Source of the DNA: Desulfomonilia bacterium
Lineage (GTDB): Bacteria; Desulfobacterota; Desulfomonilia; UBA1062
NCBI GenBank assembly: GCA_050014195.1
Contig: JBEKDT010000013.1
Location: 64,001-128,000, forward strand
Direction: 5' to 3'
DNA length: 64,000 nt
The position numbers and the translations under genes were made by a program. Below the pieces are notes generated by a model. That model worked only from the letters and a program-made list of their open reading frames with translations. It made no database searches and had not been told where the DNA came from. This document shows, one piece after another, positions 1 through 64,000 of this stretch. Position 1 is the stretch's first letter; the number at the start of each line of letters is the position of its first letter.

Positions 1-598
1 CGATCTGCCTAGCGACATCACCGGTGAAGGTGGGAGTCAACACCTCGTCGTCAACGACCCGGATCTCATCTCTTTCATTGCCCAGTTTCAGCATCAGCTT
101 GACGAAGTTGTTTCCGCCTTTTGCGCGGCAAGGGTTTGCACCGTAAAGTCCCGATACCCTGACAACAAAGTGTTTCTTCGCCATCGTCCTTACAAAGGAC
201 TCGCCGGCAAGCTTGCTGTTCCCGTACGCGTTGAGGGGAAGGGGATAATCGGTCTCTACGTAGGGCGCCTTTTTTTTGCCGTCGAATACGTAGTCAGTGC
301 TCAGGTAAAACAGGATAGCATCGAGCTCGTTGGCTATCAGAGACAGATTCCTCGCCCCCAGCCCGTTCACCTGGAATGACTTCAAGGGGTCGTCCTCGCA
401 CTTCTCCACATTGTGCATGGCAGCAGTATTCACGATCACACCCGCATCAGCCTGCTGTAAGGCGGTCCTTATAGATGCATAGTCTGCAATATCGATAGTT
501 TCATGGTTCAATGGAATTACATCGCGGCCGCCGGCTGAGAATGCTGCACACACATCACACCCCAGTTGACCGTTTGCTCCGATCACGGCTACTCTCAT
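1..598 (-). CDS. rfbD: dTDP-4-dehydrorhamnose reductase (runs off left edge)
   Basis: Not in ORF track. Manual translation from ATG at 598 gives MRVAVIGANGQLG...PLNAYGNSKLAGE...VVDDEVLTPT, all RmlD motifs. Confidence 0.9.
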   Translation of the reverse strand, partial: MRVAVIGANGQLGCDVCAAFSAGGRDVIPLNHETIDIADYASIRTALQQADAGVIVNTAAMHNVEKCEDDPLKSFQVNGLGARNLSLIANELDAILFYLSTDYVFDGKKKAPYVETDYPLPLNAYGNSKLAGESFVRTMAKKHFVVRVSGLYGANPCRAKGGNNFVKLMLKLGNERDEIRVVDDEVLTPTFTGDVARQI

Positions 599-602
599 AT
601 TC

Positions 603-1568
603 TTATCTCTTAGCCTCGTCCATCATCTTGAAAACTTTAATATTGTAGTAGTTGGGGTTGTCCACGTCTTTGAACTTTTCCATATTTTCCGCCAGGTTTT
701 TTACGATGTCCTTGACAGTGTATCGCGGGTTGAAGCTCAAGACGTTGCGTGCCTTTTCCAGGCTGACCTTGTAGTTCCTGAAGTCCTCCAGAAACTTGAT
801 GTTCAATTTGGCATCAATACCCAGATGCTCCTTGACTCCTTCTCTGACATAGTCGGCTATCTCGCCGATGGTATAGTTGGCGGATGCCACGTTGAATATG
901 CCGGAAAGATGGTAATCCGCATCGATGGAGCGTATGTATGCCGAGGCTGCATCCCGGATATCCAGCATGGGCCTCCAGATCGAGGCATTGTTGACCGTGA
1001 TCGTTCTGTCTGCGATGGCGCTCTTGAACATGGTGTTCACCACCAGGTCCAGACGCATCCTTGGACTGTAACCGCTGATAGTACCTTTTCGCAGGCAGAT
1101 GGCAGAGAATGTATCGTCCTGAAGGCTCAGGCAGGCAAACTCCCCCTGGAGCTTGGAGATTCCATAGGGATAGCTGGATACGGCAAGAGAATCCTCGTCG
1201 CAGAGCTTATCAACGGAATAGCCGTAAACCGAACATGAGCTCCCGAAAATGAAGCGTTTGATTCCGGCTTTCTTGGATATATATGCAAGATAGGCAGGTG
1301 TTGCGGCATTACCCGTGAAGTTCTGGGACGGAGAATATTCAGCCATAGGGTCATTGGACAGTCCGCCAAGGAAGACCACCTGATCGTACCCTGTGATATC
1401 CTTCTCTCCCAGTGACATGATATCCCGTTTCATGACATTGACTTCCTTGGGCAGATGGTTCCCGAACCACAATAAATCGACAACATCCACCTGGTAATCG
1501 CGTTCCAAGAGACGAGGTACCAAGACCGACCCGACATAGCCGGCTCCGCCTGCAACCAGTATCTTCAT
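603..1568 (-). CDS. NAD-dependent sugar epimerase/dehydratase (extended SDR)
   Basis: GGAGYVG, SSCSVYG, YGISK (YxxxK). Confidence 0.9.
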   Translation of the reverse strand: MKILVAGGAGYVGSVLVPRLLERDYQVDVVDLLWFGNHLPKEVNVMKRDIMSLGEKDITGYDQVVFLGGLSNDPMAEYSPSQNFTGNAATPAYLAYISKKAGIKRFIFGSSCSVYGYSVDKLCDEDSLAVSSYPYGISKLQGEFACLSLQDDTFSAICLRKGTISGYSPRMRLDLVVNTMFKSAIADRTITVNNASIWRPMLDIRDAASAYIRSIDADYHLSGIFNVASANYTIGEIADYVREGVKEHLGIDAKLNIKFLEDFRNYKVSLEKARNVLSFNPRYTVKDIVKNLAENMEKFKDVDNPNYYNIKVFKMMDEAKR

Positions 1569-1635
1569 TGTCTAAACTCCTTTTGGGATTTCAATTATGT
1601 TTCGAGCGCTTTTTAGCCCGCGAGTATCAGCGCCT

Positions 1636-2202
1636 CTAGTAGGGAAAGAAGCGCGACTCATCTCTCTGCAGCCAATCTGCCAGGGTCTGCGCGGACTGGT
1701 CCTTCTGGGATAGGATTGGGGTTTGTGTCGGCCACTTGATCCCGATCGCCGGATCGTCCCAGCGGATACCCGATTCAGCCTTATTACTGTATATACCCGT
1801 ACAGAGATACTGTACTTCCGCATAATCACTGAGCACACAGAAACCCCTGGCGCAACCGGCAGGCGCCCAGACCTGCAGCCGGTTCTCGCTGGATGCCTCG
1901 ACCCCGAACCATTTCCCCAAGGTGGGAGACCCCTTGCGGATGTCGACAGCTACGAGAAAGGCCTTCCCGTTTGTTACCCGCATCAGCTTACCCATTGGCG
2001 GGTCCCATTGAAAATGCAGCCCTCGGACGATGTCTTTCGCTGAGCCTGAATGGTTGAGTTGAACAAAAACCTCGGGGAGACCCAGCGCCTTGAATTTGTC
2101 CTGGCGGTATACCTCGCTGAAGAAGCCCCGGTGGTCCCCGAAGACTTCCGGTTTGACGATGATTACGTCCCGTATCGGCGTTTTCTCAACAGTGAACTCC
2201 AT
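1636..2202 (-). CDS. rfbC: dTDP-4-dehydrorhamnose 3,5-epimerase
   Basis: FGDHRGFF, VRGLHFQ, VDIRKGSPT, GIRWDDP; AGGAGG RBS upstream. Confidence 0.95.
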   Translation of the reverse strand: MEFTVEKTPIRDVIIVKPEVFGDHRGFFSEVYRQDKFKALGLPEVFVQLNHSGSAKDIVRGLHFQWDPPMGKLMRVTNGKAFLVAVDIRKGSPTLGKWFGVEASSENRLQVWAPAGCARGFCVLSDYAEVQYLCTGIYSNKAESGIRWDDPAIGIKWPTQTPILSQKDQSAQTLADWLQRDESRFFPY

Positions 2203-2271
2203 GAATCTTTCCTCCTACGTATTAAAGGACTTCGAGATAGTCTGATGTATATATGTGAGCATTACTTTTTA

Positions 2272-2438
2272 TCCATCCTGCACGGCTTGTGTCTGATCGT
2301 TTCTCAGCACGCTTGTCATGTTGTTGTTTCAAGTAACCTCGCATGCCCCCGTCTTATATGGGAAGACCGTATAGTCCCACCGCTAGCTGATAAAACCGAG
2401 ATCCTTAATTTAGCGGTCTCACCGCCATCCAGGATGAA
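2272..2438 (-). ncRNA. candidate structured 5' leader RNA upstream of rfbC
   Basis: Nested complementarity on minus strand (UUCAUCCUG/CAGGAUGGA, AUGGC/GCCGU, inner stems); mismatches are G-U only on the transcribed strand. Confidence 0.4.
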
Positions 2439-2462
2439 TTGTACTGCAAATCCAATATATAC

Positions 2463-2491
2463 AGTTTATTATAGGATCCATTTCTTGTCAA
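2463..2491 (-). promoter_or_regulatory. sigma70-type promoter for rfbC-epimerase-rfbD
   Basis: Minus strand TTGACA (2491-2486), 17 nt spacer, TAAACT (2468-2463). Confidence 0.6.
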
Positions 2492-2557
2492 GCGCCCGTG
2501 CTTCTCTTCGTCGGGGCAGGTCAAAGCAGAGAGGGAAAGGCTCCTTAAGTTGTACTG

Positions 2558-3241
2558 CTATGGTTCCCATATAACGTTATCCTTGATCTTTCTTGCCGGT
2601 ACACCGGCAACCATGGTATGGGCTTCCACATCCTTTGTCACAACCGAATGCGCTCCGACTATGGAGCCTTCTCCTATGGTAACTCCCTTGAGAATGGTCA
2701 CGTTGTGCCCGACCCAGCAATGGTCTTTGATTATGATCTCTTTTGCGATGTCCTGAGGTGTCTCACCGGCGAAGGCATGTTTATGCATATCGCAATCCAA
2801 TATTGTTGTGTTCATGGCAATATGACAATGTTCCCCAATCCTTACTCCGCCTTTTGATATTATACTTGTTGGACCGTTTATCACAGTACCATTACCGATC
2901 ATCACAGTCGAATTCTGCGCTCCAATGGCAGCGTGAGGATGTAATTTAACACTGCCCATGATATGTAGGGTAGAGTTGTCCAGACCAATACCACAAACGC
3001 CTTTTGATTCAAAAACTGTGTCGTAACCTACAGATAAGACACCATTCTCCACAATTATCCTTGAGTTGTGAATATTTAGGCGAGTTGAAGGATGTATTCT
3101 GATACCTGAATTCCCAATGAGTACAATGTTACTGCCGTAGAAAAACCTGAAAAAGAACCGATTGTACAGTCTATCATAGGCATGGCTCACCAGCCTTGGC
3201 TGTAACCGAAGCAGCTTTAGGAGAGACTCCCGATAACTCAT
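2558..3241 (-). CDS. hexapeptide-repeat sugar O-acetyltransferase
   Basis: IKDHCWVGHNVTILKGVTIGEGSIVGAHSVVTKDV...AGVPAR. Confidence 0.9.
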   Translation of the reverse strand: MSYRESLLKLLRLQPRLVSHAYDRLYNRFFFRFFYGSNIVLIGNSGIRIHPSTRLNIHNSRIIVENGVLSVGYDTVFESKGVCGIGLDNSTLHIMGSVKLHPHAAIGAQNSTVMIGNGTVINGPTSIISKGGVRIGEHCHIAMNTTILDCDMHKHAFAGETPQDIAKEIIIKDHCWVGHNVTILKGVTIGEGSIVGAHSVVTKDVEAHTMVAGVPARKIKDNVIWEP

Positions 3242-3502
3242 ATGATCACCATTACCCCAGATTACCTAAATTGAAGTTGTAGTGAGTAAATAGATGGAAC
3301 ATGATAATAGCTAAGGCCGAGATTCCACGCAAAGCTGATATGTATTCAGAACATTTAATGTTGGTTTCCGCCATACGGTATTTCCTCAAAAAGTGTGTAA
3401 AAGTCTCCTTATCTGGTGGATATATGCTGCTCTATATTGTATGACATCCATACATTTCCTAAATATAATAAGTTTGAGTTGTTGAAAAAAGGTGCGCCTC
3501 AC

Positions 3503-4492
3503 ATGATAAAAAGTATTCAATCCCTTCGTGCAATTGCTGCTATCAGTGTTGTCCTTTTCCACTGCGGTGCAAAAATTGCTGAGATATCTCCTGGAGTACA
3601 TTACAATCTATTTCACTTGTTTGATAGTGGGGTGGATCTCTTTTACATAATAAGCGGGTTTGTCATACCGCTTTCAATAAAATCAAACTCTTCAGACAGT
3701 GCCTGGAGATTCCTGATACATCGATTCATCCGGATTGTTCCTCTCTACTGGTTTACTACATCCCTTTTCATTGGATTATTACTTTTTTCCCCTCATATCT
3801 TTCAAACCTATAAGTTTGATTTCTGGCATAGTATATATTCATATCTTTTCTTGCCCCAATTACGTCGCCCAGTAATAAGTATTGGTTGGACCCTTGTATA
3901 TTTAATGTATTTTTATATAGTATTCGCTCTCACTCTTGCGATAGTCGGTAAGTCAAAGGTAAACTGGTTAATATTTGTATTCGTATGTTCTTACTTAATC
4001 GGCCTGTATTTTCCTTATTATAAAAGATATCCCGCATTTGAGTTGATAACTTCAGAACTGCTTTTAGAGTTTGGCATGGGTTTATTATTTTATTTCCTCT
4101 ATCAAAAGAATATTAGGATCAACTTTACGGTAGCAGCAGGGATGATAATATCAGGCATATTCTTATGTTATTTGTTGCAAGGTATGCCTCGGTTATACAG
4201 CTATGGCATGCCTATGGCGCTCATTTTCTGCGGAGTTGTTTTAAGCCCGAAAGAACTTCTCAATGTAACTTTACTCCAATACATGGGTAATTTATCTTAT
4301 TCTCTTTATTTAGTACAGGTCTTCACCGTACCGGCTTGCGGTATATTGACTAAAAAACTATCATTTAATCCTGTGGGCCTTTCGATTCCCTATTTTATTT
4401 TCTACTTATGTGTGACAGTATTCGCAGGCATGGTTTTATATATTCTTATTGAAAGACCTGCCACGAACTATCTCAGAAAATGTTTTTACTAA
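3503..4492 (+). CDS. membrane acyltransferase family 3 (OafA-like)
   Basis: IQSLRAIAA..VVLFH, GVDLFYIISGF, RFIRIVPLYW, SYSLYL, IERP; start moved to ATG 3503. Confidence 0.9.
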   Translation: MIKSIQSLRAIAAISVVLFHCGAKIAEISPGVHYNLFHLFDSGVDLFYIISGFVIPLSIKSNSSDSAWRFLIHRFIRIVPLYWFTTSLFIGLLLFSPHIFQTYKFDFWHSIYSYLFLPQLRRPVISIGWTLVYLMYFYIVFALTLAIVGKSKVNWLIFVFVCSYLIGLYFPYYKRYPAFELITSELLLEFGMGLLFYFLYQKNIRINFTVAAGMIISGIFLCYLLQGMPRLYSYGMPMALIFCGVVLSPKELLNVTLLQYMGNLSYSLYLVQVFTVPACGILTKKLSFNPVGLSIPYFIFYLCVTVFAGMVLYILIERPATNYLRKCFY

Positions 4493-4586
4493 GGCTATGG
4501 AAGTTTTTTTGAGGTTAACTTTCAAGAATATTCTTGTTAAGCCGTTTTCAACATATAATTGCACGCCCATTCCATTATCAGTTCCA

Positions 4587-5591
4587 TCATCTCCTTGAAT
4601 CCAAGACTTCCTCAAATAACTGTTTATAACCTTCAACCATCTGATCCAGCCGGAACATTCTTACGGCCTTATCGCGGTTATATTCACCCATCTCTTTTCT
4701 AAGTGAGGGATTGGCTGCAAGGAAGTTGATTTTTTCTGCAAATGCACCAACGTCTCCAACAGGGCATAGATAGCCGCCTTCTCCGTTATCAACAAGCTCC
4801 GGTATAGAGGAACAGTCGCTCGCCACCACCGGTAGTGCTGTTGCCATGGCTTCCGCTACACTAAGACCGAATCCTTCACGAACCGTGGGCATGAGGAGGA
4901 TGTCCATCTCGCGATATCTATCCGGCATGTTCTCATAGGTGACTGCACCTATGGGTTGCAGATTCGGTGCGGCAGGGATGTCATTTTTTCCCCGAAGCCC
5001 CTGGGTGTAATAGATCGTGATGTTCTTGTCCAGACGTTGTGCAATTTCCGGAAGCCATTGCGCGCCCTTGCGGAGACTAATATTCCCCGAGAAAAATACC
5101 TTTATTTCTCTTTGGGGGGAGGCAGGGCGTATTGGTGGGGTAAAACGGTCAGTGTCGATTCCATCGTATATCACCCTGATGGGTTTGGAAATCCGAAGGT
5201 CTTCTTGTGCGATCGCGGCGGTATAGTGGCTCACTGCAGTTATTGCATCCGCATGATTGAGTGATATCCATGTGAACAGGCGAAGATCGGTGGAGTAATG
5301 AACACGTTGGGCCCATGTGCTGTAAGAATGCATCCAGTGGTCAAGGACATAGTTGTGAAGTGTGAGTACTAAAGGGACGTTTCTCTTTTGAAAGAACAAC
5401 CCATAATCCGGGTTTGTATGAATAAGGGCTGCGCCCTTTGTTGGGGCGGCCATTCTTAGGGCAAACGGGAATAGCGTCCAATAGGGGTGATATGATACGA
5501 CCCGATAGTTCGGCAGATGAGCTTCCAGAAGTTTGTGCACTACATATGCCCCATTCCCCCAGCCCATAGGTGAAATAATCTTGGGATTCAT
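4587..5591 (-). CDS. glycosyltransferase family 4
   Basis: EGFGLSVAEAMATALPVVAS (EX7E). Confidence 0.9.
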   Translation of the reverse strand: MNPKIISPMGWGNGAYVVHKLLEAHLPNYRVVSYHPYWTLFPFALRMAAPTKGAALIHTNPDYGLFFQKRNVPLVLTLHNYVLDHWMHSYSTWAQRVHYSTDLRLFTWISLNHADAITAVSHYTAAIAQEDLRISKPIRVIYDGIDTDRFTPPIRPASPQREIKVFFSGNISLRKGAQWLPEIAQRLDKNITIYYTQGLRGKNDIPAAPNLQPIGAVTYENMPDRYREMDILLMPTVREGFGLSVAEAMATALPVVASDCSSIPELVDNGEGGYLCPVGDVGAFAEKINFLAANPSLRKEMGEYNRDKAVRMFRLDQMVEGYKQLFEEVLDSRR

Positions 5592-5686
5592 CGGTACGAT
5601 CTTATGGTTGTTTAGTATACACCTAAGTACAAGGTGAAGAGGCTGCTATTTTTTGGTAACCCGGCATGCAGAAGAAACCAGGTTTG

Positions 5687-6553
5687 TCAGTATTTGACAA
5701 GATTCTTCAAATACCGACCGTATCCTGTATTCTTCATCGGTTCGGCAATCTTCAACAGCTTTTCAGTGTCTATATACCCGAGGAGATATGCAATCTCCTC
5801 TACACAGGCTATCTTCAGGCCTTGCCTTCTCTCGATAGTCTCGATAAACATGCCCGCTTCGAGAAGCGATTCATGAGTGCCCGTATCCAGCCATGCATAT
5901 CCTCTTCCCAGCTTTTCAACCTGAAATTCGCCCATCCGGAGGTAGGCCCTGTTTACATCGGTTATCTCAAGCTCTCCCCGCTTGGACGGTTTGAGGTTTT
6001 TTGCAATGTCCAGGACTTGATTGTCGTAGAAGTACAGTCCTGTTACGGCCCAGTTTGATTTCGGGCTGGCAGGTTTTTCAACGATTTCGATGGGATTACC
6101 TGATTCATCGAAGCTAACGACACCGTAGCGTTCGGGATCATTAACCCAATATCCAAAGACAAGACATCCTTTCTTTAAAGAACCGGAACTCTGAAGTTTG
6201 TTATATAAACCACTGCCATAGAAGATATTGTCACCAAGCACCAGGCAGACATTATCATTCCTGACAAAATTGCGGCCTAAGATGAATGCCTGTGCGATAC
6301 CCTCCGGTTTAGGCTGTTCTTCAAAGGAAAATGATATCCCCCACTGAGAGCCATCACCCAGCAATTCTTCAAATCGTGGAAGGTCGGCCGGGGTTGAAAT
6401 TATGAGAATGTCCCGAATCCCTGCCAGCATAAGTACTGAGAGGGGGTAGTATATCATCGGTTTATCGAATATAGGTAAAAGCTGTTTGCTGATTACCTTG
6501 GTTATCGGGTAGAGGCGCGTACCTGAACCCCCGGCCAGGATAATTCCTTTCAT
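5687..6553 (-). CDS. rfbA: glucose-1-phosphate thymidylyltransferase
   Basis: [38 protein letters not shown]; GGAGG RBS before ATG 6553. Confidence 0.97.
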
Positions 6554-6619
6554 GTTACCTCCTGGTTTGATCAAAGATCAGAAAGTCTATCATCATGATC
6601 TATCTTAAGGAAATGAATG

Positions 6620-7495
6620 CTATCCCCGCTTGTTTTTTATTTCCAAAGGGAACCAGCATAAGAAGAAGGCCGTGATCGGTATAAGGTTGCGGTATCTTAA
6701 TGAACGAATGATTGAGCGGGATGATAGATAGAGCATTCTCCCTATGATGAAGAGAGGAAGCTCATGCAAGTGCTCCCAGGTTTTCAATGCCATCAGGATA
6801 TGTCCGCGCGAGACATGATATTCATAAAATAACCCACCTTGAGATGAAGAGCCGATGCCCTCGTGAATAATGTGGATGCCAACCGCGCTGTATATTTTAA
6901 GTCCCTTACTATGCAGCCTCCACGACAAGAAAGCATCCTCACCATACATGAAGAAATCTTCATCGAATAAGAGTTCTCGATCTATAAGGCTTCTTCTGAA
7001 TAATAGGCAGGAGCCGCTAAGAAAGGCAAAGCAAAATGGTCTTTCTTTAAGTGTGACGCTACCGAACAGCTTATTGTACCAGAAGTAACCTATTTCACCA
7101 TGTCCGGTCACTATCCGCGGTGCTATCAAAGAAATATCAGGGTTCTGGTCCATTTTATCCAGCAGTTTTCGGACCATATCCGGAGTTGCTTCAGTATCGT
7201 TGTTCAAAAGCATATAAAAGTCATGGCCCCCGAATTCCTTGATATCGTGTTCCAAGGCTTTATTCATTGCCTTGCCGAATCCAAGATTCTCATCATTGAA
7301 AAGGAGCCTGAGTTCCGCATGAGAAACTGTATTGGAGAACTTCTCAACCAGTTTTGTGAGCTTTTGTGCTTCAGGGCCGGAAGCTGAATTGTCCACGATA
7401 TAAATGGTGTCGAGGAGCTGATTTACAAGTGATCTGATACACTTCTCTGTTTTATGCACACCGAAATAATTAAGAACGATTGCGCAGACTTTCAT
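6620..7495 (-). CDS. glycosyltransferase family 2 (rhamnosyltransferase-like)
   Basis: VDN, NLGFG, LLNND, FDEDFFMYGED. Confidence 0.88.
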   Translation of the reverse strand: MKVCAIVLNYFGVHKTEKCIRSLVNQLLDTIYIVDNSASGPEAQKLTKLVEKFSNTVSHAELRLLFNDENLGFGKAMNKALEHDIKEFGGHDFYMLLNNDTEATPDMVRKLLDKMDQNPDISLIAPRIVTGHGEIGYFWYNKLFGSVTLKERPFCFAFLSGSCLLFRRSLIDRELLFDEDFFMYGEDAFLSWRLHSKGLKIYSAVGIHIIHEGIGSSSQGGLFYEYHVSRGHILMALKTWEHLHELPLFIIGRMLYLSSRSIIRSLRYRNLIPITAFFLCWFPLEIKNKRG

Positions 7496-7586
7496 TCAGT
7501 GAGTTTTCTCCCACGTATTATATGCTTCTTCAAAAACATCTTAAAACAGTACTTCTAAATTTCCCAAAGACATCGTTTTTTGATAT

Positions 7587-8783
7587 CTATTTCTGAACAA
7601 TCAGATTTTTATAAATTTCAATAAGTTCTTTGGCTTTTGTATCCCAGGAGTAGTTGTTTTCCACAAAGCGTCTAGCGTTTTTACCCATTTCTCTTCGTAG
7701 ACGTTCATCCCTCAGAAGGATCGTGATGCTTTCGGCAAGCTGGGTGGGGTCAGCAGGATCAACTAGAAACCCATTCTCTCCATCTTTAATAATGTCGAGG
7801 ATACCACCGACCCTGGAACCTATACAGGGTTTCTCACAAGCCATAGCCTCGAGCAGTGTCACTCCAAGACCTTCCGTGGTACCATCCCTATCGATTATGG
7901 AAGGCTGAACATAGATATCCGCCAGTGAAAAATATTTGGAAATGAGATTTCCGGGTATGTGACCAAGAAAGGTGACTCTATCAGATAGATTCATTTTCTG
8001 AACCTTGGTTGTCAATTCTTGATAAAGGGTGCCTTCACCCCCGATCAGAAGATGGGGCAGGGGGACTTCGTTCATAAGGCTTATTGCATCGATAAGATAT
8101 GTATGGCCTTTCCACTCCACTAATCTTCCGAGTGAAAAGATTATGAATTTATCTCTCGATTTCTCTGGCAGCAGATTTTTATCTTCCTCTTGCATGATAT
8201 GTGGCTGGAATTTCGTGATATCAACGCTGGGCGGGATAATCTTGATACGTTTCGGCTGTGCCGACTTGAGTACATGAGATTGAGTATATGAGCTGTTACA
8301 TATTACATAGTCGACTTGTTCAAGCAGGATTTTTTCAATCTTTGAAAGTGAACGAGTTGTACCCTGATGCATGAAAAGAACTATGGGCTTTCCATACAGT
8401 TTTGCTGCAATAAACCCTGCCAGTCCGGCGATAGACCAATGAGCATTTACAACATCACAATCACGTGCATGGATTATTGCCTGGATAGTGAACAATGCAA
8501 GGAGGATCGGCAGTTGAACCCTGGTCCAGGGAAATTCTCTTATATTATTTGGTATGCCGCTTCCATAACATAATTTTTGGAGAGTCTCCGGGAAAAAGTA
8601 TCTGAAACGGCGAACTTCAATCCCATCGATTACCTCATTGAGAGGGGCACCAGGGTAATGGGGTGTAATAACCCTGACCTTGATACCCTGCTTGGCAAGA
8701 TGCCGGCATTTTTCAAGAACAAACATTCCTGAGATATCGCCTTTACCTAGGGGAAATGAAGTGGTGAGTACGCATACTTTCAT
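7587..8783 (-). CDS. glycosyltransferase family 4
   Basis: GRLVEWKG, TEGLGVTLLEAMAC. Confidence 0.9.
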   Translation of the reverse strand: MKVCVLTTSFPLGKGDISGMFVLEKCRHLAKQGIKVRVITPHYPGAPLNEVIDGIEVRRFRYFFPETLQKLCYGSGIPNNIREFPWTRVQLPILLALFTIQAIIHARDCDVVNAHWSIAGLAGFIAAKLYGKPIVLFMHQGTTRSLSKIEKILLEQVDYVICNSSYTQSHVLKSAQPKRIKIIPPSVDITKFQPHIMQEEDKNLLPEKSRDKFIIFSLGRLVEWKGHTYLIDAISLMNEVPLPHLLIGGEGTLYQELTTKVQKMNLSDRVTFLGHIPGNLISKYFSLADIYVQPSIIDRDGTTEGLGVTLLEAMACEKPCIGSRVGGILDIIKDGENGFLVDPADPTQLAESITILLRDERLRREMGKNARRFVENNYSWDTKAKELIEIYKNLIVQK

Positions 8784-8848
8784 AAAACGATATCTCTTGA
8801 ATTAAACACGTTTATCAGCTGGAGCACTTGAGTACAAAAGAAAGAGGG

Positions 8849-9802
8849 TTATTTCCCTTTGAGATCTTTATTCGCTTCCATGTCGAACCACATGGCAAAA
8901 AGAATAAATAGGCTTGCAGACATGAACGAGAACATAGCAGCCAAGGCATTTAACGGTGGGATTCGTCCGAATTCGACCCAGACCCAGATGAGCCTTATAA
9001 AAAGGATGATCGTGAGAAAATTAAACATAATACCTATGGTATAAAAGAAAATGAGGGGGTGAAAATCACGTATGATGTACTTCTCCTTCATCCTCCACAA
9101 GAACATATTCAGCAACAGCCAACTTATTGTGAACATTACCTTAAGTATATTTATACTCGACCTTTCTCCTACATTGTAAACTGGTTCGATCGGGATGTCC
9201 GCAACACGAAAGTTGTAGACATTGAGCCGCACCAAGAGATCATTAGGCTGTCCGAATCGTTTGTACATCTTGTCCCAGTCAATGAGATGAAGTGCCCTCT
9301 TATTGATCACCGTGTACCCCGATTGGAAGTCTGCCACATGCCAATAACCGGATGCTATTTTGGTGAACAGGGAAAGTAAGGCATTTCCATAATACCTGAC
9401 CCTTGGGATTTTCTTATATGCCTCGCCGGTAAAGAGCCGATTACCCTTGGAGTAGTCGGCCTTGTCTTCCACCACCGGGTCGAGCAGGGCAGGGAGGTCG
9501 TCAGGATTCATCTGACCGTCACCTGCCATGACAGCTGCCGCATCGTATCCATTATCGCGGGCCCACTTATAACCGGAGGCGATGGCGCCGCCAACGCCCT
9601 GATTCTTATCATGAGCAATGAGTTCAAGCTTGGAATTATTTTGTTTATACCCCTTGATAATCTCTACTGTATGGTCTTTGCTGCTGTCATCGATGATGAC
9701 CATCTTGTCCACATATGATGGCATCGTCTCAATGACATTTCCAATCTGGGTCTCTTCATTATATGCCGGAATCACAACGCAGATTCTTTTGTCTTTGTAC
9801 AT
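8849..9802 (-). CDS. GT2 polyprenyl-phosphate glycosyltransferase-like with two C-terminal TM helices
   Basis: VIPAYNEE, IDDSSKD, MAGDGQ, KGNR, DFQSGY; hydrophobic C-terminus. Confidence 0.85.
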   Translation of the reverse strand: MYKDKRICVVIPAYNEETQIGNVIETMPSYVDKMVIIDDSSKDHTVEIIKGYKQNNSKLELIAHDKNQGVGGAIASGYKWARDNGYDAAAVMAGDGQMNPDDLPALLDPVVEDKADYSKGNRLFTGEAYKKIPRVRYYGNALLSLFTKIASGYWHVADFQSGYTVINKRALHLIDWDKMYKRFGQPNDLLVRLNVYNFRVADIPIEPVYNVGERSSINILKVMFTISWLLLNMFLWRMKEKYIIRDFHPLIFFYTIGIMFNFLTIILFIRLIWVWVEFGRIPPLNALAAMFSFMSASLFILFAMWFDMEANKDLKGK

Positions 9803-9939
9803 GATTTCTCCTGATAAATGGCGTTGGGCACGAAAGTATAAATAAAGGAATTCCTACTACGGGCTGGTCCCTTATGGTCATAGACCAGAACTGATACTAT
9901 TTTACGAATCCCACTCATTCGGCACCTTTCATTGACAAG

Positions 9940-9954
9940 GCAAACTCCGTGCCT
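9940..9954 (-). promoter_or_regulatory. candidate sigma54 (-24/-12) promoter for the leftward GT operon
   Basis: Minus strand AGGCACGGAGTTTGC matches TGGCAC-N5-TTGC with exact GG-N10-GC spacing. Confidence 0.5.
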
Positions 9955-10286
9955 TGCAGGTGAAATAAGTATAATTTCCGAAAAATCCCACAGCAGTCTA
10001 TTCGTTATAATTATCGAGCGAGATCATTAATAATCATTAACGATTATCAAATAGTTTCTCATGAGGAAAGCAGCTTTGTCCAATACTTTTTGAACAAGGT
10101 ATATAAATGAATTCACTTTCATATTGAATGATGCTAACACACATACAGGTGTGTAATATATAGGTTTGTGAATTAATAATGATAAGAGTACCTTTAACTA
10201 AGAAGGATATTGTGAGAATTCATTTTTGCTATCACCCTTCGCAAAGCGGAGGGCCGGAATTATTTTATAACAATTGAGAAAAAGCT

Positions 10287-12860
10287 ATGAATGAGATAAA
10301 CAAGCATCACGAATCTGTCGAAAAAGAGCTTTTGAACAATCAAACTCCATTTTCCATAAAGAATCCAGGTTTAAAATTGTTATACTTTCTTTTGGCATTA
10401 TTACCGGTAATTCTTGTCTTTGCCATATATGCCAATACTTTTGAAGGTCCATATATATTTGATGATTTGCCGAATATCACAGGCAACTATCATATTCGCC
10501 TTACCCAGATATCCCTTAAAGGCCTTATGGATGCGGGGTTTAAAAGTATTGCTTCAAACAGGCCGATACCCAACATCAGTTTTGCCCTTAATTTCTATTT
10601 TCACCAATACCATGTTTTTGGTTATCACCTGGTTAACATTATTATTCATCTCTTAGCAGGACTTTCCCTTTTTTTAGTTTTAAGAGAAACTTTAAGGATC
10701 AGCCTGAAAATACAGGCAGGCTCTTTTCCAGAATCAATAAAACCATCACTGCTGGCTTACATCGTAACAATTGTCTGGCTCGTTCACCCACTCCATACGC
10801 AGTCCATCACATATATTGTTCAAAGAATGAACAGCATGGCTTCTATGTTCTATGTATTGTCATTGTGGTTTTATATCAAAGGCCGCCTCACAAGCGGCAA
10901 TCGGAGATGGGGTTTCTTTGCAGGCTGTCTGATATCCGGGCTTCTTGCGTTTGGCTCTAAGGAGATGACTGCAACACTACCTATCTTTATATTTCTTTAT
11001 GAATGGTATTTCTTCCAGGATCTTGACAAGTCATGGATTACAAAAAAGATATTACCGGTCACATTCGTCTTGGTTTTATTATCATTGCTTACATTATTAT
11101 TTCATCCGCTGCTAGGTATTTTAGGAGGTTATAGTTTCAGGCCATTCACTCTTACGCAGAGATTATTTACCGAGTTGCGCGTAGTAATGCTCTACATCAG
11201 CCTAATCTTTTTCCCTCATCCGATGCGGCTTAATCTTGACTATGATTTTCCACTTTCCCTTTCTTTAGTAAATCCTGTTACCACGCTTTTCTCGTTTGTC
11301 TTTTTATTTTGTATTTTTGTTGCGGCAATTGTGTTGGCAAAGAAGGAAAGGTTGATTTCATTTTGCATACTTTGGTTTCTTGGTAACCTTGTTATAGAAT
11401 CATCCGTAATACCACTTGAATTAGTATATGAACATAGAACATATTTGCCATCAATGTTTTTTGTACTTCTTATTATCGTGGTATTTTATCGTTTCATCCG
11501 TATGGCAAAAGTAAGGATAGGAATTATTTGCATAATTGTTGTCATTTTCTCTGTATGGACATATCAGCGAAATACGGTTTGGAGCGATGAAGGTGACTTG
11601 CTGCGAGACATCGTAATGAAATCACCCTATAAAGCAAGATGTTATAATAATCTCGCTGCATCTTATATAAAAAAGTCAGAATATGAAAAGGCCCTCGATC
11701 AGCTTTATAAGGCGTTAGAACTCCCTAATAATAACGATTGTTTAGACCTTGTTTATGAGAACATAGGGCTTAGTTATCTTAATATGAAACAGTATGAGAA
11801 AGCGATATATTATCTAAACAAATCGATAGGAACAGTTGGCTACGATGCAAGGTTCAACCGTGCTCGGACATTACTTGGACTAGCCCTTGAAAAAACAGGA
11901 AGGGTTTCTGAGGCCATCGTTCAATATAAGGAGGCTGTCAAGGAATACCCGACTTCCCATGAAGCACAAAACTTTCTTGGTAAATATCTGGCAAAAAATG
12001 GGATGATTGAGGAAGGCAAGACTCATATCTTAGAAGCCTTGAGATTAGACCCTGCCTACAATGAAGCATATAATAATATTGCCAATATTCTTATACAAGA
12101 GGGCAAAACCGATGAGGCAATCAATTATTACAAGGAAGCATTAGCACATAATCCTCTTTATGCAGATGCATACTATAATCTTGGTATTGTAATGGCGGAG
12201 CAAGGAAGGGATATCGAAGCAATAGACTATTTCACTCATGCTATTCAGATAAGTAGATCATATTTCCCGAGTGCACGGGAAAATCTGGCAGTGCTTTTTT
12301 ACAAGAGGGGAGAATTACAGAAGGCCATTGAACAGTGCCGGCAGTTACAGCTTGCCAACCTTGCTGATGCAAAAGTTAAACAGATTCTCGCTGTCGCTGT
12401 TGATCGTAAAAATAAGATAGATACAAATATTAGCAAAGTACGCAATGCTGTTGAACGTAGCGCACAAGATCCTAAGTTATACTATCAACTCGGTGACTTA
12501 TTAAGAATGGAAGGCAATTTTGACGATGCAATTAAAAGCTATGAAAAAGCAATCTCATTTATGCCTGGTTTCTCTCAAGCATACCAACAGATCGCTATAG
12601 TTTATTCACTGAAAGGAGATAATAACAGAGCCGGATCGTATTTTCGAAAAAGCGTTGATATAGATCCTAATAACCCGGATTCATATTATAATTTAGCATG
12701 TTTGTATGCAAAGATGAACAATGTTGAAGAATCCACACGATGGTTGAAGATTGCAGTAGAAAAGGGGTTTCACAACATTGACTTGTTGAAAACAGATAGA
12801 GATCTCACAAACATAAGAAATACCTCATACTATAAGGAACTGATTCAACGCGGTGGTTGA
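10287..12860 (+). CDS. TMTC-like GT-C membrane glycosyltransferase with TPR array (paralogue 1)
   Basis: YIFDD after TM1, WLVHPLHTQSITYIVQR, SKE, YEHRTYLPS, then TPRs and YYNLACLYA end module. Confidence 0.8.
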   Translation: MNEINKHHESVEKELLNNQTPFSIKNPGLKLLYFLLALLPVILVFAIYANTFEGPYIFDDLPNITGNYHIRLTQISLKGLMDAGFKSIASNRPIPNISFALNFYFHQYHVFGYHLVNIIIHLLAGLSLFLVLRETLRISLKIQAGSFPESIKPSLLAYIVTIVWLVHPLHTQSITYIVQRMNSMASMFYVLSLWFYIKGRLTSGNRRWGFFAGCLISGLLAFGSKEMTATLPIFIFLYEWYFFQDLDKSWITKKILPVTFVLVLLSLLTLLFHPLLGILGGYSFRPFTLTQRLFTELRVVMLYISLIFFPHPMRLNLDYDFPLSLSLVNPVTTLFSFVFLFCIFVAAIVLAKKERLISFCILWFLGNLVIESSVIPLELVYEHRTYLPSMFFVLLIIVVFYRFIRMAKVRIGIICIIVVIFSVWTYQRNTVWSDEGDLLRDIVMKSPYKARCYNNLAASYIKKSEYEKALDQLYKALELPNNNDCLDLVYENIGLSYLNMKQYEKAIYYLNKSIGTVGYDARFNRARTLLGLALEKTGRVSEAIVQYKEAVKEYPTSHEAQNFLGKYLAKNGMIEEGKTHILEALRLDPAYNEAYNNIANILIQEGKTDEAINYYKEALAHNPLYADAYYNLGIVMAEQGRDIEAIDYFTHAIQISRSYFPSARENLAVLFYKRGELQKAIEQCRQLQLANLADAKVKQILAVAVDRKNKIDTNISKVRNAVERSAQDPKLYYQLGDLLRMEGNFDDAIKSYEKAISFMPGFSQAYQQIAIVYSLKGDNNRAGSYFRKSVDIDPNNPDSYYNLACLYAKMNNVEESTRWLKIAVEKGFHNIDLLKTDRDLTNIRNTSYYKELIQRGG

Positions 12861-12909
12861 TAGAACATTTATAAAATGAGCAGGCATATTCTCCCTAGAT
12901 GATAACACT

Positions 12910-15090
12910 ATGACACAAGGTGATTTACCTTATAGTTATACGAGAGCATGGATCTGTCCTTTTCTCATAATACTTATTTTCATAACACTTGCAGTGAAAT
13001 ATGCAGAACCTCTCAAGGATGGGGACCTTTGGTTTCAAATGGCTTATGGCCAATATTTATTAGAGAACCATACATTAGTACCCGACCATACAATCTATAG
13101 CTGGACTCCAACAGATGGAAAACAGATATACTGTGCATGGATAGCAGAAATTTTATTTTATACTTTATACAAAATTGGTGGTTTAAACCTTCTCTTTGCT
13201 TTCAGATATATATGTTTATTGGTTTTTCTTGTTTTCGTTATTCTTCATGCCCAAAGATACAAGGTTGCCCAAAATCCTGTTACTTGGCTGATCTGCCTGA
13301 TAGGGTCATTTATGATTCAGGCTGGTGTTCAAATCAAACCCGAAATATTCTCTTTATTATTCATGACCTTCACAGTATGGACCTGGTGGTTCGTAAAGAT
13401 TTCTCCTGAAAAAGGGTGGATGCGATGTTATCTATTCCCAGCAATTGTATTGGTCTGGGTAAACACCCATGGTGGTGTGATATTCGGCATCGCATACCTG
13501 GGCCTGCTTTTCATCGGAGAAGTATTGAATGGTTTCATATCTCAAAAGGAGAAACTTACATCAAAGACAAGAAAGCATTTTTTCATATCAATGTCTCTGT
13601 GCGTTATTGCCGTATTTCTTACCCCCTATGGATGGAGATATCCATATGATATAATCCAGAATTTTATTATAAATAGTGAATCTCAAGTTAGAGATTTCAA
13701 GACAGTCTTGGCTTATCAGACAATTTTCTTTCAAGGGGCAAGATGGCAGCATTATTTAGAATACTTCATTCTAGGAAGTGCAATCCTGGGTATTCTTTTA
13801 TGGCCAAGCCTTAAAAAGGGAAAGCTTGATTGGCCATTGGTCCTGACAAATATTGGTTTCGGATTTCTTTATATGGAATTTGTCAGAACTACCTACTTCT
13901 GGGGAATAATTTTTATATTCAGTGCAATATATCTCATTCATGACGGGTTTGTATGGTGGAGCAGGAATAAAGTCTTTTCAAAATATGCCACGATCATCAG
14001 TATCATTTTGTGTATAATCCTTTCTGGAAGAGAGATGATAGAATCAATTTGTAAACCATTATTCGGATTCTGGATCAATTATAACAGCCCTATAGAGGAG
14101 GCTGAATATATACGGAAAAACTTTGAAGGTCATCATATAGGTAATGATTATGATACAGGTTCTTATTTATTATGGTCTCTTAAGCCAGAGAAAAAGGTAT
14201 TTATTGATGCCCGTTATTTTCCTTATAAACCATGGTATCATGAATATGCTGAGTTTGAGTATGGAAGAAGTAAGAAATATAAAGATCAATTTATCAACAA
14301 GTATCGATGTGATTTGTGGTGTGTAACATATGATTTCCCTCAACTTTCTTATTTTCTAAAATCACCGGATTGGAAGTTGGTGCATTACGGCCCCGCGGCT
14401 TGTATTTTTGTTCGCAAGGATATGAATATAACCCAAGATGGTTTTGATCTAAGCAAGATTTCTCATGATAATTTACAACCTCATCAAGCATATAAACTCA
14501 TACATTTCTCATTGCAGGTCGGTGAGATAGACACAGCAGTTGCAATAGCCCAAAAAATAAATACCAGCTATTTCTGTCCCCAAAAGGAGAAGCTTATTGC
14601 TTATGCTTATATAGAATTGGGAGAGGCATTTTCAAGGAAGGGCTCTGTTGATAGATCCATAGAATATTACTTAAAAGCCCTGCATATCGGGAAAATCAAT
14701 GATCCTGAAATTTATAACAGGTTAGGCGGGTTATATTGTAAAAAGCAGGAATTTATCAAAGCCATTGAACAATATAACAAAGCATTAGCATATAAAAAGG
14801 ATTATACCCCGGCACTCCATAACTTGTCTGTTGTCTATTCACAGATGGGTAAATTTAACTATGCACTCTATTACCTGCAAAGAATGATCGAGTTGCAACC
14901 CAATGATTCTGAAGCCTATTACAATGTTGCCTGCATATATTCCAGGCAGAAAAAGGTTGATGAAGCAATCGATTGGTTGAATAAAGCTATAGAGAGAGGA
15001 TTTAACAATTGGAATCTTATGAAGTCAGATAATGATTTGGCCAATATTAGGCAATCATTGTACTATCAAAATATTATAAAGAATCATTGA
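12910..15090 (+). CDS. polytopic GT-C-like membrane protein with TPRs (different family)
   Basis: DGDLWFQMAYG after TM1, WVNTHGG, FIDARY, C-terminal TPRs and YYNVACIYS module. Confidence 0.65.
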   Translation: MTQGDLPYSYTRAWICPFLIILIFITLAVKYAEPLKDGDLWFQMAYGQYLLENHTLVPDHTIYSWTPTDGKQIYCAWIAEILFYTLYKIGGLNLLFAFRYICLLVFLVFVILHAQRYKVAQNPVTWLICLIGSFMIQAGVQIKPEIFSLLFMTFTVWTWWFVKISPEKGWMRCYLFPAIVLVWVNTHGGVIFGIAYLGLLFIGEVLNGFISQKEKLTSKTRKHFFISMSLCVIAVFLTPYGWRYPYDIIQNFIINSESQVRDFKTVLAYQTIFFQGARWQHYLEYFILGSAILGILLWPSLKKGKLDWPLVLTNIGFGFLYMEFVRTTYFWGIIFIFSAIYLIHDGFVWWSRNKVFSKYATIISIILCIILSGREMIESICKPLFGFWINYNSPIEEAEYIRKNFEGHHIGNDYDTGSYLLWSLKPEKKVFIDARYFPYKPWYHEYAEFEYGRSKKYKDQFINKYRCDLWCVTYDFPQLSYFLKSPDWKLVHYGPAACIFVRKDMNITQDGFDLSKISHDNLQPHQAYKLIHFSLQVGEIDTAVAIAQKINTSYFCPQKEKLIAYAYIELGEAFSRKGSVDRSIEYYLKALHIGKINDPEIYNRLGGLYCKKQEFIKAIEQYNKALAYKKDYTPALHNLSVVYSQMGKFNYALYYLQRMIELQPNDSEAYYNVACIYSRQKKVDEAIDWLNKAIERGFNNWNLMKSDNDLANIRQSLYYQNIIKNH

Positions 15091-15108
15091 AAGATATAGG
15101 GGGATACA

Positions 15109-15858
15109 TTGTATCGCAATAAAAAAGTTATTGTCGTAATGCCGGCATATGAGGCAGAGGAGACTTTGAAGAGGACTTATGATGAGGTGATGGCGCAGGG
15201 GGTAGTGGACCTGGTGATCATAGTGGATGACAATAGCAAAGACCAAACTGTCGAGATTGCCAAATCCCTTGCCGACACCATGGTTCACAAGCATAATAAA
15301 AATTCCGGTTATGGCGGCAACCAAAAGACCTGTTATAAACTTGCACTTCAACAGGGTGGAGACATTGTTATTATGGTGCATCCCGACTATCAGTATACCC
15401 CCAAGCTCATACCCAGTATGGTTTCGATGATCGGTAGCGGCCTGTATCACTGTGTGCTCGGTTCGCGAATCCTTGGCGGATACGCTCTCAATGGTGGAAT
15501 GCCCTTGTGGAGGTATGTCTCAAACCGGTTTCTCACATTTGTTGAGAATATCCTTATGAATGCAAAACTCTCGGAGTATCATACCGGTTATCGGGCATTT
15601 TCACGAGAGTTGCTTGAAAGGGTTCCATTTCAGAAGAACTCCGACGACTTTGTATTTGATAACCAGATGCTCGCTCAAATTCTCTGGTTAGGCTATACTA
15701 TTGCAGAAGTAAGTTGTCCCACGAATTATTTTGAAGAAGCATCTTCCATTAATTTTATGAGAAGCATCAAGTACGGTTTCAGTTGCTTAAATACTGCACT
15801 TTCTTTCAGGCTTGCCAGAATGGGGCTTATCAAATCCGCTCTTTTTACTTCTGCTTAA
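15109..15858 (+). CDS. GT2 DPM1-like polyprenyl-phosphate sugar synthase
   Basis: VMPAY, VDDNSKD, GYGGNQK, HPDYQY, LGSR, EYHTGYRAF; TTG start. Confidence 0.88.
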   Translation: MYRNKKVIVVMPAYEAEETLKRTYDEVMAQGVVDLVIIVDDNSKDQTVEIAKSLADTMVHKHNKNSGYGGNQKTCYKLALQQGGDIVIMVHPDYQYTPKLIPSMVSMIGSGLYHCVLGSRILGGYALNGGMPLWRYVSNRFLTFVENILMNAKLSEYHTGYRAFSRELLERVPFQKNSDDFVFDNQMLAQILWLGYTIAEVSCPTNYFEEASSINFMRSIKYGFSCLNTALSFRLARMGLIKSALFTSA

Positions 15859-15895
15859 TACTTTTTGCATTCAGAGTAGATTAAAGAGCGTACTC

Positions 15896-17779
15896 ATGAA
15901 TAAATATTGGATCAAGAGTATTATTGTCATAATCATCGCTGCATGTGTGTTTACAGCATATTGGCAAGTTAATGGATTTAATTTTGTTAACTTCGATGAT
16001 CCAGTGTACATAACTACAAACAAGGACATCAGACACGGGTTGACCCTCGATGGCCTTGAGTTTGCTTTCACCTGTGTTTATGCCTCCAACTGGCACCCCC
16101 TCACATGGATCTCCCATATGCTGGATGTTGAAATGTTCGGGCTTAATCCAGGCATGCATCACCTTACCAATGTGTTTCTTCACATCTTAAACAGCATTCT
16201 CTTGTTTCTTGTGTTCGAACGTATGACAGGTGCGATCTGGAGGAGCGCTGCAGTCGCAGCCCTGTTCGCGCTCCATCCTATCCATGTCGAGTCAGTAGCG
16301 TGGATATCTGAACGTAAGGATGTGCTGAGCACTTTCTTCTGGATGCTCACCATGTTGGCCTATCATTGGTATGTCATGAATAAAACAATCTCAAGATACC
16401 TTCTGGTAGCATTGCTCTTCGGGCTTGGACTTATGGCAAAACCCATGTTGGTAACGCTTCCCTTTGTACTGCTGCTCCTGGATTTCTGGCCGCTTAGGAG
16501 AAATGAACTCGCCTTTCGATTGATTGCGACCGATTCCAAGCATGAACAAAACATATGGTCTCATATAAACCTGCATGGAGCATTACCGTTGATTCTTGAG
16601 AAGATCCCTCTCATAATTATGGCCATCATAGCCGGCAGTGAGACTTTCTATGCACAGTGGGTAGGCGGGGCGGTAAATTCCTTAGGGCAAGTGCATTTAG
16701 CAATGAGGGTACAAAACGCCATTACCTCTTATGTGGCCTACCTCTGGAAAATGATATGGCCGATGCATTTGTCGGTTTTTTATCCATATCCGTGGCACTT
16801 CAACATCGCTGTCGTGGCTTCATGCCTTATATTCCTCACCGTAGTAACCTTTACTGTTCTTATTGTTGGAAAGAAAATGCCCTATCTTGCAACAGGCTGG
16901 CTTTGGTATCTGGGTACACTGGTGCCTGTTATCGGCATCATAAAGGTCGGCTCTCAGGCGATGGCTGACCGATATACCTATATCCCGCTCATTGGAATAT
17001 TTGTCATGGTTGTTTGGGGTTTAAGAGACATATTCTATAGATGGAGTTATGGTAAAGTTGCCCTTGGATCGCTGGCATTGATTATCCTGGCGTTGCTCAC
17101 TTGGGCAACATCAATCCAGGTGGCTACCTGGAAGAACAGTGAAATTCTGTTCAGTCATGCCCTGGCTGTAACCGGAGACAACTACTTAGCCCATGATAAT
17201 CTTGGGGTGGCTCTTTTTGATAGGGGTGATGTGGATGGTGCTATCAAACATTATAGGGAATCCATCAGGCTCAGAAAAAATTACGTGAATGCACAATGCA
17301 ACCTGGGGGTGGCACTGGCGAAGAAGAAGCAGTATGCCGAGGCATTTACCCACTATCGCGAATGCCTGAGGATCAAACCGGGATATTCAGAGGCATATTA
17401 CAACATGGGAGTAGCTCTTGCTGACCTTGGCAGGAAAGATGAAGCCGTCAAACAATACACAGAGGTCCTGAAGAACTATCCCCAGCATGAAAATGCCCAC
17501 AGAAATTTAGGCCTTCTGCTGGCTGAAAAGGGCAATTTTGATGAGGCAATAGCGCATTATTATAAGGCCCTTGATGCTAATCCTGACAACGTCGGGACAC
17601 GTATCAACCTTGCCGATTCACTATTGAAGCAGGGCAATATTGAAAGAGCACTGATTCAAATTGAAGAGGCTCTCAAAATCGATCCCAAAAACCTGAACCT
17701 GCATACAAAGTTCGAAGAGATTCAAATGAAGAAAAGAGGCTCTTGCACGACCTACAAAAATTTGCCGCCACCCAAGTGA
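15896..17779 (+). CDS. TMTC-like GT-C + TPR (paralogue 2)
   Basis: FVNFDDPVY, NWHPLTW, LFALHPIHVESVAWISERK, ADRYTYIP, TPRs; start moved to ATG 15896. Confidence 0.82.
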   Translation: MNKYWIKSIIVIIIAACVFTAYWQVNGFNFVNFDDPVYITTNKDIRHGLTLDGLEFAFTCVYASNWHPLTWISHMLDVEMFGLNPGMHHLTNVFLHILNSILLFLVFERMTGAIWRSAAVAALFALHPIHVESVAWISERKDVLSTFFWMLTMLAYHWYVMNKTISRYLLVALLFGLGLMAKPMLVTLPFVLLLLDFWPLRRNELAFRLIATDSKHEQNIWSHINLHGALPLILEKIPLIIMAIIAGSETFYAQWVGGAVNSLGQVHLAMRVQNAITSYVAYLWKMIWPMHLSVFYPYPWHFNIAVVASCLIFLTVVTFTVLIVGKKMPYLATGWLWYLGTLVPVIGIIKVGSQAMADRYTYIPLIGIFVMVVWGLRDIFYRWSYGKVALGSLALIILALLTWATSIQVATWKNSEILFSHALAVTGDNYLAHDNLGVALFDRGDVDGAIKHYRESIRLRKNYVNAQCNLGVALAKKKQYAEAFTHYRECLRIKPGYSEAYYNMGVALADLGRKDEAVKQYTEVLKNYPQHENAHRNLGLLLAEKGNFDEAIAHYYKALDANPDNVGTRINLADSLLKQGNIERALIQIEEALKIDPKNLNLHTKFEEIQMKKRGSCTTYKNLPPPK

Positions 17780-17801
17780 GTTGGAATTTACGGTTCATCA
17801 C

Positions 17802-18908
17802 TTACTGTTGAAGGGGTTCTTCTTTTGCTATGTTTTCTTGAGAATGCAACCCGGTCTGCATGATGTTCACCCCTATCACCCATGCAGATAATATCCCAAC
17901 GAAGATAAGTGGGATAACAGCTATGAAATGAAAGGTGAGAGCCAACCCTGCAGCCTCCGTTTTCGGTATCCCAAAAATCATCAAACCATAGATACCCCCA
18001 ACCTCCCAGATGCCCCAATACCCGGGCACCGAAGGTAGCATGATAAAAAAGCACACAATGATGATCGATGCGGAAGCCTGAAGAAAGGTAAGGCTTACCC
18101 CCTTGCAGCCAAATAAAAAGACATAGAATGATAAAAAGGTCAGAAGCCACACCCCAGCTGAAAGCAGAAGACAGGTCATGATCTTAGATGGATCTTTCAG
18201 AACCTCAAAACCGAGAGCGATGTTGTCAAGAATGGCATGAGACCTGGCATGAAGCCTTTCAGACAGGTGCTGTCTGAAATGGGTCGTTGTGAAGAAAAGC
18301 AATCGGGGAAACCAGGATATGCTCCGGCTGATTGCACGTCTGGTAATGGGTAACATGAATAGAAAGATAAAACCTAATAATATAAAGCTGGCAATAATGG
18401 TTTTTCCCCTTATATCTTGGAGTGTTTTTTGGTTTATTTGGTATCCGTTGAACGATAGGCTTAATGATGGGTCGATTTGAATACTTCCTATAATAAAGAT
18501 GAAGAACAAGAGCAAAGTAACGATATCGAAAATCCTCTCTACGGCAACGGTTGCAAGCACCTTCGAAAACTGAATGTTGTCTCTCTTGTAAAGTATGGCG
18601 GGCCTTGCAAGCTCGCCCATGCGACCGGGCAGGATGCAGTTGATGGTGAATGCGATAACAACAGGATGGAATGAATTCCAGAAGCCTATTTTTTTAATGG
18701 GTTTCAAGATCACCTTCCACCTCAGTGCCCTGACCAGATAGGTGGAGAGGGCTATGAGTGTTGCAGGGATGATCCACCAGAGATTTATCGTAGCTACATA
18801 GCCCAGGAGTTGCGCAAGAGGGACATTCCTGAAAGAGATGAAAATTGCCGTACCGGAGAAGGCAATGCCGATCATGAGTGAGAGTATGATTCTTCTATTC
18901 AGCTGCAT
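17802..18908 (-). CDS. lysylphosphatidylglycerol-synthase TM / UPF0104 (AglD2-like) putative flippase
   Basis: RALRW, NCILPGRMGELAR, VERIFD, PSVPGYWGIWE. Confidence 0.85.
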   Translation of the reverse strand: MQLNRRIILSLMIGIAFSGTAIFISFRNVPLAQLLGYVATINLWWIIPATLIALSTYLVRALRWKVILKPIKKIGFWNSFHPVVIAFTINCILPGRMGELARPAILYKRDNIQFSKVLATVAVERIFDIVTLLLFFIFIIGSIQIDPSLSLSFNGYQINQKTLQDIRGKTIIASFILLGFIFLFMLPITRRAISRSISWFPRLLFFTTTHFRQHLSERLHARSHAILDNIALGFEVLKDPSKIMTCLLLSAGVWLLTFLSFYVFLFGCKGVSLTFLQASASIIIVCFFIMLPSVPGYWGIWEVGGIYGLMIFGIPKTEAAGLALTFHFIAVIPLIFVGILSAWVIGVNIMQTGLHSQENIAKEEPLQQ

Positions 18909-19202
18909 TTCCCGTCACAGTCTTGATAAGCAATCTTAATACAGAAGAGAAACAGTGTTGGCAAATAAAATGGTGATGAGATAGATAGAAGATGAAAGGA
19001 AATATTTCTTCCGCATAGTGGACAGAGTATACATTATGAAAATTGGTGATAAAGAAATTAATATGTTAGCCCTAATAGACGTCAACGTTATAGTGTTCGC
19101 AAAATACATTTACAAGTGTGTATTATTAGTAAGTAACAACAAATCAGTTAAATGATACCTGAAATAGTTCCGAGAAGATGGTGTGAGTGAAAGGGGTGTT
19201 AC

Positions 19203-20321
19203 ATGAAAAAAGCCTTAATTACCGGAGTCACCGGCCAAGATGGAGCATACCTGGCTGAGTTTCTCATGGATAAGGGTTATATGGTACACGGCATCAAGAG
19301 GAGATCCTCAAGTTTTAATACCTATCGTGTTGACCACCTCTATCAGGATCCGCATGAGAAGGATGTACGGTTCATCATGCACTATGGTGACCTTACCGAT
19401 TCCACCAACATTATTCGCATCATCCAGGATGTTGAGCCTGATGAGATATATAATCTGGGGGCACAAAGTCATGTCCAGGTCTCCTTTGAGACCCCGGAGT
19501 ATACGGCCCAGGCTGATGCCCTTGGAACATTACGGGTTCTCGAAGCATTACGTATCCTTAAAATGGAGAAGAAGGTGAGGTTTTATCAGGCATCCACCAG
19601 TGAACTCTTCGGCAAGGTACAGAAGATTCCCCAGGATGAAGAAACACCGTTTTATCCCCGTAGCCCTTACGGTGTGGCGAAGCTTTACGCCTTTTGGATA
19701 ACAGTGAATTACCGCGAAGCCTATGGCATGTATGCATGCAATGGCATACTTTTTAATCACGAGTCCCCCATACGTGGTGAGACCTTTGTTACACGCAAGG
19801 TAACCAGAGCAGCCAGCAGGATAGCCCTGGGGTTACAGACAAGACTCTATGTAGGGAACTTGGATTCGCTTCGCGACTGGGGCCATGCAAAAGATTTTGT
19901 AAGAGCCCAGTGGCTCATGCTTCAACAGGACAAGCCTGAAGACTATGTAATCGCAACAGGAAAACAGTATTCGGTGCGACAATTATGCACACTCGCTTTT
20001 ACAAACGTCGGTATCGAGATCAATTGGCAAGGAAAAGGAGTTGATGAGAAAGGTGTGGTAAACTCAGTAACGCCCCTGGATGGGAAGAAAAATGTCAAAT
20101 CGGGAGATGTGGTTGTTCAGGTGGATCCACACTACTTCAGACCTACCGAAGTGGAAACTTTGCTTGGAGACCCGTCAAAGGCACGAAAGAAACTTGGATG
20201 GGAACCAGTGATTACCTTTGAGGAAATGATCGCCGAGATGGTGGAGCACGATATAAAAGAAGCCCAAATGGATGTCCTATGTAAAAACAGCGGGTATAGA
20301 GTGATGGAGAGGCATGAGTAG
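19203..20321 (+). CDS. gmd: GDP-mannose 4,6-dehydratase
   Basis: [38 protein letters not shown]. Confidence 0.97.
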
Positions 20322-20395
20322 GATGTATTTCGAATTTAAAAATCCGAAATAGTAGCAAGTTGATCAGCACCACAACGTGTTATGAGTGAAAAGCA

Positions 20396-21343
20396 ATGGA
20401 TAAGAATGATAAGATATTTATTGCCGGACATGCCGGTCTTGTAGGCTCTGCGGTAAAACGGAAACTTGAGAGCGAGGGGTATGGGAATGTGATTGTTCGT
20501 TCCTATCCTGACCTCGACCTTACGAACCAGCAGGATGTCGAATCATTTTTCTCAAGCGAGCACCCTGAATACGTATTCCTTTGTGCAGCCAAGGTCGGGG
20601 GGATTCTCGCAAACAGTATCTATCCGGCTGAGTTTATCTACGAGAATATTATGATCGCTGCAAATGTTATTCATGCAAGCTATAGGCATGATGTGAGAAA
20701 GCTTCTCAACCTAGGATCATCCTGCATCTATCCGAAGCTTGCACCTCAACCGCTCACGGAAGATTACCTCCTTACCGGTGAACTGGAACCGACAAACGAG
20801 CCCTATGCCATTGCCAAAATCGCTGCCATAAAATTGTGCAGATATTACAATAAACAGTATGAGACCGATTTCATATCGGTCATGCCTACGAACCTGTACG
20901 GCCCGGGAGACAACTTCGACCTCGAAACATCGCACGTGCTTCCTGCCCTGATCAGGAGATTTCATGAGGCAAAAGAACAAGGGAAGCCTGCAGTCACTCT
21001 ATGGGGGACAGGCAAGCCTAAGAGGGAATTTCTCTATGTTGACGACCTCGCAGAAGCCTTAGTGTATCTCATGAGTAGATGTGATGCCTCGACTATAGGA
21101 GAGTTTGTGAACATAGGCGTAGGCAAAGATATGACAATAATGGAACTTGCTGTGCTCGTTAAAGGTATTGTTGGATATCAAGGAGATATACAGTGGGATA
21201 CATCCAAACCCGATGGAACACCCCAAAAGTTACTCGATGTAACAAGGATTGAGGGACTGGGATGGAAAGCCAGGATCGGTCTTAAAGAGGGCATTCAAAA
21301 TACCTATAATTGGTATTTAGGGAAGATGAACAGCTCAAGGTGA
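20396..21343 (+). CDS. fcl: GDP-L-fucose synthase
   Basis: AAKVGGI, GSSCIYPK, YAIAK, SHVLPAL, SKPDGTP. Confidence 0.96.
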   Translation: MDKNDKIFIAGHAGLVGSAVKRKLESEGYGNVIVRSYPDLDLTNQQDVESFFSSEHPEYVFLCAAKVGGILANSIYPAEFIYENIMIAANVIHASYRHDVRKLLNLGSSCIYPKLAPQPLTEDYLLTGELEPTNEPYAIAKIAAIKLCRYYNKQYETDFISVMPTNLYGPGDNFDLETSHVLPALIRRFHEAKEQGKPAVTLWGTGKPKREFLYVDDLAEALVYLMSRCDASTIGEFVNIGVGKDMTIMELAVLVKGIVGYQGDIQWDTSKPDGTPQKLLDVTRIEGLGWKARIGLKEGIQNTYNWYLGKMNSSR

Positions 21344-21349
21344 TATAAA

Positions 21350-22801
21350 ATGAAATCAAGAGATGAAACCTTTGCAAAATTGAATGCCGCCCTGAAATAC
21401 CAAAAGAAGAGACAGACCCACTGGGACAATATCGCCCGAAAGAAAGACCATTGGCAGTCTATAGGTGCCTATTACCATTCAAGGTTAAGCCATATCTATA
21501 CCCACTTGGTCTCGCCTGGCCAAAAGGTGCTTGAGCTGGGCTGCGGCACAGGTGAATTGCTGGCTTCACTCAAACCATCCTTGGGTGTTGGTGTCGATCT
21601 TTCTGGTGAGATGGTGAAGCGTGCAGCCACGAAATTTCCTGATTTGCGTTTTATCCAGGCTGATTCCCATGATTTGGTATTGAATGAAACTTTTGATATT
21701 ATTATTTTATCAGACATTTTGAATGAGCTCTGGGATGTCCAGAGTGTATTCGAGAGACTTCAGAGTGTGTCGGACTCGAGGACACGCATTATAATTAACA
21801 GCTATAGCCAAGTATGGCAGCTTCCCTTGGCATTCGGTCAAATATTTGGTCTATCCACACCGCTTTTGACCCAGAATTGGCTTACCGTAGATGACATTGA
21901 GAATATGCTTGGTCTAACGGGGTTTGAGGTGATAAGGCACTGGCCTGAGATTCTCTGGCCATTCAATACTCCGATTGTTTCAGAAATATTTAACAAATAT
22001 GTTGTAAGATTGTGGCCGTTTTTTTACCTTGCACTCACCAATTTCATTATTGCACGGAAGCGGCAAGTTCCTTCTGAAAAGGAAAGCCTTGTCTCCGTGA
22101 TCATACCCGCCCGAAATGAGGCGGGTAATATCGAGGAGATCATCCGACGTACACCTGAGATGGGTAGGGAAACCGAATTGGTCTTTGTAGAAGGCAATTC
22201 CAGAGACCACACCTATGAAGCAATCGAGAGGGCCATCGCTCACCATCCTGAGAAAAAAATCAAACTTTTTAAGCAAAAGGGCAAGGGGAAGGGTGATGCC
22301 GTTCGTCTAGGCTTTCAGAATGCATCGGGGGATATCTTTATGATCCTTGATGCTGATATGACTGTACCACCTGAAGATCTCCCTAGGTTCTATAATGCCA
22401 TTATCTCAGGTGAAGGGGAATTCATCAACGGAGTAAGACTGATCTATCCCATGGAAAAACAGGCCATGCGTTATTTGAACCTTGTGGGAAACAAATTCTT
22501 CTCCATGGCCTTTTCCTGGTTGCTTGGCCAGCCCATCAAAGACACCTTATGCGGAACGAAGGTGCTCAGAAAACAGGACTATGAGAAGATAGTACGAAAT
22601 AGGTCTTACTTTGGTGACTTCGATCCTTTCGGTGACTTCGACCTCCTTTTTGGTGCAGCCAAACAGAATCTGAAGATAGTCGAGATGCCTATCCGCTATG
22701 CAGAGAGGATGTACGGTACGACGAATATTGATCGTTGGCGACACGGCTTAGTCCTTCTCAGGATGGTGTTGTTTGCATTAAAACGTATCAAATTCTTATG
22801 A
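21350..22801 (+). CDS. SAM methyltransferase - GT2 (DPM1-like) fusion
   Basis: N-terminal VLELGCGTG; C-terminal IIPARNEAG, GKGDAV, ILDAD, DTLCGTK. Confidence 0.88.
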   Translation: MKSRDETFAKLNAALKYQKKRQTHWDNIARKKDHWQSIGAYYHSRLSHIYTHLVSPGQKVLELGCGTGELLASLKPSLGVGVDLSGEMVKRAATKFPDLRFIQADSHDLVLNETFDIIILSDILNELWDVQSVFERLQSVSDSRTRIIINSYSQVWQLPLAFGQIFGLSTPLLTQNWLTVDDIENMLGLTGFEVIRHWPEILWPFNTPIVSEIFNKYVVRLWPFFYLALTNFIIARKRQVPSEKESLVSVIIPARNEAGNIEEIIRRTPEMGRETELVFVEGNSRDHTYEAIERAIAHHPEKKIKLFKQKGKGKGDAVRLGFQNASGDIFMILDADMTVPPEDLPRFYNAIISGEGEFINGVRLIYPMEKQAMRYLNLVGNKFFSMAFSWLLGQPIKDTLCGTKVLRKQDYEKIVRNRSYFGDFDPFGDFDLLFGAAKQNLKIVEMPIRYAERMYGTTNIDRWRHGLVLLRMVLFALKRIKFL

Positions 22802-22895
22802 GCCGAGTAAACATACTCATGGTAGGTAATAAGCTCACACGCCGATACACTTCTGAGCATTTATATAAATTTTTTTAAGGGAAAAGAACTGATAG

Positions 22896-24911
22896 ATGAA
22901 CTTACTTCATAGCCTTAAGGACAGGAATGTTCCGGCATCAGTCATACCAATCTTGATTGTTCTGCTCATTATTGTCAGCATCCTATTCGTATATGCACAG
23001 GTCGGAAGCCATGAATTTATTAATTTTGATGATCAATTGTATGTAACGGACAATCCTATAGTAAAAGCCGGTGTTACTTGGAATGGTATTAAATGGGCAT
23101 TCAGTTTTTCTGATAGAACATATTGGCATCCGCTCACATGGCTTTCCCATATGGTGGACTGTGAGTTGTTCGGCCTTAACCCTGGAAAGCATCATCTCGT
23201 GAATGTTTTCTTGCATATCATCAACAGTATTTTGTTGTTTTTGGTTTTTATGATGATGACAGGAACTCTTTGGAGGAGTGCTTTTGTAGCTTTTTTATTT
23301 GCTTTGCATCCTATCAATGTAGATTCTGTGGCTTGGATTGCCGAAAGAAAAAATCTATTAAGCACATTATTCTGCATGTTAACCATAATGGCATATATCT
23401 ATTACTCACGCAGACCTTCTTTTTATAAATATATTCTCATTCTATTTGTTTTCACGCTTGGACTTCTTTCAAAACCCATGCTTATCTCTATTCCTTTTGT
23501 TCTCATATTACTTGATTTTTGGCCGCTTAAAAGAATTAATTTTGATTCTTTGTTGACCAGAGAACAAATATCAATAGGAATCAGCAATGGAAGACGAGCC
23601 CAAAGAACACAAGCGCTCAAATTGATAATTGAAAAAATTCCACTTCTCATTCTATCTCTTGTAATTATCGGTACATCTATCATCTCATTTCAGCACCATA
23701 GTGATGTTATTTCATCAAACTTAATAAGTACAAAGTTACGTGTGGCTAATGCCATGGTTTCTTATGTTAACTATATGGGTAAACTGATTTGGCCGAGAAA
23801 CTTGACAATATACTATCCATATCCAGCCAGTCTGCCCATGTGGGAAGTGATTGGAGCCAGTGTTTTTATTTGTACTGTGACTATTCTGGCGGGCCTTTAT
23901 GCAAAAAAATTACCATACCTAATCGTTGGGTGGCTCTGGTACCTAGGAACTTTGGTGCCTGTGAGTGGGTTGATCCAGGTGGGGCTCTGGCCTGCCATGG
24001 CTGAGCGATGGGTTTACATCCCTGCAATTGGATTATTTATGCTGGTAGCATGGTTGATTCCCGACTTGGTTTCAGAGTTCAGGTTTAAAAAACTTGTCTT
24101 GAGTACACTGGCTGTTATGGTGATCTGTATACTAATGATCTTAACATGGAGGCAAACCGGATATTGGAAAAATGATTTTATATTGTTTTCCCATGCACTA
24201 CAGGTCAATGAAAGAAACAGTATTGCATACAGTAATTTGGGCGATTATTACTTAAATATCAATAGGCCTGGAGAAGCGATAGAATATTACGATAAATCTA
24301 TAAAAATAAATCCATATGACCCTCTCGTTCAGAACAACTTTGCAATAGCCTTGCTCAAAGAAGGGCGTTATGAAGAATCTATTAAATACTTTAAAAAAGC
24401 TATCTTGAGTTATCCCAGAGATCCGCAATTATATAGTGGTCTCGGGATTGCATCTGCTCATCAGAATAGAAATACAGAGGCAATAGAATATTTTTCGAAA
24501 TCCTTAGATATTGACCCCGGCAATGCTGAAGTACATTTTGAGCTTGCTTATATTCTCAGTGAAGAGAGAAGATTTGATGAAGCCATAATTAATTTTAAAA
24601 AAGTCCTTTCTATAAATTCTTCTCATGTTGGATCATTGTTTGGGCTATCAGCCGCATATAGCCAAAAAAAGGACTATAATGCATCGATGACTTTATTAAA
24701 GAAACTTCTTGATATTCAACCTGATAACCCCAATGTTTATTATAACATAGCCTGTATCTATGCTAAACAGAACAAGGCAGATGAATCTGTTAGTTGGTTG
24801 AATAAAGCTGTTCAGAAGGGATTCAACAAATGGAACCTTATGAAATCGGATAGTGATCTGGATAATATTCGGGGGAACAGGGAATATTTTGATATTATTA
24901 AGGGAAAATGA
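22896..24911 (+). CDS. TMTC-like GT-C + TPR (paralogue 3)
   Basis: FINFDDQLY, YWHPLTW, LFALHPINVDSVAWIAERK, AERWVYIP, TPRs, YYNIACIYA module. Confidence 0.82.
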   Translation: MNLLHSLKDRNVPASVIPILIVLLIIVSILFVYAQVGSHEFINFDDQLYVTDNPIVKAGVTWNGIKWAFSFSDRTYWHPLTWLSHMVDCELFGLNPGKHHLVNVFLHIINSILLFLVFMMMTGTLWRSAFVAFLFALHPINVDSVAWIAERKNLLSTLFCMLTIMAYIYYSRRPSFYKYILILFVFTLGLLSKPMLISIPFVLILLDFWPLKRINFDSLLTREQISIGISNGRRAQRTQALKLIIEKIPLLILSLVIIGTSIISFQHHSDVISSNLISTKLRVANAMVSYVNYMGKLIWPRNLTIYYPYPASLPMWEVIGASVFICTVTILAGLYAKKLPYLIVGWLWYLGTLVPVSGLIQVGLWPAMAERWVYIPAIGLFMLVAWLIPDLVSEFRFKKLVLSTLAVMVICILMILTWRQTGYWKNDFILFSHALQVNERNSIAYSNLGDYYLNINRPGEAIEYYDKSIKINPYDPLVQNNFAIALLKEGRYEESIKYFKKAILSYPRDPQLYSGLGIASAHQNRNTEAIEYFSKSLDIDPGNAEVHFELAYILSEERRFDEAIINFKKVLSINSSHVGSLFGLSAAYSQKKDYNASMTLLKKLLDIQPDNPNVYYNIACIYAKQNKADESVSWLNKAVQKGFNKWNLMKSDSDLDNIRGNREYFDIIKGK

Positions 24912-25111
24912 ATATATATTACAATATAGCATGTGTTTATGCGAAGCAAAATATGGTTACTGAATCAGTGTCATGGTTAGGCAAGGCGATTCAAATGGGA
25001 TTCAGCAATTACGATTTGATAAAGACAGACCCTGATCTTGCTCATATCAGAGATACCGAACTCATGAATAATATTTTGAAATCTGTTAATGCCAAGAGTA
25101 TAATAAAATAG
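24908..25111 (+). CDS. stand-alone copy of the TPR C-terminal end module (small protein or gene remnant)
   Basis: YYNIACVYAKQN...WLGKAIQMGF...IKTDPDLAHIR repeats the tail of the upstream gene; ATGA overlap. Confidence 0.65.
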   Translation: MNIYYNIACVYAKQNMVTESVSWLGKAIQMGFSNYDLIKTDPDLAHIRDTELMNNILKSVNAKSIIK

Positions 25112-25210
25112 TAAGCAGAGAATAATTTTCTTATTGATGTTCTATTAAAAGGTTTGAATGGAATTAACCGATTAGAAGGATGAGAGCCATTTAAAACTGC
25201 AGGTGGAATA

Positions 25211-26158
25211 ATGAATGTCACAATAGTCGTACCTGTCTACAACAGCAGTACCATACTTCCCGATCTCGTAGTACGGCTGAATCCTGTCCTAGCAGCCAAC
25301 TATGAAACATATGAGCTTATTCTTGTGAATGATGGGAGTAGGGATGAAAGCTGGAATGTTATATGCTCTTTGGTTTCCCAGCATTCTTGGATCCGGGGAG
25401 TAAATCTCATGAGGAACTATGGACAGCACAATGCTATTCTCTGCGGCATCCGTTTGGCTCAATTTGAAGCCATCGTGACCATGGATGATGACCTTCAGCA
25501 TCCGCCCGAAGAGATTCCTCGGCTCACAAATAAGCTGAGCGAAGGATATGATGTCGTTTACGGAACGCCCATAGAACAGAAGCATGGATTATGGAGGGAC
25601 ATGGCCTCCATCATCACGAAGGCATCACTGCAAGCCGCTATCGGGGCTGAAACGGCAAGAATGGTAAGCGCGTTCAGGGTATTTCGAACACAAGTCAGAA
25701 AAGCCTTTGAAGATTATCGTGGGTCTTTTGTTTCATTGGATGTTTTGCTCACCTGGGGCACGACGCACTTTACTGCTGTTCCGGTCAGACATGACCAAAG
25801 AAAGAAGGGGATCTCAAACTATACTATCTGGAAATTGATTAACCATGCCGTGAACATGATGACCGGATTCAGCCCTGTGCCGCTTCAGCTTGCAAGCATT
25901 ATAGGGTTCCTGTTCACAATCTTTGGATTTGTAATACTCGTATATGTAGTAGGGAATTATTTTATTCATGGAGGCAGTGTACCGGGATTCTCCTTCCTGG
26001 CATGCATGATAGCCATATTCTCCGGGGTTCAGCTCCTGATGCTTGGCATCTTCGGCGAGTACCTTGCCCGTGTCCATTTCCGCACCATGGATCGGCCCAG
26101 CAGCATCATCCGAGAAATCAGAGAGCCGCGATCTAACGTTGAAGAAGACCGTATATGA
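25211..26158 (+). CDS. GT2 ArnC/GtrB-like undecaprenyl-phosphate glycosyltransferase
   Basis: VNDGSRD, RNYGQHNA, MDDDLQHPPE, two TMs, GIFGEYLAR. Confidence 0.9.
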   Translation: MNVTIVVPVYNSSTILPDLVVRLNPVLAANYETYELILVNDGSRDESWNVICSLVSQHSWIRGVNLMRNYGQHNAILCGIRLAQFEAIVTMDDDLQHPPEEIPRLTNKLSEGYDVVYGTPIEQKHGLWRDMASIITKASLQAAIGAETARMVSAFRVFRTQVRKAFEDYRGSFVSLDVLLTWGTTHFTAVPVRHDQRKKGISNYTIWKLINHAVNMMTGFSPVPLQLASIIGFLFTIFGFVILVYVVGNYFIHGGSVPGFSFLACMIAIFSGVQLLMLGIFGEYLARVHFRTMDRPSSIIREIREPRSNVEEDRI

Positions 26159-26925
26159 GTAAAGAACAAAACCCGATCTCGCTCTCAGTCCTTGATGAAG
26201 AACGTTTCGGTATAAGGATTGCTAAGGCTCCACTGGTGAAGATCGAGGCCATCCCCCATATGCTGGATTTTTGCAAAGCGAATCAGGTGGAACTCCTTAT
26301 TTCCCGCTGCTCCACAGAAGACCTGAAAGCAGCCCAGGAAATGGAGAGATTAGGTTTCTCTCTCATGGACACGCTCATATATTTTATCCGCGACCTTAAT
26401 ATAAAACCGATTTCCAATGAAGATCCAGAAGTTCATGTGAGGAATTTTGAACAGGGTGAAGAACATTCAGTCAAGTCCATAGCCAGAGAATCCTTCCATG
26501 GCTATCTCAGCCATTATCATGCAGACAGCAGGCTCGATAAAAAGAAATGTGATGAAGTCTATACTGACTGGGCTTACAGGTCTTGTGTCTCTACAATGGT
26601 AGCCGATCAAGTACTTGTTGCAGAGAAAAATGGAGAGATAATCGGTTTTGGAACCATGCGTATGAACAACGCGATAGAAGGGGAAGGCCTTCTCTTCGGG
26701 GTTGTCCCTTCATTACAGAGGCAAGGTGTTTATCGGTCAATTATAGTGAAATGCTTGCAATGGTGTACTGTAAGAAAACTTCATGTCATGACTATCTCAA
26801 CACAGATCACTAATTTGGCTAGTCAGAAGGTATGGATCCGCCTTGGATTCGAGCCGAACCATTCATACTATACTTTTCACAAGTGGTTTTCTGAGCTTGA
26901 AAACAGAGACTTTAAGAGGTCATGA
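26155..26925 (+). CDS. GNAT acetyltransferase, WecD/RffC-like (dTDP-4-amino-sugar N-acetyltransferase)
   Basis: SHYHADSRL..VYTDW, QRQG, STQITN..SQKVW...GF; next to wecE. Confidence 0.75.
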   Translation: MSKEQNPISLSVLDEERFGIRIAKAPLVKIEAIPHMLDFCKANQVELLISRCSTEDLKAAQEMERLGFSLMDTLIYFIRDLNIKPISNEDPEVHVRNFEQGEEHSVKSIARESFHGYLSHYHADSRLDKKKCDEVYTDWAYRSCVSTMVADQVLVAEKNGEIIGFGTMRMNNAIEGEGLLFGVVPSLQRQGVYRSIIVKCLQWCTVRKLHVMTISTQITNLASQKVWIRLGFEPNHSYYTFHKWFSELENRDFKRS

Positions 26926-27803
26926 GAGTCTGTACCTTCTGTGGGCAGCGATTTGCATCGAATGACTGGCAGTGCCCCCGGTGTGGATGGGCACCTTTAA
27001 TTCGCAAGGGGTTCATTTCTTTTCTTAATGAAGATCCACTATCCGGAGAGTCCTTTGATTCAGAATATTTTGCCAGGTTACACCATCTAGAAAAGGAAAA
27101 TTTCTGGTTTCAGCACCGCACAAGGCTCATTATCAGGGCTATCGAGGAGTACTTCCCCTATAGTAAGAAAATTCTTGAGATCGGATGTGGTACAGGTCTT
27201 GTCCTCTCCGAGGTCGGACGAAGTTTCTCGGATGTGTCCCTGTCAGGAAGCGATTTATTTGTGGAAGGGCTCCATTTTGCTAAGTCAAGGATGCCGGATG
27301 CTGCCTTCTACCAGATGGATGCTTGCTGCATGCCCTTTGAAGATGAATTTGACCTTATCTTGGCACTGGATGTACTCGAACATATTGAAGACGATTCCAG
27401 GGCGATAAATGAGTTATGCAGATCGCTTAAATATGGTGGAGGGTTGATCATAACTGTTCCCCAGCACCAGTGGCTCTGGTCGATTCAGGATGAGAAGGCT
27501 TATCATAAAAGAAGATATGCCAGGAAAGAGTTAATGGATAAGTTGGTAAAAAACGGATTCCAGGTTATTTATGCAACTTCCTTTATTACACTATTGCTTC
27601 CAGTATTGGTCTTTTCAAGGATTTATGGCAGGATTATTACAAGAACCCAGTATGAGTATGACCCAATGAGGGAATTAAAGATTGCTTATTCACTCAATAG
27701 GATTCTTTGTATCATATCCAAGACTGAAGAACTTTTATTGAGAGCTGGTATTTCTTTTCCTGCTGGGGGGTCGCTGCTCTGCATTGGGAGAAAAGGACGT
27801 TGA
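26922..27803 (+). CDS. class I SAM methyltransferase with N-terminal CxxC..CxxC
   Basis: LEIGCGTG, LDVLEHIEDD, HKRRY. Confidence 0.88.
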   Translation: MRVCTFCGQRFASNDWQCPRCGWAPLIRKGFISFLNEDPLSGESFDSEYFARLHHLEKENFWFQHRTRLIIRAIEEYFPYSKKILEIGCGTGLVLSEVGRSFSDVSLSGSDLFVEGLHFAKSRMPDAAFYQMDACCMPFEDEFDLILALDVLEHIEDDSRAINELCRSLKYGGGLIITVPQHQWLWSIQDEKAYHKRRYARKELMDKLVKNGFQVIYATSFITLLLPVLVFSRIYGRIITRTQYEYDPMRELKIAYSLNRILCIISKTEELLLRAGISFPAGGSLLCIGRKGR

Positions 27804-27804
27804 T

Positions 27805-28953
27805 ATGGGAGATGAAAGGATAAGGATACCGTTTAACAAACCCTTCATTGCAGGCAAGGAGCTCTACAACATCGCCCAGGCAGTGCTCAAGGGACACCTT
27901 GCCGGAGATGGGCACTTTACAAAACTCTGTCATACTTGGCTAGAAGAAAAGCTTGGCACAAGGAAAGCCCTGCTTACCCATTCTTGTACAGCAGCCCTTG
28001 AGATGTGCGCGATCCTGTGTGACATCACCCCGGGTGATGAGATCATAGTGCCATCATTCACTTTTGTTTCAACGGTCAATGCCTTTGTGCTCAGGGGAGG
28101 TGTACCGGTATTCGTAGATATAAGGTCCGATACCCTGAACATAGATGAAAAGAGGATTGATGACGCAATCACCAGGAAAACCAAGGTGATCGTTCCTGTA
28201 CATTACGCAGGTGTCCCTTGTGCCATGGATGAGATAATGCGCCTGGCCGAAAAACATAATCTGCTCGTTGTGGAAGATGCTGCACAGGCCCTGCTTTCTA
28301 CCTACAAGGGAAAGTGTCTGGGTGCAATAGGGCATTTGGGTGCATTGAGTTTTCACGAAACAAAGAACATTATCAGCGGAGAGGGTGGGGCGCTGCTGGT
28401 GAACGATGATCGATTCATAAAACGTTCTGAGATCATCAGGGAAAAAGGCACTGACAGGGCACAGTTTTTCAGGGGGGAGATCGACAAATACAGTTGGGTG
28501 GACATTGGCTCCTCATATCTTCCCAGTGAACTTATTGGCGCATTCCTCTATGCACAGATGGAACAGGCTGAGCAAATTATAGCCAAACGCCGAGGTATTT
28601 TCGATCTGTATTATTCTTTGCTAAGACCCCTTGAAGAGAAGGAACTTATCCGACTTCCATATATAACAACCAGTGATTGCTCATGTAACGGGCACATATT
28701 CTATATCATCATGAATTCTCTTGGAGACCGCACTAAACTTATAAAATATTTGAAGAAGAATGACATATTATCAGTCTTTCACTATGTGCCCTTACATTCA
28801 TCTCCTGCCGGAATTAAATATGGCAGAATTGCTGGGAGTATGGATGTTACGAATGACATCAGCGAAAGATTGCTCAGGTTGCCAATTTATTATGAGATGG
28901 AAGATGTTGATGTCATATATGTTGTTGATAGGGTTAAGAACTTTTTTAGCTGA
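27805..28953 (+). CDS. rffA: dTDP-4-amino-4,6-dideoxygalactose transaminase
   Basis: IPFNKP, SCTAALEM, SFHETKN, REKGTDR..FFRGEIDKYSWVDIGSSY, FHYVPLH (WecE). Confidence 0.92.
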   Translation: MGDERIRIPFNKPFIAGKELYNIAQAVLKGHLAGDGHFTKLCHTWLEEKLGTRKALLTHSCTAALEMCAILCDITPGDEIIVPSFTFVSTVNAFVLRGGVPVFVDIRSDTLNIDEKRIDDAITRKTKVIVPVHYAGVPCAMDEIMRLAEKHNLLVVEDAAQALLSTYKGKCLGAIGHLGALSFHETKNIISGEGGALLVNDDRFIKRSEIIREKGTDRAQFFRGEIDKYSWVDIGSSYLPSELIGAFLYAQMEQAEQIIAKRRGIFDLYYSLLRPLEEKELIRLPYITTSDCSCNGHIFYIIMNSLGDRTKLIKYLKKNDILSVFHYVPLHSSPAGIKYGRIAGSMDVTNDISERLLRLPIYYEMEDVDVIYVVDRVKNFFS

Positions 28954-28979
28954 ATGGTCAAATTTTAATAGAATATATA

Positions 28980-31742
28980 ATGGTGGGATCACCAAGTACT
29001 AGTATTAGTGAGAAGAATTTATGTTATGAGGGGATATGCTTGGACAATAGCCATAGTAGCAAAGAAATGAATAATTCTAATTCTATCTTACCCAAGCCCT
29101 TCATTTTCTATTTCATTATCATTATTCTTCCTTTTCTAATGTTTTTTTGGATGATACCTTTTATTGGCAACATTACTTTAGGTAATGATTATACTCTTTA
29201 CCCAACTGCACATCAAATGGAGCTTATGTTCTCCATAAAGACTGGATCTTTTCCTCTTTACATTCCTGGCTTCGCAGGTGGTCAATCTTCTTCAGCACTA
29301 ACTCTAGGGCAAATATTTCATCCCATATCCTGGATCTCTGCGCATATGCCTGGATATTGGGATGGGAAAGCCTTGGAATGGAATACTCTTTTCCGATTGC
29401 TCTCTCTCGGTTTAACCCAATTATTGTTATTTGAATTTTTACGGAGATTGAAATTTAATAACCTTGTCTCTTTTTTACTTTCCTTTGTGACAGTTTATAA
29501 TCTTCGAATGCTCGATTTATTTCGTTATGGAGCATCACTTGAAAGTTGGACAGGGCATCTGCTTCTTTGTACTGCAATCGGATTATATTATCTTAACCAG
29601 AAGGGCGGTTGGAAAGAACCTTTATTTATCATCGGATCAACGTACTGGCTTGTCTGTAGTGGTCATCCACAAATGATGTATTACGGTTTGCTCGGTGCCG
29701 GTCTTTTTGCTTTAATAATACCATATTTTGTGTCGATTTTCTTGCCGGAAAAAGGTGTTGAGATAAAAAATCTGATCAGATTTTGGGGGAAGACGGCCCT
29801 TTTTTGTTGTGCAGGGATTGTACTATCATCTGCATACATAGTTCCCTTTTATTTTGACTTTATGACAACTTCAGCAAGGATTGGAAAGAGTTATGAATGG
29901 GCCAATATGTATTATACTGACACATTTATAGGAACAATAAACAATTTTTTCCAGCCCCTCAGGACTACAGTGGACGGGAATTTCGGTGGAACATCATTAT
30001 TCATCATTCCTGCACTAATACCTTTATTATTATTTCTTCGTGTAAGAGTTCCACGTGTCATTTGGGCAACATGGATATTAGTCCTTTTTGCATTTTTACA
30101 TATGCAGGGTGATAGAACACCGGTTCATTATATTGTTTGGAAATGCTTGCCCTTAGCTTCTTCATTTAGGGTTGCAGGTAGGATCGCAATGATCATCCCT
30201 ATATTGTTAATGTTAATGCTTGCTTGGTTATTTCGATCAAATTCTCCTGCATCAACATCAATAAATAAAAAATTAAAAGTTAATCCTGTAATGATCTTAG
30301 CTTGCATAGGTATGCTATTAATCACAGTGTACAACTTAATCCCAAACTCTATTACTTCGAATACACATGAGTTCTGTCCGGCAAATATACATCTAATTCC
30401 AAACAGTATAATGATACTTTACATTATATTGGGGATGCTTGCTCTCCTAACATTTTGTATACATAATATCTTTAGTAACAAAAAATACATTACAGAATTT
30501 ATATTGTGCATAATTACTTGCATACAGGTTATGATACTTTTGGGATGTGGTACATGGATGGAATACAAGAAGGATACTCCCAATTTCCAGTCGATGACCT
30601 TTCAAAAAATTAAGGGGCTTGATTACCAAGGTAAAACAGGGGTGGGATTAAATCAAGCCATCATTATGAAGCAAGTAGAACGATCATATCTGGAACCCTT
30701 TCTTGGGAAGTTTTATTCTCAGCATATTAATGCTCAAAGCAATGAAGATGCCTATTCAATAATGGAAAGAGGTCGTACTCCAGATCAAGTTGTTTTAGAA
30801 GGATATAACCCTAAGAATAATAAACTAGAAAATAGGCAATTAGCTGAGAAAACTTCAGGCCATGTGAAATTGATTTATAGTTCTTTTAACCGGTTGATCT
30901 TTGAAGTCTCTTCCTTAAAACCTGGCTTTTTAGGCCTTTCCTACCCATACAATGGGCATTGGAGAGCAATACTTAAGAAGCAGTATGTTCCAGTTTATAG
31001 GGCTAATGGTGCTTCACATGCTGTATATGTACCTGCTGGTACCAATCTTGTTGAATTCAGATATTGGAGCACTGCTGCTTTTGTTGGAATAGTTTTAAGC
31101 TGTTCTATGATTATCATTATTGGATTTATTTTCATGCATAGATTTTCAACAAAAAATGTAGGATATGTATTCACAATTTTATCCCTTATTTTTAGTATAA
31201 GTATTTTTATTATTTGGTATTATAGCTTGTATACAGGCAAAAACCTTAATACGGTTTATACATGGGAATCTTCTCCTGAAACTTATAATAATCTTGCTTA
31301 TAGTAAGAGGACTGAAATGTCGTCTTCAACACTAATACCTGATTCTTTACTCAATGATCCAGGTACAGCTTATCTAAAACAATATCCATATCTGTATACT
31401 AGTGGCAAAGCTGTCGATGGTGATCGATCTCCAAAATCTGGTTTTATTACAGCTTTAGTAAACCAACCATGGTGGAGGGTAGATCTAAATCGTGTAGAGA
31501 ATATTGGTTCTATCGTTATTTATGAATCTCTTATAGGCGATAACTGGAATGTACGTCCGTTGATGTTGGCATATTCAAATGATAAAATCACATGGGGAGT
31601 AATGAAATTTTCTAATTCTGGGCCAAAAATTTGGCTTCATTTTAATAAACCTATAACTGCTCGATATGTTGAGATAATGTCTTCTGGATATTGTAAGCTC
31701 TCCTTTGATGAAGTAGAGATTTATCCCCTAATTGAAAGATAA
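28980..31742 (+). CDS. YfhO-like GT-C membrane protein with C-terminal F5/8-type C / F-type-lectin-like domain
   Basis: GNDY after TM1, GHPQ, YNGHWRA..VYRANG..AVYVPAG..VEFRY; tail AVDG..PWWRVDL..ARYVEI..EVEIY; start uncertain. Confidence 0.7.
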   Translation: MVGSPSTSISEKNLCYEGICLDNSHSSKEMNNSNSILPKPFIFYFIIIILPFLMFFWMIPFIGNITLGNDYTLYPTAHQMELMFSIKTGSFPLYIPGFAGGQSSSALTLGQIFHPISWISAHMPGYWDGKALEWNTLFRLLSLGLTQLLLFEFLRRLKFNNLVSFLLSFVTVYNLRMLDLFRYGASLESWTGHLLLCTAIGLYYLNQKGGWKEPLFIIGSTYWLVCSGHPQMMYYGLLGAGLFALIIPYFVSIFLPEKGVEIKNLIRFWGKTALFCCAGIVLSSAYIVPFYFDFMTTSARIGKSYEWANMYYTDTFIGTINNFFQPLRTTVDGNFGGTSLFIIPALIPLLLFLRVRVPRVIWATWILVLFAFLHMQGDRTPVHYIVWKCLPLASSFRVAGRIAMIIPILLMLMLAWLFRSNSPASTSINKKLKVNPVMILACIGMLLITVYNLIPNSITSNTHEFCPANIHLIPNSIMILYIILGMLALLTFCIHNIFSNKKYITEFILCIITCIQVMILLGCGTWMEYKKDTPNFQSMTFQKIKGLDYQGKTGVGLNQAIIMKQVERSYLEPFLGKFYSQHINAQSNEDAYSIMERGRTPDQVVLEGYNPKNNKLENRQLAEKTSGHVKLIYSSFNRLIFEVSSLKPGFLGLSYPYNGHWRAILKKQYVPVYRANGASHAVYVPAGTNLVEFRYWSTAAFVGIVLSCSMIIIIGFIFMHRFSTKNVGYVFTILSLIFSISIFIIWYYSLYTGKNLNTVYTWESSPETYNNLAYSKRTEMSSSTLIPDSLLNDPGTAYLKQYPYLYTSGKAVDGDRSPKSGFITALVNQPWWRVDLNRVENIGSIVIYESLIGDNWNVRPLMLAYSNDKITWGVMKFSNSGPKIWLHFNKPITARYVEIMSSGYCKLSFDEVEIYPLIER

Positions 31743-31804
31743 AAATGATATGGGATTCATCATAATCTAGCATGAAACTCAGGCCATCACCTATCAAGTA
31801 ATAA

Positions 31805-32539
31805 TTGTTTTATGAAGCTAAGGATGCAGAGATGCCAGGTTCCTATCTGAAAGATAAGAAAATGTTATTTCACGATGAGCTGGGATCGAAAAAAATTTGG
31901 GATGATTTTGCAAACAACTATGAGACAGTTCGAAGGTTGCATCTAGTCTTTGGAACATTTATTAACCCATCTGATTTGAATGGGAGTCTTTTCCTTGATG
32001 CAGGAAGTGGAGGTGGTCACTTCTCCCAAAAAGCAGAAGAATATGGAGCTAAGGTCATTTCTTTTGATATTGGATTGAATCTTCTTAAACAGGTGAGAAA
32101 TAGATGTTCAAGTAAAAAGGTTTCTGGCAGTGTACTGCAATTACCTTTTAAAGAGGACATCTTTGATGTGGTTCTTTCAACTGAGGTTATTGAACACACA
32201 CCTTCCCCTGTCAGTGCTATTCGAGAAATGTGCTCTGTTGTAAAACCTGGTGGCCTCCTTATTATAACCGTACCATGTCGATTATGGAATTTTGTTGTAA
32301 GGGCAGCATCATATTTCAGATTGCGTCCTTATCGGGGGTATGAGAATTTTCTTTGGCCTAATGAAATAAAAAAAGTAATCGAAGAAGAGGGCTTCCATAT
32401 TGAAACGTTAAGGGGTTTTAATTTCTGTCCAATTTTTACTAATAAACTTGATAGGCTGTTTATGTTTTTTGATAATCTCTATGGATTAAGATGGCCTCAT
32501 TTAATGGTTAACATTGCTGTAAGAGCAAGAAAGAGATAG
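31805..32539 (+). CDS. class I SAM methyltransferase (UbiG-like fold)
   Basis: LDAGSGGG, FDVVLSTEVIEH, VKPGG. Confidence 0.85.
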   Translation: MFYEAKDAEMPGSYLKDKKMLFHDELGSKKIWDDFANNYETVRRLHLVFGTFINPSDLNGSLFLDAGSGGGHFSQKAEEYGAKVISFDIGLNLLKQVRNRCSSKKVSGSVLQLPFKEDIFDVVLSTEVIEHTPSPVSAIREMCSVVKPGGLLIITVPCRLWNFVVRAASYFRLRPYRGYENFLWPNEIKKVIEEEGFHIETLRGFNFCPIFTNKLDRLFMFFDNLYGLRWPHLMVNIAVRARKR

Positions 32540-32597
32540 TTATAATATAAGCCAGCAGATTAATGAATATGTATTTTGTTCTGGAAGGAGTTTATAG

Positions 32598-33512
32598 TTG
32601 ATATCAATTATAATACCGGCATTTAACGAATCTGAAAATATTGAAATAATAGCTAACAGGGTTTCCCATGAACTTAAGGCCTATGAGCCTTTCGAGATAA
32701 TTTTTATTGATGATGGGAGCACTGATGCAACATTAGAGAAAATTAAGGCACTCTCTGCATTGAATAACAATATTAAGTACATATCCTTTTCCAGAAATTT
32801 TGGTCACCAGAAGGCTTTAATGGCAGGGATTGAGCATGCCAGTGGAGATTGTGTCATTAGTATGGATGCAGATATGCAGCACCCTCCAGAGATCATCAAG
32901 AACATGCTCGATAAATGGAAAGAAGGATATGATATTGTCTATAGTGTTAGACGGGATACAACTGAGACTGGTCTTTTAAAAAAGATAACATCTGGTTGTT
33001 TTTATAAATTGGTAAATAAGATATGTGAGATAGACATCCCCTTAGGTTCAGCTGACTTTAGACTTCTTGATAGAAAGGTTGTACTCGAACTAAGAAAATT
33101 TAAAGAGAATTGGTTATTTTTACGAGGTATTATTGCCTGGTTAGGATTCAAGCAGATAGGGATTGAATATGTCGTACAAAAAAGGCATGCAGGAAAGTCA
33201 AAATATTCCTTTAGAAAGATGCTAAGTCTCTCAATCCAGGGTATAACCTCTTTCAGTATTATGCCACTAAGAATTGCGGCATTTTTAGGTATTCTGTTTT
33301 CAATAGGTTCCTTCATATATATAATGTATGCACTATATGCAAAGCTCATTTTAGGCATTGCCATTGTTGGATGGACCTCAGTCTTGATATCAGTGTTATT
33401 CTTAGGAGGAATTCAATTGATTTTTTTAGGCATATTAGGAGAATATCTAGGTAAAATGTTCATTGAAACTAAAAATAGACCAAATTATATAATAAATGAA
33501 AAAAAAGTATGA
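32598..33512 (+). CDS. GT2 GtrB-like bactoprenol glycosyltransferase
   Basis: IDDGSTD, FSRNFGHQ, MDADMQHPPE, ADFRLLDR, GILGEYLGK..KNRP. Confidence 0.92.
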   Translation: MISIIIPAFNESENIEIIANRVSHELKAYEPFEIIFIDDGSTDATLEKIKALSALNNNIKYISFSRNFGHQKALMAGIEHASGDCVISMDADMQHPPEIIKNMLDKWKEGYDIVYSVRRDTTETGLLKKITSGCFYKLVNKICEIDIPLGSADFRLLDRKVVLELRKFKENWLFLRGIIAWLGFKQIGIEYVVQKRHAGKSKYSFRKMLSLSIQGITSFSIMPLRIAAFLGILFSIGSFIYIMYALYAKLILGIAIVGWTSVLISVLFLGGIQLIFLGILGEYLGKMFIETKNRPNYIINEKKV

Positions 33513-33689
33513 TAACAAAGCTGCTAAGAAGTCTATCAATCTTGTAGTTGTACATTACCGAATCTCACACACCCAGGCATATTGCGGCAATTGTGGTTCT
33601 AAATGGGTATTTGAATATAGAAGAAAGAATGAAATGAATTTTAGTAAGGAGTAGCCCAGACCTTGGTTCTTACAGTTACGATAGGCTCC

Positions 33690-33930
33690 TTATCATTCCA
33701 TCCGCAGTCATGTTATTCAGTTCAAGCTTTCGCTTTCCTATCACAAGGGAAAAAATGAAGCGATTGAACAATTTAACGTTGTTTGGAGTATAAACCCAGG
33801 GAATATACAGGTCCAGAAAATTTATCCCTGTTATTATTAATTCATTGGTTTTATCATTACAGGGACTACTGTTTTGATTCTGATTCTCATATACTTGGAT
33901 CAGGGAAGACTGGTGATGAAGCGAGCATCC
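33690..33930 (+). pseudogene. decayed TPR-encoding remnant
   Basis: Frameshifted fragments LSQGK/NEAIEQFNVVWSINPGN and YLDQGRL/DEA in a gap with no ORF. Confidence 0.5.
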
Positions 33931-34047
33931 AGGGAATCTGATGAATATGTCACTTAATCAACTCCACCGCGACCCTAAATAATGGTATTTGATGCTCACA
34001 CGTGATAGTATAATCTTTTCAATCGCATCAAGGATGGATGTTACTAG

Positions 34048-36309
34048 GTGAAAAAAAGCAATAACAGCGAGAAGCATAGTAGACTTGAAAATATTTCCCA
34101 AATGAAGCTAACAAGGTTTTTGTTTGTCCATAGCGAGATCTTTGTTCTCCTTTTTCTGATTAGTACGATATTCACCCTCTATTGGCAAGTCCTTGGCTTC
34201 CCATTCACTTACATGGACGATCCAACCTATGTGATCAAGAACACTCACGTACAAAAGGGGATATCCTTGGACAGTATTGCCTGGGCCTTCAGCTTCAAAC
34301 ATGGAGAAAATTTAAACTGGCACCCGCTTACCTGGATCAGCCACATGTTGGATTACCAACTTTTTGGATTGAACCCCGGAATGCACCACATAAGCAATGT
34401 ATTCTATCATACCTTAAACACCATACTGTTATTTCTTTCATTAAGATGGATGACTAACTCGGTATGGAAGAGCGCATTCGTAGCTGCTCTCTTTGCCTTG
34501 CATCCTGTCAATGTAGATTCAGTTGTATGGATCGCAGAGCGGAAAAATCTTTTGAGCACCACATTCTGGATGCTCACGATTATCTCTTACTTTTATTATA
34601 CCAGGAAGCCTAATACTATCTCGTATCTTCTCATCATCTTTACATTTTGTCTTGGTATGCTTGCAAAAACAATGTTGATGACCCTGCCATTTGTTCTCTT
34701 GCTGCTGGACTACTGGCCGCTCGGTAGGCTGAAACCTCCTCGATCAGGCAAGGATAATCAACAATGGGCTTCTTTTTTCCATGATGCCGCCCGTCTTTTT
34801 ATCGAGAAGATTCCTCTGATAATCTTAACACTTACATTTATATATGCAACCATGTTATCACTCAAGTACTCTGCGCAGATTAGTGCCAATCAAAATTTCC
34901 CTATGCATCTCAAGATCCAGAATGCAATAGTCTCCTACTTGATATACATGGGGAAAATGGTCTGGCCGAAGGACCTATGCATTTTCTATCCATTCCCAGA
35001 ATTTATACCGTTGTGGAAGCCGATAGTATCAATAGTGGCTCTTTTGTTCATAACGGCCATGGCTCTGCTAAAAAGTCGGAAATATCCCTATCTCATTGTT
35101 GGCTGGCTTTGGTTTCTTGGTGCGCTCGTGCCGGTACTCGGGATTATACAGGCAGGCCTCTGGCCTGCTATAGGTGAGCGTTGGGCATATGTCCCTTATA
35201 TAGGTTTGTTCGTTATTATTGCGTGGGGGATCCCTGATCTTTTTTCACATATTCCTCAGAAAAAGATCATCTTCACTGGGGCTGTCATTGTGGTATTAAC
35301 CTTGCTCACATTGCGGACATTGTTTCAAATAGGATATTGGAAGGATGATGTTACCCTTTTTTCTCATTGTATTAAAATCAATCCAGATAATAATGTTGCC
35401 CAAACTAATCTTGGAAATATCTATGCTTTTCAAGGTAAATCCGAAGAGGCTTTTCATCATTTTCATGAAGCACTGAGAATACACCCCAATGATGTCTTTG
35501 CCTTGGATGGTCTAGCGCGCCTCTACAATAAGATGGGACAATATGATAAATCGATTCAATTTTATAAAGAGGAAATAGGGTATCATCCGAAAGATGTTAA
35601 CTTATATTTTAACTCGAATTTTGATCTTGGAACTGTATATGCTGCCAAAGGAGATCTTGAAAAGGCTATCAAACAATTTTCTTATGTGATTAGTCTGAAT
35701 CCAGATTATGCACTGGCATATTACAACCTTGGAATTATCTCTGTACAGAGGCAAGATATGAGTAAAGCAACGGAATACTTCTCATTGGCACTTAAGCTAA
35801 ATAATGAAGACAAAGACTCACATTGTTCTCTGGGTGCGGTCCTGATGAAACAGGGAAGGATCGATGATGCTATAAATCAATTTAATGAGGCCTTGAGGAT
35901 TGACCCTCATTTTAAGGAGGCTAGAAATTACTTAGCATCGGCGGGACTTATCAAGAAAAAGGTGGATGAGAATATTGTAAAGCTTGAACAGGATAAAGTG
36001 AGAGAGCCCAACAATCCTGATGTATTACAAAAATTGGCTGTACTCTATGCAAAGAAAGGTGAAAATTCAAAAGCCCTAGATAACTTAAAGAGATTGGTTG
36101 AGATCCAACCCGCAAATCCAAATGGATATTATAATATTGCATGCGTATATGCAAAAGAGGGTAATGTAAACCTTTCTATAGAATGGTTAAAAAAATCTCT
36201 TGATAAAGGATTTAAGGATTGGAATCTGTTGAAGACAGATAAGGACCTTGATAACATTAGAACATCACATTTCTATAAAGATTTAATTCAAAAAATTTCA
36301 GACAAATGA
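34048..36309 (+). CDS. TMTC-like GT-C + TPR (paralogue 4)
   Basis: FTYMDDPTY, NWHPLTW, LFALHPVNVDSVVWIAERK, GERWAYVP, TPRs, YYNIACVYA module. Confidence 0.82.
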   Translation: MKKSNNSEKHSRLENISQMKLTRFLFVHSEIFVLLFLISTIFTLYWQVLGFPFTYMDDPTYVIKNTHVQKGISLDSIAWAFSFKHGENLNWHPLTWISHMLDYQLFGLNPGMHHISNVFYHTLNTILLFLSLRWMTNSVWKSAFVAALFALHPVNVDSVVWIAERKNLLSTTFWMLTIISYFYYTRKPNTISYLLIIFTFCLGMLAKTMLMTLPFVLLLLDYWPLGRLKPPRSGKDNQQWASFFHDAARLFIEKIPLIILTLTFIYATMLSLKYSAQISANQNFPMHLKIQNAIVSYLIYMGKMVWPKDLCIFYPFPEFIPLWKPIVSIVALLFITAMALLKSRKYPYLIVGWLWFLGALVPVLGIIQAGLWPAIGERWAYVPYIGLFVIIAWGIPDLFSHIPQKKIIFTGAVIVVLTLLTLRTLFQIGYWKDDVTLFSHCIKINPDNNVAQTNLGNIYAFQGKSEEAFHHFHEALRIHPNDVFALDGLARLYNKMGQYDKSIQFYKEEIGYHPKDVNLYFNSNFDLGTVYAAKGDLEKAIKQFSYVISLNPDYALAYYNLGIISVQRQDMSKATEYFSLALKLNNEDKDSHCSLGAVLMKQGRIDDAINQFNEALRIDPHFKEARNYLASAGLIKKKVDENIVKLEQDKVREPNNPDVLQKLAVLYAKKGENSKALDNLKRLVEIQPANPNGYYNIACVYAKEGNVNLSIEWLKKSLDKGFKDWNLLKTDKDLDNIRTSHFYKDLIQKISDK

Positions 36310-36676
36310 TTATATATAGTGACTATTGAACTTACTTAAATATGTGTATTTCTCAAGATGCCGGGATTCTTGTTCTTGCTTCTCGATATATGCTCTAACA
36401 GTATCCTTATCCTTACTAAAAGTGGGCACATATTACCCCTGTAATCTTACCAGGCTCACAGAATTCCATTGCAATAGTTTTTCTCAATCTGATAAGATAA
36501 AATTATTGTTATGAAATATAAAAAATGACAAATTACTAGATACAGTATGACAAAGAGAATTATTATTTCAATGCATTATGTGTAATGTCCGGAATAATAT
36601 CTAGTAATATATTATAATCGTTGTATAAGATAATTTTTTATACTGCTTCGAAAAGTCATATATGTAAAGGAGTGAT

Positions 36677-37135
36677 ATGAAAATATTAAAAATTATAATA
36701 GCCGGACTATCCCTTATTCTAATAATTTATGCCTGTAGCAGTGGGCATAACACAACAGGTGGTGTAGGTTGGTACCCTATACTCACAGATGTTCATATGT
36801 TTAATGTCAATGATTCTACTAATCCAGTTGAGGAATCTACATTTGGGGTTGGTGATCATGTAAGCTTTGATATTGATGCTGAAGATGATGATCTGAATAT
36901 GAAAACCTTTTGGGTGACTGAAGTTTCATTAACCACTACTGAAACGACCACACTTGTTAGTGGCCCAATCGCTGTTGCATTACCTGGACAAAACGGCCAG
37001 CAGATCGTGTCGTGGACTAATATTGACCCGATAACAATATTAAAGCCAACTGGGAAATTTAGAATGGATTTTCAGATAGAGGATGCGACAGGCAATAAAT
37101 CATATGTAGTATCAATAACTTATACAGTAAAGTGA
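36677..37135 (+). CDS. putative lipoprotein, Thr-rich, predicted beta-sandwich
   Basis: MKILK + hydrophobic stretch + IYAC lipobox; AAGGAG RBS; DAEDDDLN and QIEDATGNKS patterns. Confidence 0.7.
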   Translation: MKILKIIIAGLSLILIIYACSSGHNTTGGVGWYPILTDVHMFNVNDSTNPVEESTFGVGDHVSFDIDAEDDDLNMKTFWVTEVSLTTTETTTLVSGPIAVALPGQNGQQIVSWTNIDPITILKPTGKFRMDFQIEDATGNKSYVVSITYTVK

Positions 37136-37220
37136 ACTAAGCCTATCTTTATATTTTTGAAGCATTTAAGATGTTAAAGAATTGATATAAAAGGAAAAGA
37201 GAGGAGTTTGAGTAAGAACC

Positions 37221-37601
37221 ATGAAAAATCTTTGCAACATTTTGTGGAAGAGATTTTCCATTACGATTGTGATCTTGTTATTAGGTCTGGTTATCATATT
37301 TTCAGGATGTGGTGGCGGAGAGTTTTCAGGTTATAACTTCACCATATCCGGTGCAGTGAGTGGCGCGATCACACAAGGTGTTACCATAGCATTAACTGAT
37401 GAAAGTGAACAGCAAGAAGGCGTTGCGGTAACTGATTCTAATGGAAACTATACCTTTAGTAACCTTTCGAACGGGTCATATATTGTCACACCATCTTTTT
37501 CCGGTTACACATTCAATCCAACCTATCAAGTAGTTAAAATCAGCAGTGCAACGGTTACTAACATTGACTTTACATCCGTAGAAAATACGCAGGGGGAGTA
37601 G
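37221..37601 (+). CDS. putative lipoprotein with carboxypeptidase-regulatory-like (prealbumin fold) domain
   Basis: FSGC lipobox; TISGAVSG..GVTIAL..TDSNGNYTFSNLSNGSYIVTPS..GYTF. Confidence 0.8.
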   Translation: MKNLCNILWKRFSITIVILLLGLVIIFSGCGGGEFSGYNFTISGAVSGAITQGVTIALTDESEQQEGVAVTDSNGNYTFSNLSNGSYIVTPSFSGYTFNPTYQVVKISSATVTNIDFTSVENTQGE

Positions 37602-37873
37602 TGACCGTAACTGTGAGAGGCAATAGAGCCAACAGAGTGTGACCATAGCACTGAGCGGTGCACAAGACCTAAACTATGCTAATGTCATAATCTCTGTTAT
37701 TTAATCACGGTAATGATGAGACAGAACACTAGATAAATTCGGCCCTGCAATAAAGTGGACTTGTAAACTTTTTCACATTGACACTATACTCCTTAATACC
37801 CATTTTTTGATAGAGTATATCAAGCGGTATATATCCTTGGTGAATTTAATCAATACTAAAGGGGGTATCTGCA

Positions 37874-38866
37874 ATGCAGAAGGCATTAGTAACCGGGGCT
37901 GCCGGGTTCATTGGTTCGCATGTAGTCAGGGAGTTGCTTTCGGAGAATGTGGAGGTGAGGTGCCTGATCCGACCCGGCGAATCCACGAGAAATCTGGATG
38001 AACTTGACGTGGAGTTACTTACAGGAGACATACTTGATATTGCGGCGGTAGAGAAGGCCCTTGACGGGATAGACACGGTTTTTCACCTGGCTGCCGTCTA
38101 TTCAATTTGGATGCGTGACTGGAGCAGGATCTATGAGGTGAATATCCAGGGTGCCCGCAACGTTCTATGGGCAAGCCTGAAAAAGGAAATAGAGAAGATA
38201 GTTTTCACAAGCTCCATAGCCGCCATCGGTATAGCACCCGGAAAGGCCTTAAGTACTGAAGATACACTATTTAACCAATACACGCTGGGGAATCATTACG
38301 TTCTCACCAAGTACCTCTCACAGCAGGAGGCCATTGGTTTTACAAAAAGAGGGCTTGATCTTGTGATTGTAAACCCGTGCTTCCCTTTTGGGCCAATGGA
38401 TCTGGTCCCTACACCCACAGGGCAGATCATCGTGGATGTGCTCAAAGGCATAAACCGATTTTTCTTCAACGGCGGGATTAATATCGTTGATGTCCGTGAT
38501 GTAGCAAAGGGGCATGTACTTGCTGCAAAGAAGGGAAGGGCAGGGAACCTGTATATCCTGGGTAACAGAAATATCCCTATGAAGGATTTCTTCAGGCTGG
38601 TCTGCCGTGAGGCCGGTTTTGATGGCCGTATGCTTCTCAAGTTGCCCATACCGGCGATGAAGGTAGGTACTGCTGTTCTTAAGATGTGGTCCGACTATGT
38701 GAGCCACAAGCCTCCCATGTCAACGCCTGCTGAGATCGCTTACGCCTCACAGTACCTCTATTTCGACAACACAAAGGCGGTTACCGAACTCGGCCTAACC
38801 TTCAAACCTGTGGAGAATTCGTTACAAGATTCCATCAATTGGTTCAGAGAAAACAGGTATGTCTAA
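37874..38866 (+). CDS. NAD-dependent epimerase/dehydratase (HpnA/dihydroflavonol reductase-like)
   Basis: VTGAAGFIG, FTSS, YVLTK, PTPTG, VDVRDVAKGH. Confidence 0.88.
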   Translation: MQKALVTGAAGFIGSHVVRELLSENVEVRCLIRPGESTRNLDELDVELLTGDILDIAAVEKALDGIDTVFHLAAVYSIWMRDWSRIYEVNIQGARNVLWASLKKEIEKIVFTSSIAAIGIAPGKALSTEDTLFNQYTLGNHYVLTKYLSQQEAIGFTKRGLDLVIVNPCFPFGPMDLVPTPTGQIIVDVLKGINRFFFNGGINIVDVRDVAKGHVLAAKKGRAGNLYILGNRNIPMKDFFRLVCREAGFDGRMLLKLPIPAMKVGTAVLKMWSDYVSHKPPMSTPAEIAYASQYLYFDNTKAVTELGLTFKPVENSLQDSINWFRENRYV

Positions 38867-40369
38867 ATGACTTGGGAGGAAAATGCACGAATGGACAGGA
38901 AAGATCTGAACAATAAACTCGACAAGATGTTCTATCCATCCTCGGTTGCAGTGGTAGGGGCGTCCGAAGTGCCGGTAAAGTGGGGAAACCTCATCCTCAC
39001 GTCCATACTGGGATGGGAATACAAAGGGAAGGTATTTCCAGTGAACCCGAAGAAGGAACAAATCCTGGGTATAAAATGCTACCCGAGCCTGACTGCAATA
39101 CCGGAAAATGTCGACCTTGCAGTGCTCGTCATTCCCGCACCTTACATACCTTCAACCATGAGAGAATGTGTAGCCAAAGGCATCTCGGCCGTTGTGATCA
39201 TCTCTTCCGGGTTCAGGGAGATGGGAGAAGAAGGGGCGCAACTTGAAAAGGAGATTATTGAGATAGCCCGGCAAGGTGGGCTTGTATTCATAGGTCCGAA
39301 CACTATGGGTATAGCATCGGCGCATCACTTTTTCGAGGCCTTGCCGACATCCACAGCGGCGAAACCGGGAGGCCTTGCCGTCATATCTCAGAGCGGCAAC
39401 TTGGGTCTTCAAATCATAAAATGGATCGCGCAGAAAGGCATAGGGCTTTCCCTGTATGCCGGCACCGGAAACGAGGCTATGCTGCACGCGAGCGACCTCC
39501 TTGTGTATATGGGCGAACGCGACGAGGTTAAGGCCATTGCCATGTACATGGAAGGTATTACAGACGGCAGGGAGTTCATGGAGATCGCGCATGAAGTATC
39601 GAAAAAAAAACCGGTTGTTGCCCTGAAGGCCGGCAGATCGCAGGCAGGATCAAGGGCCGCCCAGTCTCACACCGGATCTATGGCGGGTTCATATGCAACG
39701 TATAAGGCTATGTTCACCCAGGCAGGAGTCATCCAGGTAAACACCCCTTTGGAGTTGCTGAATGTATCTGCCGCCATGACCGTTCTGCCCATACCGCGAT
39801 CCAACCGGACCGCCATCATGACCATGGGCGGTGGGTGGGGTATCATCGCCGCAGATGAATGTGAAGATAAAGGCCTTGTCCTGCCTCAGCTCACCCCTGC
39901 CATCATCAAGGATTTCGATGCACGACTCCCGCAATACTGGAACAGGAGGAACCCCGTGGATGTGGTAGGTGAGGGGGACCCCGAACTGTATCTCCATGTG
40001 ATACAGACACTTGCCGAATGGCACGAGGTGGATGCCGTGGTCGCTTTGGGCATAGTCGGAAGGTCACGCTATGTGGAAGACTTTATTGCATGCCAGGAAC
40101 GGTTTGACGGCAAGCTTTACACAAAGGAGCTCAAGCTTTCCGTGCTCAAGGCCCAGATCCAGGCAGAAGACCGCGTTATATCAGGTATCGGCAGGATACA
40201 AAAGGAGACGGGCAAGCCAATACTCGTGGTAGCGCTTACCGAGGAGGGATTGGCCCTGAAGCAGACCGGCTTTGGCCCTGTGGTCACTCTCTCCACACCC
40301 GAGGATGCAGTGGACATCATTGCTCACATGGCGCACTACGGCATGTTCCTCGAAGGGTCTATGGCGTGA
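38867..40369 (+). CDS. acyl-CoA synthetase (NDP-forming) alpha-subunit-like CoA-binding protein
   Basis: SVAVVGAS, GPNTMG, SQSG, AAQSHTGSMAG (phospho-His), NPVD. Confidence 0.88.
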   Translation: MTWEENARMDRKDLNNKLDKMFYPSSVAVVGASEVPVKWGNLILTSILGWEYKGKVFPVNPKKEQILGIKCYPSLTAIPENVDLAVLVIPAPYIPSTMRECVAKGISAVVIISSGFREMGEEGAQLEKEIIEIARQGGLVFIGPNTMGIASAHHFFEALPTSTAAKPGGLAVISQSGNLGLQIIKWIAQKGIGLSLYAGTGNEAMLHASDLLVYMGERDEVKAIAMYMEGITDGREFMEIAHEVSKKKPVVALKAGRSQAGSRAAQSHTGSMAGSYATYKAMFTQAGVIQVNTPLELLNVSAAMTVLPIPRSNRTAIMTMGGGWGIIAADECEDKGLVLPQLTPAIIKDFDARLPQYWNRRNPVDVVGEGDPELYLHVIQTLAEWHEVDAVVALGIVGRSRYVEDFIACQERFDGKLYTKELKLSVLKAQIQAEDRVISGIGRIQKETGKPILVVALTEEGLALKQTGFGPVVTLSTPEDAVDIIAHMAHYGMFLEGSMA

Positions 40370-40376
40370 AGTAGCT

Positions 40377-40772
40377 TTATTCTTTTACTATGACCCCCAC
40401 GATATAACCCGCCAACACCATCTTGATGAGGGTGCTGAGAAACCAGATATGGGCAATGAAGGCAGTAATGGGCATTGCTGCATAGCTGCCATAGCCCATG
40501 GCGAACCCTGCTCCGAGCCCGTAGAGGGCTCCGTATTCCACTGCAACAGATCTACTCTTTTCATGAATCAGAAATGCGTAGATTGCAGTGAAAATGCATG
40601 AGCTTACGGCTGTGACAAGATAGATAAGCCATGGGCTCATCTCCTCCATAGGCCTCCAGAGCTGGGAAGTCTCGGAATAGGCACCTGTGAGGATGAATCC
40701 ATGCACTATAAAGTCAATGATGGCCCAAATAATAAAGATAATGACGGTTGCAATGACGGATTTCCTAAGCAT
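40377..40772 (-). CDS. small 4-TM membrane protein
   Basis: AAGGAGG RBS before ATG 40772; four hydrophobic segments. Confidence 0.7.
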   Translation of the reverse strand: MLRKSVIATVIIFIIWAIIDFIVHGFILTGAYSETSQLWRPMEEMSPWLIYLVTAVSSCIFTAIYAFLIHEKSRSVAVEYGALYGLGAGFAMGYGSYAAMPITAFIAHIWFLSTLIKMVLAGYIVGVIVKE

Positions 40773-40837
40773 AATCCCACCTCCTTTAGAAGACAATTCT
40801 ATCTTATACAGTACTCGATTATACCATTTGCTGACTA

Positions 40838-41437
40838 TTACGCTAAATTTTTCAGTTGATCCATTTGGAGTTTCATCCGGCTGATGCAATATTCAAGCTT
40901 GATGGAAAGAGCCTTTGCAAAGATCTCATGGCCGCGCTCATTGGGCAGGCGGGCGTCATTCTGGATAAATTCAGAGTTGGCAAGTCCCCGATCAAAAAGA
41001 TAGCCAGCCCAGTAGGTGTGTACAGCCACCATTTCACAATCAAGATCAATACTGACTTCTCTTATCGTGCGGTAGTATATGTTCACGGCATCCATTTCGT
41101 AAGGGTCGTCAAAGGTGTGGGATGTGGGTAATACAATTACCGGGTTGAACTGCTCCCTGGCAGATCTGGCCATCCTCACCAGGTTTTCCTTGAACTCAGA
41201 GCGGTAAACCGGGAAGAATGCATCGTCAACACCGAAGTGAATCAGGAGGATCTGCGGTGCAAACGGTGCAATGTCATCCTGGAAGGTCCATATGCCGTCA
41301 AAGGAATTATCTTGAGGTCTGGTGCGGTTGATGAGCTCCACCCCTTGAGAAGTACAGAATTCCTTCAGGATGTCTACATAACCCCTGGCTACACCGACAC
41401 CTGCTGCGATGCTCCCCCCTCGAACGAGCAGCTTCAT
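40838..41437 (-). CDS. SGNH/GDSL hydrolase-fold protein with degenerate motifs
   Basis: GGSIAAG, HFGVDD, FKENL, DARLPNERGH. Confidence 0.75.
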   Translation of the reverse strand: MKLLVRGGSIAAGVGVARGYVDILKEFCTSQGVELINRTRPQDNSFDGIWTFQDDIAPFAPQILLIHFGVDDAFFPVYRSEFKENLVRMARSAREQFNPVIVLPTSHTFDDPYEMDAVNIYYRTIREVSIDLDCEMVAVHTYWAGYLFDRGLANSEFIQNDARLPNERGHEIFAKALSIKLEYCISRMKLQMDQLKNLA

Positions 41438-42315
41438 TTTAATGTATCATCGAGAGGTATCTTTGACTCGCAGGGCACATCTGTCTGGCACAACCCGCAG
41501 CTGTAACCGTCAAAACCATAGGTTGTCTTGATATACGGTATTGCTTTGCCAAAGACATATTCCAGGCATTTATTTTTGTCATGCCCGGCATCACTGATGG
41601 CCCCGGCCGGACAGCGGGAGATGCATTTTTTGCAGGTACCTTTTGAGAAGAAGAGGCAATAGTCTGTGTGAGAGCTATAAGGTCTCGGTGTAGGTGGAAT
41701 CTGTATGTGTGATACTACGGATCCTAAGCGCATGGCCTTGCCCACAGGGGTAATGAGCCCGTCACACAGGCCGAAGGTCCCCAGGCCAGATACATATGCA
41801 ACATGCCGCTCCGACCAGTTTGATGAAAACCCGTGTTGAGGAGAATTCTGCCATGAAAAACCGGTATGGAGTGTGGGTGCTATAGTTTCATAACCCATTG
41901 ATTGAAGTGCCGTTACAACATGTTTTTTCAGATTGTTGTTGATCTCTTCACCAAAGGTGCGTGTGCGTGCCCAGCGGTGGGAAGGGAAGGAGGTCTCCCG
42001 GCGGTTGTCGGCCTTTGTCGCCTCTGTTTGGGGGAGAACCCAGCTGATCACGGTGAGATCTCCGGGAGAAGCATTTACATCAGGGAATGCCTGTAAGAAT
42101 ATTTCTTTTGGGGTCCAATGGAAGGGTCCCACGGTCTCCTTAAGAGAATTCCACAGAGGATCGCCGCCTCTTGAAAAACCTACAAGAGGATCTGCCCATG
42201 CCCGTTCGCCTTGGTCCTGCCAGAGTGTGTTCCGGCTAGGCTCGTCAAGAAACGATCTGATCATAGCATTTATCTGATGAGATAGATCAAAATGTTCACC
42301 AGGGCTCATGCGCAC
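41434..42315 (-). CDS. epoxyqueuosine reductase (QueG)-like 4Fe-4S protein
   Basis: WSERHVAYVSGLGTFG, RLGSV, CKKCISRCP, CGLCQ..VPC. Confidence 0.8.
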   Translation of the reverse strand: MRMSPGEHFDLSHQINAMIRSFLDEPSRNTLWQDQGERAWADPLVGFSRGGDPLWNSLKETVGPFHWTPKEIFLQAFPDVNASPGDLTVISWVLPQTEATKADNRRETSFPSHRWARTRTFGEEINNNLKKHVVTALQSMGYETIAPTLHTGFSWQNSPQHGFSSNWSERHVAYVSGLGTFGLCDGLITPVGKAMRLGSVVSHIQIPPTPRPYSSHTDYCLFFSKGTCKKCISRCPAGAISDAGHDKNKCLEYVFGKAIPYIKTTYGFDGYSCGLCQTDVPCESKIPLDDTLK

Positions 42316-42421
42316 CTCCCTGCACTTGTTTTGCCATCATCTAAGGCTAAAGCAAACTGATGCTTGAATCAATATAAACTTTTTAATCGAAGAGAGTTTA
42401 TGAAAATATAATTGAGATTCC

Positions 42422-43057
42422 TTAAGGGTAAAGACCAATTCCGGTGCAACGATACTGTTTTGGAGTAGAGCCGGTCATCTTTTTGAAGATCCTGTTGAAG
42501 CTCGCCTTGGAATTGAATCCGGAAGCAAAGGCGATATCCAGGATAGTACTTTCCGGGTCGCTGATGAGCATGGTCTTGGCAAAGCCTACCCGGAAGGTAT
42601 TCACGAGGTCGTGGAAGGTGGTATTGAGGTAAATGTTCAAAAACCTTGAGAGGTTGTGCGGTTCAACTCCAAGCTCATGGGCCAAGGCTGCCAGCGTTAA
42701 CTCATCTCTCAAGAAGATTTGCTCATCCTGGAGTTTACTTTTAAGCCGCACTTCAAGATCTTTCCGGTTAATGGCTGAGGGCATGTTGGGCTGTCTTTTC
42801 CTGATGTGATGCCGGGGTCGCGGTCGTGATTGGTTATCGCCCTTTCCATAGTGCAACTGCAAAAGAAGCTTATGCCGTCTAACCATATCCGTGGCGACAT
42901 TGCTCAGTGCGACCTCTTCTGCAAGTTGAATCCATTCCTCGTCCAACTCCGGGAGGTCACTTGCGCAGATAGTTGTTTCTTCAGTCAGCGGGGTAGTAAC
43001 TCGCTTGCTGCATTCATGCCGGTTTTTCTTCGTGCTTAATACCATCAATATCCTCAC
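42422..43057 (-). CDS. AraC-family HTH protein (no clear sensor domain)
   Basis: TILDIAFASGFNSKASFNRIFKKMTGSTPKQYR. Confidence 0.85.
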   Translation of the reverse strand: MRILMVLSTKKNRHECSKRVTTPLTEETTICASDLPELDEEWIQLAEEVALSNVATDMVRRHKLLLQLHYGKGDNQSRPRPRHHIRKRQPNMPSAINRKDLEVRLKSKLQDEQIFLRDELTLAALAHELGVEPHNLSRFLNIYLNTTFHDLVNTFRVGFAKTMLISDPESTILDIAFASGFNSKASFNRIFKKMTGSTPKQYRCTGIGLYP

Positions 43058-43411
43058 TGGAGAATAATATTACAAGCATCCTGACAGGAGATTGTCCAGA
43101 GTTCATTACATGGGAAAATATAGTACATAAATCTTTTCAAGAGTACAAGCCGCAGTGTCACGTAAAAGATGAAAGGCCCTGTATGGCTTAAGAAAACTAT
43201 ACTGGCAATGCTTAGATAAATTGCCTTTGGTTGTACATGATGTTTATGAATTTCATTAGAACTGTTGTGCCTAATCTTATTGATAAATAATCATTTAATC
43301 TGATCATTCGGTAATGACTGATCTTCTTATGCCATAGGAAATATAAGACATATTATGCCGATATAAATATGCTAAAATATGTTTAACCCTTGGTTTATGA
43401 GAAAAATAATC

Positions 43412-43470
43412 TTGACAGTATTCAGGTGCCTATTGTATCTTTTGCCGGTGATGAATGATGATTCACTCAT
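43412..43470 (+). promoter_or_regulatory. sigma70 promoter plus FadR/TetR-type operator upstream of etfB
   Basis: TTGACA 43412, TATCTT 43436; imperfect palindrome ATGAATGATGATTCACTCAT 43451-43470. Confidence 0.6.
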
Positions 43471-43619
43471 GTTCGGGCAAATTAACAACTCGATCTGAAA
43501 GGCTTTCCATGGTAGCTATGGAGTACAGGCTTTTATCCGGGGTTGATCCGGTCGATGAGGTGAAGCTGATCATAAACGCAATCCCGTACCGGGGCGAAAC
43601 AATAAAGGAAGGGTAACCA

Positions 43620-44438
43620 ATGCTCGTTATCGCATGTATCAAACAGGTGCCTGACACAACACAGGTTAAGATCGATCCGGTGACCAACACACTTGTCCGC
43701 GAAGGGATTCCTTTCATCATGAACCCCTTTGACACGCATGCCCTGGAGGAGTCGCTCCGTCTGAAAGACAAATACGGTGTGCGGGTCGCAGCTATCTCCA
43801 TGGGGCCTCCTAATGCGGAGATGACACTGCGCAAGGCCCTGGCACTGGGAGTTGATGAGGTAATCCTTCTGTCGGACCGTGCCTTTGGAGGCGCAGACAC
43901 CCTTGCCACAAGCATGGTCCTTGCCGAGGCGGTCAAAAAGCTGGCCGAGAAGGACAAGGAAGGGCTTGCGCTGGTGATCTGCGGGAAACAGACCATTGAC
44001 GGCGACACCGCCCAGGTGGGTCCCGGCATAGCAATCCGCAACGGGTATGTCCCGCTGACCCTTGTAGACCGCATCGTTGATCTTGATCTCAAGAACAAGA
44101 AGATCAAGGTAAGCAGAAAGCTCGAAGGCCGCCATGAGATAGTCGAAGCCAAGATGCCTGCCCTGCTGACCGTGGTCAGGGAGATCAACAAGCCCCGCTA
44201 CCCGTCAGTACCCATGCGTCTTGAGGCCCAGGACATGAGTGTCGCCCTATGGGACAACAAGGTCATGAACCTCGATGTACAGCAGATAGGTCTTAAGGGT
44301 TCACCCACTGCGGTACGAAGGATCTTTTCTCCAGAGCGCGAAAAAGGTGAGATCGTGGGCGACGGTACCAACGACCCGACCGGAACTGCAAAGCAGTTGG
44401 TGGAAAAGCTGGTCCAGAGGGAATTGCTTGCCCTGTAA
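43620..44438 (+). CDS. etfB: electron transfer flavoprotein beta subunit
   Basis: CIKQVPDT, NPFD, AFGGADTLATS, GKQTIDGDTAQVGP, GSPT. Confidence 0.95.
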   Translation: MLVIACIKQVPDTTQVKIDPVTNTLVREGIPFIMNPFDTHALEESLRLKDKYGVRVAAISMGPPNAEMTLRKALALGVDEVILLSDRAFGGADTLATSMVLAEAVKKLAEKDKEGLALVICGKQTIDGDTAQVGPGIAIRNGYVPLTLVDRIVDLDLKNKKIKVSRKLEGRHEIVEAKMPALLTVVREINKPRYPSVPMRLEAQDMSVALWDNKVMNLDVQQIGLKGSPTAVRRIFSPEREKGEIVGDGTNDPTGTAKQLVEKLVQRELLAL

Positions 44439-44483
44439 GGCTATAGACACCTTACTCTATTAAAATAAGAGAGATAAAAGCAG

Positions 44484-45827
44484 ATGGAAAAACCGAAAAA
44501 AGTCAAAAAGCCGCGTGGTAAGGCATCTCTCATCCCCAACAAGTGTATCGCCTGCGGGGCGCGTTGCCAGAGCTCCTGCCCTGCAGAAGCGATCGAGATG
44601 AGCGAAAAGGGTGAGCCGATCATCCTAACGGATAAGTGCATCGGCTGCCAGAAATGTGTCAAGATATGCCCGGCAGAAGCCCTTGAAATGTTCTTTACTC
44701 CCGAAGAGCTGGAGATTTTGAAGCAGCTCTCACAGGAAAAGGCTGCAGGTGCCCCGGCAGAGGAGGAAGAAGACTCTGAAGAGGCCAAGCTGAAGAAGTT
44801 CCTGGCCCAGTACCGGTCGGTATGGGTCTTTGTCGAGCAGACCGACTGTATACCTGCCAAAGTTTCCTGGGAGCTTTTAGGTGTGGGCGCACAACTGGCT
44901 TCTGCACTGAAGGTGGATCTCTGCGCAGTCGTTCTTGGCCACAATGTTGAAAAACTGTGCCATGAAGCATTCACCTACGGCGCAACCAAGGCATACCTGA
45001 TCGATGAAGAAATCCTGCACAATTACCGGACCGCTCCTTACCTTGAGTCCTTCTGTTCACTGGTGCAAAAGTATAAGCCCGAGGTCGTGCTCATGGGCGC
45101 CACCGGTCTGGGCAGAGATTTAGCCGGAGCTGTTGCGACACGGCTTCGAACAGGCTTGACGGCCGACTGCACGGGTCTGGGCATTGATGAAAAAAGGCAG
45201 CTGCTGCAGACGCGTCCCGCCTTCGGCGGAAACATCATGGCAACCATATTCTGCGAGCAGAGACGCCCGCAGATGGCTTCTGTCCGCCCTCACGTAATGC
45301 CCATGCCGACCAAAAACGAGAACGCCACAGGCGAGATCATTCGCGAGAAGATTGCGATGAAGGAACAGGATGTCCTCACCAAGGTGCTTGAAGTCATCAA
45401 CGATGCCGGCCACATGGACAGCGTTGATATAGGCGGTGCCGAGTTCATCGTTTCCGGCGGCAGAGGCATGATGTCAAAGGAAAACTTCAAGATCCTGCAG
45501 GATCTGGCGGAAGAGCTGGGCGGAGTAGTTGCATGCTCCAGAAGTGCGGTCGATGCAGGATGGATGCCGGTGGAGCGCCAGGTAGGGCAGACCGGAAAGA
45601 CCGTGCGGCCCAAGATCTACATCGCATGCGGCATCAGCGGTGCCATCCAGCACCTGGTAGGCATGCAGGACTCTGATCTTGTCATTGCCATCAACCGTGA
45701 CCGCGAGGCCCCGATCTTCGAGGTGGCGACATTCGGCATCGTCGGCGATCTTTTCAGTATCGTGCCTGCGATCACTGAGCATATTCGGCAGACAAAGGCC
45801 ACCAGAGGGACACCAAAGGTCTGTTAG
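44484..45827 (+). CDS. etfA: electron transfer flavoprotein alpha subunit with N-terminal 2x[4Fe-4S] domain
   Basis: CIACGARCQSSCP, CIGCQKCVKICP; GLTADCT, RPAFGGN, QVGQTGKTV, GISGAIQH. Confidence 0.95.
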   Translation: MEKPKKVKKPRGKASLIPNKCIACGARCQSSCPAEAIEMSEKGEPIILTDKCIGCQKCVKICPAEALEMFFTPEELEILKQLSQEKAAGAPAEEEEDSEEAKLKKFLAQYRSVWVFVEQTDCIPAKVSWELLGVGAQLASALKVDLCAVVLGHNVEKLCHEAFTYGATKAYLIDEEILHNYRTAPYLESFCSLVQKYKPEVVLMGATGLGRDLAGAVATRLRTGLTADCTGLGIDEKRQLLQTRPAFGGNIMATIFCEQRRPQMASVRPHVMPMPTKNENATGEIIREKIAMKEQDVLTKVLEVINDAGHMDSVDIGGAEFIVSGGRGMMSKENFKILQDLAEELGGVVACSRSAVDAGWMPVERQVGQTGKTVRPKIYIACGISGAIQHLVGMQDSDLVIAINRDREAPIFEVATFGIVGDLFSIVPAITEHIRQTKATRGTPKVC

Positions 45828-45858
45828 ACGTTATAACTAAGAGAAAAGGATAATTTTC

Positions 45859-47817
45859 ATGATACCGAATCCGATTGTTTTTGCCATTGTGTTTGTAGGG
45901 GCCGTCCTTCTGTTTGTGTGGAGCTGTTTCCGCCGCTTCGGACTGGTAACCATCGGTAAGCCGGAAAACCGGTTCAATAACGTAGCAGCCAGGATTCGAG
46001 ATACCTTCCTCTATGCCTTTGCCCAGAAAAGGGTCTTGCAGAAGCCTTTCGGCATAAACCATTTCGTCCTGTTCTGGTCGTTCATGGTCCTTCTGCTCGC
46101 CAATACCGAGTTTGTGTTGAAAGGGCTGCATCCGGCCATCACCTTCAAGGTGCTGCCGGCGCTCATCTATAATCCGCTCTATTTTCTCTTCGATCTCGTC
46201 TCGCTCTTTGCCCTTCTCTGCGTCATCATCGCCGGCATCAGGCGCGTGGTCGCACCGCCGTATCCCGAGGCGATCACTTTGGATGCATATATCATCCTCT
46301 CTATGATAGCAGGCCTTATGATCGCCTACTTCAACCTGCACGGAGTGGAGAGAGTTGCCCTCGGGGAGCAGCTTAACATGCCCATCTCCGCAGCAGTTGG
46401 GTCAATATTCTATAGCGGAATTACACCCGAGAAGGCCGAGTCTTTAAAAGAGATCTGGTGGTGGCTCCATGCACTCATATTCCTCTTCTTCCTGAACTAT
46501 CTTCCCTACAGCAAGCACATGCATATTCTTTCCTCAATCCCGAGCTGCTATTTCAGGAGGTTTGAAAAGGCAAATACCTTGCCGTTGGAAACCTTTGTGA
46601 AGGGCAACAAATTCGGCGTTGATACCATTGATAAATTTACCTGGAAAGACCTTTTTGATTCCTATGCCTGCACCGAATGCGGCCGTTGCCAGCTGGCGTG
46701 CCCGGCTGCGAACACCGGCAAGCCGCTGAACCCGAGGCAGGTCATTCATGACCTTAAAATCAACGTCCTGACCAACGGACCGGCTATAAAGGCCGGCCAG
46801 AAACCTACACTGCCGCTCATCGGCAGCAACGGCGAAGGCAGCATCACCGAAGATCAGATCTGGTCCTGCACCACCTGCGGTGCATGCATGGAAGTCTGCC
46901 CGGTCTTCATCGAGCAGATGCCCAAACTCCTCCAACTTAGGCGCTACCTTGTGGAGATGAAGGCACACTTCCCCGAAGAGCTCCTCAACCTCTTTGAGAA
47001 CATGGAGCAGAGGAGCAACCCATGGGGTATCGCACCGACCGAGAGGACCAAATGGTGCTCGCAGCTCAATGTGAAGGCCTTCGATGCCTCTACCGAATAC
47101 CTCCTGTACGTGGGATGTGCAGGTGCCTTTGACTCCAGGAACAAGCAGGTCACTTTGGCCCTTGCAAGTGTTCTCGATGCAGCCGGAGTCTCTTGGGGCA
47201 TCCTGGGCAAGGAAGAGTTATGCTGCGGCGACAGCGTGCGCAGGCTCGGCAATGAGTTTGTATTCGACAAGATGGCAAAAGACAATGTCAAGATTTTCAA
47301 GGAAAAGGGTGTGAAGAAGATCATCACCCTGTGCCCCCATTGCTTCTCCACCCTGAAGAACGATTACAGGCAATATGGTTTTGATGGCGAGGTCATCCAT
47401 CATGCCGACCTCATCGATCAACTGATAAAGCAGGGCAAGTTGAAGCTCAAGAAGTCCGTTAATCTGGGCAAGGTCGTATTCCATGACTCATGCTATCTTG
47501 GGCGGCATAACAACATCTACGAATCGCCCCGGAGTGTTATCAGCAAGGCAACGGGAAAGAGCCCTGAAGAATTGGATCGGACCCGTAGGCAGTCCTTCTG
47601 CTGCGGCGCAGGAGGCGGAAGGATGTGGATGGAGGAGCACCTGGGCACGCGTATCAACCTGGAGCGCGTAACCGAGGCCCTCACAAAGAACCCGGACACC
47701 GTGTGCGTGACCTGCCCATACTGCATGACCATGTTCGAAGACGGTCTGAAGGACAAGAATGCAGACAAGGTCCTGGTCAAGGATATAGCCGAGGTTGTTG
47801 CGGAAGGGCTGAGATAA
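45859..47817 (+). CDS. membrane Fe-S oxidoreductase (HdrD/GlpC-related; ETF:quinone oxidoreductase EMO/FadF-like)
   Basis: TM domain with His (NHF, WLH, KHMH), CTECGRC..CP, CTTCGAC..CP, two CCG domains. Confidence 0.88.
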   Translation: MIPNPIVFAIVFVGAVLLFVWSCFRRFGLVTIGKPENRFNNVAARIRDTFLYAFAQKRVLQKPFGINHFVLFWSFMVLLLANTEFVLKGLHPAITFKVLPALIYNPLYFLFDLVSLFALLCVIIAGIRRVVAPPYPEAITLDAYIILSMIAGLMIAYFNLHGVERVALGEQLNMPISAAVGSIFYSGITPEKAESLKEIWWWLHALIFLFFLNYLPYSKHMHILSSIPSCYFRRFEKANTLPLETFVKGNKFGVDTIDKFTWKDLFDSYACTECGRCQLACPAANTGKPLNPRQVIHDLKINVLTNGPAIKAGQKPTLPLIGSNGEGSITEDQIWSCTTCGACMEVCPVFIEQMPKLLQLRRYLVEMKAHFPEELLNLFENMEQRSNPWGIAPTERTKWCSQLNVKAFDASTEYLLYVGCAGAFDSRNKQVTLALASVLDAAGVSWGILGKEELCCGDSVRRLGNEFVFDKMAKDNVKIFKEKGVKKIITLCPHCFSTLKNDYRQYGFDGEVIHHADLIDQLIKQGKLKLKKSVNLGKVVFHDSCYLGRHNNIYESPRSVISKATGKSPEELDRTRRQSFCCGAGGGRMWMEEHLGTRINLERVTEALTKNPDTVCVTCPYCMTMFEDGLKDKNADKVLVKDIAEVVAEGLR

Positions 47818-47846
47818 AAAACGAATTTTCTTATGTGCAAGGTTCG

Positions 47847-47882
47847 ACAGCCCCCGGATATTCCGGGGGCTGTTTTATTTTT
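47847..47882 (+). terminator. intrinsic terminator
   Basis: ACAGCCCCCGGA-TAT-TCCGGGGGCTGT followed by T-rich tail, after the etf operon. Confidence 0.9.
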
Positions 47883-47921
47883 ATATGAACTTCTCAACTA
47901 TCAAAGGGTGGCCTTGCAGGG

Positions 47922-48485
47922 TCAGACAGAGTAGTGCCTGCCGTTTGACTCGTAGATGAGGAGATGGGCAAAGGCCGCCACCACCAGGCCGTGCATGATC
48001 TTTTGCTTGCGGATCATCTGATAGATCTCTTCCTTTTTGACGAGCTCCACCCTGATCGCTTCGGTGGGATCCAGCATCTGGTTTGAGCCCAGGATGCAGT
48101 TCCTGGCCAGGAATGAATAGCACTTGTTTGTCTGGAGTGCGGGGTTAGGCTCGACCGTTCCGATGTGCACAACATCGGTGCTGATATAGCCGGTCTCTTC
48201 CGTCATCTCACGAACAGCCGCCTCCATGGGGGTCGTGTCCTCCTCGGAGATGAGTCCGCCCGGTATCTCGATGGTGTCTCTCCTGATGCCGTGACGGTAC
48301 TGGCGGATGGTGACCACGTGGCCGTCTTCCGTGATAGGGATGATGTTCACCCAGTCGCCGAGCTCGAATACCGTGAAGTCCTTGATGATGTCATTGGGCA
48401 GGAAGTGATACTTGTCCTGGCGGACATTGACAAGCCGGTTCTTGAACACGGTCTTGGAATAGAGGTAATTCCAATCCTTCTTCAT
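47922..48485 (-). CDS. NUDIX hydrolase (ADP-ribose pyrophosphatase-like)
   Basis: EIPGGLISE..AAVREMTEETGY Nudix box; start moved to ATG 48485. Confidence 0.9.
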   Translation of the reverse strand: MKKDWNYLYSKTVFKNRLVNVRQDKYHFLPNDIIKDFTVFELGDWVNIIPITEDGHVVTIRQYRHGIRRDTIEIPGGLISEEDTTPMEAAVREMTEETGYISTDVVHIGTVEPNPALQTNKCYSFLARNCILGSNQMLDPTEAIRVELVKKEEIYQMIRKQKIMHGLVVAAFAHLLIYESNGRHYSV

Positions 48486-48568
48486 GGCTGTTCCCCTTAA
48501 GACCCACAGGATACTACCACGGAATATCGAGTTTTTCCAGGAGCTGTTTATCTTCGAAAATATCAATA

Positions 48569-49186
48569 TCACCGTAAAGATGGAGGGGAGCATGATGAGT
48601 TCTTTCCAATATTAGCGTTCCAATCAATGAGTGCCGCGATATTCGCCCAAGAACTTACTGCATGAAAGGGGTGGGGCTGCCGGTTCCATGGCTGGGTGTA
48701 GATAATCGGGACGATTCCGACCTCCTGGAGCAAAAAGCAGGTGTCGAGCCGGTCGTCGATGAAGTATTTTACATTATTGTCTTTCAGGATCTCGATCTTC
48801 GCCGTGTTCACCCCGGTCGCCTCGATGTGCAGGCACTTTGGGCCGACCTGAGGGATGTGCCTTTCGAACCATAACTCGATGGGTTCGGCAACAGGCCGCG
48901 CAGTCACCACGAGCAGGGGTGAAAAGGCTGTCATGCGGGTTAACACCTCACCGGCCCCTTCATTCGGCATAAGATCTATCTCATGAGGTTCGTTGGTGAG
49001 GATATCGATGATCTCAAGGGCATGTTTCTCTTCCATGTTGACGACGTTGAGAAAATGGTAATCCGTGATGTCGTCATAGTTGATGTCGTAGTTGTAGTTT
49101 TCCTTGGCAAGCCGGACAAAGAGCCTGAATGTGTCGGCCACTACGCCGTCGAAGTCAAAGGCGATTTCCTCGGGGTGGATGTTCAT
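48569..49186 (-). CDS. HAD-superfamily hydrolase (5' nucleotidase NT5C-like)
   Basis: FDFDGVVADT, VTAR, FIDDR, QPWN. Confidence 0.85.
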   Translation of the reverse strand: MNIHPEEIAFDFDGVVADTFRLFVRLAKENYNYDINYDDITDYHFLNVVNMEEKHALEIIDILTNEPHEIDLMPNEGAGEVLTRMTAFSPLLVVTARPVAEPIELWFERHIPQVGPKCLHIEATGVNTAKIEILKDNNVKYFIDDRLDTCFLLQEVGIVPIIYTQPWNRQPHPFHAVSSWANIAALIDWNANIGKNSSCSPPSLR

Positions 49187-49387
49187 GCCAATACCTCTTC
49201 TCAATTGATGTCAAGATTGTGTACCATAGACCATTGTGGGTTGCAAATATACACCCTAAACAAGGTATAAAGCATAATAATAAAGAACACGGTAATCCCC
49301 CGCCATAAGAGCCCCGGCAGGGCATGTTCATGGTGAAAAATCAGTTGACAAGAACAGGAGATACAGGCTATCGAAAACACCTGATAA

Positions 49388-49462
49388 AGGCACGTAGCTC
49401 AGGGGGAGAGCACCACCTTGACGCGGTGGGGGTCCAGGGTTCAAATCCCTGCGTGCCTACCA
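49388..49462 (+). tRNA. tRNA-Val(GAC)
   Basis: Acceptor AGGCACG/CGTGCCT + ACCA; anticodon arm CCACC-TTGACGC-GGTGG; T-arm CAGGG-TTCAAAT-CCCTG. Confidence 0.97.
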
Positions 49463-49482
49463 CTTTTTTGTCTGGAGATGTT

Positions 49483-51369
49483 ATGCCCGAAATCACCGTT
49501 ATTGTGGACGGCAAGGCCATACCTACCGGCGCATTGACTATTAGGGATGTTATTAAAGACAAGCGCGTGATTGCAGCACGTGTGGGAGGGATTTTGGTTG
49601 ATCTCTCCACATTGCTGGCTGACGGCCTTACGATAGAGACGATATCTGCCGATTCCCCTGCGGGTGTAGGACTCCTGCGGCATTCCACCGCACATGTCAT
49701 GGCGGAGGCTGTGAAGCTCCTCTTCCCGGATGCCAGGCCCACCATAGGTCCTTCTACCGAGGATGGATTCTACTATGATTTTGACCGTGAAGCGCCATTT
49801 TCCTCGGAAGATCTTGCCAAGATAGAAGAGAAGATGGGTGAGCTCGTCAAACAGGACACTGCCTTCATCCGCAGGGAACTGCCCAAAAATAAAGCGAGGG
49901 CCTTCTTTGAAGAAAAGGGTGAGCCCTACAAGGTGGAGATCATTGACGACCTAGGCGACGACGTGAACACAGTCTCACTCTACGAGCAGGGGACCTTTAC
50001 CGACCTGTGCAGGGGCCCGCATGTGCCCTCCACCGGTTTTCTCAAGGCCTTCAAGCTCTTGTCCGTTGCAGGTGCTTACTGGAGGGGCGACGAGCGCAAG
50101 AAGATGCTCCAGCGGATCTACGGCACGGCCTTCGGGTCAAAAAAAGACCTCGACCAATACATCACCTTCCTGGAAGAAGCCCGCAAGCGCGACCACCGCA
50201 AGCTCGGCAAGGAGCTCGAGCTGTTCATGTTCTCCGATGATGTGGGTCCGGGCATGGTCATCTATATGCCCAAGGGCGGCAGGCTTAGGAGCCTGCTGGA
50301 AGATTTCGAAAAGAGGATCCACTTCAAGAGAGGCTATGACATCGTCTATGGCCCGAGCATCCTGAGGGGCAAGATGTGGGAGACCTCCGGCCACATGGAC
50401 AACTACAAGGAGAATATGTATTTCACTGAAGTCGATGAACAGCTCTACGGCATCAAGCCCATGAACTGTCTGTCCCATATTATGATATACAAGTCCAAGG
50501 TGAGGAGCTACCGCGACCTGCCGTTGCGCTATTTCGAACTGGGCAATGTCACCAGGCACGAAAAATCAGGCGTTATCCATGGACTGCTCCGCACGCGTCA
50601 GTTCACCCAGGACGACGCCCACATCTTCTGCAGGCCGGACCAGCTCATTGACGAGATCACAGCAATCATAGACATGGTAGAAGAGGTGATGGCCGTTTTC
50701 GGTTTTGAATACACCATGGAGATCAGCACCAGGCCTGAGAAATCCATCGGGAGCGACCAGGACTGGGATATGGCCACCAAGGCCCTGATCGACTCTTTGA
50801 ATAAGAAAGGCCTTGCGTACGACATCAATGAGGGCGACGGCGCCTTTTACGGCCCCAAGATCGATGTCAAGATCAAGGATGCCATCGGCCGGCAATGGCA
50901 GTGCGCCACCATCCAGTGCGACTTCTCCCTGCCCATGCGTTTTGATACACACTACATAGGCTCGGATGGCGAGAAACACCGGCCCGTCATGCTCCACCGG
51001 GTCATCCTTGGCTCAATCGAGCGTTTCATCGGCGTGCTCATCGAGCACTTCGCAGGCGCATTCCCGGTCTGGCTTTCGCCCGTGCAGGCCGTTGTCATGA
51101 ACATCACCGATGCCCAGGCCGATTATGCAAGCAAGGTGGCGGATGTCTTAAGAGACAAGGAGATCAGGACAGAGCTCGATCTCCGCAACGAAAAGATCGG
51201 CTTCAAGATCCGTGAAGCACGGGTTCAGAAGACCCCTTACATGGTAATCGTGGGCGACCGCGAGAAGGCAGACGGTACCGTGAACATCCGGGATCGCTCA
51301 GGCGAGCAGAAGACATTTGCGCTTGATGAGTTCATCGCCTTGGTAAAGTCCTTTGATCCTGTGATCTAA
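49483..51369 (+). CDS. thrS: threonyl-tRNA synthetase
   Basis: [41 protein letters not shown]; true start ATG 49483 after GGAG (track ORF reads through the tRNA). Confidence 0.98.
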
Positions 51370-51374
51370 ACGTG

Positions 51375-51403
51375 TTGACAACAAATACATGCTAGGTTAG
51401 AAA
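51375..51403 (+). promoter_or_regulatory. internal sigma70 promoter for infC
   Basis: TTGACA-17 nt-TAGAAA between thrS and infC. Confidence 0.5.
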
Positions 51404-51433
51404 AGCGCTTAAACGAATTTATAGGAGGGTCGC

Positions 51434-51970
51434 ATCGCTAGAAACGGCTTTTTCAGACCGAACGAGAAGGACAGGATAAGGGTTAACGAGCGAATCGTTG
51501 CGGAGAGTGTCAGGGTTATTTCTTCTGATGGTGAGCAACTGGGTATCATGACCGTACCTGCGGCCCTTCAATCTGCTCTGGATCAGGAGATGGATCTTGT
51601 CGAGGTTGCCCCCAATGCAACCCCTCCCGTATGCCGTATCATGGAGTACGGCAAATTTAAATACGAGCAGTCCAAGCGAGAGGCCCTTGCCAGGAAGAAA
51701 CAGACAGTCATCGTCATCAAGGAGATAAAGTTCAGGCCCAAGACCGATGAGCATGACTACCAGTTCAAGCTCAAACACATCATGCGGTTCCTGGATGAAA
51801 AGAACAAGGTAAAGGTCGTAATGCGGTTCAGGGGCAGGGAGATCATACACATGGACAAAGGACTCGAGATGCTTATCCGGGTCCGCGACGATGTCGCAGA
51901 AATGGCCGTTGTCGAGACAGAGCCCCGGGCGGAAGGCCGGACCATGGTGATGATGCTGGCCCCGAAGTAG
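51434..51970 (+). CDS. infC: translation initiation factor IF-3 (ATC start)
   Basis: AGGAGG then in-frame ATC 51434; RVNERI..VRVI..DGEQLG, PPVCRIMEYGKFKY, KEIKFRP. Confidence 0.95.
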   Translation: MARNGFFRPNEKDRIRVNERIVAESVRVISSDGEQLGIMTVPAALQSALDQEMDLVEVAPNATPPVCRIMEYGKFKYEQSKREALARKKQTVIVIKEIKFRPKTDEHDYQFKLKHIMRFLDEKNKVKVVMRFRGREIIHMDKGLEMLIRVRDDVAEMAVVETEPRAEGRTMVMMLAPK

Positions 51971-51986
51971 ATATGAGGAGTGAATG

Positions 51987-52181
51987 ATGAAACTAAAGAC
52001 AAATCGGAGTGCAGCGAAGCGGTTCAAAGCGACCGGCACCGGAAAGGTGAAGAGGAACAAGGCATATTCCAGGCACCTCCTTTCCTGTAAGACAACCAAG
52101 CAAAAGAGGAACTTCAGGAAGTCCGGGCTTGTGGATTCCGCGAATCTGGCCGGCGTTAGGCAGCAGCTGCCGTATCTCTAA
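51987..52181 (+). CDS. rpmI: 50S ribosomal protein L35
   Basis: KLKTNRSAAKRFKATGTGK. Confidence 0.96.
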   Translation: MKLKTNRSAAKRFKATGTGKVKRNKAYSRHLLSCKTTKQKRNFRKSGLVDSANLAGVRQQLPYL

Positions 52182-52195
52182 GAGGTGTAAGGATC

Positions 52196-52543
52196 ATGCG
52201 AGTAAAACGTGGTGTAGTAGGAAAAAGAAAGAGAGTAAGGGTTCACAAGCTTACCAAGGGCTATTACGGCGGGAGAAGAAACCTCGTCCGGGCTGCCCAG
52301 GAATCGCTCAACAGAGGACTTGCCTTTGCTTACCGTGACAGGCGCCAGCGCAAGAGGGAATTCAGGCGCCTGTGGATTGCCAGGATCAGTGCGGCCCTCA
52401 AGCAGCGGGGTTTTACGTATTCCCGCTTCATACATGCCTTAAAGAATGCCAGTATCGAGCTTGACAGGAAGGTCCTTGCGGATCTTGCCGTCACCGATCC
52501 CAAGGGGTTCACCCAAATCCTGGATTCAGTTTCTCAGGCATAG
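52196..52543 (+). CDS. rplT: 50S ribosomal protein L20
   Basis: RVKRGV, AYRDRRQRKREFRRLWIARI, LDRKVLADLA. Confidence 0.97.
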   Translation: MRVKRGVVGKRKRVRVHKLTKGYYGGRRNLVRAAQESLNRGLAFAYRDRRQRKREFRRLWIARISAALKQRGFTYSRFIHALKNASIELDRKVLADLAVTDPKGFTQILDSVSQA

Positions 52544-53548
52544 ATGGACAGTCAGCTTGAAGAACTTCAAAAGGCGTTTGTAAAGGACCTGGAACATATC
52601 AATAAGCCTGAAGAGATCGAGCCCTTAAGGATCCAGTACCTGGGCCGCAAGGGGAGGCTTACGGCAATCTTGCGTCAAATGGGGTCCCTTGATGCAGTCG
52701 AACGTCCCCGTATCGGCGCCCTGTCGAACCAGCTTAAGGTCTTCATGGAGCAGTCCCTTGATGAAATGGCCCAATCCTTTGCTACAGAGAAGACAGTGCA
52801 GGGCATAGATGTAACTCTGCCCGGCCGCATCCTCAAGAAGGGCTCCATACACGTCATTAACCGGGTTATCGCCGAGATGGAGGGCCTCTTCCGCAACCTC
52901 GGCTTTTCAATCGCATCCGGCCCCGAGGTGGAAGACGACTACCACAATTTCGAGGCCCTGAACCTGCCTGAAAACCACCCCACAAGGGATATGCAGGACA
53001 CCTTCTATTTCAGCAAGGGCGTGCTGCTCAGGACCCACACCTCACCCGTTCAGATCAGGGTCATGGAGTCACAGAGACTGCCGGTGCGCATCATTGCCCC
53101 GGGCAAGGCATACCGGTGCGACTTCGACGTCAGCCACAGCCCCATGTTTCACCAGGTGGAAGGTCTCTGGGTGGAGGAGGGCATCACCTTTGCACACTTA
53201 AAGGGCGTGCTCTACGAGTTCATCCACACCTTTTTCGGACCGGATATACCGCTGAGGTTCCGGGCATCGTTCTTCCCGTTCACAGAGCCGTCCGCCGAGG
53301 TGGACATGGGCTGCATCATCTGCAAGGGCAAGGGCTGCAGGGTTTGCAAGAATACCGGCTGGCTCGAGATTTTAGGCAGCGGCATGGTAGACCCGGCAGT
53401 CTACGGTTTCGTGGGTATCGACCCGGAGAAGGTCACCGGCTTCGCCTTCGGCATGGGAGTCGAGCGCGTTGCCATGCTCAAGTACGGCATCGATGACATC
53501 CGGCTCTTCTATGACTCCGATTTAAGGTTTTTAAACCAGTTCGCTTAA
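52544..53548 (+). CDS. pheS: phenylalanyl-tRNA synthetase alpha subunit
   Basis: HPTRDMQDTF, LRTHTSPVQ, FPFTEPS, GFAFGMGVER. Confidence 0.98.
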   Translation: MDSQLEELQKAFVKDLEHINKPEEIEPLRIQYLGRKGRLTAILRQMGSLDAVERPRIGALSNQLKVFMEQSLDEMAQSFATEKTVQGIDVTLPGRILKKGSIHVINRVIAEMEGLFRNLGFSIASGPEVEDDYHNFEALNLPENHPTRDMQDTFYFSKGVLLRTHTSPVQIRVMESQRLPVRIIAPGKAYRCDFDVSHSPMFHQVEGLWVEEGITFAHLKGVLYEFIHTFFGPDIPLRFRASFFPFTEPSAEVDMGCIICKGKGCRVCKNTGWLEILGSGMVDPAVYGFVGIDPEKVTGFAFGMGVERVAMLKYGIDDIRLFYDSDLRFLNQFA

Positions 53549-53559
53549 AAGGGCAAGAC

Positions 53560-55914
53560 ATGAAGATAAGCTACAACTGGATTAAAGAATTCGTCGACCT
53601 CGATGTGGATGTGCAGAGCGCAGCCTCCGCTCTCACCTTGAGCGGCACCGAGGTGGAAGACATCACGCATCAGAGCGTCCCCAAGGAGGTCATCTGCGCC
53701 CGTGTTCTCGATGCAAAGAAACACCCTAATGCGGACAAACTCTTTGTATGCACGGTGGATATCGGCAAGGAAACCCTCCAGGTAGTCTGCGGCGCCCCGA
53801 ACACGAGGGCTGGTATGATGAGCGCATTTGCTCCGGTGGGCTGCGACTTAGGCTCGGGCATGCTTGTGAAAAAGGCCAAGATCAGGGGCGAAGAGTCCTT
53901 CGGCGTGCTGCTCTCAGAGCGGGAGCTAGGCCTTACCGAAGACCATACCGGCATTATGGAATTCGACATCGATACAAAGCCCGGAGATGTACTTGCCGAT
54001 GCCTTGGGCCTGGAAGACTGGGTCCTGGAGGTGAATGTCACACCCAACAGGGGTGACTGCCTCTCGGTGATCGGCATTGCCCGCGAGCTTGCAGCGCTCT
54101 TCGGAAAGAAGCTGAAGGAGCCTGTTTTTGCCATCAAGGAAGAAGATACACCCATAGAATCGGTCCTGAGTGTGGAGATCCTCTCCCCAGAAGGATGCCC
54201 GCGGTACACGGCACGGTACATGGACGGCATTGCCATACGGAAGAGCCCCTTTGCCATGCGCAGGCGGCTGTTCCAGTCAGGGGTGAGGGCCATCAGCAAC
54301 GTGGTGGACATCACGAACTATGTCATGCTGGAGTACGGCCAGCCTCTTCATGCCTTTGATTCCACCTTCGTCGCAGGCGGCGGCATCGTTGTGCGCAAGG
54401 CCAGAGACGGAGAGACCTTCACTACCCTGGACTCGGTTGAAAGGACCCTACGCGCCGAAGACCTCCTCATCTGCGACAAGCAAAAACCCGTGGCCCTGGC
54501 AGGGGTGATGGGCGGAGAAAACTCCGAGGTCCTTGATACCACTACAGGCGTTATCCTCGAGAGTGCCTTCTTCGACCCCAAAGGCATCCGGCGCACCTCC
54601 AAGGGCTTGGGCCTTTCCACCGAGGCTTCCTACCGTTTCGAACGGGGTATTGATCCTTCCATCCAAGCGGATGCTGCCAACCGGGCAGCCTGGCTCATGG
54701 CCCGGTATGCAGATGCAAAGGTCTTCAAGGGCGTCATCGATGTGAATTACTTCTCATATGAAAAACGGGAAGTGAATCTTAGAAAGTCCTACCTGCTCAA
54801 GGTGCTCGGACTCCGTGAGATCAAGGCAGAAGATGTTGAACGTATCTTCACAGGCCTTGGCTGCGAAGTGAGGGGTGGTGATGATCTCTGGATAATCGCG
54901 GTTCCGGTGTTCAGGCACGACCTTGTACGCGAGATCGACCTTGTGGAGGAGTTTGTCAGGGTCTACGGTATGGACAAGGTGGAGCCCGAACTTCCCACGT
55001 TCAAGCCCGGAAAGGCTGTCTCCGGGGAGAATGGAATTCAGGGGCTCAGGCTCAGTCTGGCTGCCTTTGGGTTCACCGAGGTTGTAACCTATTCATTCAT
55101 TGCCCCGAAATGGAAGGCAATCTTTACGCAGGAAACCCTGGATCTCTTGAACCCCATTTCGGATGAGATGAGGGTCATGCGCATGTCACTTTTGCCCGGG
55201 CTTGCAGGCGCAATCGAGCGCAACAGGAAGCTTGCCGTCCGAGACATTTCCCTATTCGAAATCGGCAAGTGCTTCTTCCCCTGCGCAGGACAGAAGCTGC
55301 CCAATGAATATAACAGGATCGGCATCGCCATGACCGGCCAGCGTTTTGATGCACATTGGTCGGAAAAGGGCAGGGCGGTTGATTTCTACGACATCAAAGG
55401 GGTTGCGGAAAAGCTGCTCGAGACTGCCCGGCTGAAGCCCTCGAACTACCCCTTCTATAAGGCAGGATACCAGGCGGATGTCTTCAAGGATGACAAATAT
55501 ATCGGCACCATGGGCTGCCTGCATGGAGATATCCTCACCATGCTTGACATCGAGGGTGATATTTATGCCCTCGAACTCTCCCTGGAAGCCATCTTGGACA
55601 GGAAGTGGCAGGGGCTTAAAGAGATCCCCAAATTCCCGTCCACCTGGAGAGACCTCTCCCTGGTTGTAGATAAAACGATTGCCTATATGGATATCGTGAA
55701 GGCTATCCAGGCCAGAGGGATAAGTGAGATCAGGCAGGTTGCCGCAGTAGACCTGTACACGGGTGAGAAGCTGCCTGTGGGTAAGAAGGGCATCACTGTC
55801 CGCATCACTTATCAGTCTGAGGCCCGAACCCTGGAAGATGCGATGATCAATGAATGGCAAGACAAGATCATAACATCACTCCAGGGGGACTTCGGGATAA
55901 CATTAAGGCAGTGA
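53560..55914 (+). CDS. pheT: phenylalanyl-tRNA synthetase beta subunit
   Basis: HPNADKL, TPNRGDCLS, GQPLHAFD, RFERG, RDLSLVV. Confidence 0.97.
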   Translation: MKISYNWIKEFVDLDVDVQSAASALTLSGTEVEDITHQSVPKEVICARVLDAKKHPNADKLFVCTVDIGKETLQVVCGAPNTRAGMMSAFAPVGCDLGSGMLVKKAKIRGEESFGVLLSERELGLTEDHTGIMEFDIDTKPGDVLADALGLEDWVLEVNVTPNRGDCLSVIGIARELAALFGKKLKEPVFAIKEEDTPIESVLSVEILSPEGCPRYTARYMDGIAIRKSPFAMRRRLFQSGVRAISNVVDITNYVMLEYGQPLHAFDSTFVAGGGIVVRKARDGETFTTLDSVERTLRAEDLLICDKQKPVALAGVMGGENSEVLDTTTGVILESAFFDPKGIRRTSKGLGLSTEASYRFERGIDPSIQADAANRAAWLMARYADAKVFKGVIDVNYFSYEKREVNLRKSYLLKVLGLREIKAEDVERIFTGLGCEVRGGDDLWIIAVPVFRHDLVREIDLVEEFVRVYGMDKVEPELPTFKPGKAVSGENGIQGLRLSLAAFGFTEVVTYSFIAPKWKAIFTQETLDLLNPISDEMRVMRMSLLPGLAGAIERNRKLAVRDISLFEIGKCFFPCAGQKLPNEYNRIGIAMTGQRFDAHWSEKGRAVDFYDIKGVAEKLLETARLKPSNYPFYKAGYQADVFKDDKYIGTMGCLHGDILTMLDIEGDIYALELSLEAILDRKWQGLKEIPKFPSTWRDLSLVVDKTIAYMDIVKAIQARGISEIRQVAAVDLYTGEKLPVGKKGITVRITYQSEARTLEDAMINEWQDKIITSLQGDFGITLRQ

Positions 55915-56085
55915 CCTCCTCAAGAAAAACCCCCCGACTATAACGGGATACTTTAATGGCTCATAAATCCGGGGATGGCGGTGTATCACCCTCAACGAAT
56001 ACATAAAGACATTGCTCAGAGTAATGATCTAAGAGCCCCCCTTTTTTGTAAAGAGAGGACAGGGGAGATTTTTTCCCCGGACCGG

Positions 56086-56748
56086 ATGTACCGATGGGTA
56101 CCAACACTGACGGTACTCTTCATATTTCTTTTATTACCTGCTTCATCCCGGGCCGAATACCGTATTACCTTCAAAGACAAGACGGTCGAGACTGCATGCT
56201 ATTGGATCGAGAAATCAAAGGTCCACTTGTGTGAGGGGGGAGAGCCGCTGGCCTTGTCTGATGTAAGCGCGATCACTGAAGGGAAATTTTCATCTCTTGA
56301 GAACGAGATGCATCAGGATGCTATACGGCGTTTCTGGACCTACATGTCATGGCTGCTGGATAATGAAACTGACCTTATAACAGAAGACAGAGCCGTTATG
56401 GAAGGAATAAAAGAGATCGATGAGCTAAGAGCATCAACCGTGAAAAAGAAAGAGCTTCGCAGTCTGAAGAAAAAATACTCTGACGAAATCAACCGTCTCA
56501 TAGAACAAGTGACCTTTATACATAAAGCATATTCAGACATACATACCCCTGACCGCTCCCTCGTGCAGCTATCCGAGACCAAGATACTTCAGATGATCAC
56601 CTGGACCCAGTCACTCCAGGAGATGCAGAGATATATCAACACAGCCGACCCTACTTACCGCGATTACAGCCAGGAGCACATGAAGCAGGTGGGAGACTTC
56701 CAAGTCAGTTTTATGAGAACTCTCAGCAAAGTGATGTGTGATCATTAG
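56086..56748 (+). CDS. hypothetical exported protein
   Basis: From ATG 56086, signal-peptide-like MYRWVPTLTVLFIFLLLPASSRA; helical C-terminal part; no family recognised. Confidence 0.6.
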   Translation: MYRWVPTLTVLFIFLLLPASSRAEYRITFKDKTVETACYWIEKSKVHLCEGGEPLALSDVSAITEGKFSSLENEMHQDAIRRFWTYMSWLLDNETDLITEDRAVMEGIKEIDELRASTVKKKELRSLKKKYSDEINRLIEQVTFIHKAYSDIHTPDRSLVQLSETKILQMITWTQSLQEMQRYINTADPTYRDYSQEHMKQVGDFQVSFMRTLSKVMCDH

Positions 56749-57173
56749 AGATTGAAGGGGATACCATACATCAAATTGAAGATAGAAACTTATGCGAATG
56801 AAGGTGAGTACGGAATAGCGAAAATCTAACAGTTCTCATAAGTGACGCAGAAGGGTAAAAGATTTCCATTAAAGAGAATAAAAATATCCTTTTACTTAAT
56901 AAATATATTGTGCCGTGAATATTTGCTTACTCCATAAGTCTCTATTATTATTTGCTGTATTAGGATAAAATGCGCTTCGGCCCGTGTGTAATTCTTAAGG
57001 CCTGATTTTTGCAAATGAAATTATTTTGCAGATGATTGTTTTCTGATTAAATGCCGTATATCGAGGAGATTTTCTCCCCATTCCGGAGATTGCGAGAAAC
57101 GCATGAGGATCTTCCAAAAGGTGGTCCTTTCGTTTTCATGTAATGATATGCAGTCTGTATAAAGAGGAATAGA

Positions 57174-57641
57174 ATGGGTAAAAGGGTATTTGTCTTATTA
57201 TTGACCGCTGCCGGCTCTATACTGTTTATCAAGGAACCCGCCGTTGCCGCCCCGATATTTCAATTATCGATTGATAATATATCCCATGGAGGCTCTGAGT
57301 ACTCTCTTCAGGGATCTGACTTTTCATCATTCTCAAATAAATCCGCAAGGGAATATTTCTCTTTGCCTTTTCCCTTAGCCCAAGGTCGTGATTCTTCCAT
57401 TGTGACGTCGGGAATGGTTCTTGCTGCAATGTGGACACTGCCTTCAAATGAGATTGCCACCATACGAAAGGACGGTGAACGGCTGGTAAATTTTTTAATC
57501 CCGATATTCTTCGGCAGCTTCCTCATCGGCCTTTCAGGTTTCATCAAGAAATCCACAAAGAACCAAACGAGTGTGCAGCATTCCCAAACCCATAGGAAGA
57601 CAAGGGCATCTTATGAGAATACCTTGTCGATAGAGACATGA
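57174..57641 (+). CDS. hypothetical protein, signal peptide plus C-terminal TM (PEP-CTERM-like tail)
   Basis: GAGG RBS; AVA-APIF cleavage-like site; FFGSFLIGLSGFIKK. Confidence 0.55.
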   Translation: MGKRVFVLLLTAAGSILFIKEPAVAAPIFQLSIDNISHGGSEYSLQGSDFSSFSNKSAREYFSLPFPLAQGRDSSIVTSGMVLAAMWTLPSNEIATIRKDGERLVNFLIPIFFGSFLIGLSGFIKKSTKNQTSVQHSQTHRKTRASYENTLSIET

Positions 57642-57842
57642 TCTTCTCTATCAAGCCGATAAAGCACGGTTGAGATTTCGCACAATCCCTTACGGGGACT
57701 ATAAATCCTTGCTTTTAAACCAGAGCTCATAGACCCTTCTCTTTGCATGTTCATTGAGGTATACCTAGCTTTGAAATATCATTGTCAACATGAAGGTTGT
57801 TAACAATTGAGCAGCAGAACCAGAAAGGAAAGGGAGAAATAC

Positions 57843-58616
57843 ATGGAGGAATTTGATCGCCTCATGCAAATATTTGAAAGGCTCAGGGCGCCGGGCGGAT
57901 GCCCGTGGGATGCAGAGCAGGACCACAAAAGCATCTCCCGCAGCATCATCGAGGAGGCCTACGAGCTTTTCGATGCCATACACAAAGAAGATGTGGAACA
58001 TATGCGGGAAGAACTTGGTGATGTCCTCCTCCAGGTGGTCTTTCACAGCATCATTGCCAGGGACATGGGCGAGTTCACCATAAACAATGTCATCAATGAT
58101 TTGGCGGATAAGCTCGTCTCGCGTCATCCCCATGTGTTCGGGGATGTCCGGCTCGATTCGTCAAAAGAGGTCATCAGAAACTGGGAGAAGCTTAAGAAAA
58201 ATGAGAAGGGTAAATCAAAGCGTGTTTCCATTCTCGATGGGATTCCTGACGCCTTGCCGTCACTCCTGGCGGCACGGAAGATCCAGTCCGTTGTTTCCCG
58301 TGTGGGGTTCGATTGGCAGGATCCCCATGGGGTGATTGAGAAGATTCGGGAAGAGACCGGAGAGTTGACGGAAGCCCTCCAATCAGGAAAGCCGGATCAG
58401 GTGGAGGAAGAAATCGGCGATCTGCTCTTTTGCATCGTGAACCTTGCGCGCCTATGCAAGGTGGACTCCGAAGCTGCCTTAAGGAGAACCAACCGCAAGT
58501 TTAAAAAGAGATTTCATGCCATCGAGAAGGAGGCCAGGAAACGCGGAATGGAGGTCGATGAGATGTCACTTGAGGAGATGGATAATGTTTGGGATGCAGC
58601 AAAGGGCAAGAGTTGA
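57843..58616 (+). CDS. mazG: nucleoside triphosphate pyrophosphohydrolase
   Basis: LRAPGGCPWD, EELGDVLLQVVFH, RHPHVF, EEIGDLLF; ATG 57843 after AAGGGAG. Confidence 0.95.
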   Translation: MEEFDRLMQIFERLRAPGGCPWDAEQDHKSISRSIIEEAYELFDAIHKEDVEHMREELGDVLLQVVFHSIIARDMGEFTINNVINDLADKLVSRHPHVFGDVRLDSSKEVIRNWEKLKKNEKGKSKRVSILDGIPDALPSLLAARKIQSVVSRVGFDWQDPHGVIEKIREETGELTEALQSGKPDQVEEEIGDLLFCIVNLARLCKVDSEAALRRTNRKFKKRFHAIEKEARKRGMEVDEMSLEEMDNVWDAAKGKS

Positions 58617-58693
58617 AAAGGTTGTCATTGCTGACATCGAACGTGAAAAGTGATAAGAAGAAACTTAAGTTTTTTAACCCCTGAAAAGGTGCA

Positions 58694-59605
58694 ATGCGTA
58701 TGTGGAACTTCATGATTGCGCAGCTTCGAGGGATACTGACGATACTACTCTTTATCCTCGATACCTTCTTAGTGACCATACCATTTTATACGGTAGCCTT
58801 ATTCAAATGGATTATCCCTGTCCGGTCATGGAGGATTTTTTGCTCATGGCTCCTGCATCGTATCGCTGATGTTTGGCTTTATTTTCTGAATCTTCCCCAG
58901 TCCATGACAAGTAAGACCAGGTGGGTCATTAAGGGTATGGAGTCCTTGAACCTTACCAAGTCATGCCTGCTCATGGTAAACCACCAGTCTTGGGTTGATA
59001 TCATGGTACTTGTCAGGCTCTTCTTCTGGAAGATACCTGATTTCAAATTCTTTGTGAAAAAGGAACTCCTGTGGTTGCCCATTGTCGGTCAGGCTTTCTG
59101 GGCAGTAGATTTTCCAATAGTGAAGCGGTATTCAAAGTCGCTTTTACACAAGAAACCTTATCTTAAAGGCCGGGATCTCGAGATTACGAGAAAGGCATGC
59201 GAGAAATTCAAGAATATGCCGGTTTCCATATTTAATTTTGTGGAAGGAACCCGCTTTCGCGTGGAGAAGCACATGAAACAACATTCGCCTTTCACACACC
59301 TCCTGAGACCCAAGGCCGGAGGGACAGCCCTTGTTCTCGGCGCCATGGGGGAGAAGGTTCACAGCATTCTGAACGTCACCATTGTATACCCGAAAGGTGT
59401 AAGAAACTTCTGGGACTATCTGTGCGGTAAGGTTGGAGAGATCCGTATCCATGTTGAGCAGCTGCCTGTAACCAAGGATCTGCTGGGTGACTATTTTAAT
59501 GATCCGCAATACCGCGAGCATTTACAGGTATGGCTCAATAACCTTTGGCTGGAAAAAGACAGGCGTATAGATGAAATGCTTCAATGGGAATCCGCAAGCG
59601 TATAG
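58694..59605 (+). CDS. phospholipid acyltransferase (YihG-like)
   Basis: NHQSWVDI, FVEGTRF, LLRPKAGG. Confidence 0.9.
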   Translation: MRMWNFMIAQLRGILTILLFILDTFLVTIPFYTVALFKWIIPVRSWRIFCSWLLHRIADVWLYFLNLPQSMTSKTRWVIKGMESLNLTKSCLLMVNHQSWVDIMVLVRLFFWKIPDFKFFVKKELLWLPIVGQAFWAVDFPIVKRYSKSLLHKKPYLKGRDLEITRKACEKFKNMPVSIFNFVEGTRFRVEKHMKQHSPFTHLLRPKAGGTALVLGAMGEKVHSILNVTIVYPKGVRNFWDYLCGKVGEIRIHVEQLPVTKDLLGDYFNDPQYREHLQVWLNNLWLEKDRRIDEMLQWESASV

Positions 59606-59608
59606 CAG

Positions 59609-61363
59609 TCACATCGGAAGGTTCATGAGGAGCCTGAACGTATCGACATTGTAGCCTTTGTGTCCTGATCTCAGGATCCGCACCTTTCCGGGAGGAAGGA
59701 GTGGATTGATTTTGATTAAATCCGTTTTCTTCACTATTACGGCAGCAGGTGTGCCCGGGGTTGTGAGAAACCGGGCTACTTCATGAGGAGAATTGAGGAT
59801 GGAAAAGTTTCGCCCCAGATAGAAGGCGAAGATACCGATATATCTGCTCTCATCAGAAGCAAGTCCTATCTGTCTGTTGTCTTGAATTTCTCCCATCACT
59901 ATGTTTGCGAAGGGCTTTAACGTGCGTTGATAATCGTATACCGGCATAAGAACAAAGATTATCGGTATCAGAATTGCCACGCAGACTGCAGGGAACGCAA
60001 GTAAGCTCCGCACCCGGTTCGATAGGCTAAAGAGCATCCGGAACTTGACGGACAAAAATATTTCAAGCAGTACGAGCACTACGCACACGGATAATGACAC
60101 TAATGCAAAAAAAGGACCGGGGATTTTGATGATATTTACGCCACCAAAGAAATGGTCGAAGAAAACCGGCGGCATGAAATACATCATTATATAGATCAAG
60201 GGAACAAAGAAGAGGATCATAGTCATGATCCCTCCCGTGAGACCGATCACCCATTTCTCCACTATGGATAAGGGTCCTTCAGCGGCTTGCTGAAGCCAAA
60301 CCCCAGCCATAAGGAACAGGATCGGAAAAAGCGGGATTGCATAGCGGGTATCTTTTGCAGAAGATGCGTGCAGTATCAGGGCCATGCAGACAACGGCAAC
60401 ACGCAGAAATACACTTAAGGGATCGCTAAGGCCCCGGCCTTTTCTGAACCAGTGGATGAGCCCGGCCACTACAATCAAGGACCAAGGAAGTATGTATTTG
60501 GGTATGGCGATGAAATAATAATAAATAGGTTCCTTGTGGACAAAATAAGGATCCTGCGGCAGGCCCTTGTCACTCAGTGTAAGGAAACGCCCGAACTGGT
60601 TGGCCCAGAAGGCTTCGTTCAGAAAATCTATCCCGCCTTTTTTATACAGCGCCCAAGCCCAGGGCGACACGGTCAGTATAAAAACAGGAATGAACAAGGC
60701 CGGCAGAATGAAGGCAAGTCTCCATTCTCTCCGATATAAAAGGAAACACATGACGGTCAGCCAGACAAAACCAGGTCCCAAAAGTCCCTTGGCATAAAAT
60801 GAGAGAGCCGACACGAAGATAAAGGCAATCCACAGTGTCCATTTCTTTGATACATAGGCTGACCAGAACAACCAGAGCGAGAACATCACCATGAATGCGA
60901 TACACATATCGGTGAGAACAACCCTGGAATACTCCAGATACATGATGGATGTCGCACACATGAAGGCCCCTGCTATACCGGCCCGTTCAAAGCCCAGGCG
61001 GCGGCCGAACAGATATGCCAGGAATATCGCTCCGAAACCATAAATGGCGGCAGGGAGCCTCACAAGACCTTCGGTAACCCTCCCAGCAAGTGTACAGAAA
61101 AGAACTCCGGTCCAATGCAGCAGGGGCGGTTTCTCAAGATAAGGCGAACCATCGAGTGTGGGTGTCACCCAATTCCCGGTCCGGTACATTTCAGCAATCA
61201 TGGCGCCTTCTCTAGAATCGTTTGGAGCCCATAGCGAATGATCAAACACACCGCTGGCGCAGAAAAGCACAAGCAAGATCATGAACACAATTCTTTCGCG
61301 GTTAATCAACCCCCGAAGTGTATCTGTTTGAACACCGTTAGGAAAAATTGCATTTGTCTTCAT
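59609..61363 (-). CDS. ArnT-like GT-C glycosyltransferase
   Basis: LWAPNDSRE, YLEKPPLLHW, VRLP, AKG, HKEPIYYY, RYAIP. Confidence 0.88.
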   Translation of the reverse strand: MKTNAIFPNGVQTDTLRGLINRERIVFMILLVLFCASGVFDHSLWAPNDSREGAMIAEMYRTGNWVTPTLDGSPYLEKPPLLHWTGVLFCTLAGRVTEGLVRLPAAIYGFGAIFLAYLFGRRLGFERAGIAGAFMCATSIMYLEYSRVVLTDMCIAFMVMFSLWLFWSAYVSKKWTLWIAFIFVSALSFYAKGLLGPGFVWLTVMCFLLYRREWRLAFILPALFIPVFILTVSPWAWALYKKGGIDFLNEAFWANQFGRFLTLSDKGLPQDPYFVHKEPIYYYFIAIPKYILPWSLIVVAGLIHWFRKGRGLSDPLSVFLRVAVVCMALILHASSAKDTRYAIPLFPILFLMAGVWLQQAAEGPLSIVEKWVIGLTGGIMTMILFFVPLIYIMMYFMPPVFFDHFFGGVNIIKIPGPFFALVSLSVCVVLVLLEIFLSVKFRMLFSLSNRVRSLLAFPAVCVAILIPIIFVLMPVYDYQRTLKPFANIVMGEIQDNRQIGLASDESRYIGIFAFYLGRNFSILNSPHEVARFLTTPGTPAAVIVKKTDLIKINPLLPPGKVRILRSGHKGYNVDTFRLLMNLPM

Positions 61364-61451
61364 CTTGCATTCTTTAACTTAAAAACGAAAGATTTTGCCA
61401 GATGATTTACCCGTCGGATTATCATTGACAGAGATGAGATGATATGAAAAA

Positions 61452-61482
61452 TAAACCAAATGGTTAAAACAAATGGTTGGTT
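61452..61482 (+). promoter_or_regulatory. tandem TetR operator candidates
   Basis: AACCA-AA-TGGTT palindrome and adjacent AAACA-AA-TGGTT, downstream of TTGACA at 61425. Confidence 0.6.
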
Positions 61483-61511
61483 ATATTATTACGAATATTT
61501 TGGAGCTTGAA

Positions 61512-62141
61512 ATGACATATGAACAGGATGAGAAAAGAAGCGAAACACGAAAGCGGATCCTGGAGGCGGCAAAGGATGTGTTTGCCGAAAAAGGATTTGC
61601 CGGTGCACGTGTGGATGAGATCGCCCGCAAGGCTTATGTCAACAAGGCCGCACTGTATTATCACATCGGAGATAAGAAGGCCCTTTATGCAGAGGCAATC
61701 CACAATGTTATCGGTACTGCGTCGGAAAGGCTTGCAAAAGACATCGGGGGAGCACGAACACCCCAGGACAAGATAAAGACATACCTCAGGACACTCGCCA
61801 CCACCTTTGATGAAAACCCACAGTTACCACGCATGATGATGAGGGAGATGGCTTCCGGAGGACAAAACATTCCAGAGGTCTTCTTCCAGGATCTCTTTTC
61901 CATCATTCGTGTCTTGAGCGGGATCATAGAAGAAGGGAAATCCCAGGGCGTGTTTATTGACACACCCCCGCTTCTGGTTCACTTCATGGCAATCGGTGCG
62001 ACGGTAATTTACAAGATTTTTGCCCCTATCCTTCTAGCAGCACAGCAAGTCCCTGATAATCTGAAAGGGATAGACGAGGATGTATCAGGAAAGATTGCAA
62101 ATGAAATAGAGAATCTTATTCTGAATGCGATTAGGAAGTGA
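61512..62141 (+). CDS. TetR-family regulator
   Basis: ILEAAKDVFAEKGFAGARVDEIA..VNKAALYYH; GGAG RBS before ATG 61512. Confidence 0.92.
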   Translation: MTYEQDEKRSETRKRILEAAKDVFAEKGFAGARVDEIARKAYVNKAALYYHIGDKKALYAEAIHNVIGTASERLAKDIGGARTPQDKIKTYLRTLATTFDENPQLPRMMMREMASGGQNIPEVFFQDLFSIIRVLSGIIEEGKSQGVFIDTPPLLVHFMAIGATVIYKIFAPILLAAQQVPDNLKGIDEDVSGKIANEIENLILNAIRK

Positions 62142-62164
62142 CTGGTTACTAACCAGGAGGTAAC

Positions 62165-63175
62165 GTGAAAAAACGCATCGTCATCATAACCTTCATCACA
62201 TTGCTCCTTGGCGTGAGCGTTCTTGTGTACTATGCGCAGCAAAGTTCCAAGAATGGGGGGATATACTATTCGGGCACGATCGAGGCCATAGAGTCCAACC
62301 TTGCATTTCAGGCTTCAGGACATGTTATGGTCGTACAGGCCGAGGAGGGCAAAGCCGTCAATAAAGGTCAGGTGCTTGCAGAGCTTGACAACGCAGAGTT
62401 CCAGTCAAGACTTGAGCAGGCAAATGCCGGCCTGGACAAGGCAATAAAGGCAAAGGAGCAGGTTGAGGAACTTCTTGGTATCTATACCGATACGCTGCCG
62501 GAGGATGTCAAACGGGCCGAGGCCGATGTAGCTGTGGCACGGAACACAATGCTCGATGCACAGAAGAATAATATCAGATTCGAAGATCTGTTTAAGAAAG
62601 GCGTTATTGCAGAACAAGAACGGGATACCATAAGACTCGGTTTTGAAAATGCGCAATCAAAACTGAATGAATCCGAGGCGGCCCTGAAACAGGCAAAGAG
62701 CAACCTCAAAAAGATCGATACGACAAAGAAGGATATCGAGTCTGCACAGGCTGCCATCGATCTTGCCAAGGCAACCCTCGACCAGGCGCGGATCCAACTT
62801 GGCTACACAAAGCTTATAGCGCCGTATTCAGGCATAATCACCAGCAGGAATGTTGAGCCCGGTGAGGTGGTAAGCCCCGGCAGGGAGGTTATTACCATGT
62901 CGGACCTCTCCAGGGTAGACCTGAAGATCTTCGTCGATGAGACCGATATCGCCAAGGTTAAGCCCGGAGGCAAGGTAGAGGTGAAGGTCGATACCTTCAA
63001 AGACAAGGTATTTACCGGGTGGGTCTCCTATGTCTCTCCTGACGCCGAATTCACACCTAAAATTATCCAGACGAAAAAGGAACGGGTGAAGCTCGTTTAC
63101 CTTGTGAAGGTCTCCGTGCTCAACCCTGATCATGAGCTGAAGACAGGGATGCCTGCCGATGCCTACCTTAAATAA
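62165..63175 (+). CDS. HlyD-family efflux adaptor (YbhG-like)
   Basis: SGTIEA, coiled coil, EPGEVV, AEFTPKIIQT, LKTGMPAD. Confidence 0.92.
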   Translation: MKKRIVIITFITLLLGVSVLVYYAQQSSKNGGIYYSGTIEAIESNLAFQASGHVMVVQAEEGKAVNKGQVLAELDNAEFQSRLEQANAGLDKAIKAKEQVEELLGIYTDTLPEDVKRAEADVAVARNTMLDAQKNNIRFEDLFKKGVIAEQERDTIRLGFENAQSKLNESEAALKQAKSNLKKIDTTKKDIESAQAAIDLAKATLDQARIQLGYTKLIAPYSGIITSRNVEPGEVVSPGREVITMSDLSRVDLKIFVDETDIAKVKPGGKVEVKVDTFKDKVFTGWVSYVSPDAEFTPKIIQTKKERVKLVYLVKVSVLNPDHELKTGMPADAYLK

Positions 63176-63923
63176 CGATTTTATCAAGCTGGAAAATGTT
63201 TCCATGACCTTTGGGCAGACCCAGGCTGTCAGGGATGTAAATCTGAGTGTAGCCAAGGGGACCATCTTCGGACTCGTGGGGTCTGACGGGGCCGGCAAGT
63301 CGACGCTGCTCAGGATGATCGCCACCATGATCAGGCCCGGTTCGGGCACTATTTCCATCGGCGGCAACGACGTTGTGGACCAGCGATGGAAGATCAAACC
63401 GCTCATCGGCTACATGCCCCAGCGCTTCGGACTCTACCAGGACCTGAGTGTGGAAGAGAACATGGACTTTTTCATGGATATCTTCGGTATCAGGGGCAAG
63501 GAGAGGGCCAAGAGAAAAGAGAAGTATCTCGGATTTTCCAATCTGCTCCCCTACCTCGATCGCCTATCGGGTAACCTCTCGGGGGGCATGAAGCAGAAGC
63601 TGGGCCTTGCATGCGTCCTCGCACACGAGCCCGAGGCTCTGATACTCGATGAGCCCACCAATGGGGTGGACCCGGTATCGCGCAAGGAATTCTGGGACAT
63701 TCTCCTGCAGATGAAATCCGAGGGCATGACCATCATGGTCTCTACCGCATATCTTGATGAAGGTGAGAAATGCGACCTGCTCGGACTCATGCACAAGTCC
63801 CACCTCCTTGCCGTTGCAACCCCTAAGGATATCCGCGCAAGGTTCGCGAACCTGGAAGAGGCCATGATTGCGCGTATCCAGGATGTGGACAAGGAACTCA
63901 TCCATGACACGTTCAAACGATGA
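63159..63923 (+). CDS. ABC transporter ATP-binding protein (YbhF-like, first ATPase)
   Basis: GSDGAGKS, LSGGMKQK, ILDEPT. Confidence 0.93.
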   Translation: MPTLNNDFIKLENVSMTFGQTQAVRDVNLSVAKGTIFGLVGSDGAGKSTLLRMIATMIRPGSGTISIGGNDVVDQRWKIKPLIGYMPQRFGLYQDLSVEENMDFFMDIFGIRGKERAKRKEKYLGFSNLLPYLDRLSGNLSGGMKQKLGLACVLAHEPEALILDEPTNGVDPVSRKEFWDILLQMKSEGMTIMVSTAYLDEGEKCDLLGLMHKSHLLAVATPKDIRARFANLEEAMIARIQDVDKELIHDTFKR

Positions 63924-64000
63924 CGTGATCCTTGTGAAGGACCTTGAGAAGAGGTTCGGCGACTTTGTCGCAGTGAACAGGATTTCCTTCTCGGTGAAGA
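63904..64000 (+). CDS. second ABC ATP-binding protein (runs off right edge)
   Basis: MTRSNDDVILVKDLEKRFGDFVAVNRISFSVK. Confidence 0.8.
   Translation, partial: MTRSNDDVILVKDLEKRFGDFVAVNRISFSVK

Follow-up and report, generated by a model that had tools for sequence, protein, structure and literature searches.

A 28-kb island of GT-C sugar-transferase genes in a peat bacterium as a candidate periplasmic protein O-glycosylation locus

The metazoan proteins TMTC1-4 are ER protein O-mannosyltransferases of cadherins and are classified as CAZy GT105 (PMC8724618). Homologues of TMTC were reported 'even among prokaryotes', and in solved relatives the arginine of the ERxxY motif binds the lipid phosphate (PMC7801869). 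JGI names some homologues 'protein O-mannosyl-transferase'. Human TMEM260 comprises a GT-C domain, a Rossmann-like domain and TPRs, and its TPR domain alone binds the acceptor peptide, as described in the available part of the preprint (bioRxiv 10.64898/2026.03.17.711096).

Among bacteria, TfpW is the pilin D-arabinofuranosyl transferase of Pseudomonas aeruginosa. The accessible part of its report describes an inner-membrane GT-C protein that has a DDX motif, 11 helices by prediction and a TPR domain in the periplasm, and that is needed for pilin glycosylation (bioRxiv 10.1101/2020.04.19.049825). Three-component extracytoplasmic glycosylation systems include GtrA/GtrB/Gtr*, ArnC/ArnT, CsbB/YfhO and the GT136 system (PMC11127046). 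The streptococcal pairs PgfS/PgfM1 and GtrB/PgtC2, each a GT2 with a GT-C, place single sugars on Ser/Thr-rich regions of extracytoplasmic proteins (PMC12041528). The first-pass annotation of the present locus knew of no characterised bacterial example. That statement does not hold in view of TfpW, as far as its source was available, of the two streptococcal pairs, and of the prokaryotic TMTC homologues already in print (PMC7801869). The use of a lipid-linked donor by a periplasmic GT-C is an established principle, and the gain here is incremental. What is new is a C-terminal cap found in two GT-C families, the family of protein 12910, and a conserved 249-residue GT2 beside GT-C genes.

The window is a stretch of 64,000 nucleotides from a peat bacterium, and it contains a 28-kb island with six membrane sugar-transferase genes of the GT-C type. 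Positions 10287-36309 hold four TPR-bearing GT-C paralogues (A to D), two other GT-C-type proteins, five GT2 genes and a flippase-like gene. The six GT-C genes belong to three unrelated families and are stacked with the five GT2 genes within 28 kb. Known three-component systems have one or two GT-C proteins without TPR arms, whereas here there are six GT-C and five GT2. Two sugar pathways, for GDP-L-fucose and for a dTDP-4-amino-4,6-dideoxyhexose, are also encoded, and genes for donor synthases lie interspersed among the GT-C genes, as first annotated. We read the island as about four stacked three-component cassettes, whose TPR-bearing GT-C proteins would O-glycosylate periplasmic or secreted proteins. 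We give this reading, which includes paralogues A-D being bacterial relatives of the TMTC/PMT branch, a probability of about 0.5.

All six large open reading frames are present as annotated. Paralogues A (10287-12860), B (15896-17779), C (22896-24911) and D (34048-36309) lie on the plus strand, and the reading frames and alignments confirm the earlier description of a polytopic domain with a DD pair and two conserved blocks, followed by TPRs. The DD pair after the first hydrophobic segment reads IFDD in A, NFDD in B and C, and YMDD in D. The 'HP..V..W...R' and '(E/D)R..Y.P' blocks occur in all four, and TPRs follow the membrane domain in these and in protein 12910. When paralogue C was aligned with its homologues (51 sequences), D45, D46, H100, H107, R151, K193, Y374 and P376 were invariant; therefore the motifs are not chance. 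Pairwise identity among the membrane domains of B, C and D is 47-51%. The membrane domain of A (IFDD, HPLHTQS, KEMTAT) is divergent, with 21-24% identity to the other three and 323 bits to the TMTC-like membrane-domain HMM. The TPR arms diverge faster than the catalytic domains among B, C and D: identities of arm and catalytic domain are 27.5 and 47.8% for B-C, 31.2 and 46.6% for B-D, and 37.9 and 50.7% for C-D.

The paralogues resemble TMTC1-4 in having about 11 helices, a DD pair in the loop after TM1 and a C-terminal TPR array. Further common features are the HP(I/L)H..(S/A)V helix, whose histidine is followed 13 residues later by an arginine as in human TMTC3, the lysine of the third loop and the ERxxY that precedes TM10. 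The seven TMTC motifs, M1-M7 (PMC7801869, Table 4), were compared by eye with our alignments. M1, the DD pair, is present in all four paralogues, and both aspartates are invariant in 51/51 sequences. By the same comparison, only H and P of M2 (SHKSYRP) are retained, and (Y/N)WHPLTW stands in its place, unlike in TMTC. The R of M3 (RxD) lies at the same spacing, with the full RKD only in B (ERKD). The K of M4 (KE(T/Q)xxT) is invariant, and its metal-binding E occurs in paralogue A only. M5 (DW) was not found by eye in the aligned paralogues. M6 (PxxP) appears as PYIP in D and, in the wider alignment, as P376 and I378-P379; P355 is the single conserved proline earlier in that helix. M7 (ERxxY) reads AERWVY in C, GERWAY in D and DRYTY in B. 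The TMTC architecture claimed at first is supported by the helices, the DD loop, the TPRs, M1, M6 and M7, together with R in M3 and K in M4, but not by the model TMTC_DUF1736 (PF08409), which covers a TM7-TM8 loop segment. This model gave no match at E<=1 on the four membrane domains and 0 matches at E<=10 across the whole genome (14 candidates scored). An Atlas feature match to a DUF1736 cluster at 0.92, rank 19, is a lead only.

The only Pfam family to match the TMTC-like membrane domains is PMT_2 (PF13231), and weakly: B scores 27.0-29.4 bits, just above the cut-off of 26.1, D (19.7) and C (18.8) fall below it, and A has no match. The nearest Atlas clusters carry PMT_2 in 27-30% of members. 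A profile of the four membrane domains found 0 matches at E<=10 among PDB sequences. The AF2 model of paralogue C has a pLDDT of 91.0 and a pTM of 0.87. Foldseek of the whole model against the PDB returned TPR proteins in all 36 matches listed and none for the membrane domain, so that VIA-align was needed for the latter. It matched STT3 (18.8/368), AglB (18.7/332), Pmt2 (18.4/367), Pmt4 (17.6/354), ArnT (16.6/337) and PglB (16.5/316). Judged from this model, the membrane domains of the paralogues adopt the GT-C fold, which bears out the fold expected by the first-pass annotation. Among the 50 VIA matches listed for each of the paralogue C and 12910 models there is no TMTC chain and no TMEM260 chain. 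Homology to solved GT-C enzymes and the K/R-rich N-termini suggest that the DD loop is periplasmic. The same evidence probably places the TPR array, which follows directly after the last helix, on the side of the DD loop.

These data also bear on whether the TPR-bearing proteins are Wzy/WaaL-like polymerases or ligases, ArnT-type modifiers of lipid A or other lipids, or inactive scaffolds. Paralogue B has a weak Wzy_C_2 match (6e-5, below cut-off), PMT_2, the sole matching family, also covers ArnT-like lipid A modifiers, and the metal-binding residues of M4 and M5 are mostly missing. Against this, the fold matches are GT-C glycosyltransferases over most of the membrane domain, and the 51-sequence alignment shows little or no variation at the DD pair and the ERxxY arginine. 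Moreover, about seven ArnT-like PMT_2 genes of the genome are separate from these and lack TPRs; at least three of them adjoin a GT2 of their own. We consider such functions improbable.

TfpW is a close bacterial likeness by description, in so far as its source was available. It is likewise a GT-C with a DD-type motif and C-terminal TPRs, its N-terminus being cytoplasmic and its DDX periplasmic. The same source places tfpW directly downstream of its acceptor gene pilA, whereas the present island has no pilin gene; the donor of TfpW, decaprenyl/polyprenyl-P-Araf, is made by a different route.

The two further proteins first described as GT-C-like, 12910 (12910-15090, plus strand) and 28980 (28980-31742, plus strand), have no Pfam GT-C match. 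In the AF2 model of 12910, a GT-C membrane core is followed by a mixed alpha/beta periplasmic domain (about residues 385-510) and then by TPRs, and the VIA matches of this model are GT-C glycosyltransferases over most of the membrane domain. By this model, 12910 belongs to a large, separate GT-C family, here called X-type. Profile comparison with the TMTC-like domain gave a probability of 1.5%, and no Pfam model matched the family. The protein carries the invariant residues D37-G-D39 and W41; across 51 X-type sequences neither D37 nor D39 varies. Its domain order is that described for human TMEM260 in the available part of the preprint (bioRxiv 10.64898/2026.03.17.711096). The TMEM260-like model PF11028 did not match 12910 at E<=1; its only match in the genome at E<=10 lies on another contig.

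A 42-residue C-terminal cap is common to both GT-C families. It is found in A, C, D and 12910, and paralogue B is without it. Recent gene conversion was rejected as the source of the common cap, since the 3' ends show 73% mean column identity with many synonymous differences.

Protein 28980 appears to be YfhO/AftD-like. YfhO occurs in 33% of the members of its Atlas cluster, and the Atlas model gives TM-scores of 0.64-0.73 to clusters that are 81-92% YfhO; the AftD clusters are at 0.93-0.94. The YfhO Pfam model (PF09586) gave no match to 28980 at E<=1. A C-terminal F5/8 type C domain of carbohydrate-binding type is present (F5_F8_type_C_2, 1.3e-9).

The five GT2 proteins had all been called polyprenyl-phosphate sugar synthases. 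That assignment is well supported by sequence for 8849, 25211 and 32598, which are putative synthases with C-terminal hydrophobic helices, but 15109 and 21350 have no membrane segment and resemble Dol-P-hexose synthases only weakly. GT2 8849 (8849-9802, minus strand; Glycos_transf_2, 2.3e-25) has three hydrophobic segments at residues 217-308, and its best NCBIfam matches, AglJ and PpgS, are far below the cut-offs. Orthologues of it, 52-68% identical, adjoin TMTC-like genes in two other loci (L033 and L039). GT2 25211 matches ArnC over residues 2-303 of 315 with 182 bits, below the 529-bit cut-off. GT2 32598, encoded with a methyltransferase at 31805-33512 (plus strand), matches GtrB 5ekp over its full length (E 2.2e-80) and PgfS with 295 bits, below cut-off; it is a candidate GtrB/PgfS-type polyprenyl-phosphate hexose synthase. 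The soluble 249-residue GT2 15109 (15109-15858, plus strand; Glycos_transf_2, 7e-23) is DPMS-like and matches the Pyrococcus Dol-P-Man synthase 5mlz at 1.3e-10. Protein 21350 (21350-22801, plus strand) is a methyltransferase-GT2 fusion (Methyltransf_31/25 and Glycos_transf_2), whose AglJ-type match of 107 bits is below cut-off.

The gmd and fcl genes (19203-21343, plus strand) encode a GDP-L-fucose pathway; Gmd scores 584 bits to TIGR01472 (cut-off 415) and Fcl 488.7 bits to NF047922 (cut-off 500). At 25211-28953 (plus strand), the genes for the ArnC-like GT2, a WecD-like GNAT (67 bits, weak), a methyltransferase and a WecE-type transaminase (597 bits, above cut-off) overlap at their ends and form a putative amino-dideoxyhexose donor cassette. 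The sole flippase candidate of the island is a membrane protein of the MprF flippase-domain type at 17802-18908 (minus strand), with LPG_synthase_TM at 7.5e-45 and the TIGR00374 flippase-like domain at 89 bits (cut-off 43.2). As in the three-component systems, genes for a GT2 polyprenyl-phosphate sugar synthase, a candidate flippase and a GT-C stand together; 32598 is clearly homologous to GtrB, and 28980 resembles YfhO. The flippase of the known systems, however, is of the GtrA, MATE or ArnE/F type, to none of which the present candidate belongs.

These genes suggest the following path. Cytoplasmic enzymes would make the nucleotide sugars: GDP-L-fucose by Gmd and Fcl, at least one plain hexose donor, and, by way of the WecE-type transaminase, dTDP-4-amino-4,6-dideoxyhexose, which neighbouring enzymes would acylate or methylate. 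The GT2 beside each pathway would load the sugar onto polyprenyl (undecaprenyl) phosphate. The lipid-linked sugar would then reach the periplasm by flipping, perhaps through the MprF-flippase-like protein. At the periplasmic face, the GT-C would transfer a single sugar to the acceptor by means of the acidic pair after TM1. The TPR arms of A-D and 12910 would select periplasmic or secreted proteins for Ser/Thr O-glycosylation, and 28980, with its YfhO likeness and carbohydrate-binding-type domain, would more likely decorate surface polysaccharide. The carrier would thus be undecaprenyl phosphate, whereas TMTC uses dolichyl phosphate, and the donors apparently are fucose, amino-dideoxyhexose and hexose, whereas TMTC transfers mannose from Dol-P-Man to Ser/Thr.

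Gene-neighbourhood surveys link the donor side to GT-C genes. For relatives of GT2 15109 (66-77% identical), 80 metagenome loci were fetched, and 68 of them proved informative. In 29 of the 68 the gene next door is TMTC-like or X-type, and in 37 such a gene lies within three genes; a PMT_2 GT-C is the neighbour in 7 more, so that a GT-C is close by in 44. One Smithellaceae locus (L048) has four TMTC-like genes together with 61-68% identical orthologues of GT2 25211, WecE and the methyltransferase-GT2 fusion, the last (62% identical) lying between TMTC-like genes. From the side of the acceptor enzyme, the TMTC-like gene, the linkage is weak: a GT2 of the window's types lies within the flank in only 9 of 77 species loci, against a background roughly estimated at 7% (16 matches in 4.2 Mb).

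The surroundings of the island raise the question of whether all six GT-C proteins instead decorate LPS or the surface polysaccharide of the flanking locus, be it an O antigen, an exopolysaccharide or a rhamnan. Side branches of fucose, amino-dideoxyhexose and hexose would then be added in the periplasm, as in Gtr, GacI/GacL-type and GT136 systems, and the TPR arms would dock the enzymes on the machinery for polymer export or assembly. Rhamnans and O antigens are the classical targets of decoration by GT2 plus GT-C. A surface-polysaccharide region of about 55 kb encloses the island and is continuous with it. It includes rmlA, rmlC, rmlD, GT4 and GT2 genes at window 1-9800 and acyltransferase genes; just upstream are a Wzx-type flippase, the rhamnan-synthesis protein RgpF, rhamnosyl O-methyltransferases and a second X-type gene. 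This context points to a glycan and speaks against protein acceptors. The G+C content of the island, 39.8% against 50.2% for the genome, fits as well; variable glycan loci are often low in G+C. Neither promoter-like sites (51, against 54.4 in shuffles) nor terminator-like sites (18, against 13.8) exceed the shuffled frequency. The F5/8 type C domain of 28980 also favours a polysaccharide, as the carbohydrate-binding module of the founder GT-C of GT136 binds the O-antigen backbone, and YfhO relatives glycosylate teichoic acids. In 5 of 29 short loci an X-type gene adjoins a gene for WecE, a GNAT, a methyltransferase or a GT2, a weakly informative count with flanks of 1.5 kb.

Other observations argue against a polysaccharide acceptor. 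The genome has six more TMTC-like genes; these are surrounded by housekeeping genes, and the scanned flanks contain no glycan genes. TMTC-like genes form arrays of 2 to 7 copies in 25 of the 77 species loci, mostly without GT2 or glycan genes, which is unusual for serotype-converting enzymes. The characterised enzymes found that combine GT-C and TPRs, namely TMTC, TMEM260 and TfpW, all act on proteins, the latter two according to the available parts of their sources. We regard decoration of the polysaccharide by all six as quite possible. For protein O-glycosylation, the fast divergence of the TPR arms, acceptor binding by the TMEM260 TPRs, the TfpW precedent and the six genes in housekeeping contexts together suggest that the acceptors may be proteins.

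Two small predicted lipoproteins (36677-37601, plus strand), each with a Cys after a hydrophobic leader, follow paralogue D and are speculative acceptors only. One has a TTTETTT stretch and the other a CarboxypepD_reg beta-sandwich (1.4e-10). Any stronger claim for them was dropped, because the 77 species loci show no relatives of them at TMTC-like genes, bar one weak match in L061, so that the linkage is not conserved, and because unlinked repeat proteins of the same genome also contain a CarboxypepD_reg domain.

Genes of the TMTC-like GT-C/TPR type abound in environmental bacteria. In our search, 7960 of the 8000 candidates scored were significant, and the species-representative genomes, from many phyla, yielded at least 666 TMTC-like stretches. 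Our survey of the literature on bacterial TMTC-like genes turned up none whose sugar or acceptor is known. The present island ties particular paralogues to GDP-fucose formation, to an amino-sugar pathway of the WecE type and to a GtrB-type synthase. Unlike most loci, it names likely donors; this makes it useful and allows a defined reconstitution from GT2, GT-C and nucleotide sugar. The small and highly conserved 15109-type GT2 is a pointer to a general partner of such GT-C proteins. More tentatively, the TMTC-like and X-type proteins may together represent a widespread form of periplasmic protein O-glycosylation, in which the TPR arm of each paralogue would pick its own substrates for one sugar, be it fucose, a 4-amino-4,6-dideoxyhexose derivative or a hexose, and the cap would dock all of them on one shared partner, for instance a translocon or an assembly factor.

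The island (window 8849–37601) contains 20 genes, all but two on the plus strand. It comes from a peat bacterium, an uncultured member of the Thermodesulfobacteriota of the Desulfomonilia type, and the closest named homologue has 93% identity. The four TMTC-like paralogues A, B, C and D (window starts 10287, 15896, 22896 and 34048) are 627–857 residues long; in each, about 430 residues form a polytopic N-terminal domain, after which come the TPRs. The genes form four cassettes, given here in strand order. Cassette 1 holds A, protein X of the X-type GT-C/TPR family (12910–15090), the GT2 15109 and B, with a flippase-like gene. Cassette 2 holds gmd, fcl, a methyltransferase-GT2 fusion (21350) and C. 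Cassette 3 consists of an ArnC-like GT2 (25211), a GNAT gene, a methyltransferase, WecE and a YfhO-like GT-C (28980), and cassette 4 of a methyltransferase, a GtrB-like GT2 (32598) and D. The region's best sigma-70-like match (11/12) lies at 25076–25104, in the gap before the ArnC-like GT2; it fits a separate transcription unit for cassette 3, with overall site counts at chance.

The motifs reported in the first-pass annotation were all found in A–D, namely IFDD, NFDD, NFDD and YMDD after the first hydrophobic segment, as well as the HP..V..W...R and (E/D)R..Y.P blocks, and that observation stands as a whole. The membrane domains of B, C and D are 47–51% identical among themselves and 21–26% identical to that of A. 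When C is aligned with 50 relatives, residues D45, D46, H100, H107, R151, K193, Y374 and P376 do not vary.

No Pfam family covers the membrane domains of A–D except for a borderline PMT_2 match on B, and a sequence profile of the four domains had no PDB match. AlphaFold2 gave a confident model of C (pLDDT 91.0, pTM 0.87). Foldseek of this model returned TPR proteins only, among the matches listed. VIA-align of its membrane domain against 48,161 chains matched STT3 (6s7t_A, 18.8 over 368), AglB (3waj, 18.7 over 332), Pmt2 (6p2r_B, 18.4 over 367), Pmt4 (9e61, 17.6 over 354), ArnT (5f15, 16.6 over 337) and PglB (5ogl, 16.5 over 316). These values are above the level of about 13 that the tool gives as noise for helical proteins, and most of the domain is covered, which places the modelled membrane domain in the GT-C fold. 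The lack of such a fold had been named at the outset as grounds against the proposal; the C model gives GT-C matches.

In excerpts of PMC7801869, TMTC1–4 are described as having 11 helices and seven motifs; the first lumenal loop bears the DD and the TPR domain lies in the lumen. Homologues are mentioned there "even among prokaryotes". Judged against Table 4 of that paper, A–D retain M1 (DD), M7 (ERxxY), the arginine of M3 and the lysine of M4. The M3 arginine lies 13 residues past the histidine of HP(I/L)H, as it does in the segment of human TMTC3 that the paper quotes. The metal-binding glutamate of M4 is present in A only (KEMTAT), M2 is reduced to WHPLTW, and the DW of M5 was not found in A–D. 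The family-defining Pfam model, TMTC_DUF1736, has zero matches at E≤10 across the whole genome. PMT_2 scores above its cut-off in B and below it in C and D. In the protein Atlas the nearest clusters are bacterial and bear PMT_2 (0.97–0.98); a DUF1736 cluster from chordates ranks 19th (0.92) and serves as a lead only. With partial motif retention, no TMTC_DUF1736 match and PMT_2 nearest, A–D are therefore placed, as TMTC-like proteins, in the PMT/ArnT branch of GT-C and are not called proven TMTC family members. The proposed TMTC-type glycosylation system is supported in part: the GT-C fold of C speaks for it, while the lack of any TMTC_DUF1736 match in the genome does not.

X has no match to any Pfam family, and 12/12 sampled homologues likewise lack a GT-C family match. 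It shares no profile similarity with the TMTC-like domain (hhalign probability 1.5%). Its domain order of GT-C core, alpha/beta domain and TPR recalls TMEM260, but the TMEM260-like model PF11028 does not match it. The X-type family is a large one, with 8363 cluster representatives at E≤1e-3 and 292 at E≤1e-30, and 58 of 301 sampled genomes of the phylum carry it. Another copy is found 27 kb upstream (L007 3454–5835) and is 45% identical to X. Protein 28980 ends in an F5/8 type C domain; the Atlas shows it to be similar to YfhO and AftD proteins, but it has no YfhO Pfam match. A seventh GT-C, at window 59609–61363 on the minus strand, is ArnT-like (PMT_2, 2.9e-10) without TPR; its neighbours are a TetR regulator and an HlyD/ABC pair. 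About six further ArnT-like proteins without TPR are encoded in the genome, at least three of them adjoined by a GT2. Elsewhere in it (contig C3, L006 6786–8345), a 519-residue polytopic membrane protein with no Pfam family directly adjoins the most divergent TMTC-like copy.

Among the donor genes, 32598 is a GtrB homologue over its full length (5ekp, 2e-80) and 25211 aligns with ArnC end to end. C-terminal hydrophobic helices are present in 8849, 25211 and 32598, and in neither 15109 nor the fusion 21350. By homology, Gmd and Fcl are predicted to make GDP-L-fucose, and the WecE-type transaminase, GNAT and methyltransferase would yield a modified 4-amino-4,6-dideoxyhexose. A related island on a Smithellaceae chromosome (OY820932.1, 2961310–2981682) has four TMTC-like genes and orthologues of the ArnC-like GT2 (61% identical to 25211), WecE (68%) and the methyltransferase-GT2 fusion (62%).

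With the GT-C genes as the starting point, the link between GT2 and GT-C is weak. The TMTC-like profile was used to collect 77 species loci, and 9 of the 77 have a window-type GT2 within the flank; in 5 of the 77 the gene runs off the contig and no TMTC-like ORF is called. For comparison, 16 hits in the 4.2 Mb of this genome give a rough background of about 7% per 20 kb. More than one TMTC-like gene, from two up to seven, is present in 25 of the 77. The six TMTC-like genes outside the island adjoin genes for cytochrome bd, TonB, IleRS, RpoA, a chemoreceptor and RNase PH, with no GT2 among the flanking proteins scanned. For most TMTC-like genes, the donor must come from elsewhere.

With the donor genes as the starting point, the link is strong for the 15109 type. 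Gene 15109 (15109–15858) encodes a soluble protein of 249 residues. Its group is very abundant and strongly conserved, with at least 8000 relatives at E≤1e-20, mostly 75–83% identical among the matches listed. Relatives in the metagenome loci L085–L164 are 66–77% identical and carry no annotation beyond family 2 glycosyltransferase. These 80 loci, fetched with 15109, leave 68 informative after removal of 8 with no called GT2 ORF and 4 with no visible neighbour. A TMTC-like or X-type gene directly adjoins the GT2 in 29/68 and lies within three genes in 37/68; a PMT_2 GT-C adjoins it in 7 more, giving a GT-C neighbour in 44/68. So GT-C enzymes have a dedicated partner in the 15109-type GT2.

Of the 12 GT-C/TPR proteins in the genome, 9 share a 42-residue module at the C-terminus, KGF.NW.L.K.D.DL.NIR. 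They are A, C and D, the two X-type proteins and four of the dispersed TMTC-like proteins. The cap is thus common to two unrelated GT-C families. Its island copies lie at about 12735–12860, 14965–15090, 24786–24911 and 36184–36309. Their DNA has a mean column identity of 73%, which rules out gene conversion as the source of the shared cap, so it is selection that preserves it, at the protein rather than the DNA level. The cap HMM found no further match in the genome below E 0.06, PF22316 gave sub-threshold matches only, and other loci rarely have the cap, with 2 ORFs among the species loci and 1 among the metagenome loci searched. Docking to a common partner is one possibility for its role.

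We put the probability that the acceptors of the TPR-bearing GT-C enzymes are proteins at about one half. In B, C and D, divergence is greater in the TPR arms than in the catalytic domains. The characterised TPR-armed GT-C enzymes found in print act on proteins, according to the portions available of PMC7801869 for TMTC and of bioRxiv 10.1101/2020.04.19.049825 for TfpW of P. aeruginosa, a bacterial GT-C with TPR; for TMEM260, the TPR domain by itself binds the acceptor peptide (bioRxiv 10.64898/2026.03.17.711096, in part). The probability that all the GT-C enzymes instead act on a surface polysaccharide is put at about one third, as the island continues a rhamnan or O-antigen-type locus formed by window 1–9800 and the 20 kb directly upstream (L007). 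Window 1–9800 has rmlA, rmlC, rmlD, GT4 and GT2 genes; just upstream are a Wzx-like flippase, a 988-residue RgpF-domain protein, TylF-type and CmcI-type sugar (rhamnosyl) O-methyltransferases and acyltransferases, the locus having three acyltransferase_3 genes. Together with the island this makes about 55 kb of glycan genes. Window 10287–37601 has a G+C content of 39.8%, whereas the genome stands at 50.2% and window 37874–64000 at 50.6%; this suggests a variable or acquired glycan region. Periplasmic side-chain addition is the classical role of GT2 with GT-C (PMC11127046, in excerpt), and relatives of YfhO serve teichoic acids and also proteins (PMC12041528, in excerpt). The dispersed TMTC-like copies, however, do not sit in glycan loci, which favours protein acceptors.

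Two small lipoproteins after D were considered as acceptor partners and rejected, since they are not conserved beside TMTC-like genes. One of them (37221–37601) has a CarboxypepD_reg-type beta-sandwich, and several genes of this genome that are not linked to it contain the domain in tandem repeats (C2:5869–6888, C17:447–932, C5:33648–34145 and C1:10242–11087).

The principle of the island is the same as that of the known three-component pathway (PMC11127046), and protein O-glycosylation by GT2 and GT-C is established in streptococci (PMC12041528), as far as the available parts of these papers go. Our literature search found no paper giving a sugar or an acceptor to any bacterial TMTC-like protein. 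The main value of the island is that specific paralogues are tied to specific donor pathways, and so can be tested.
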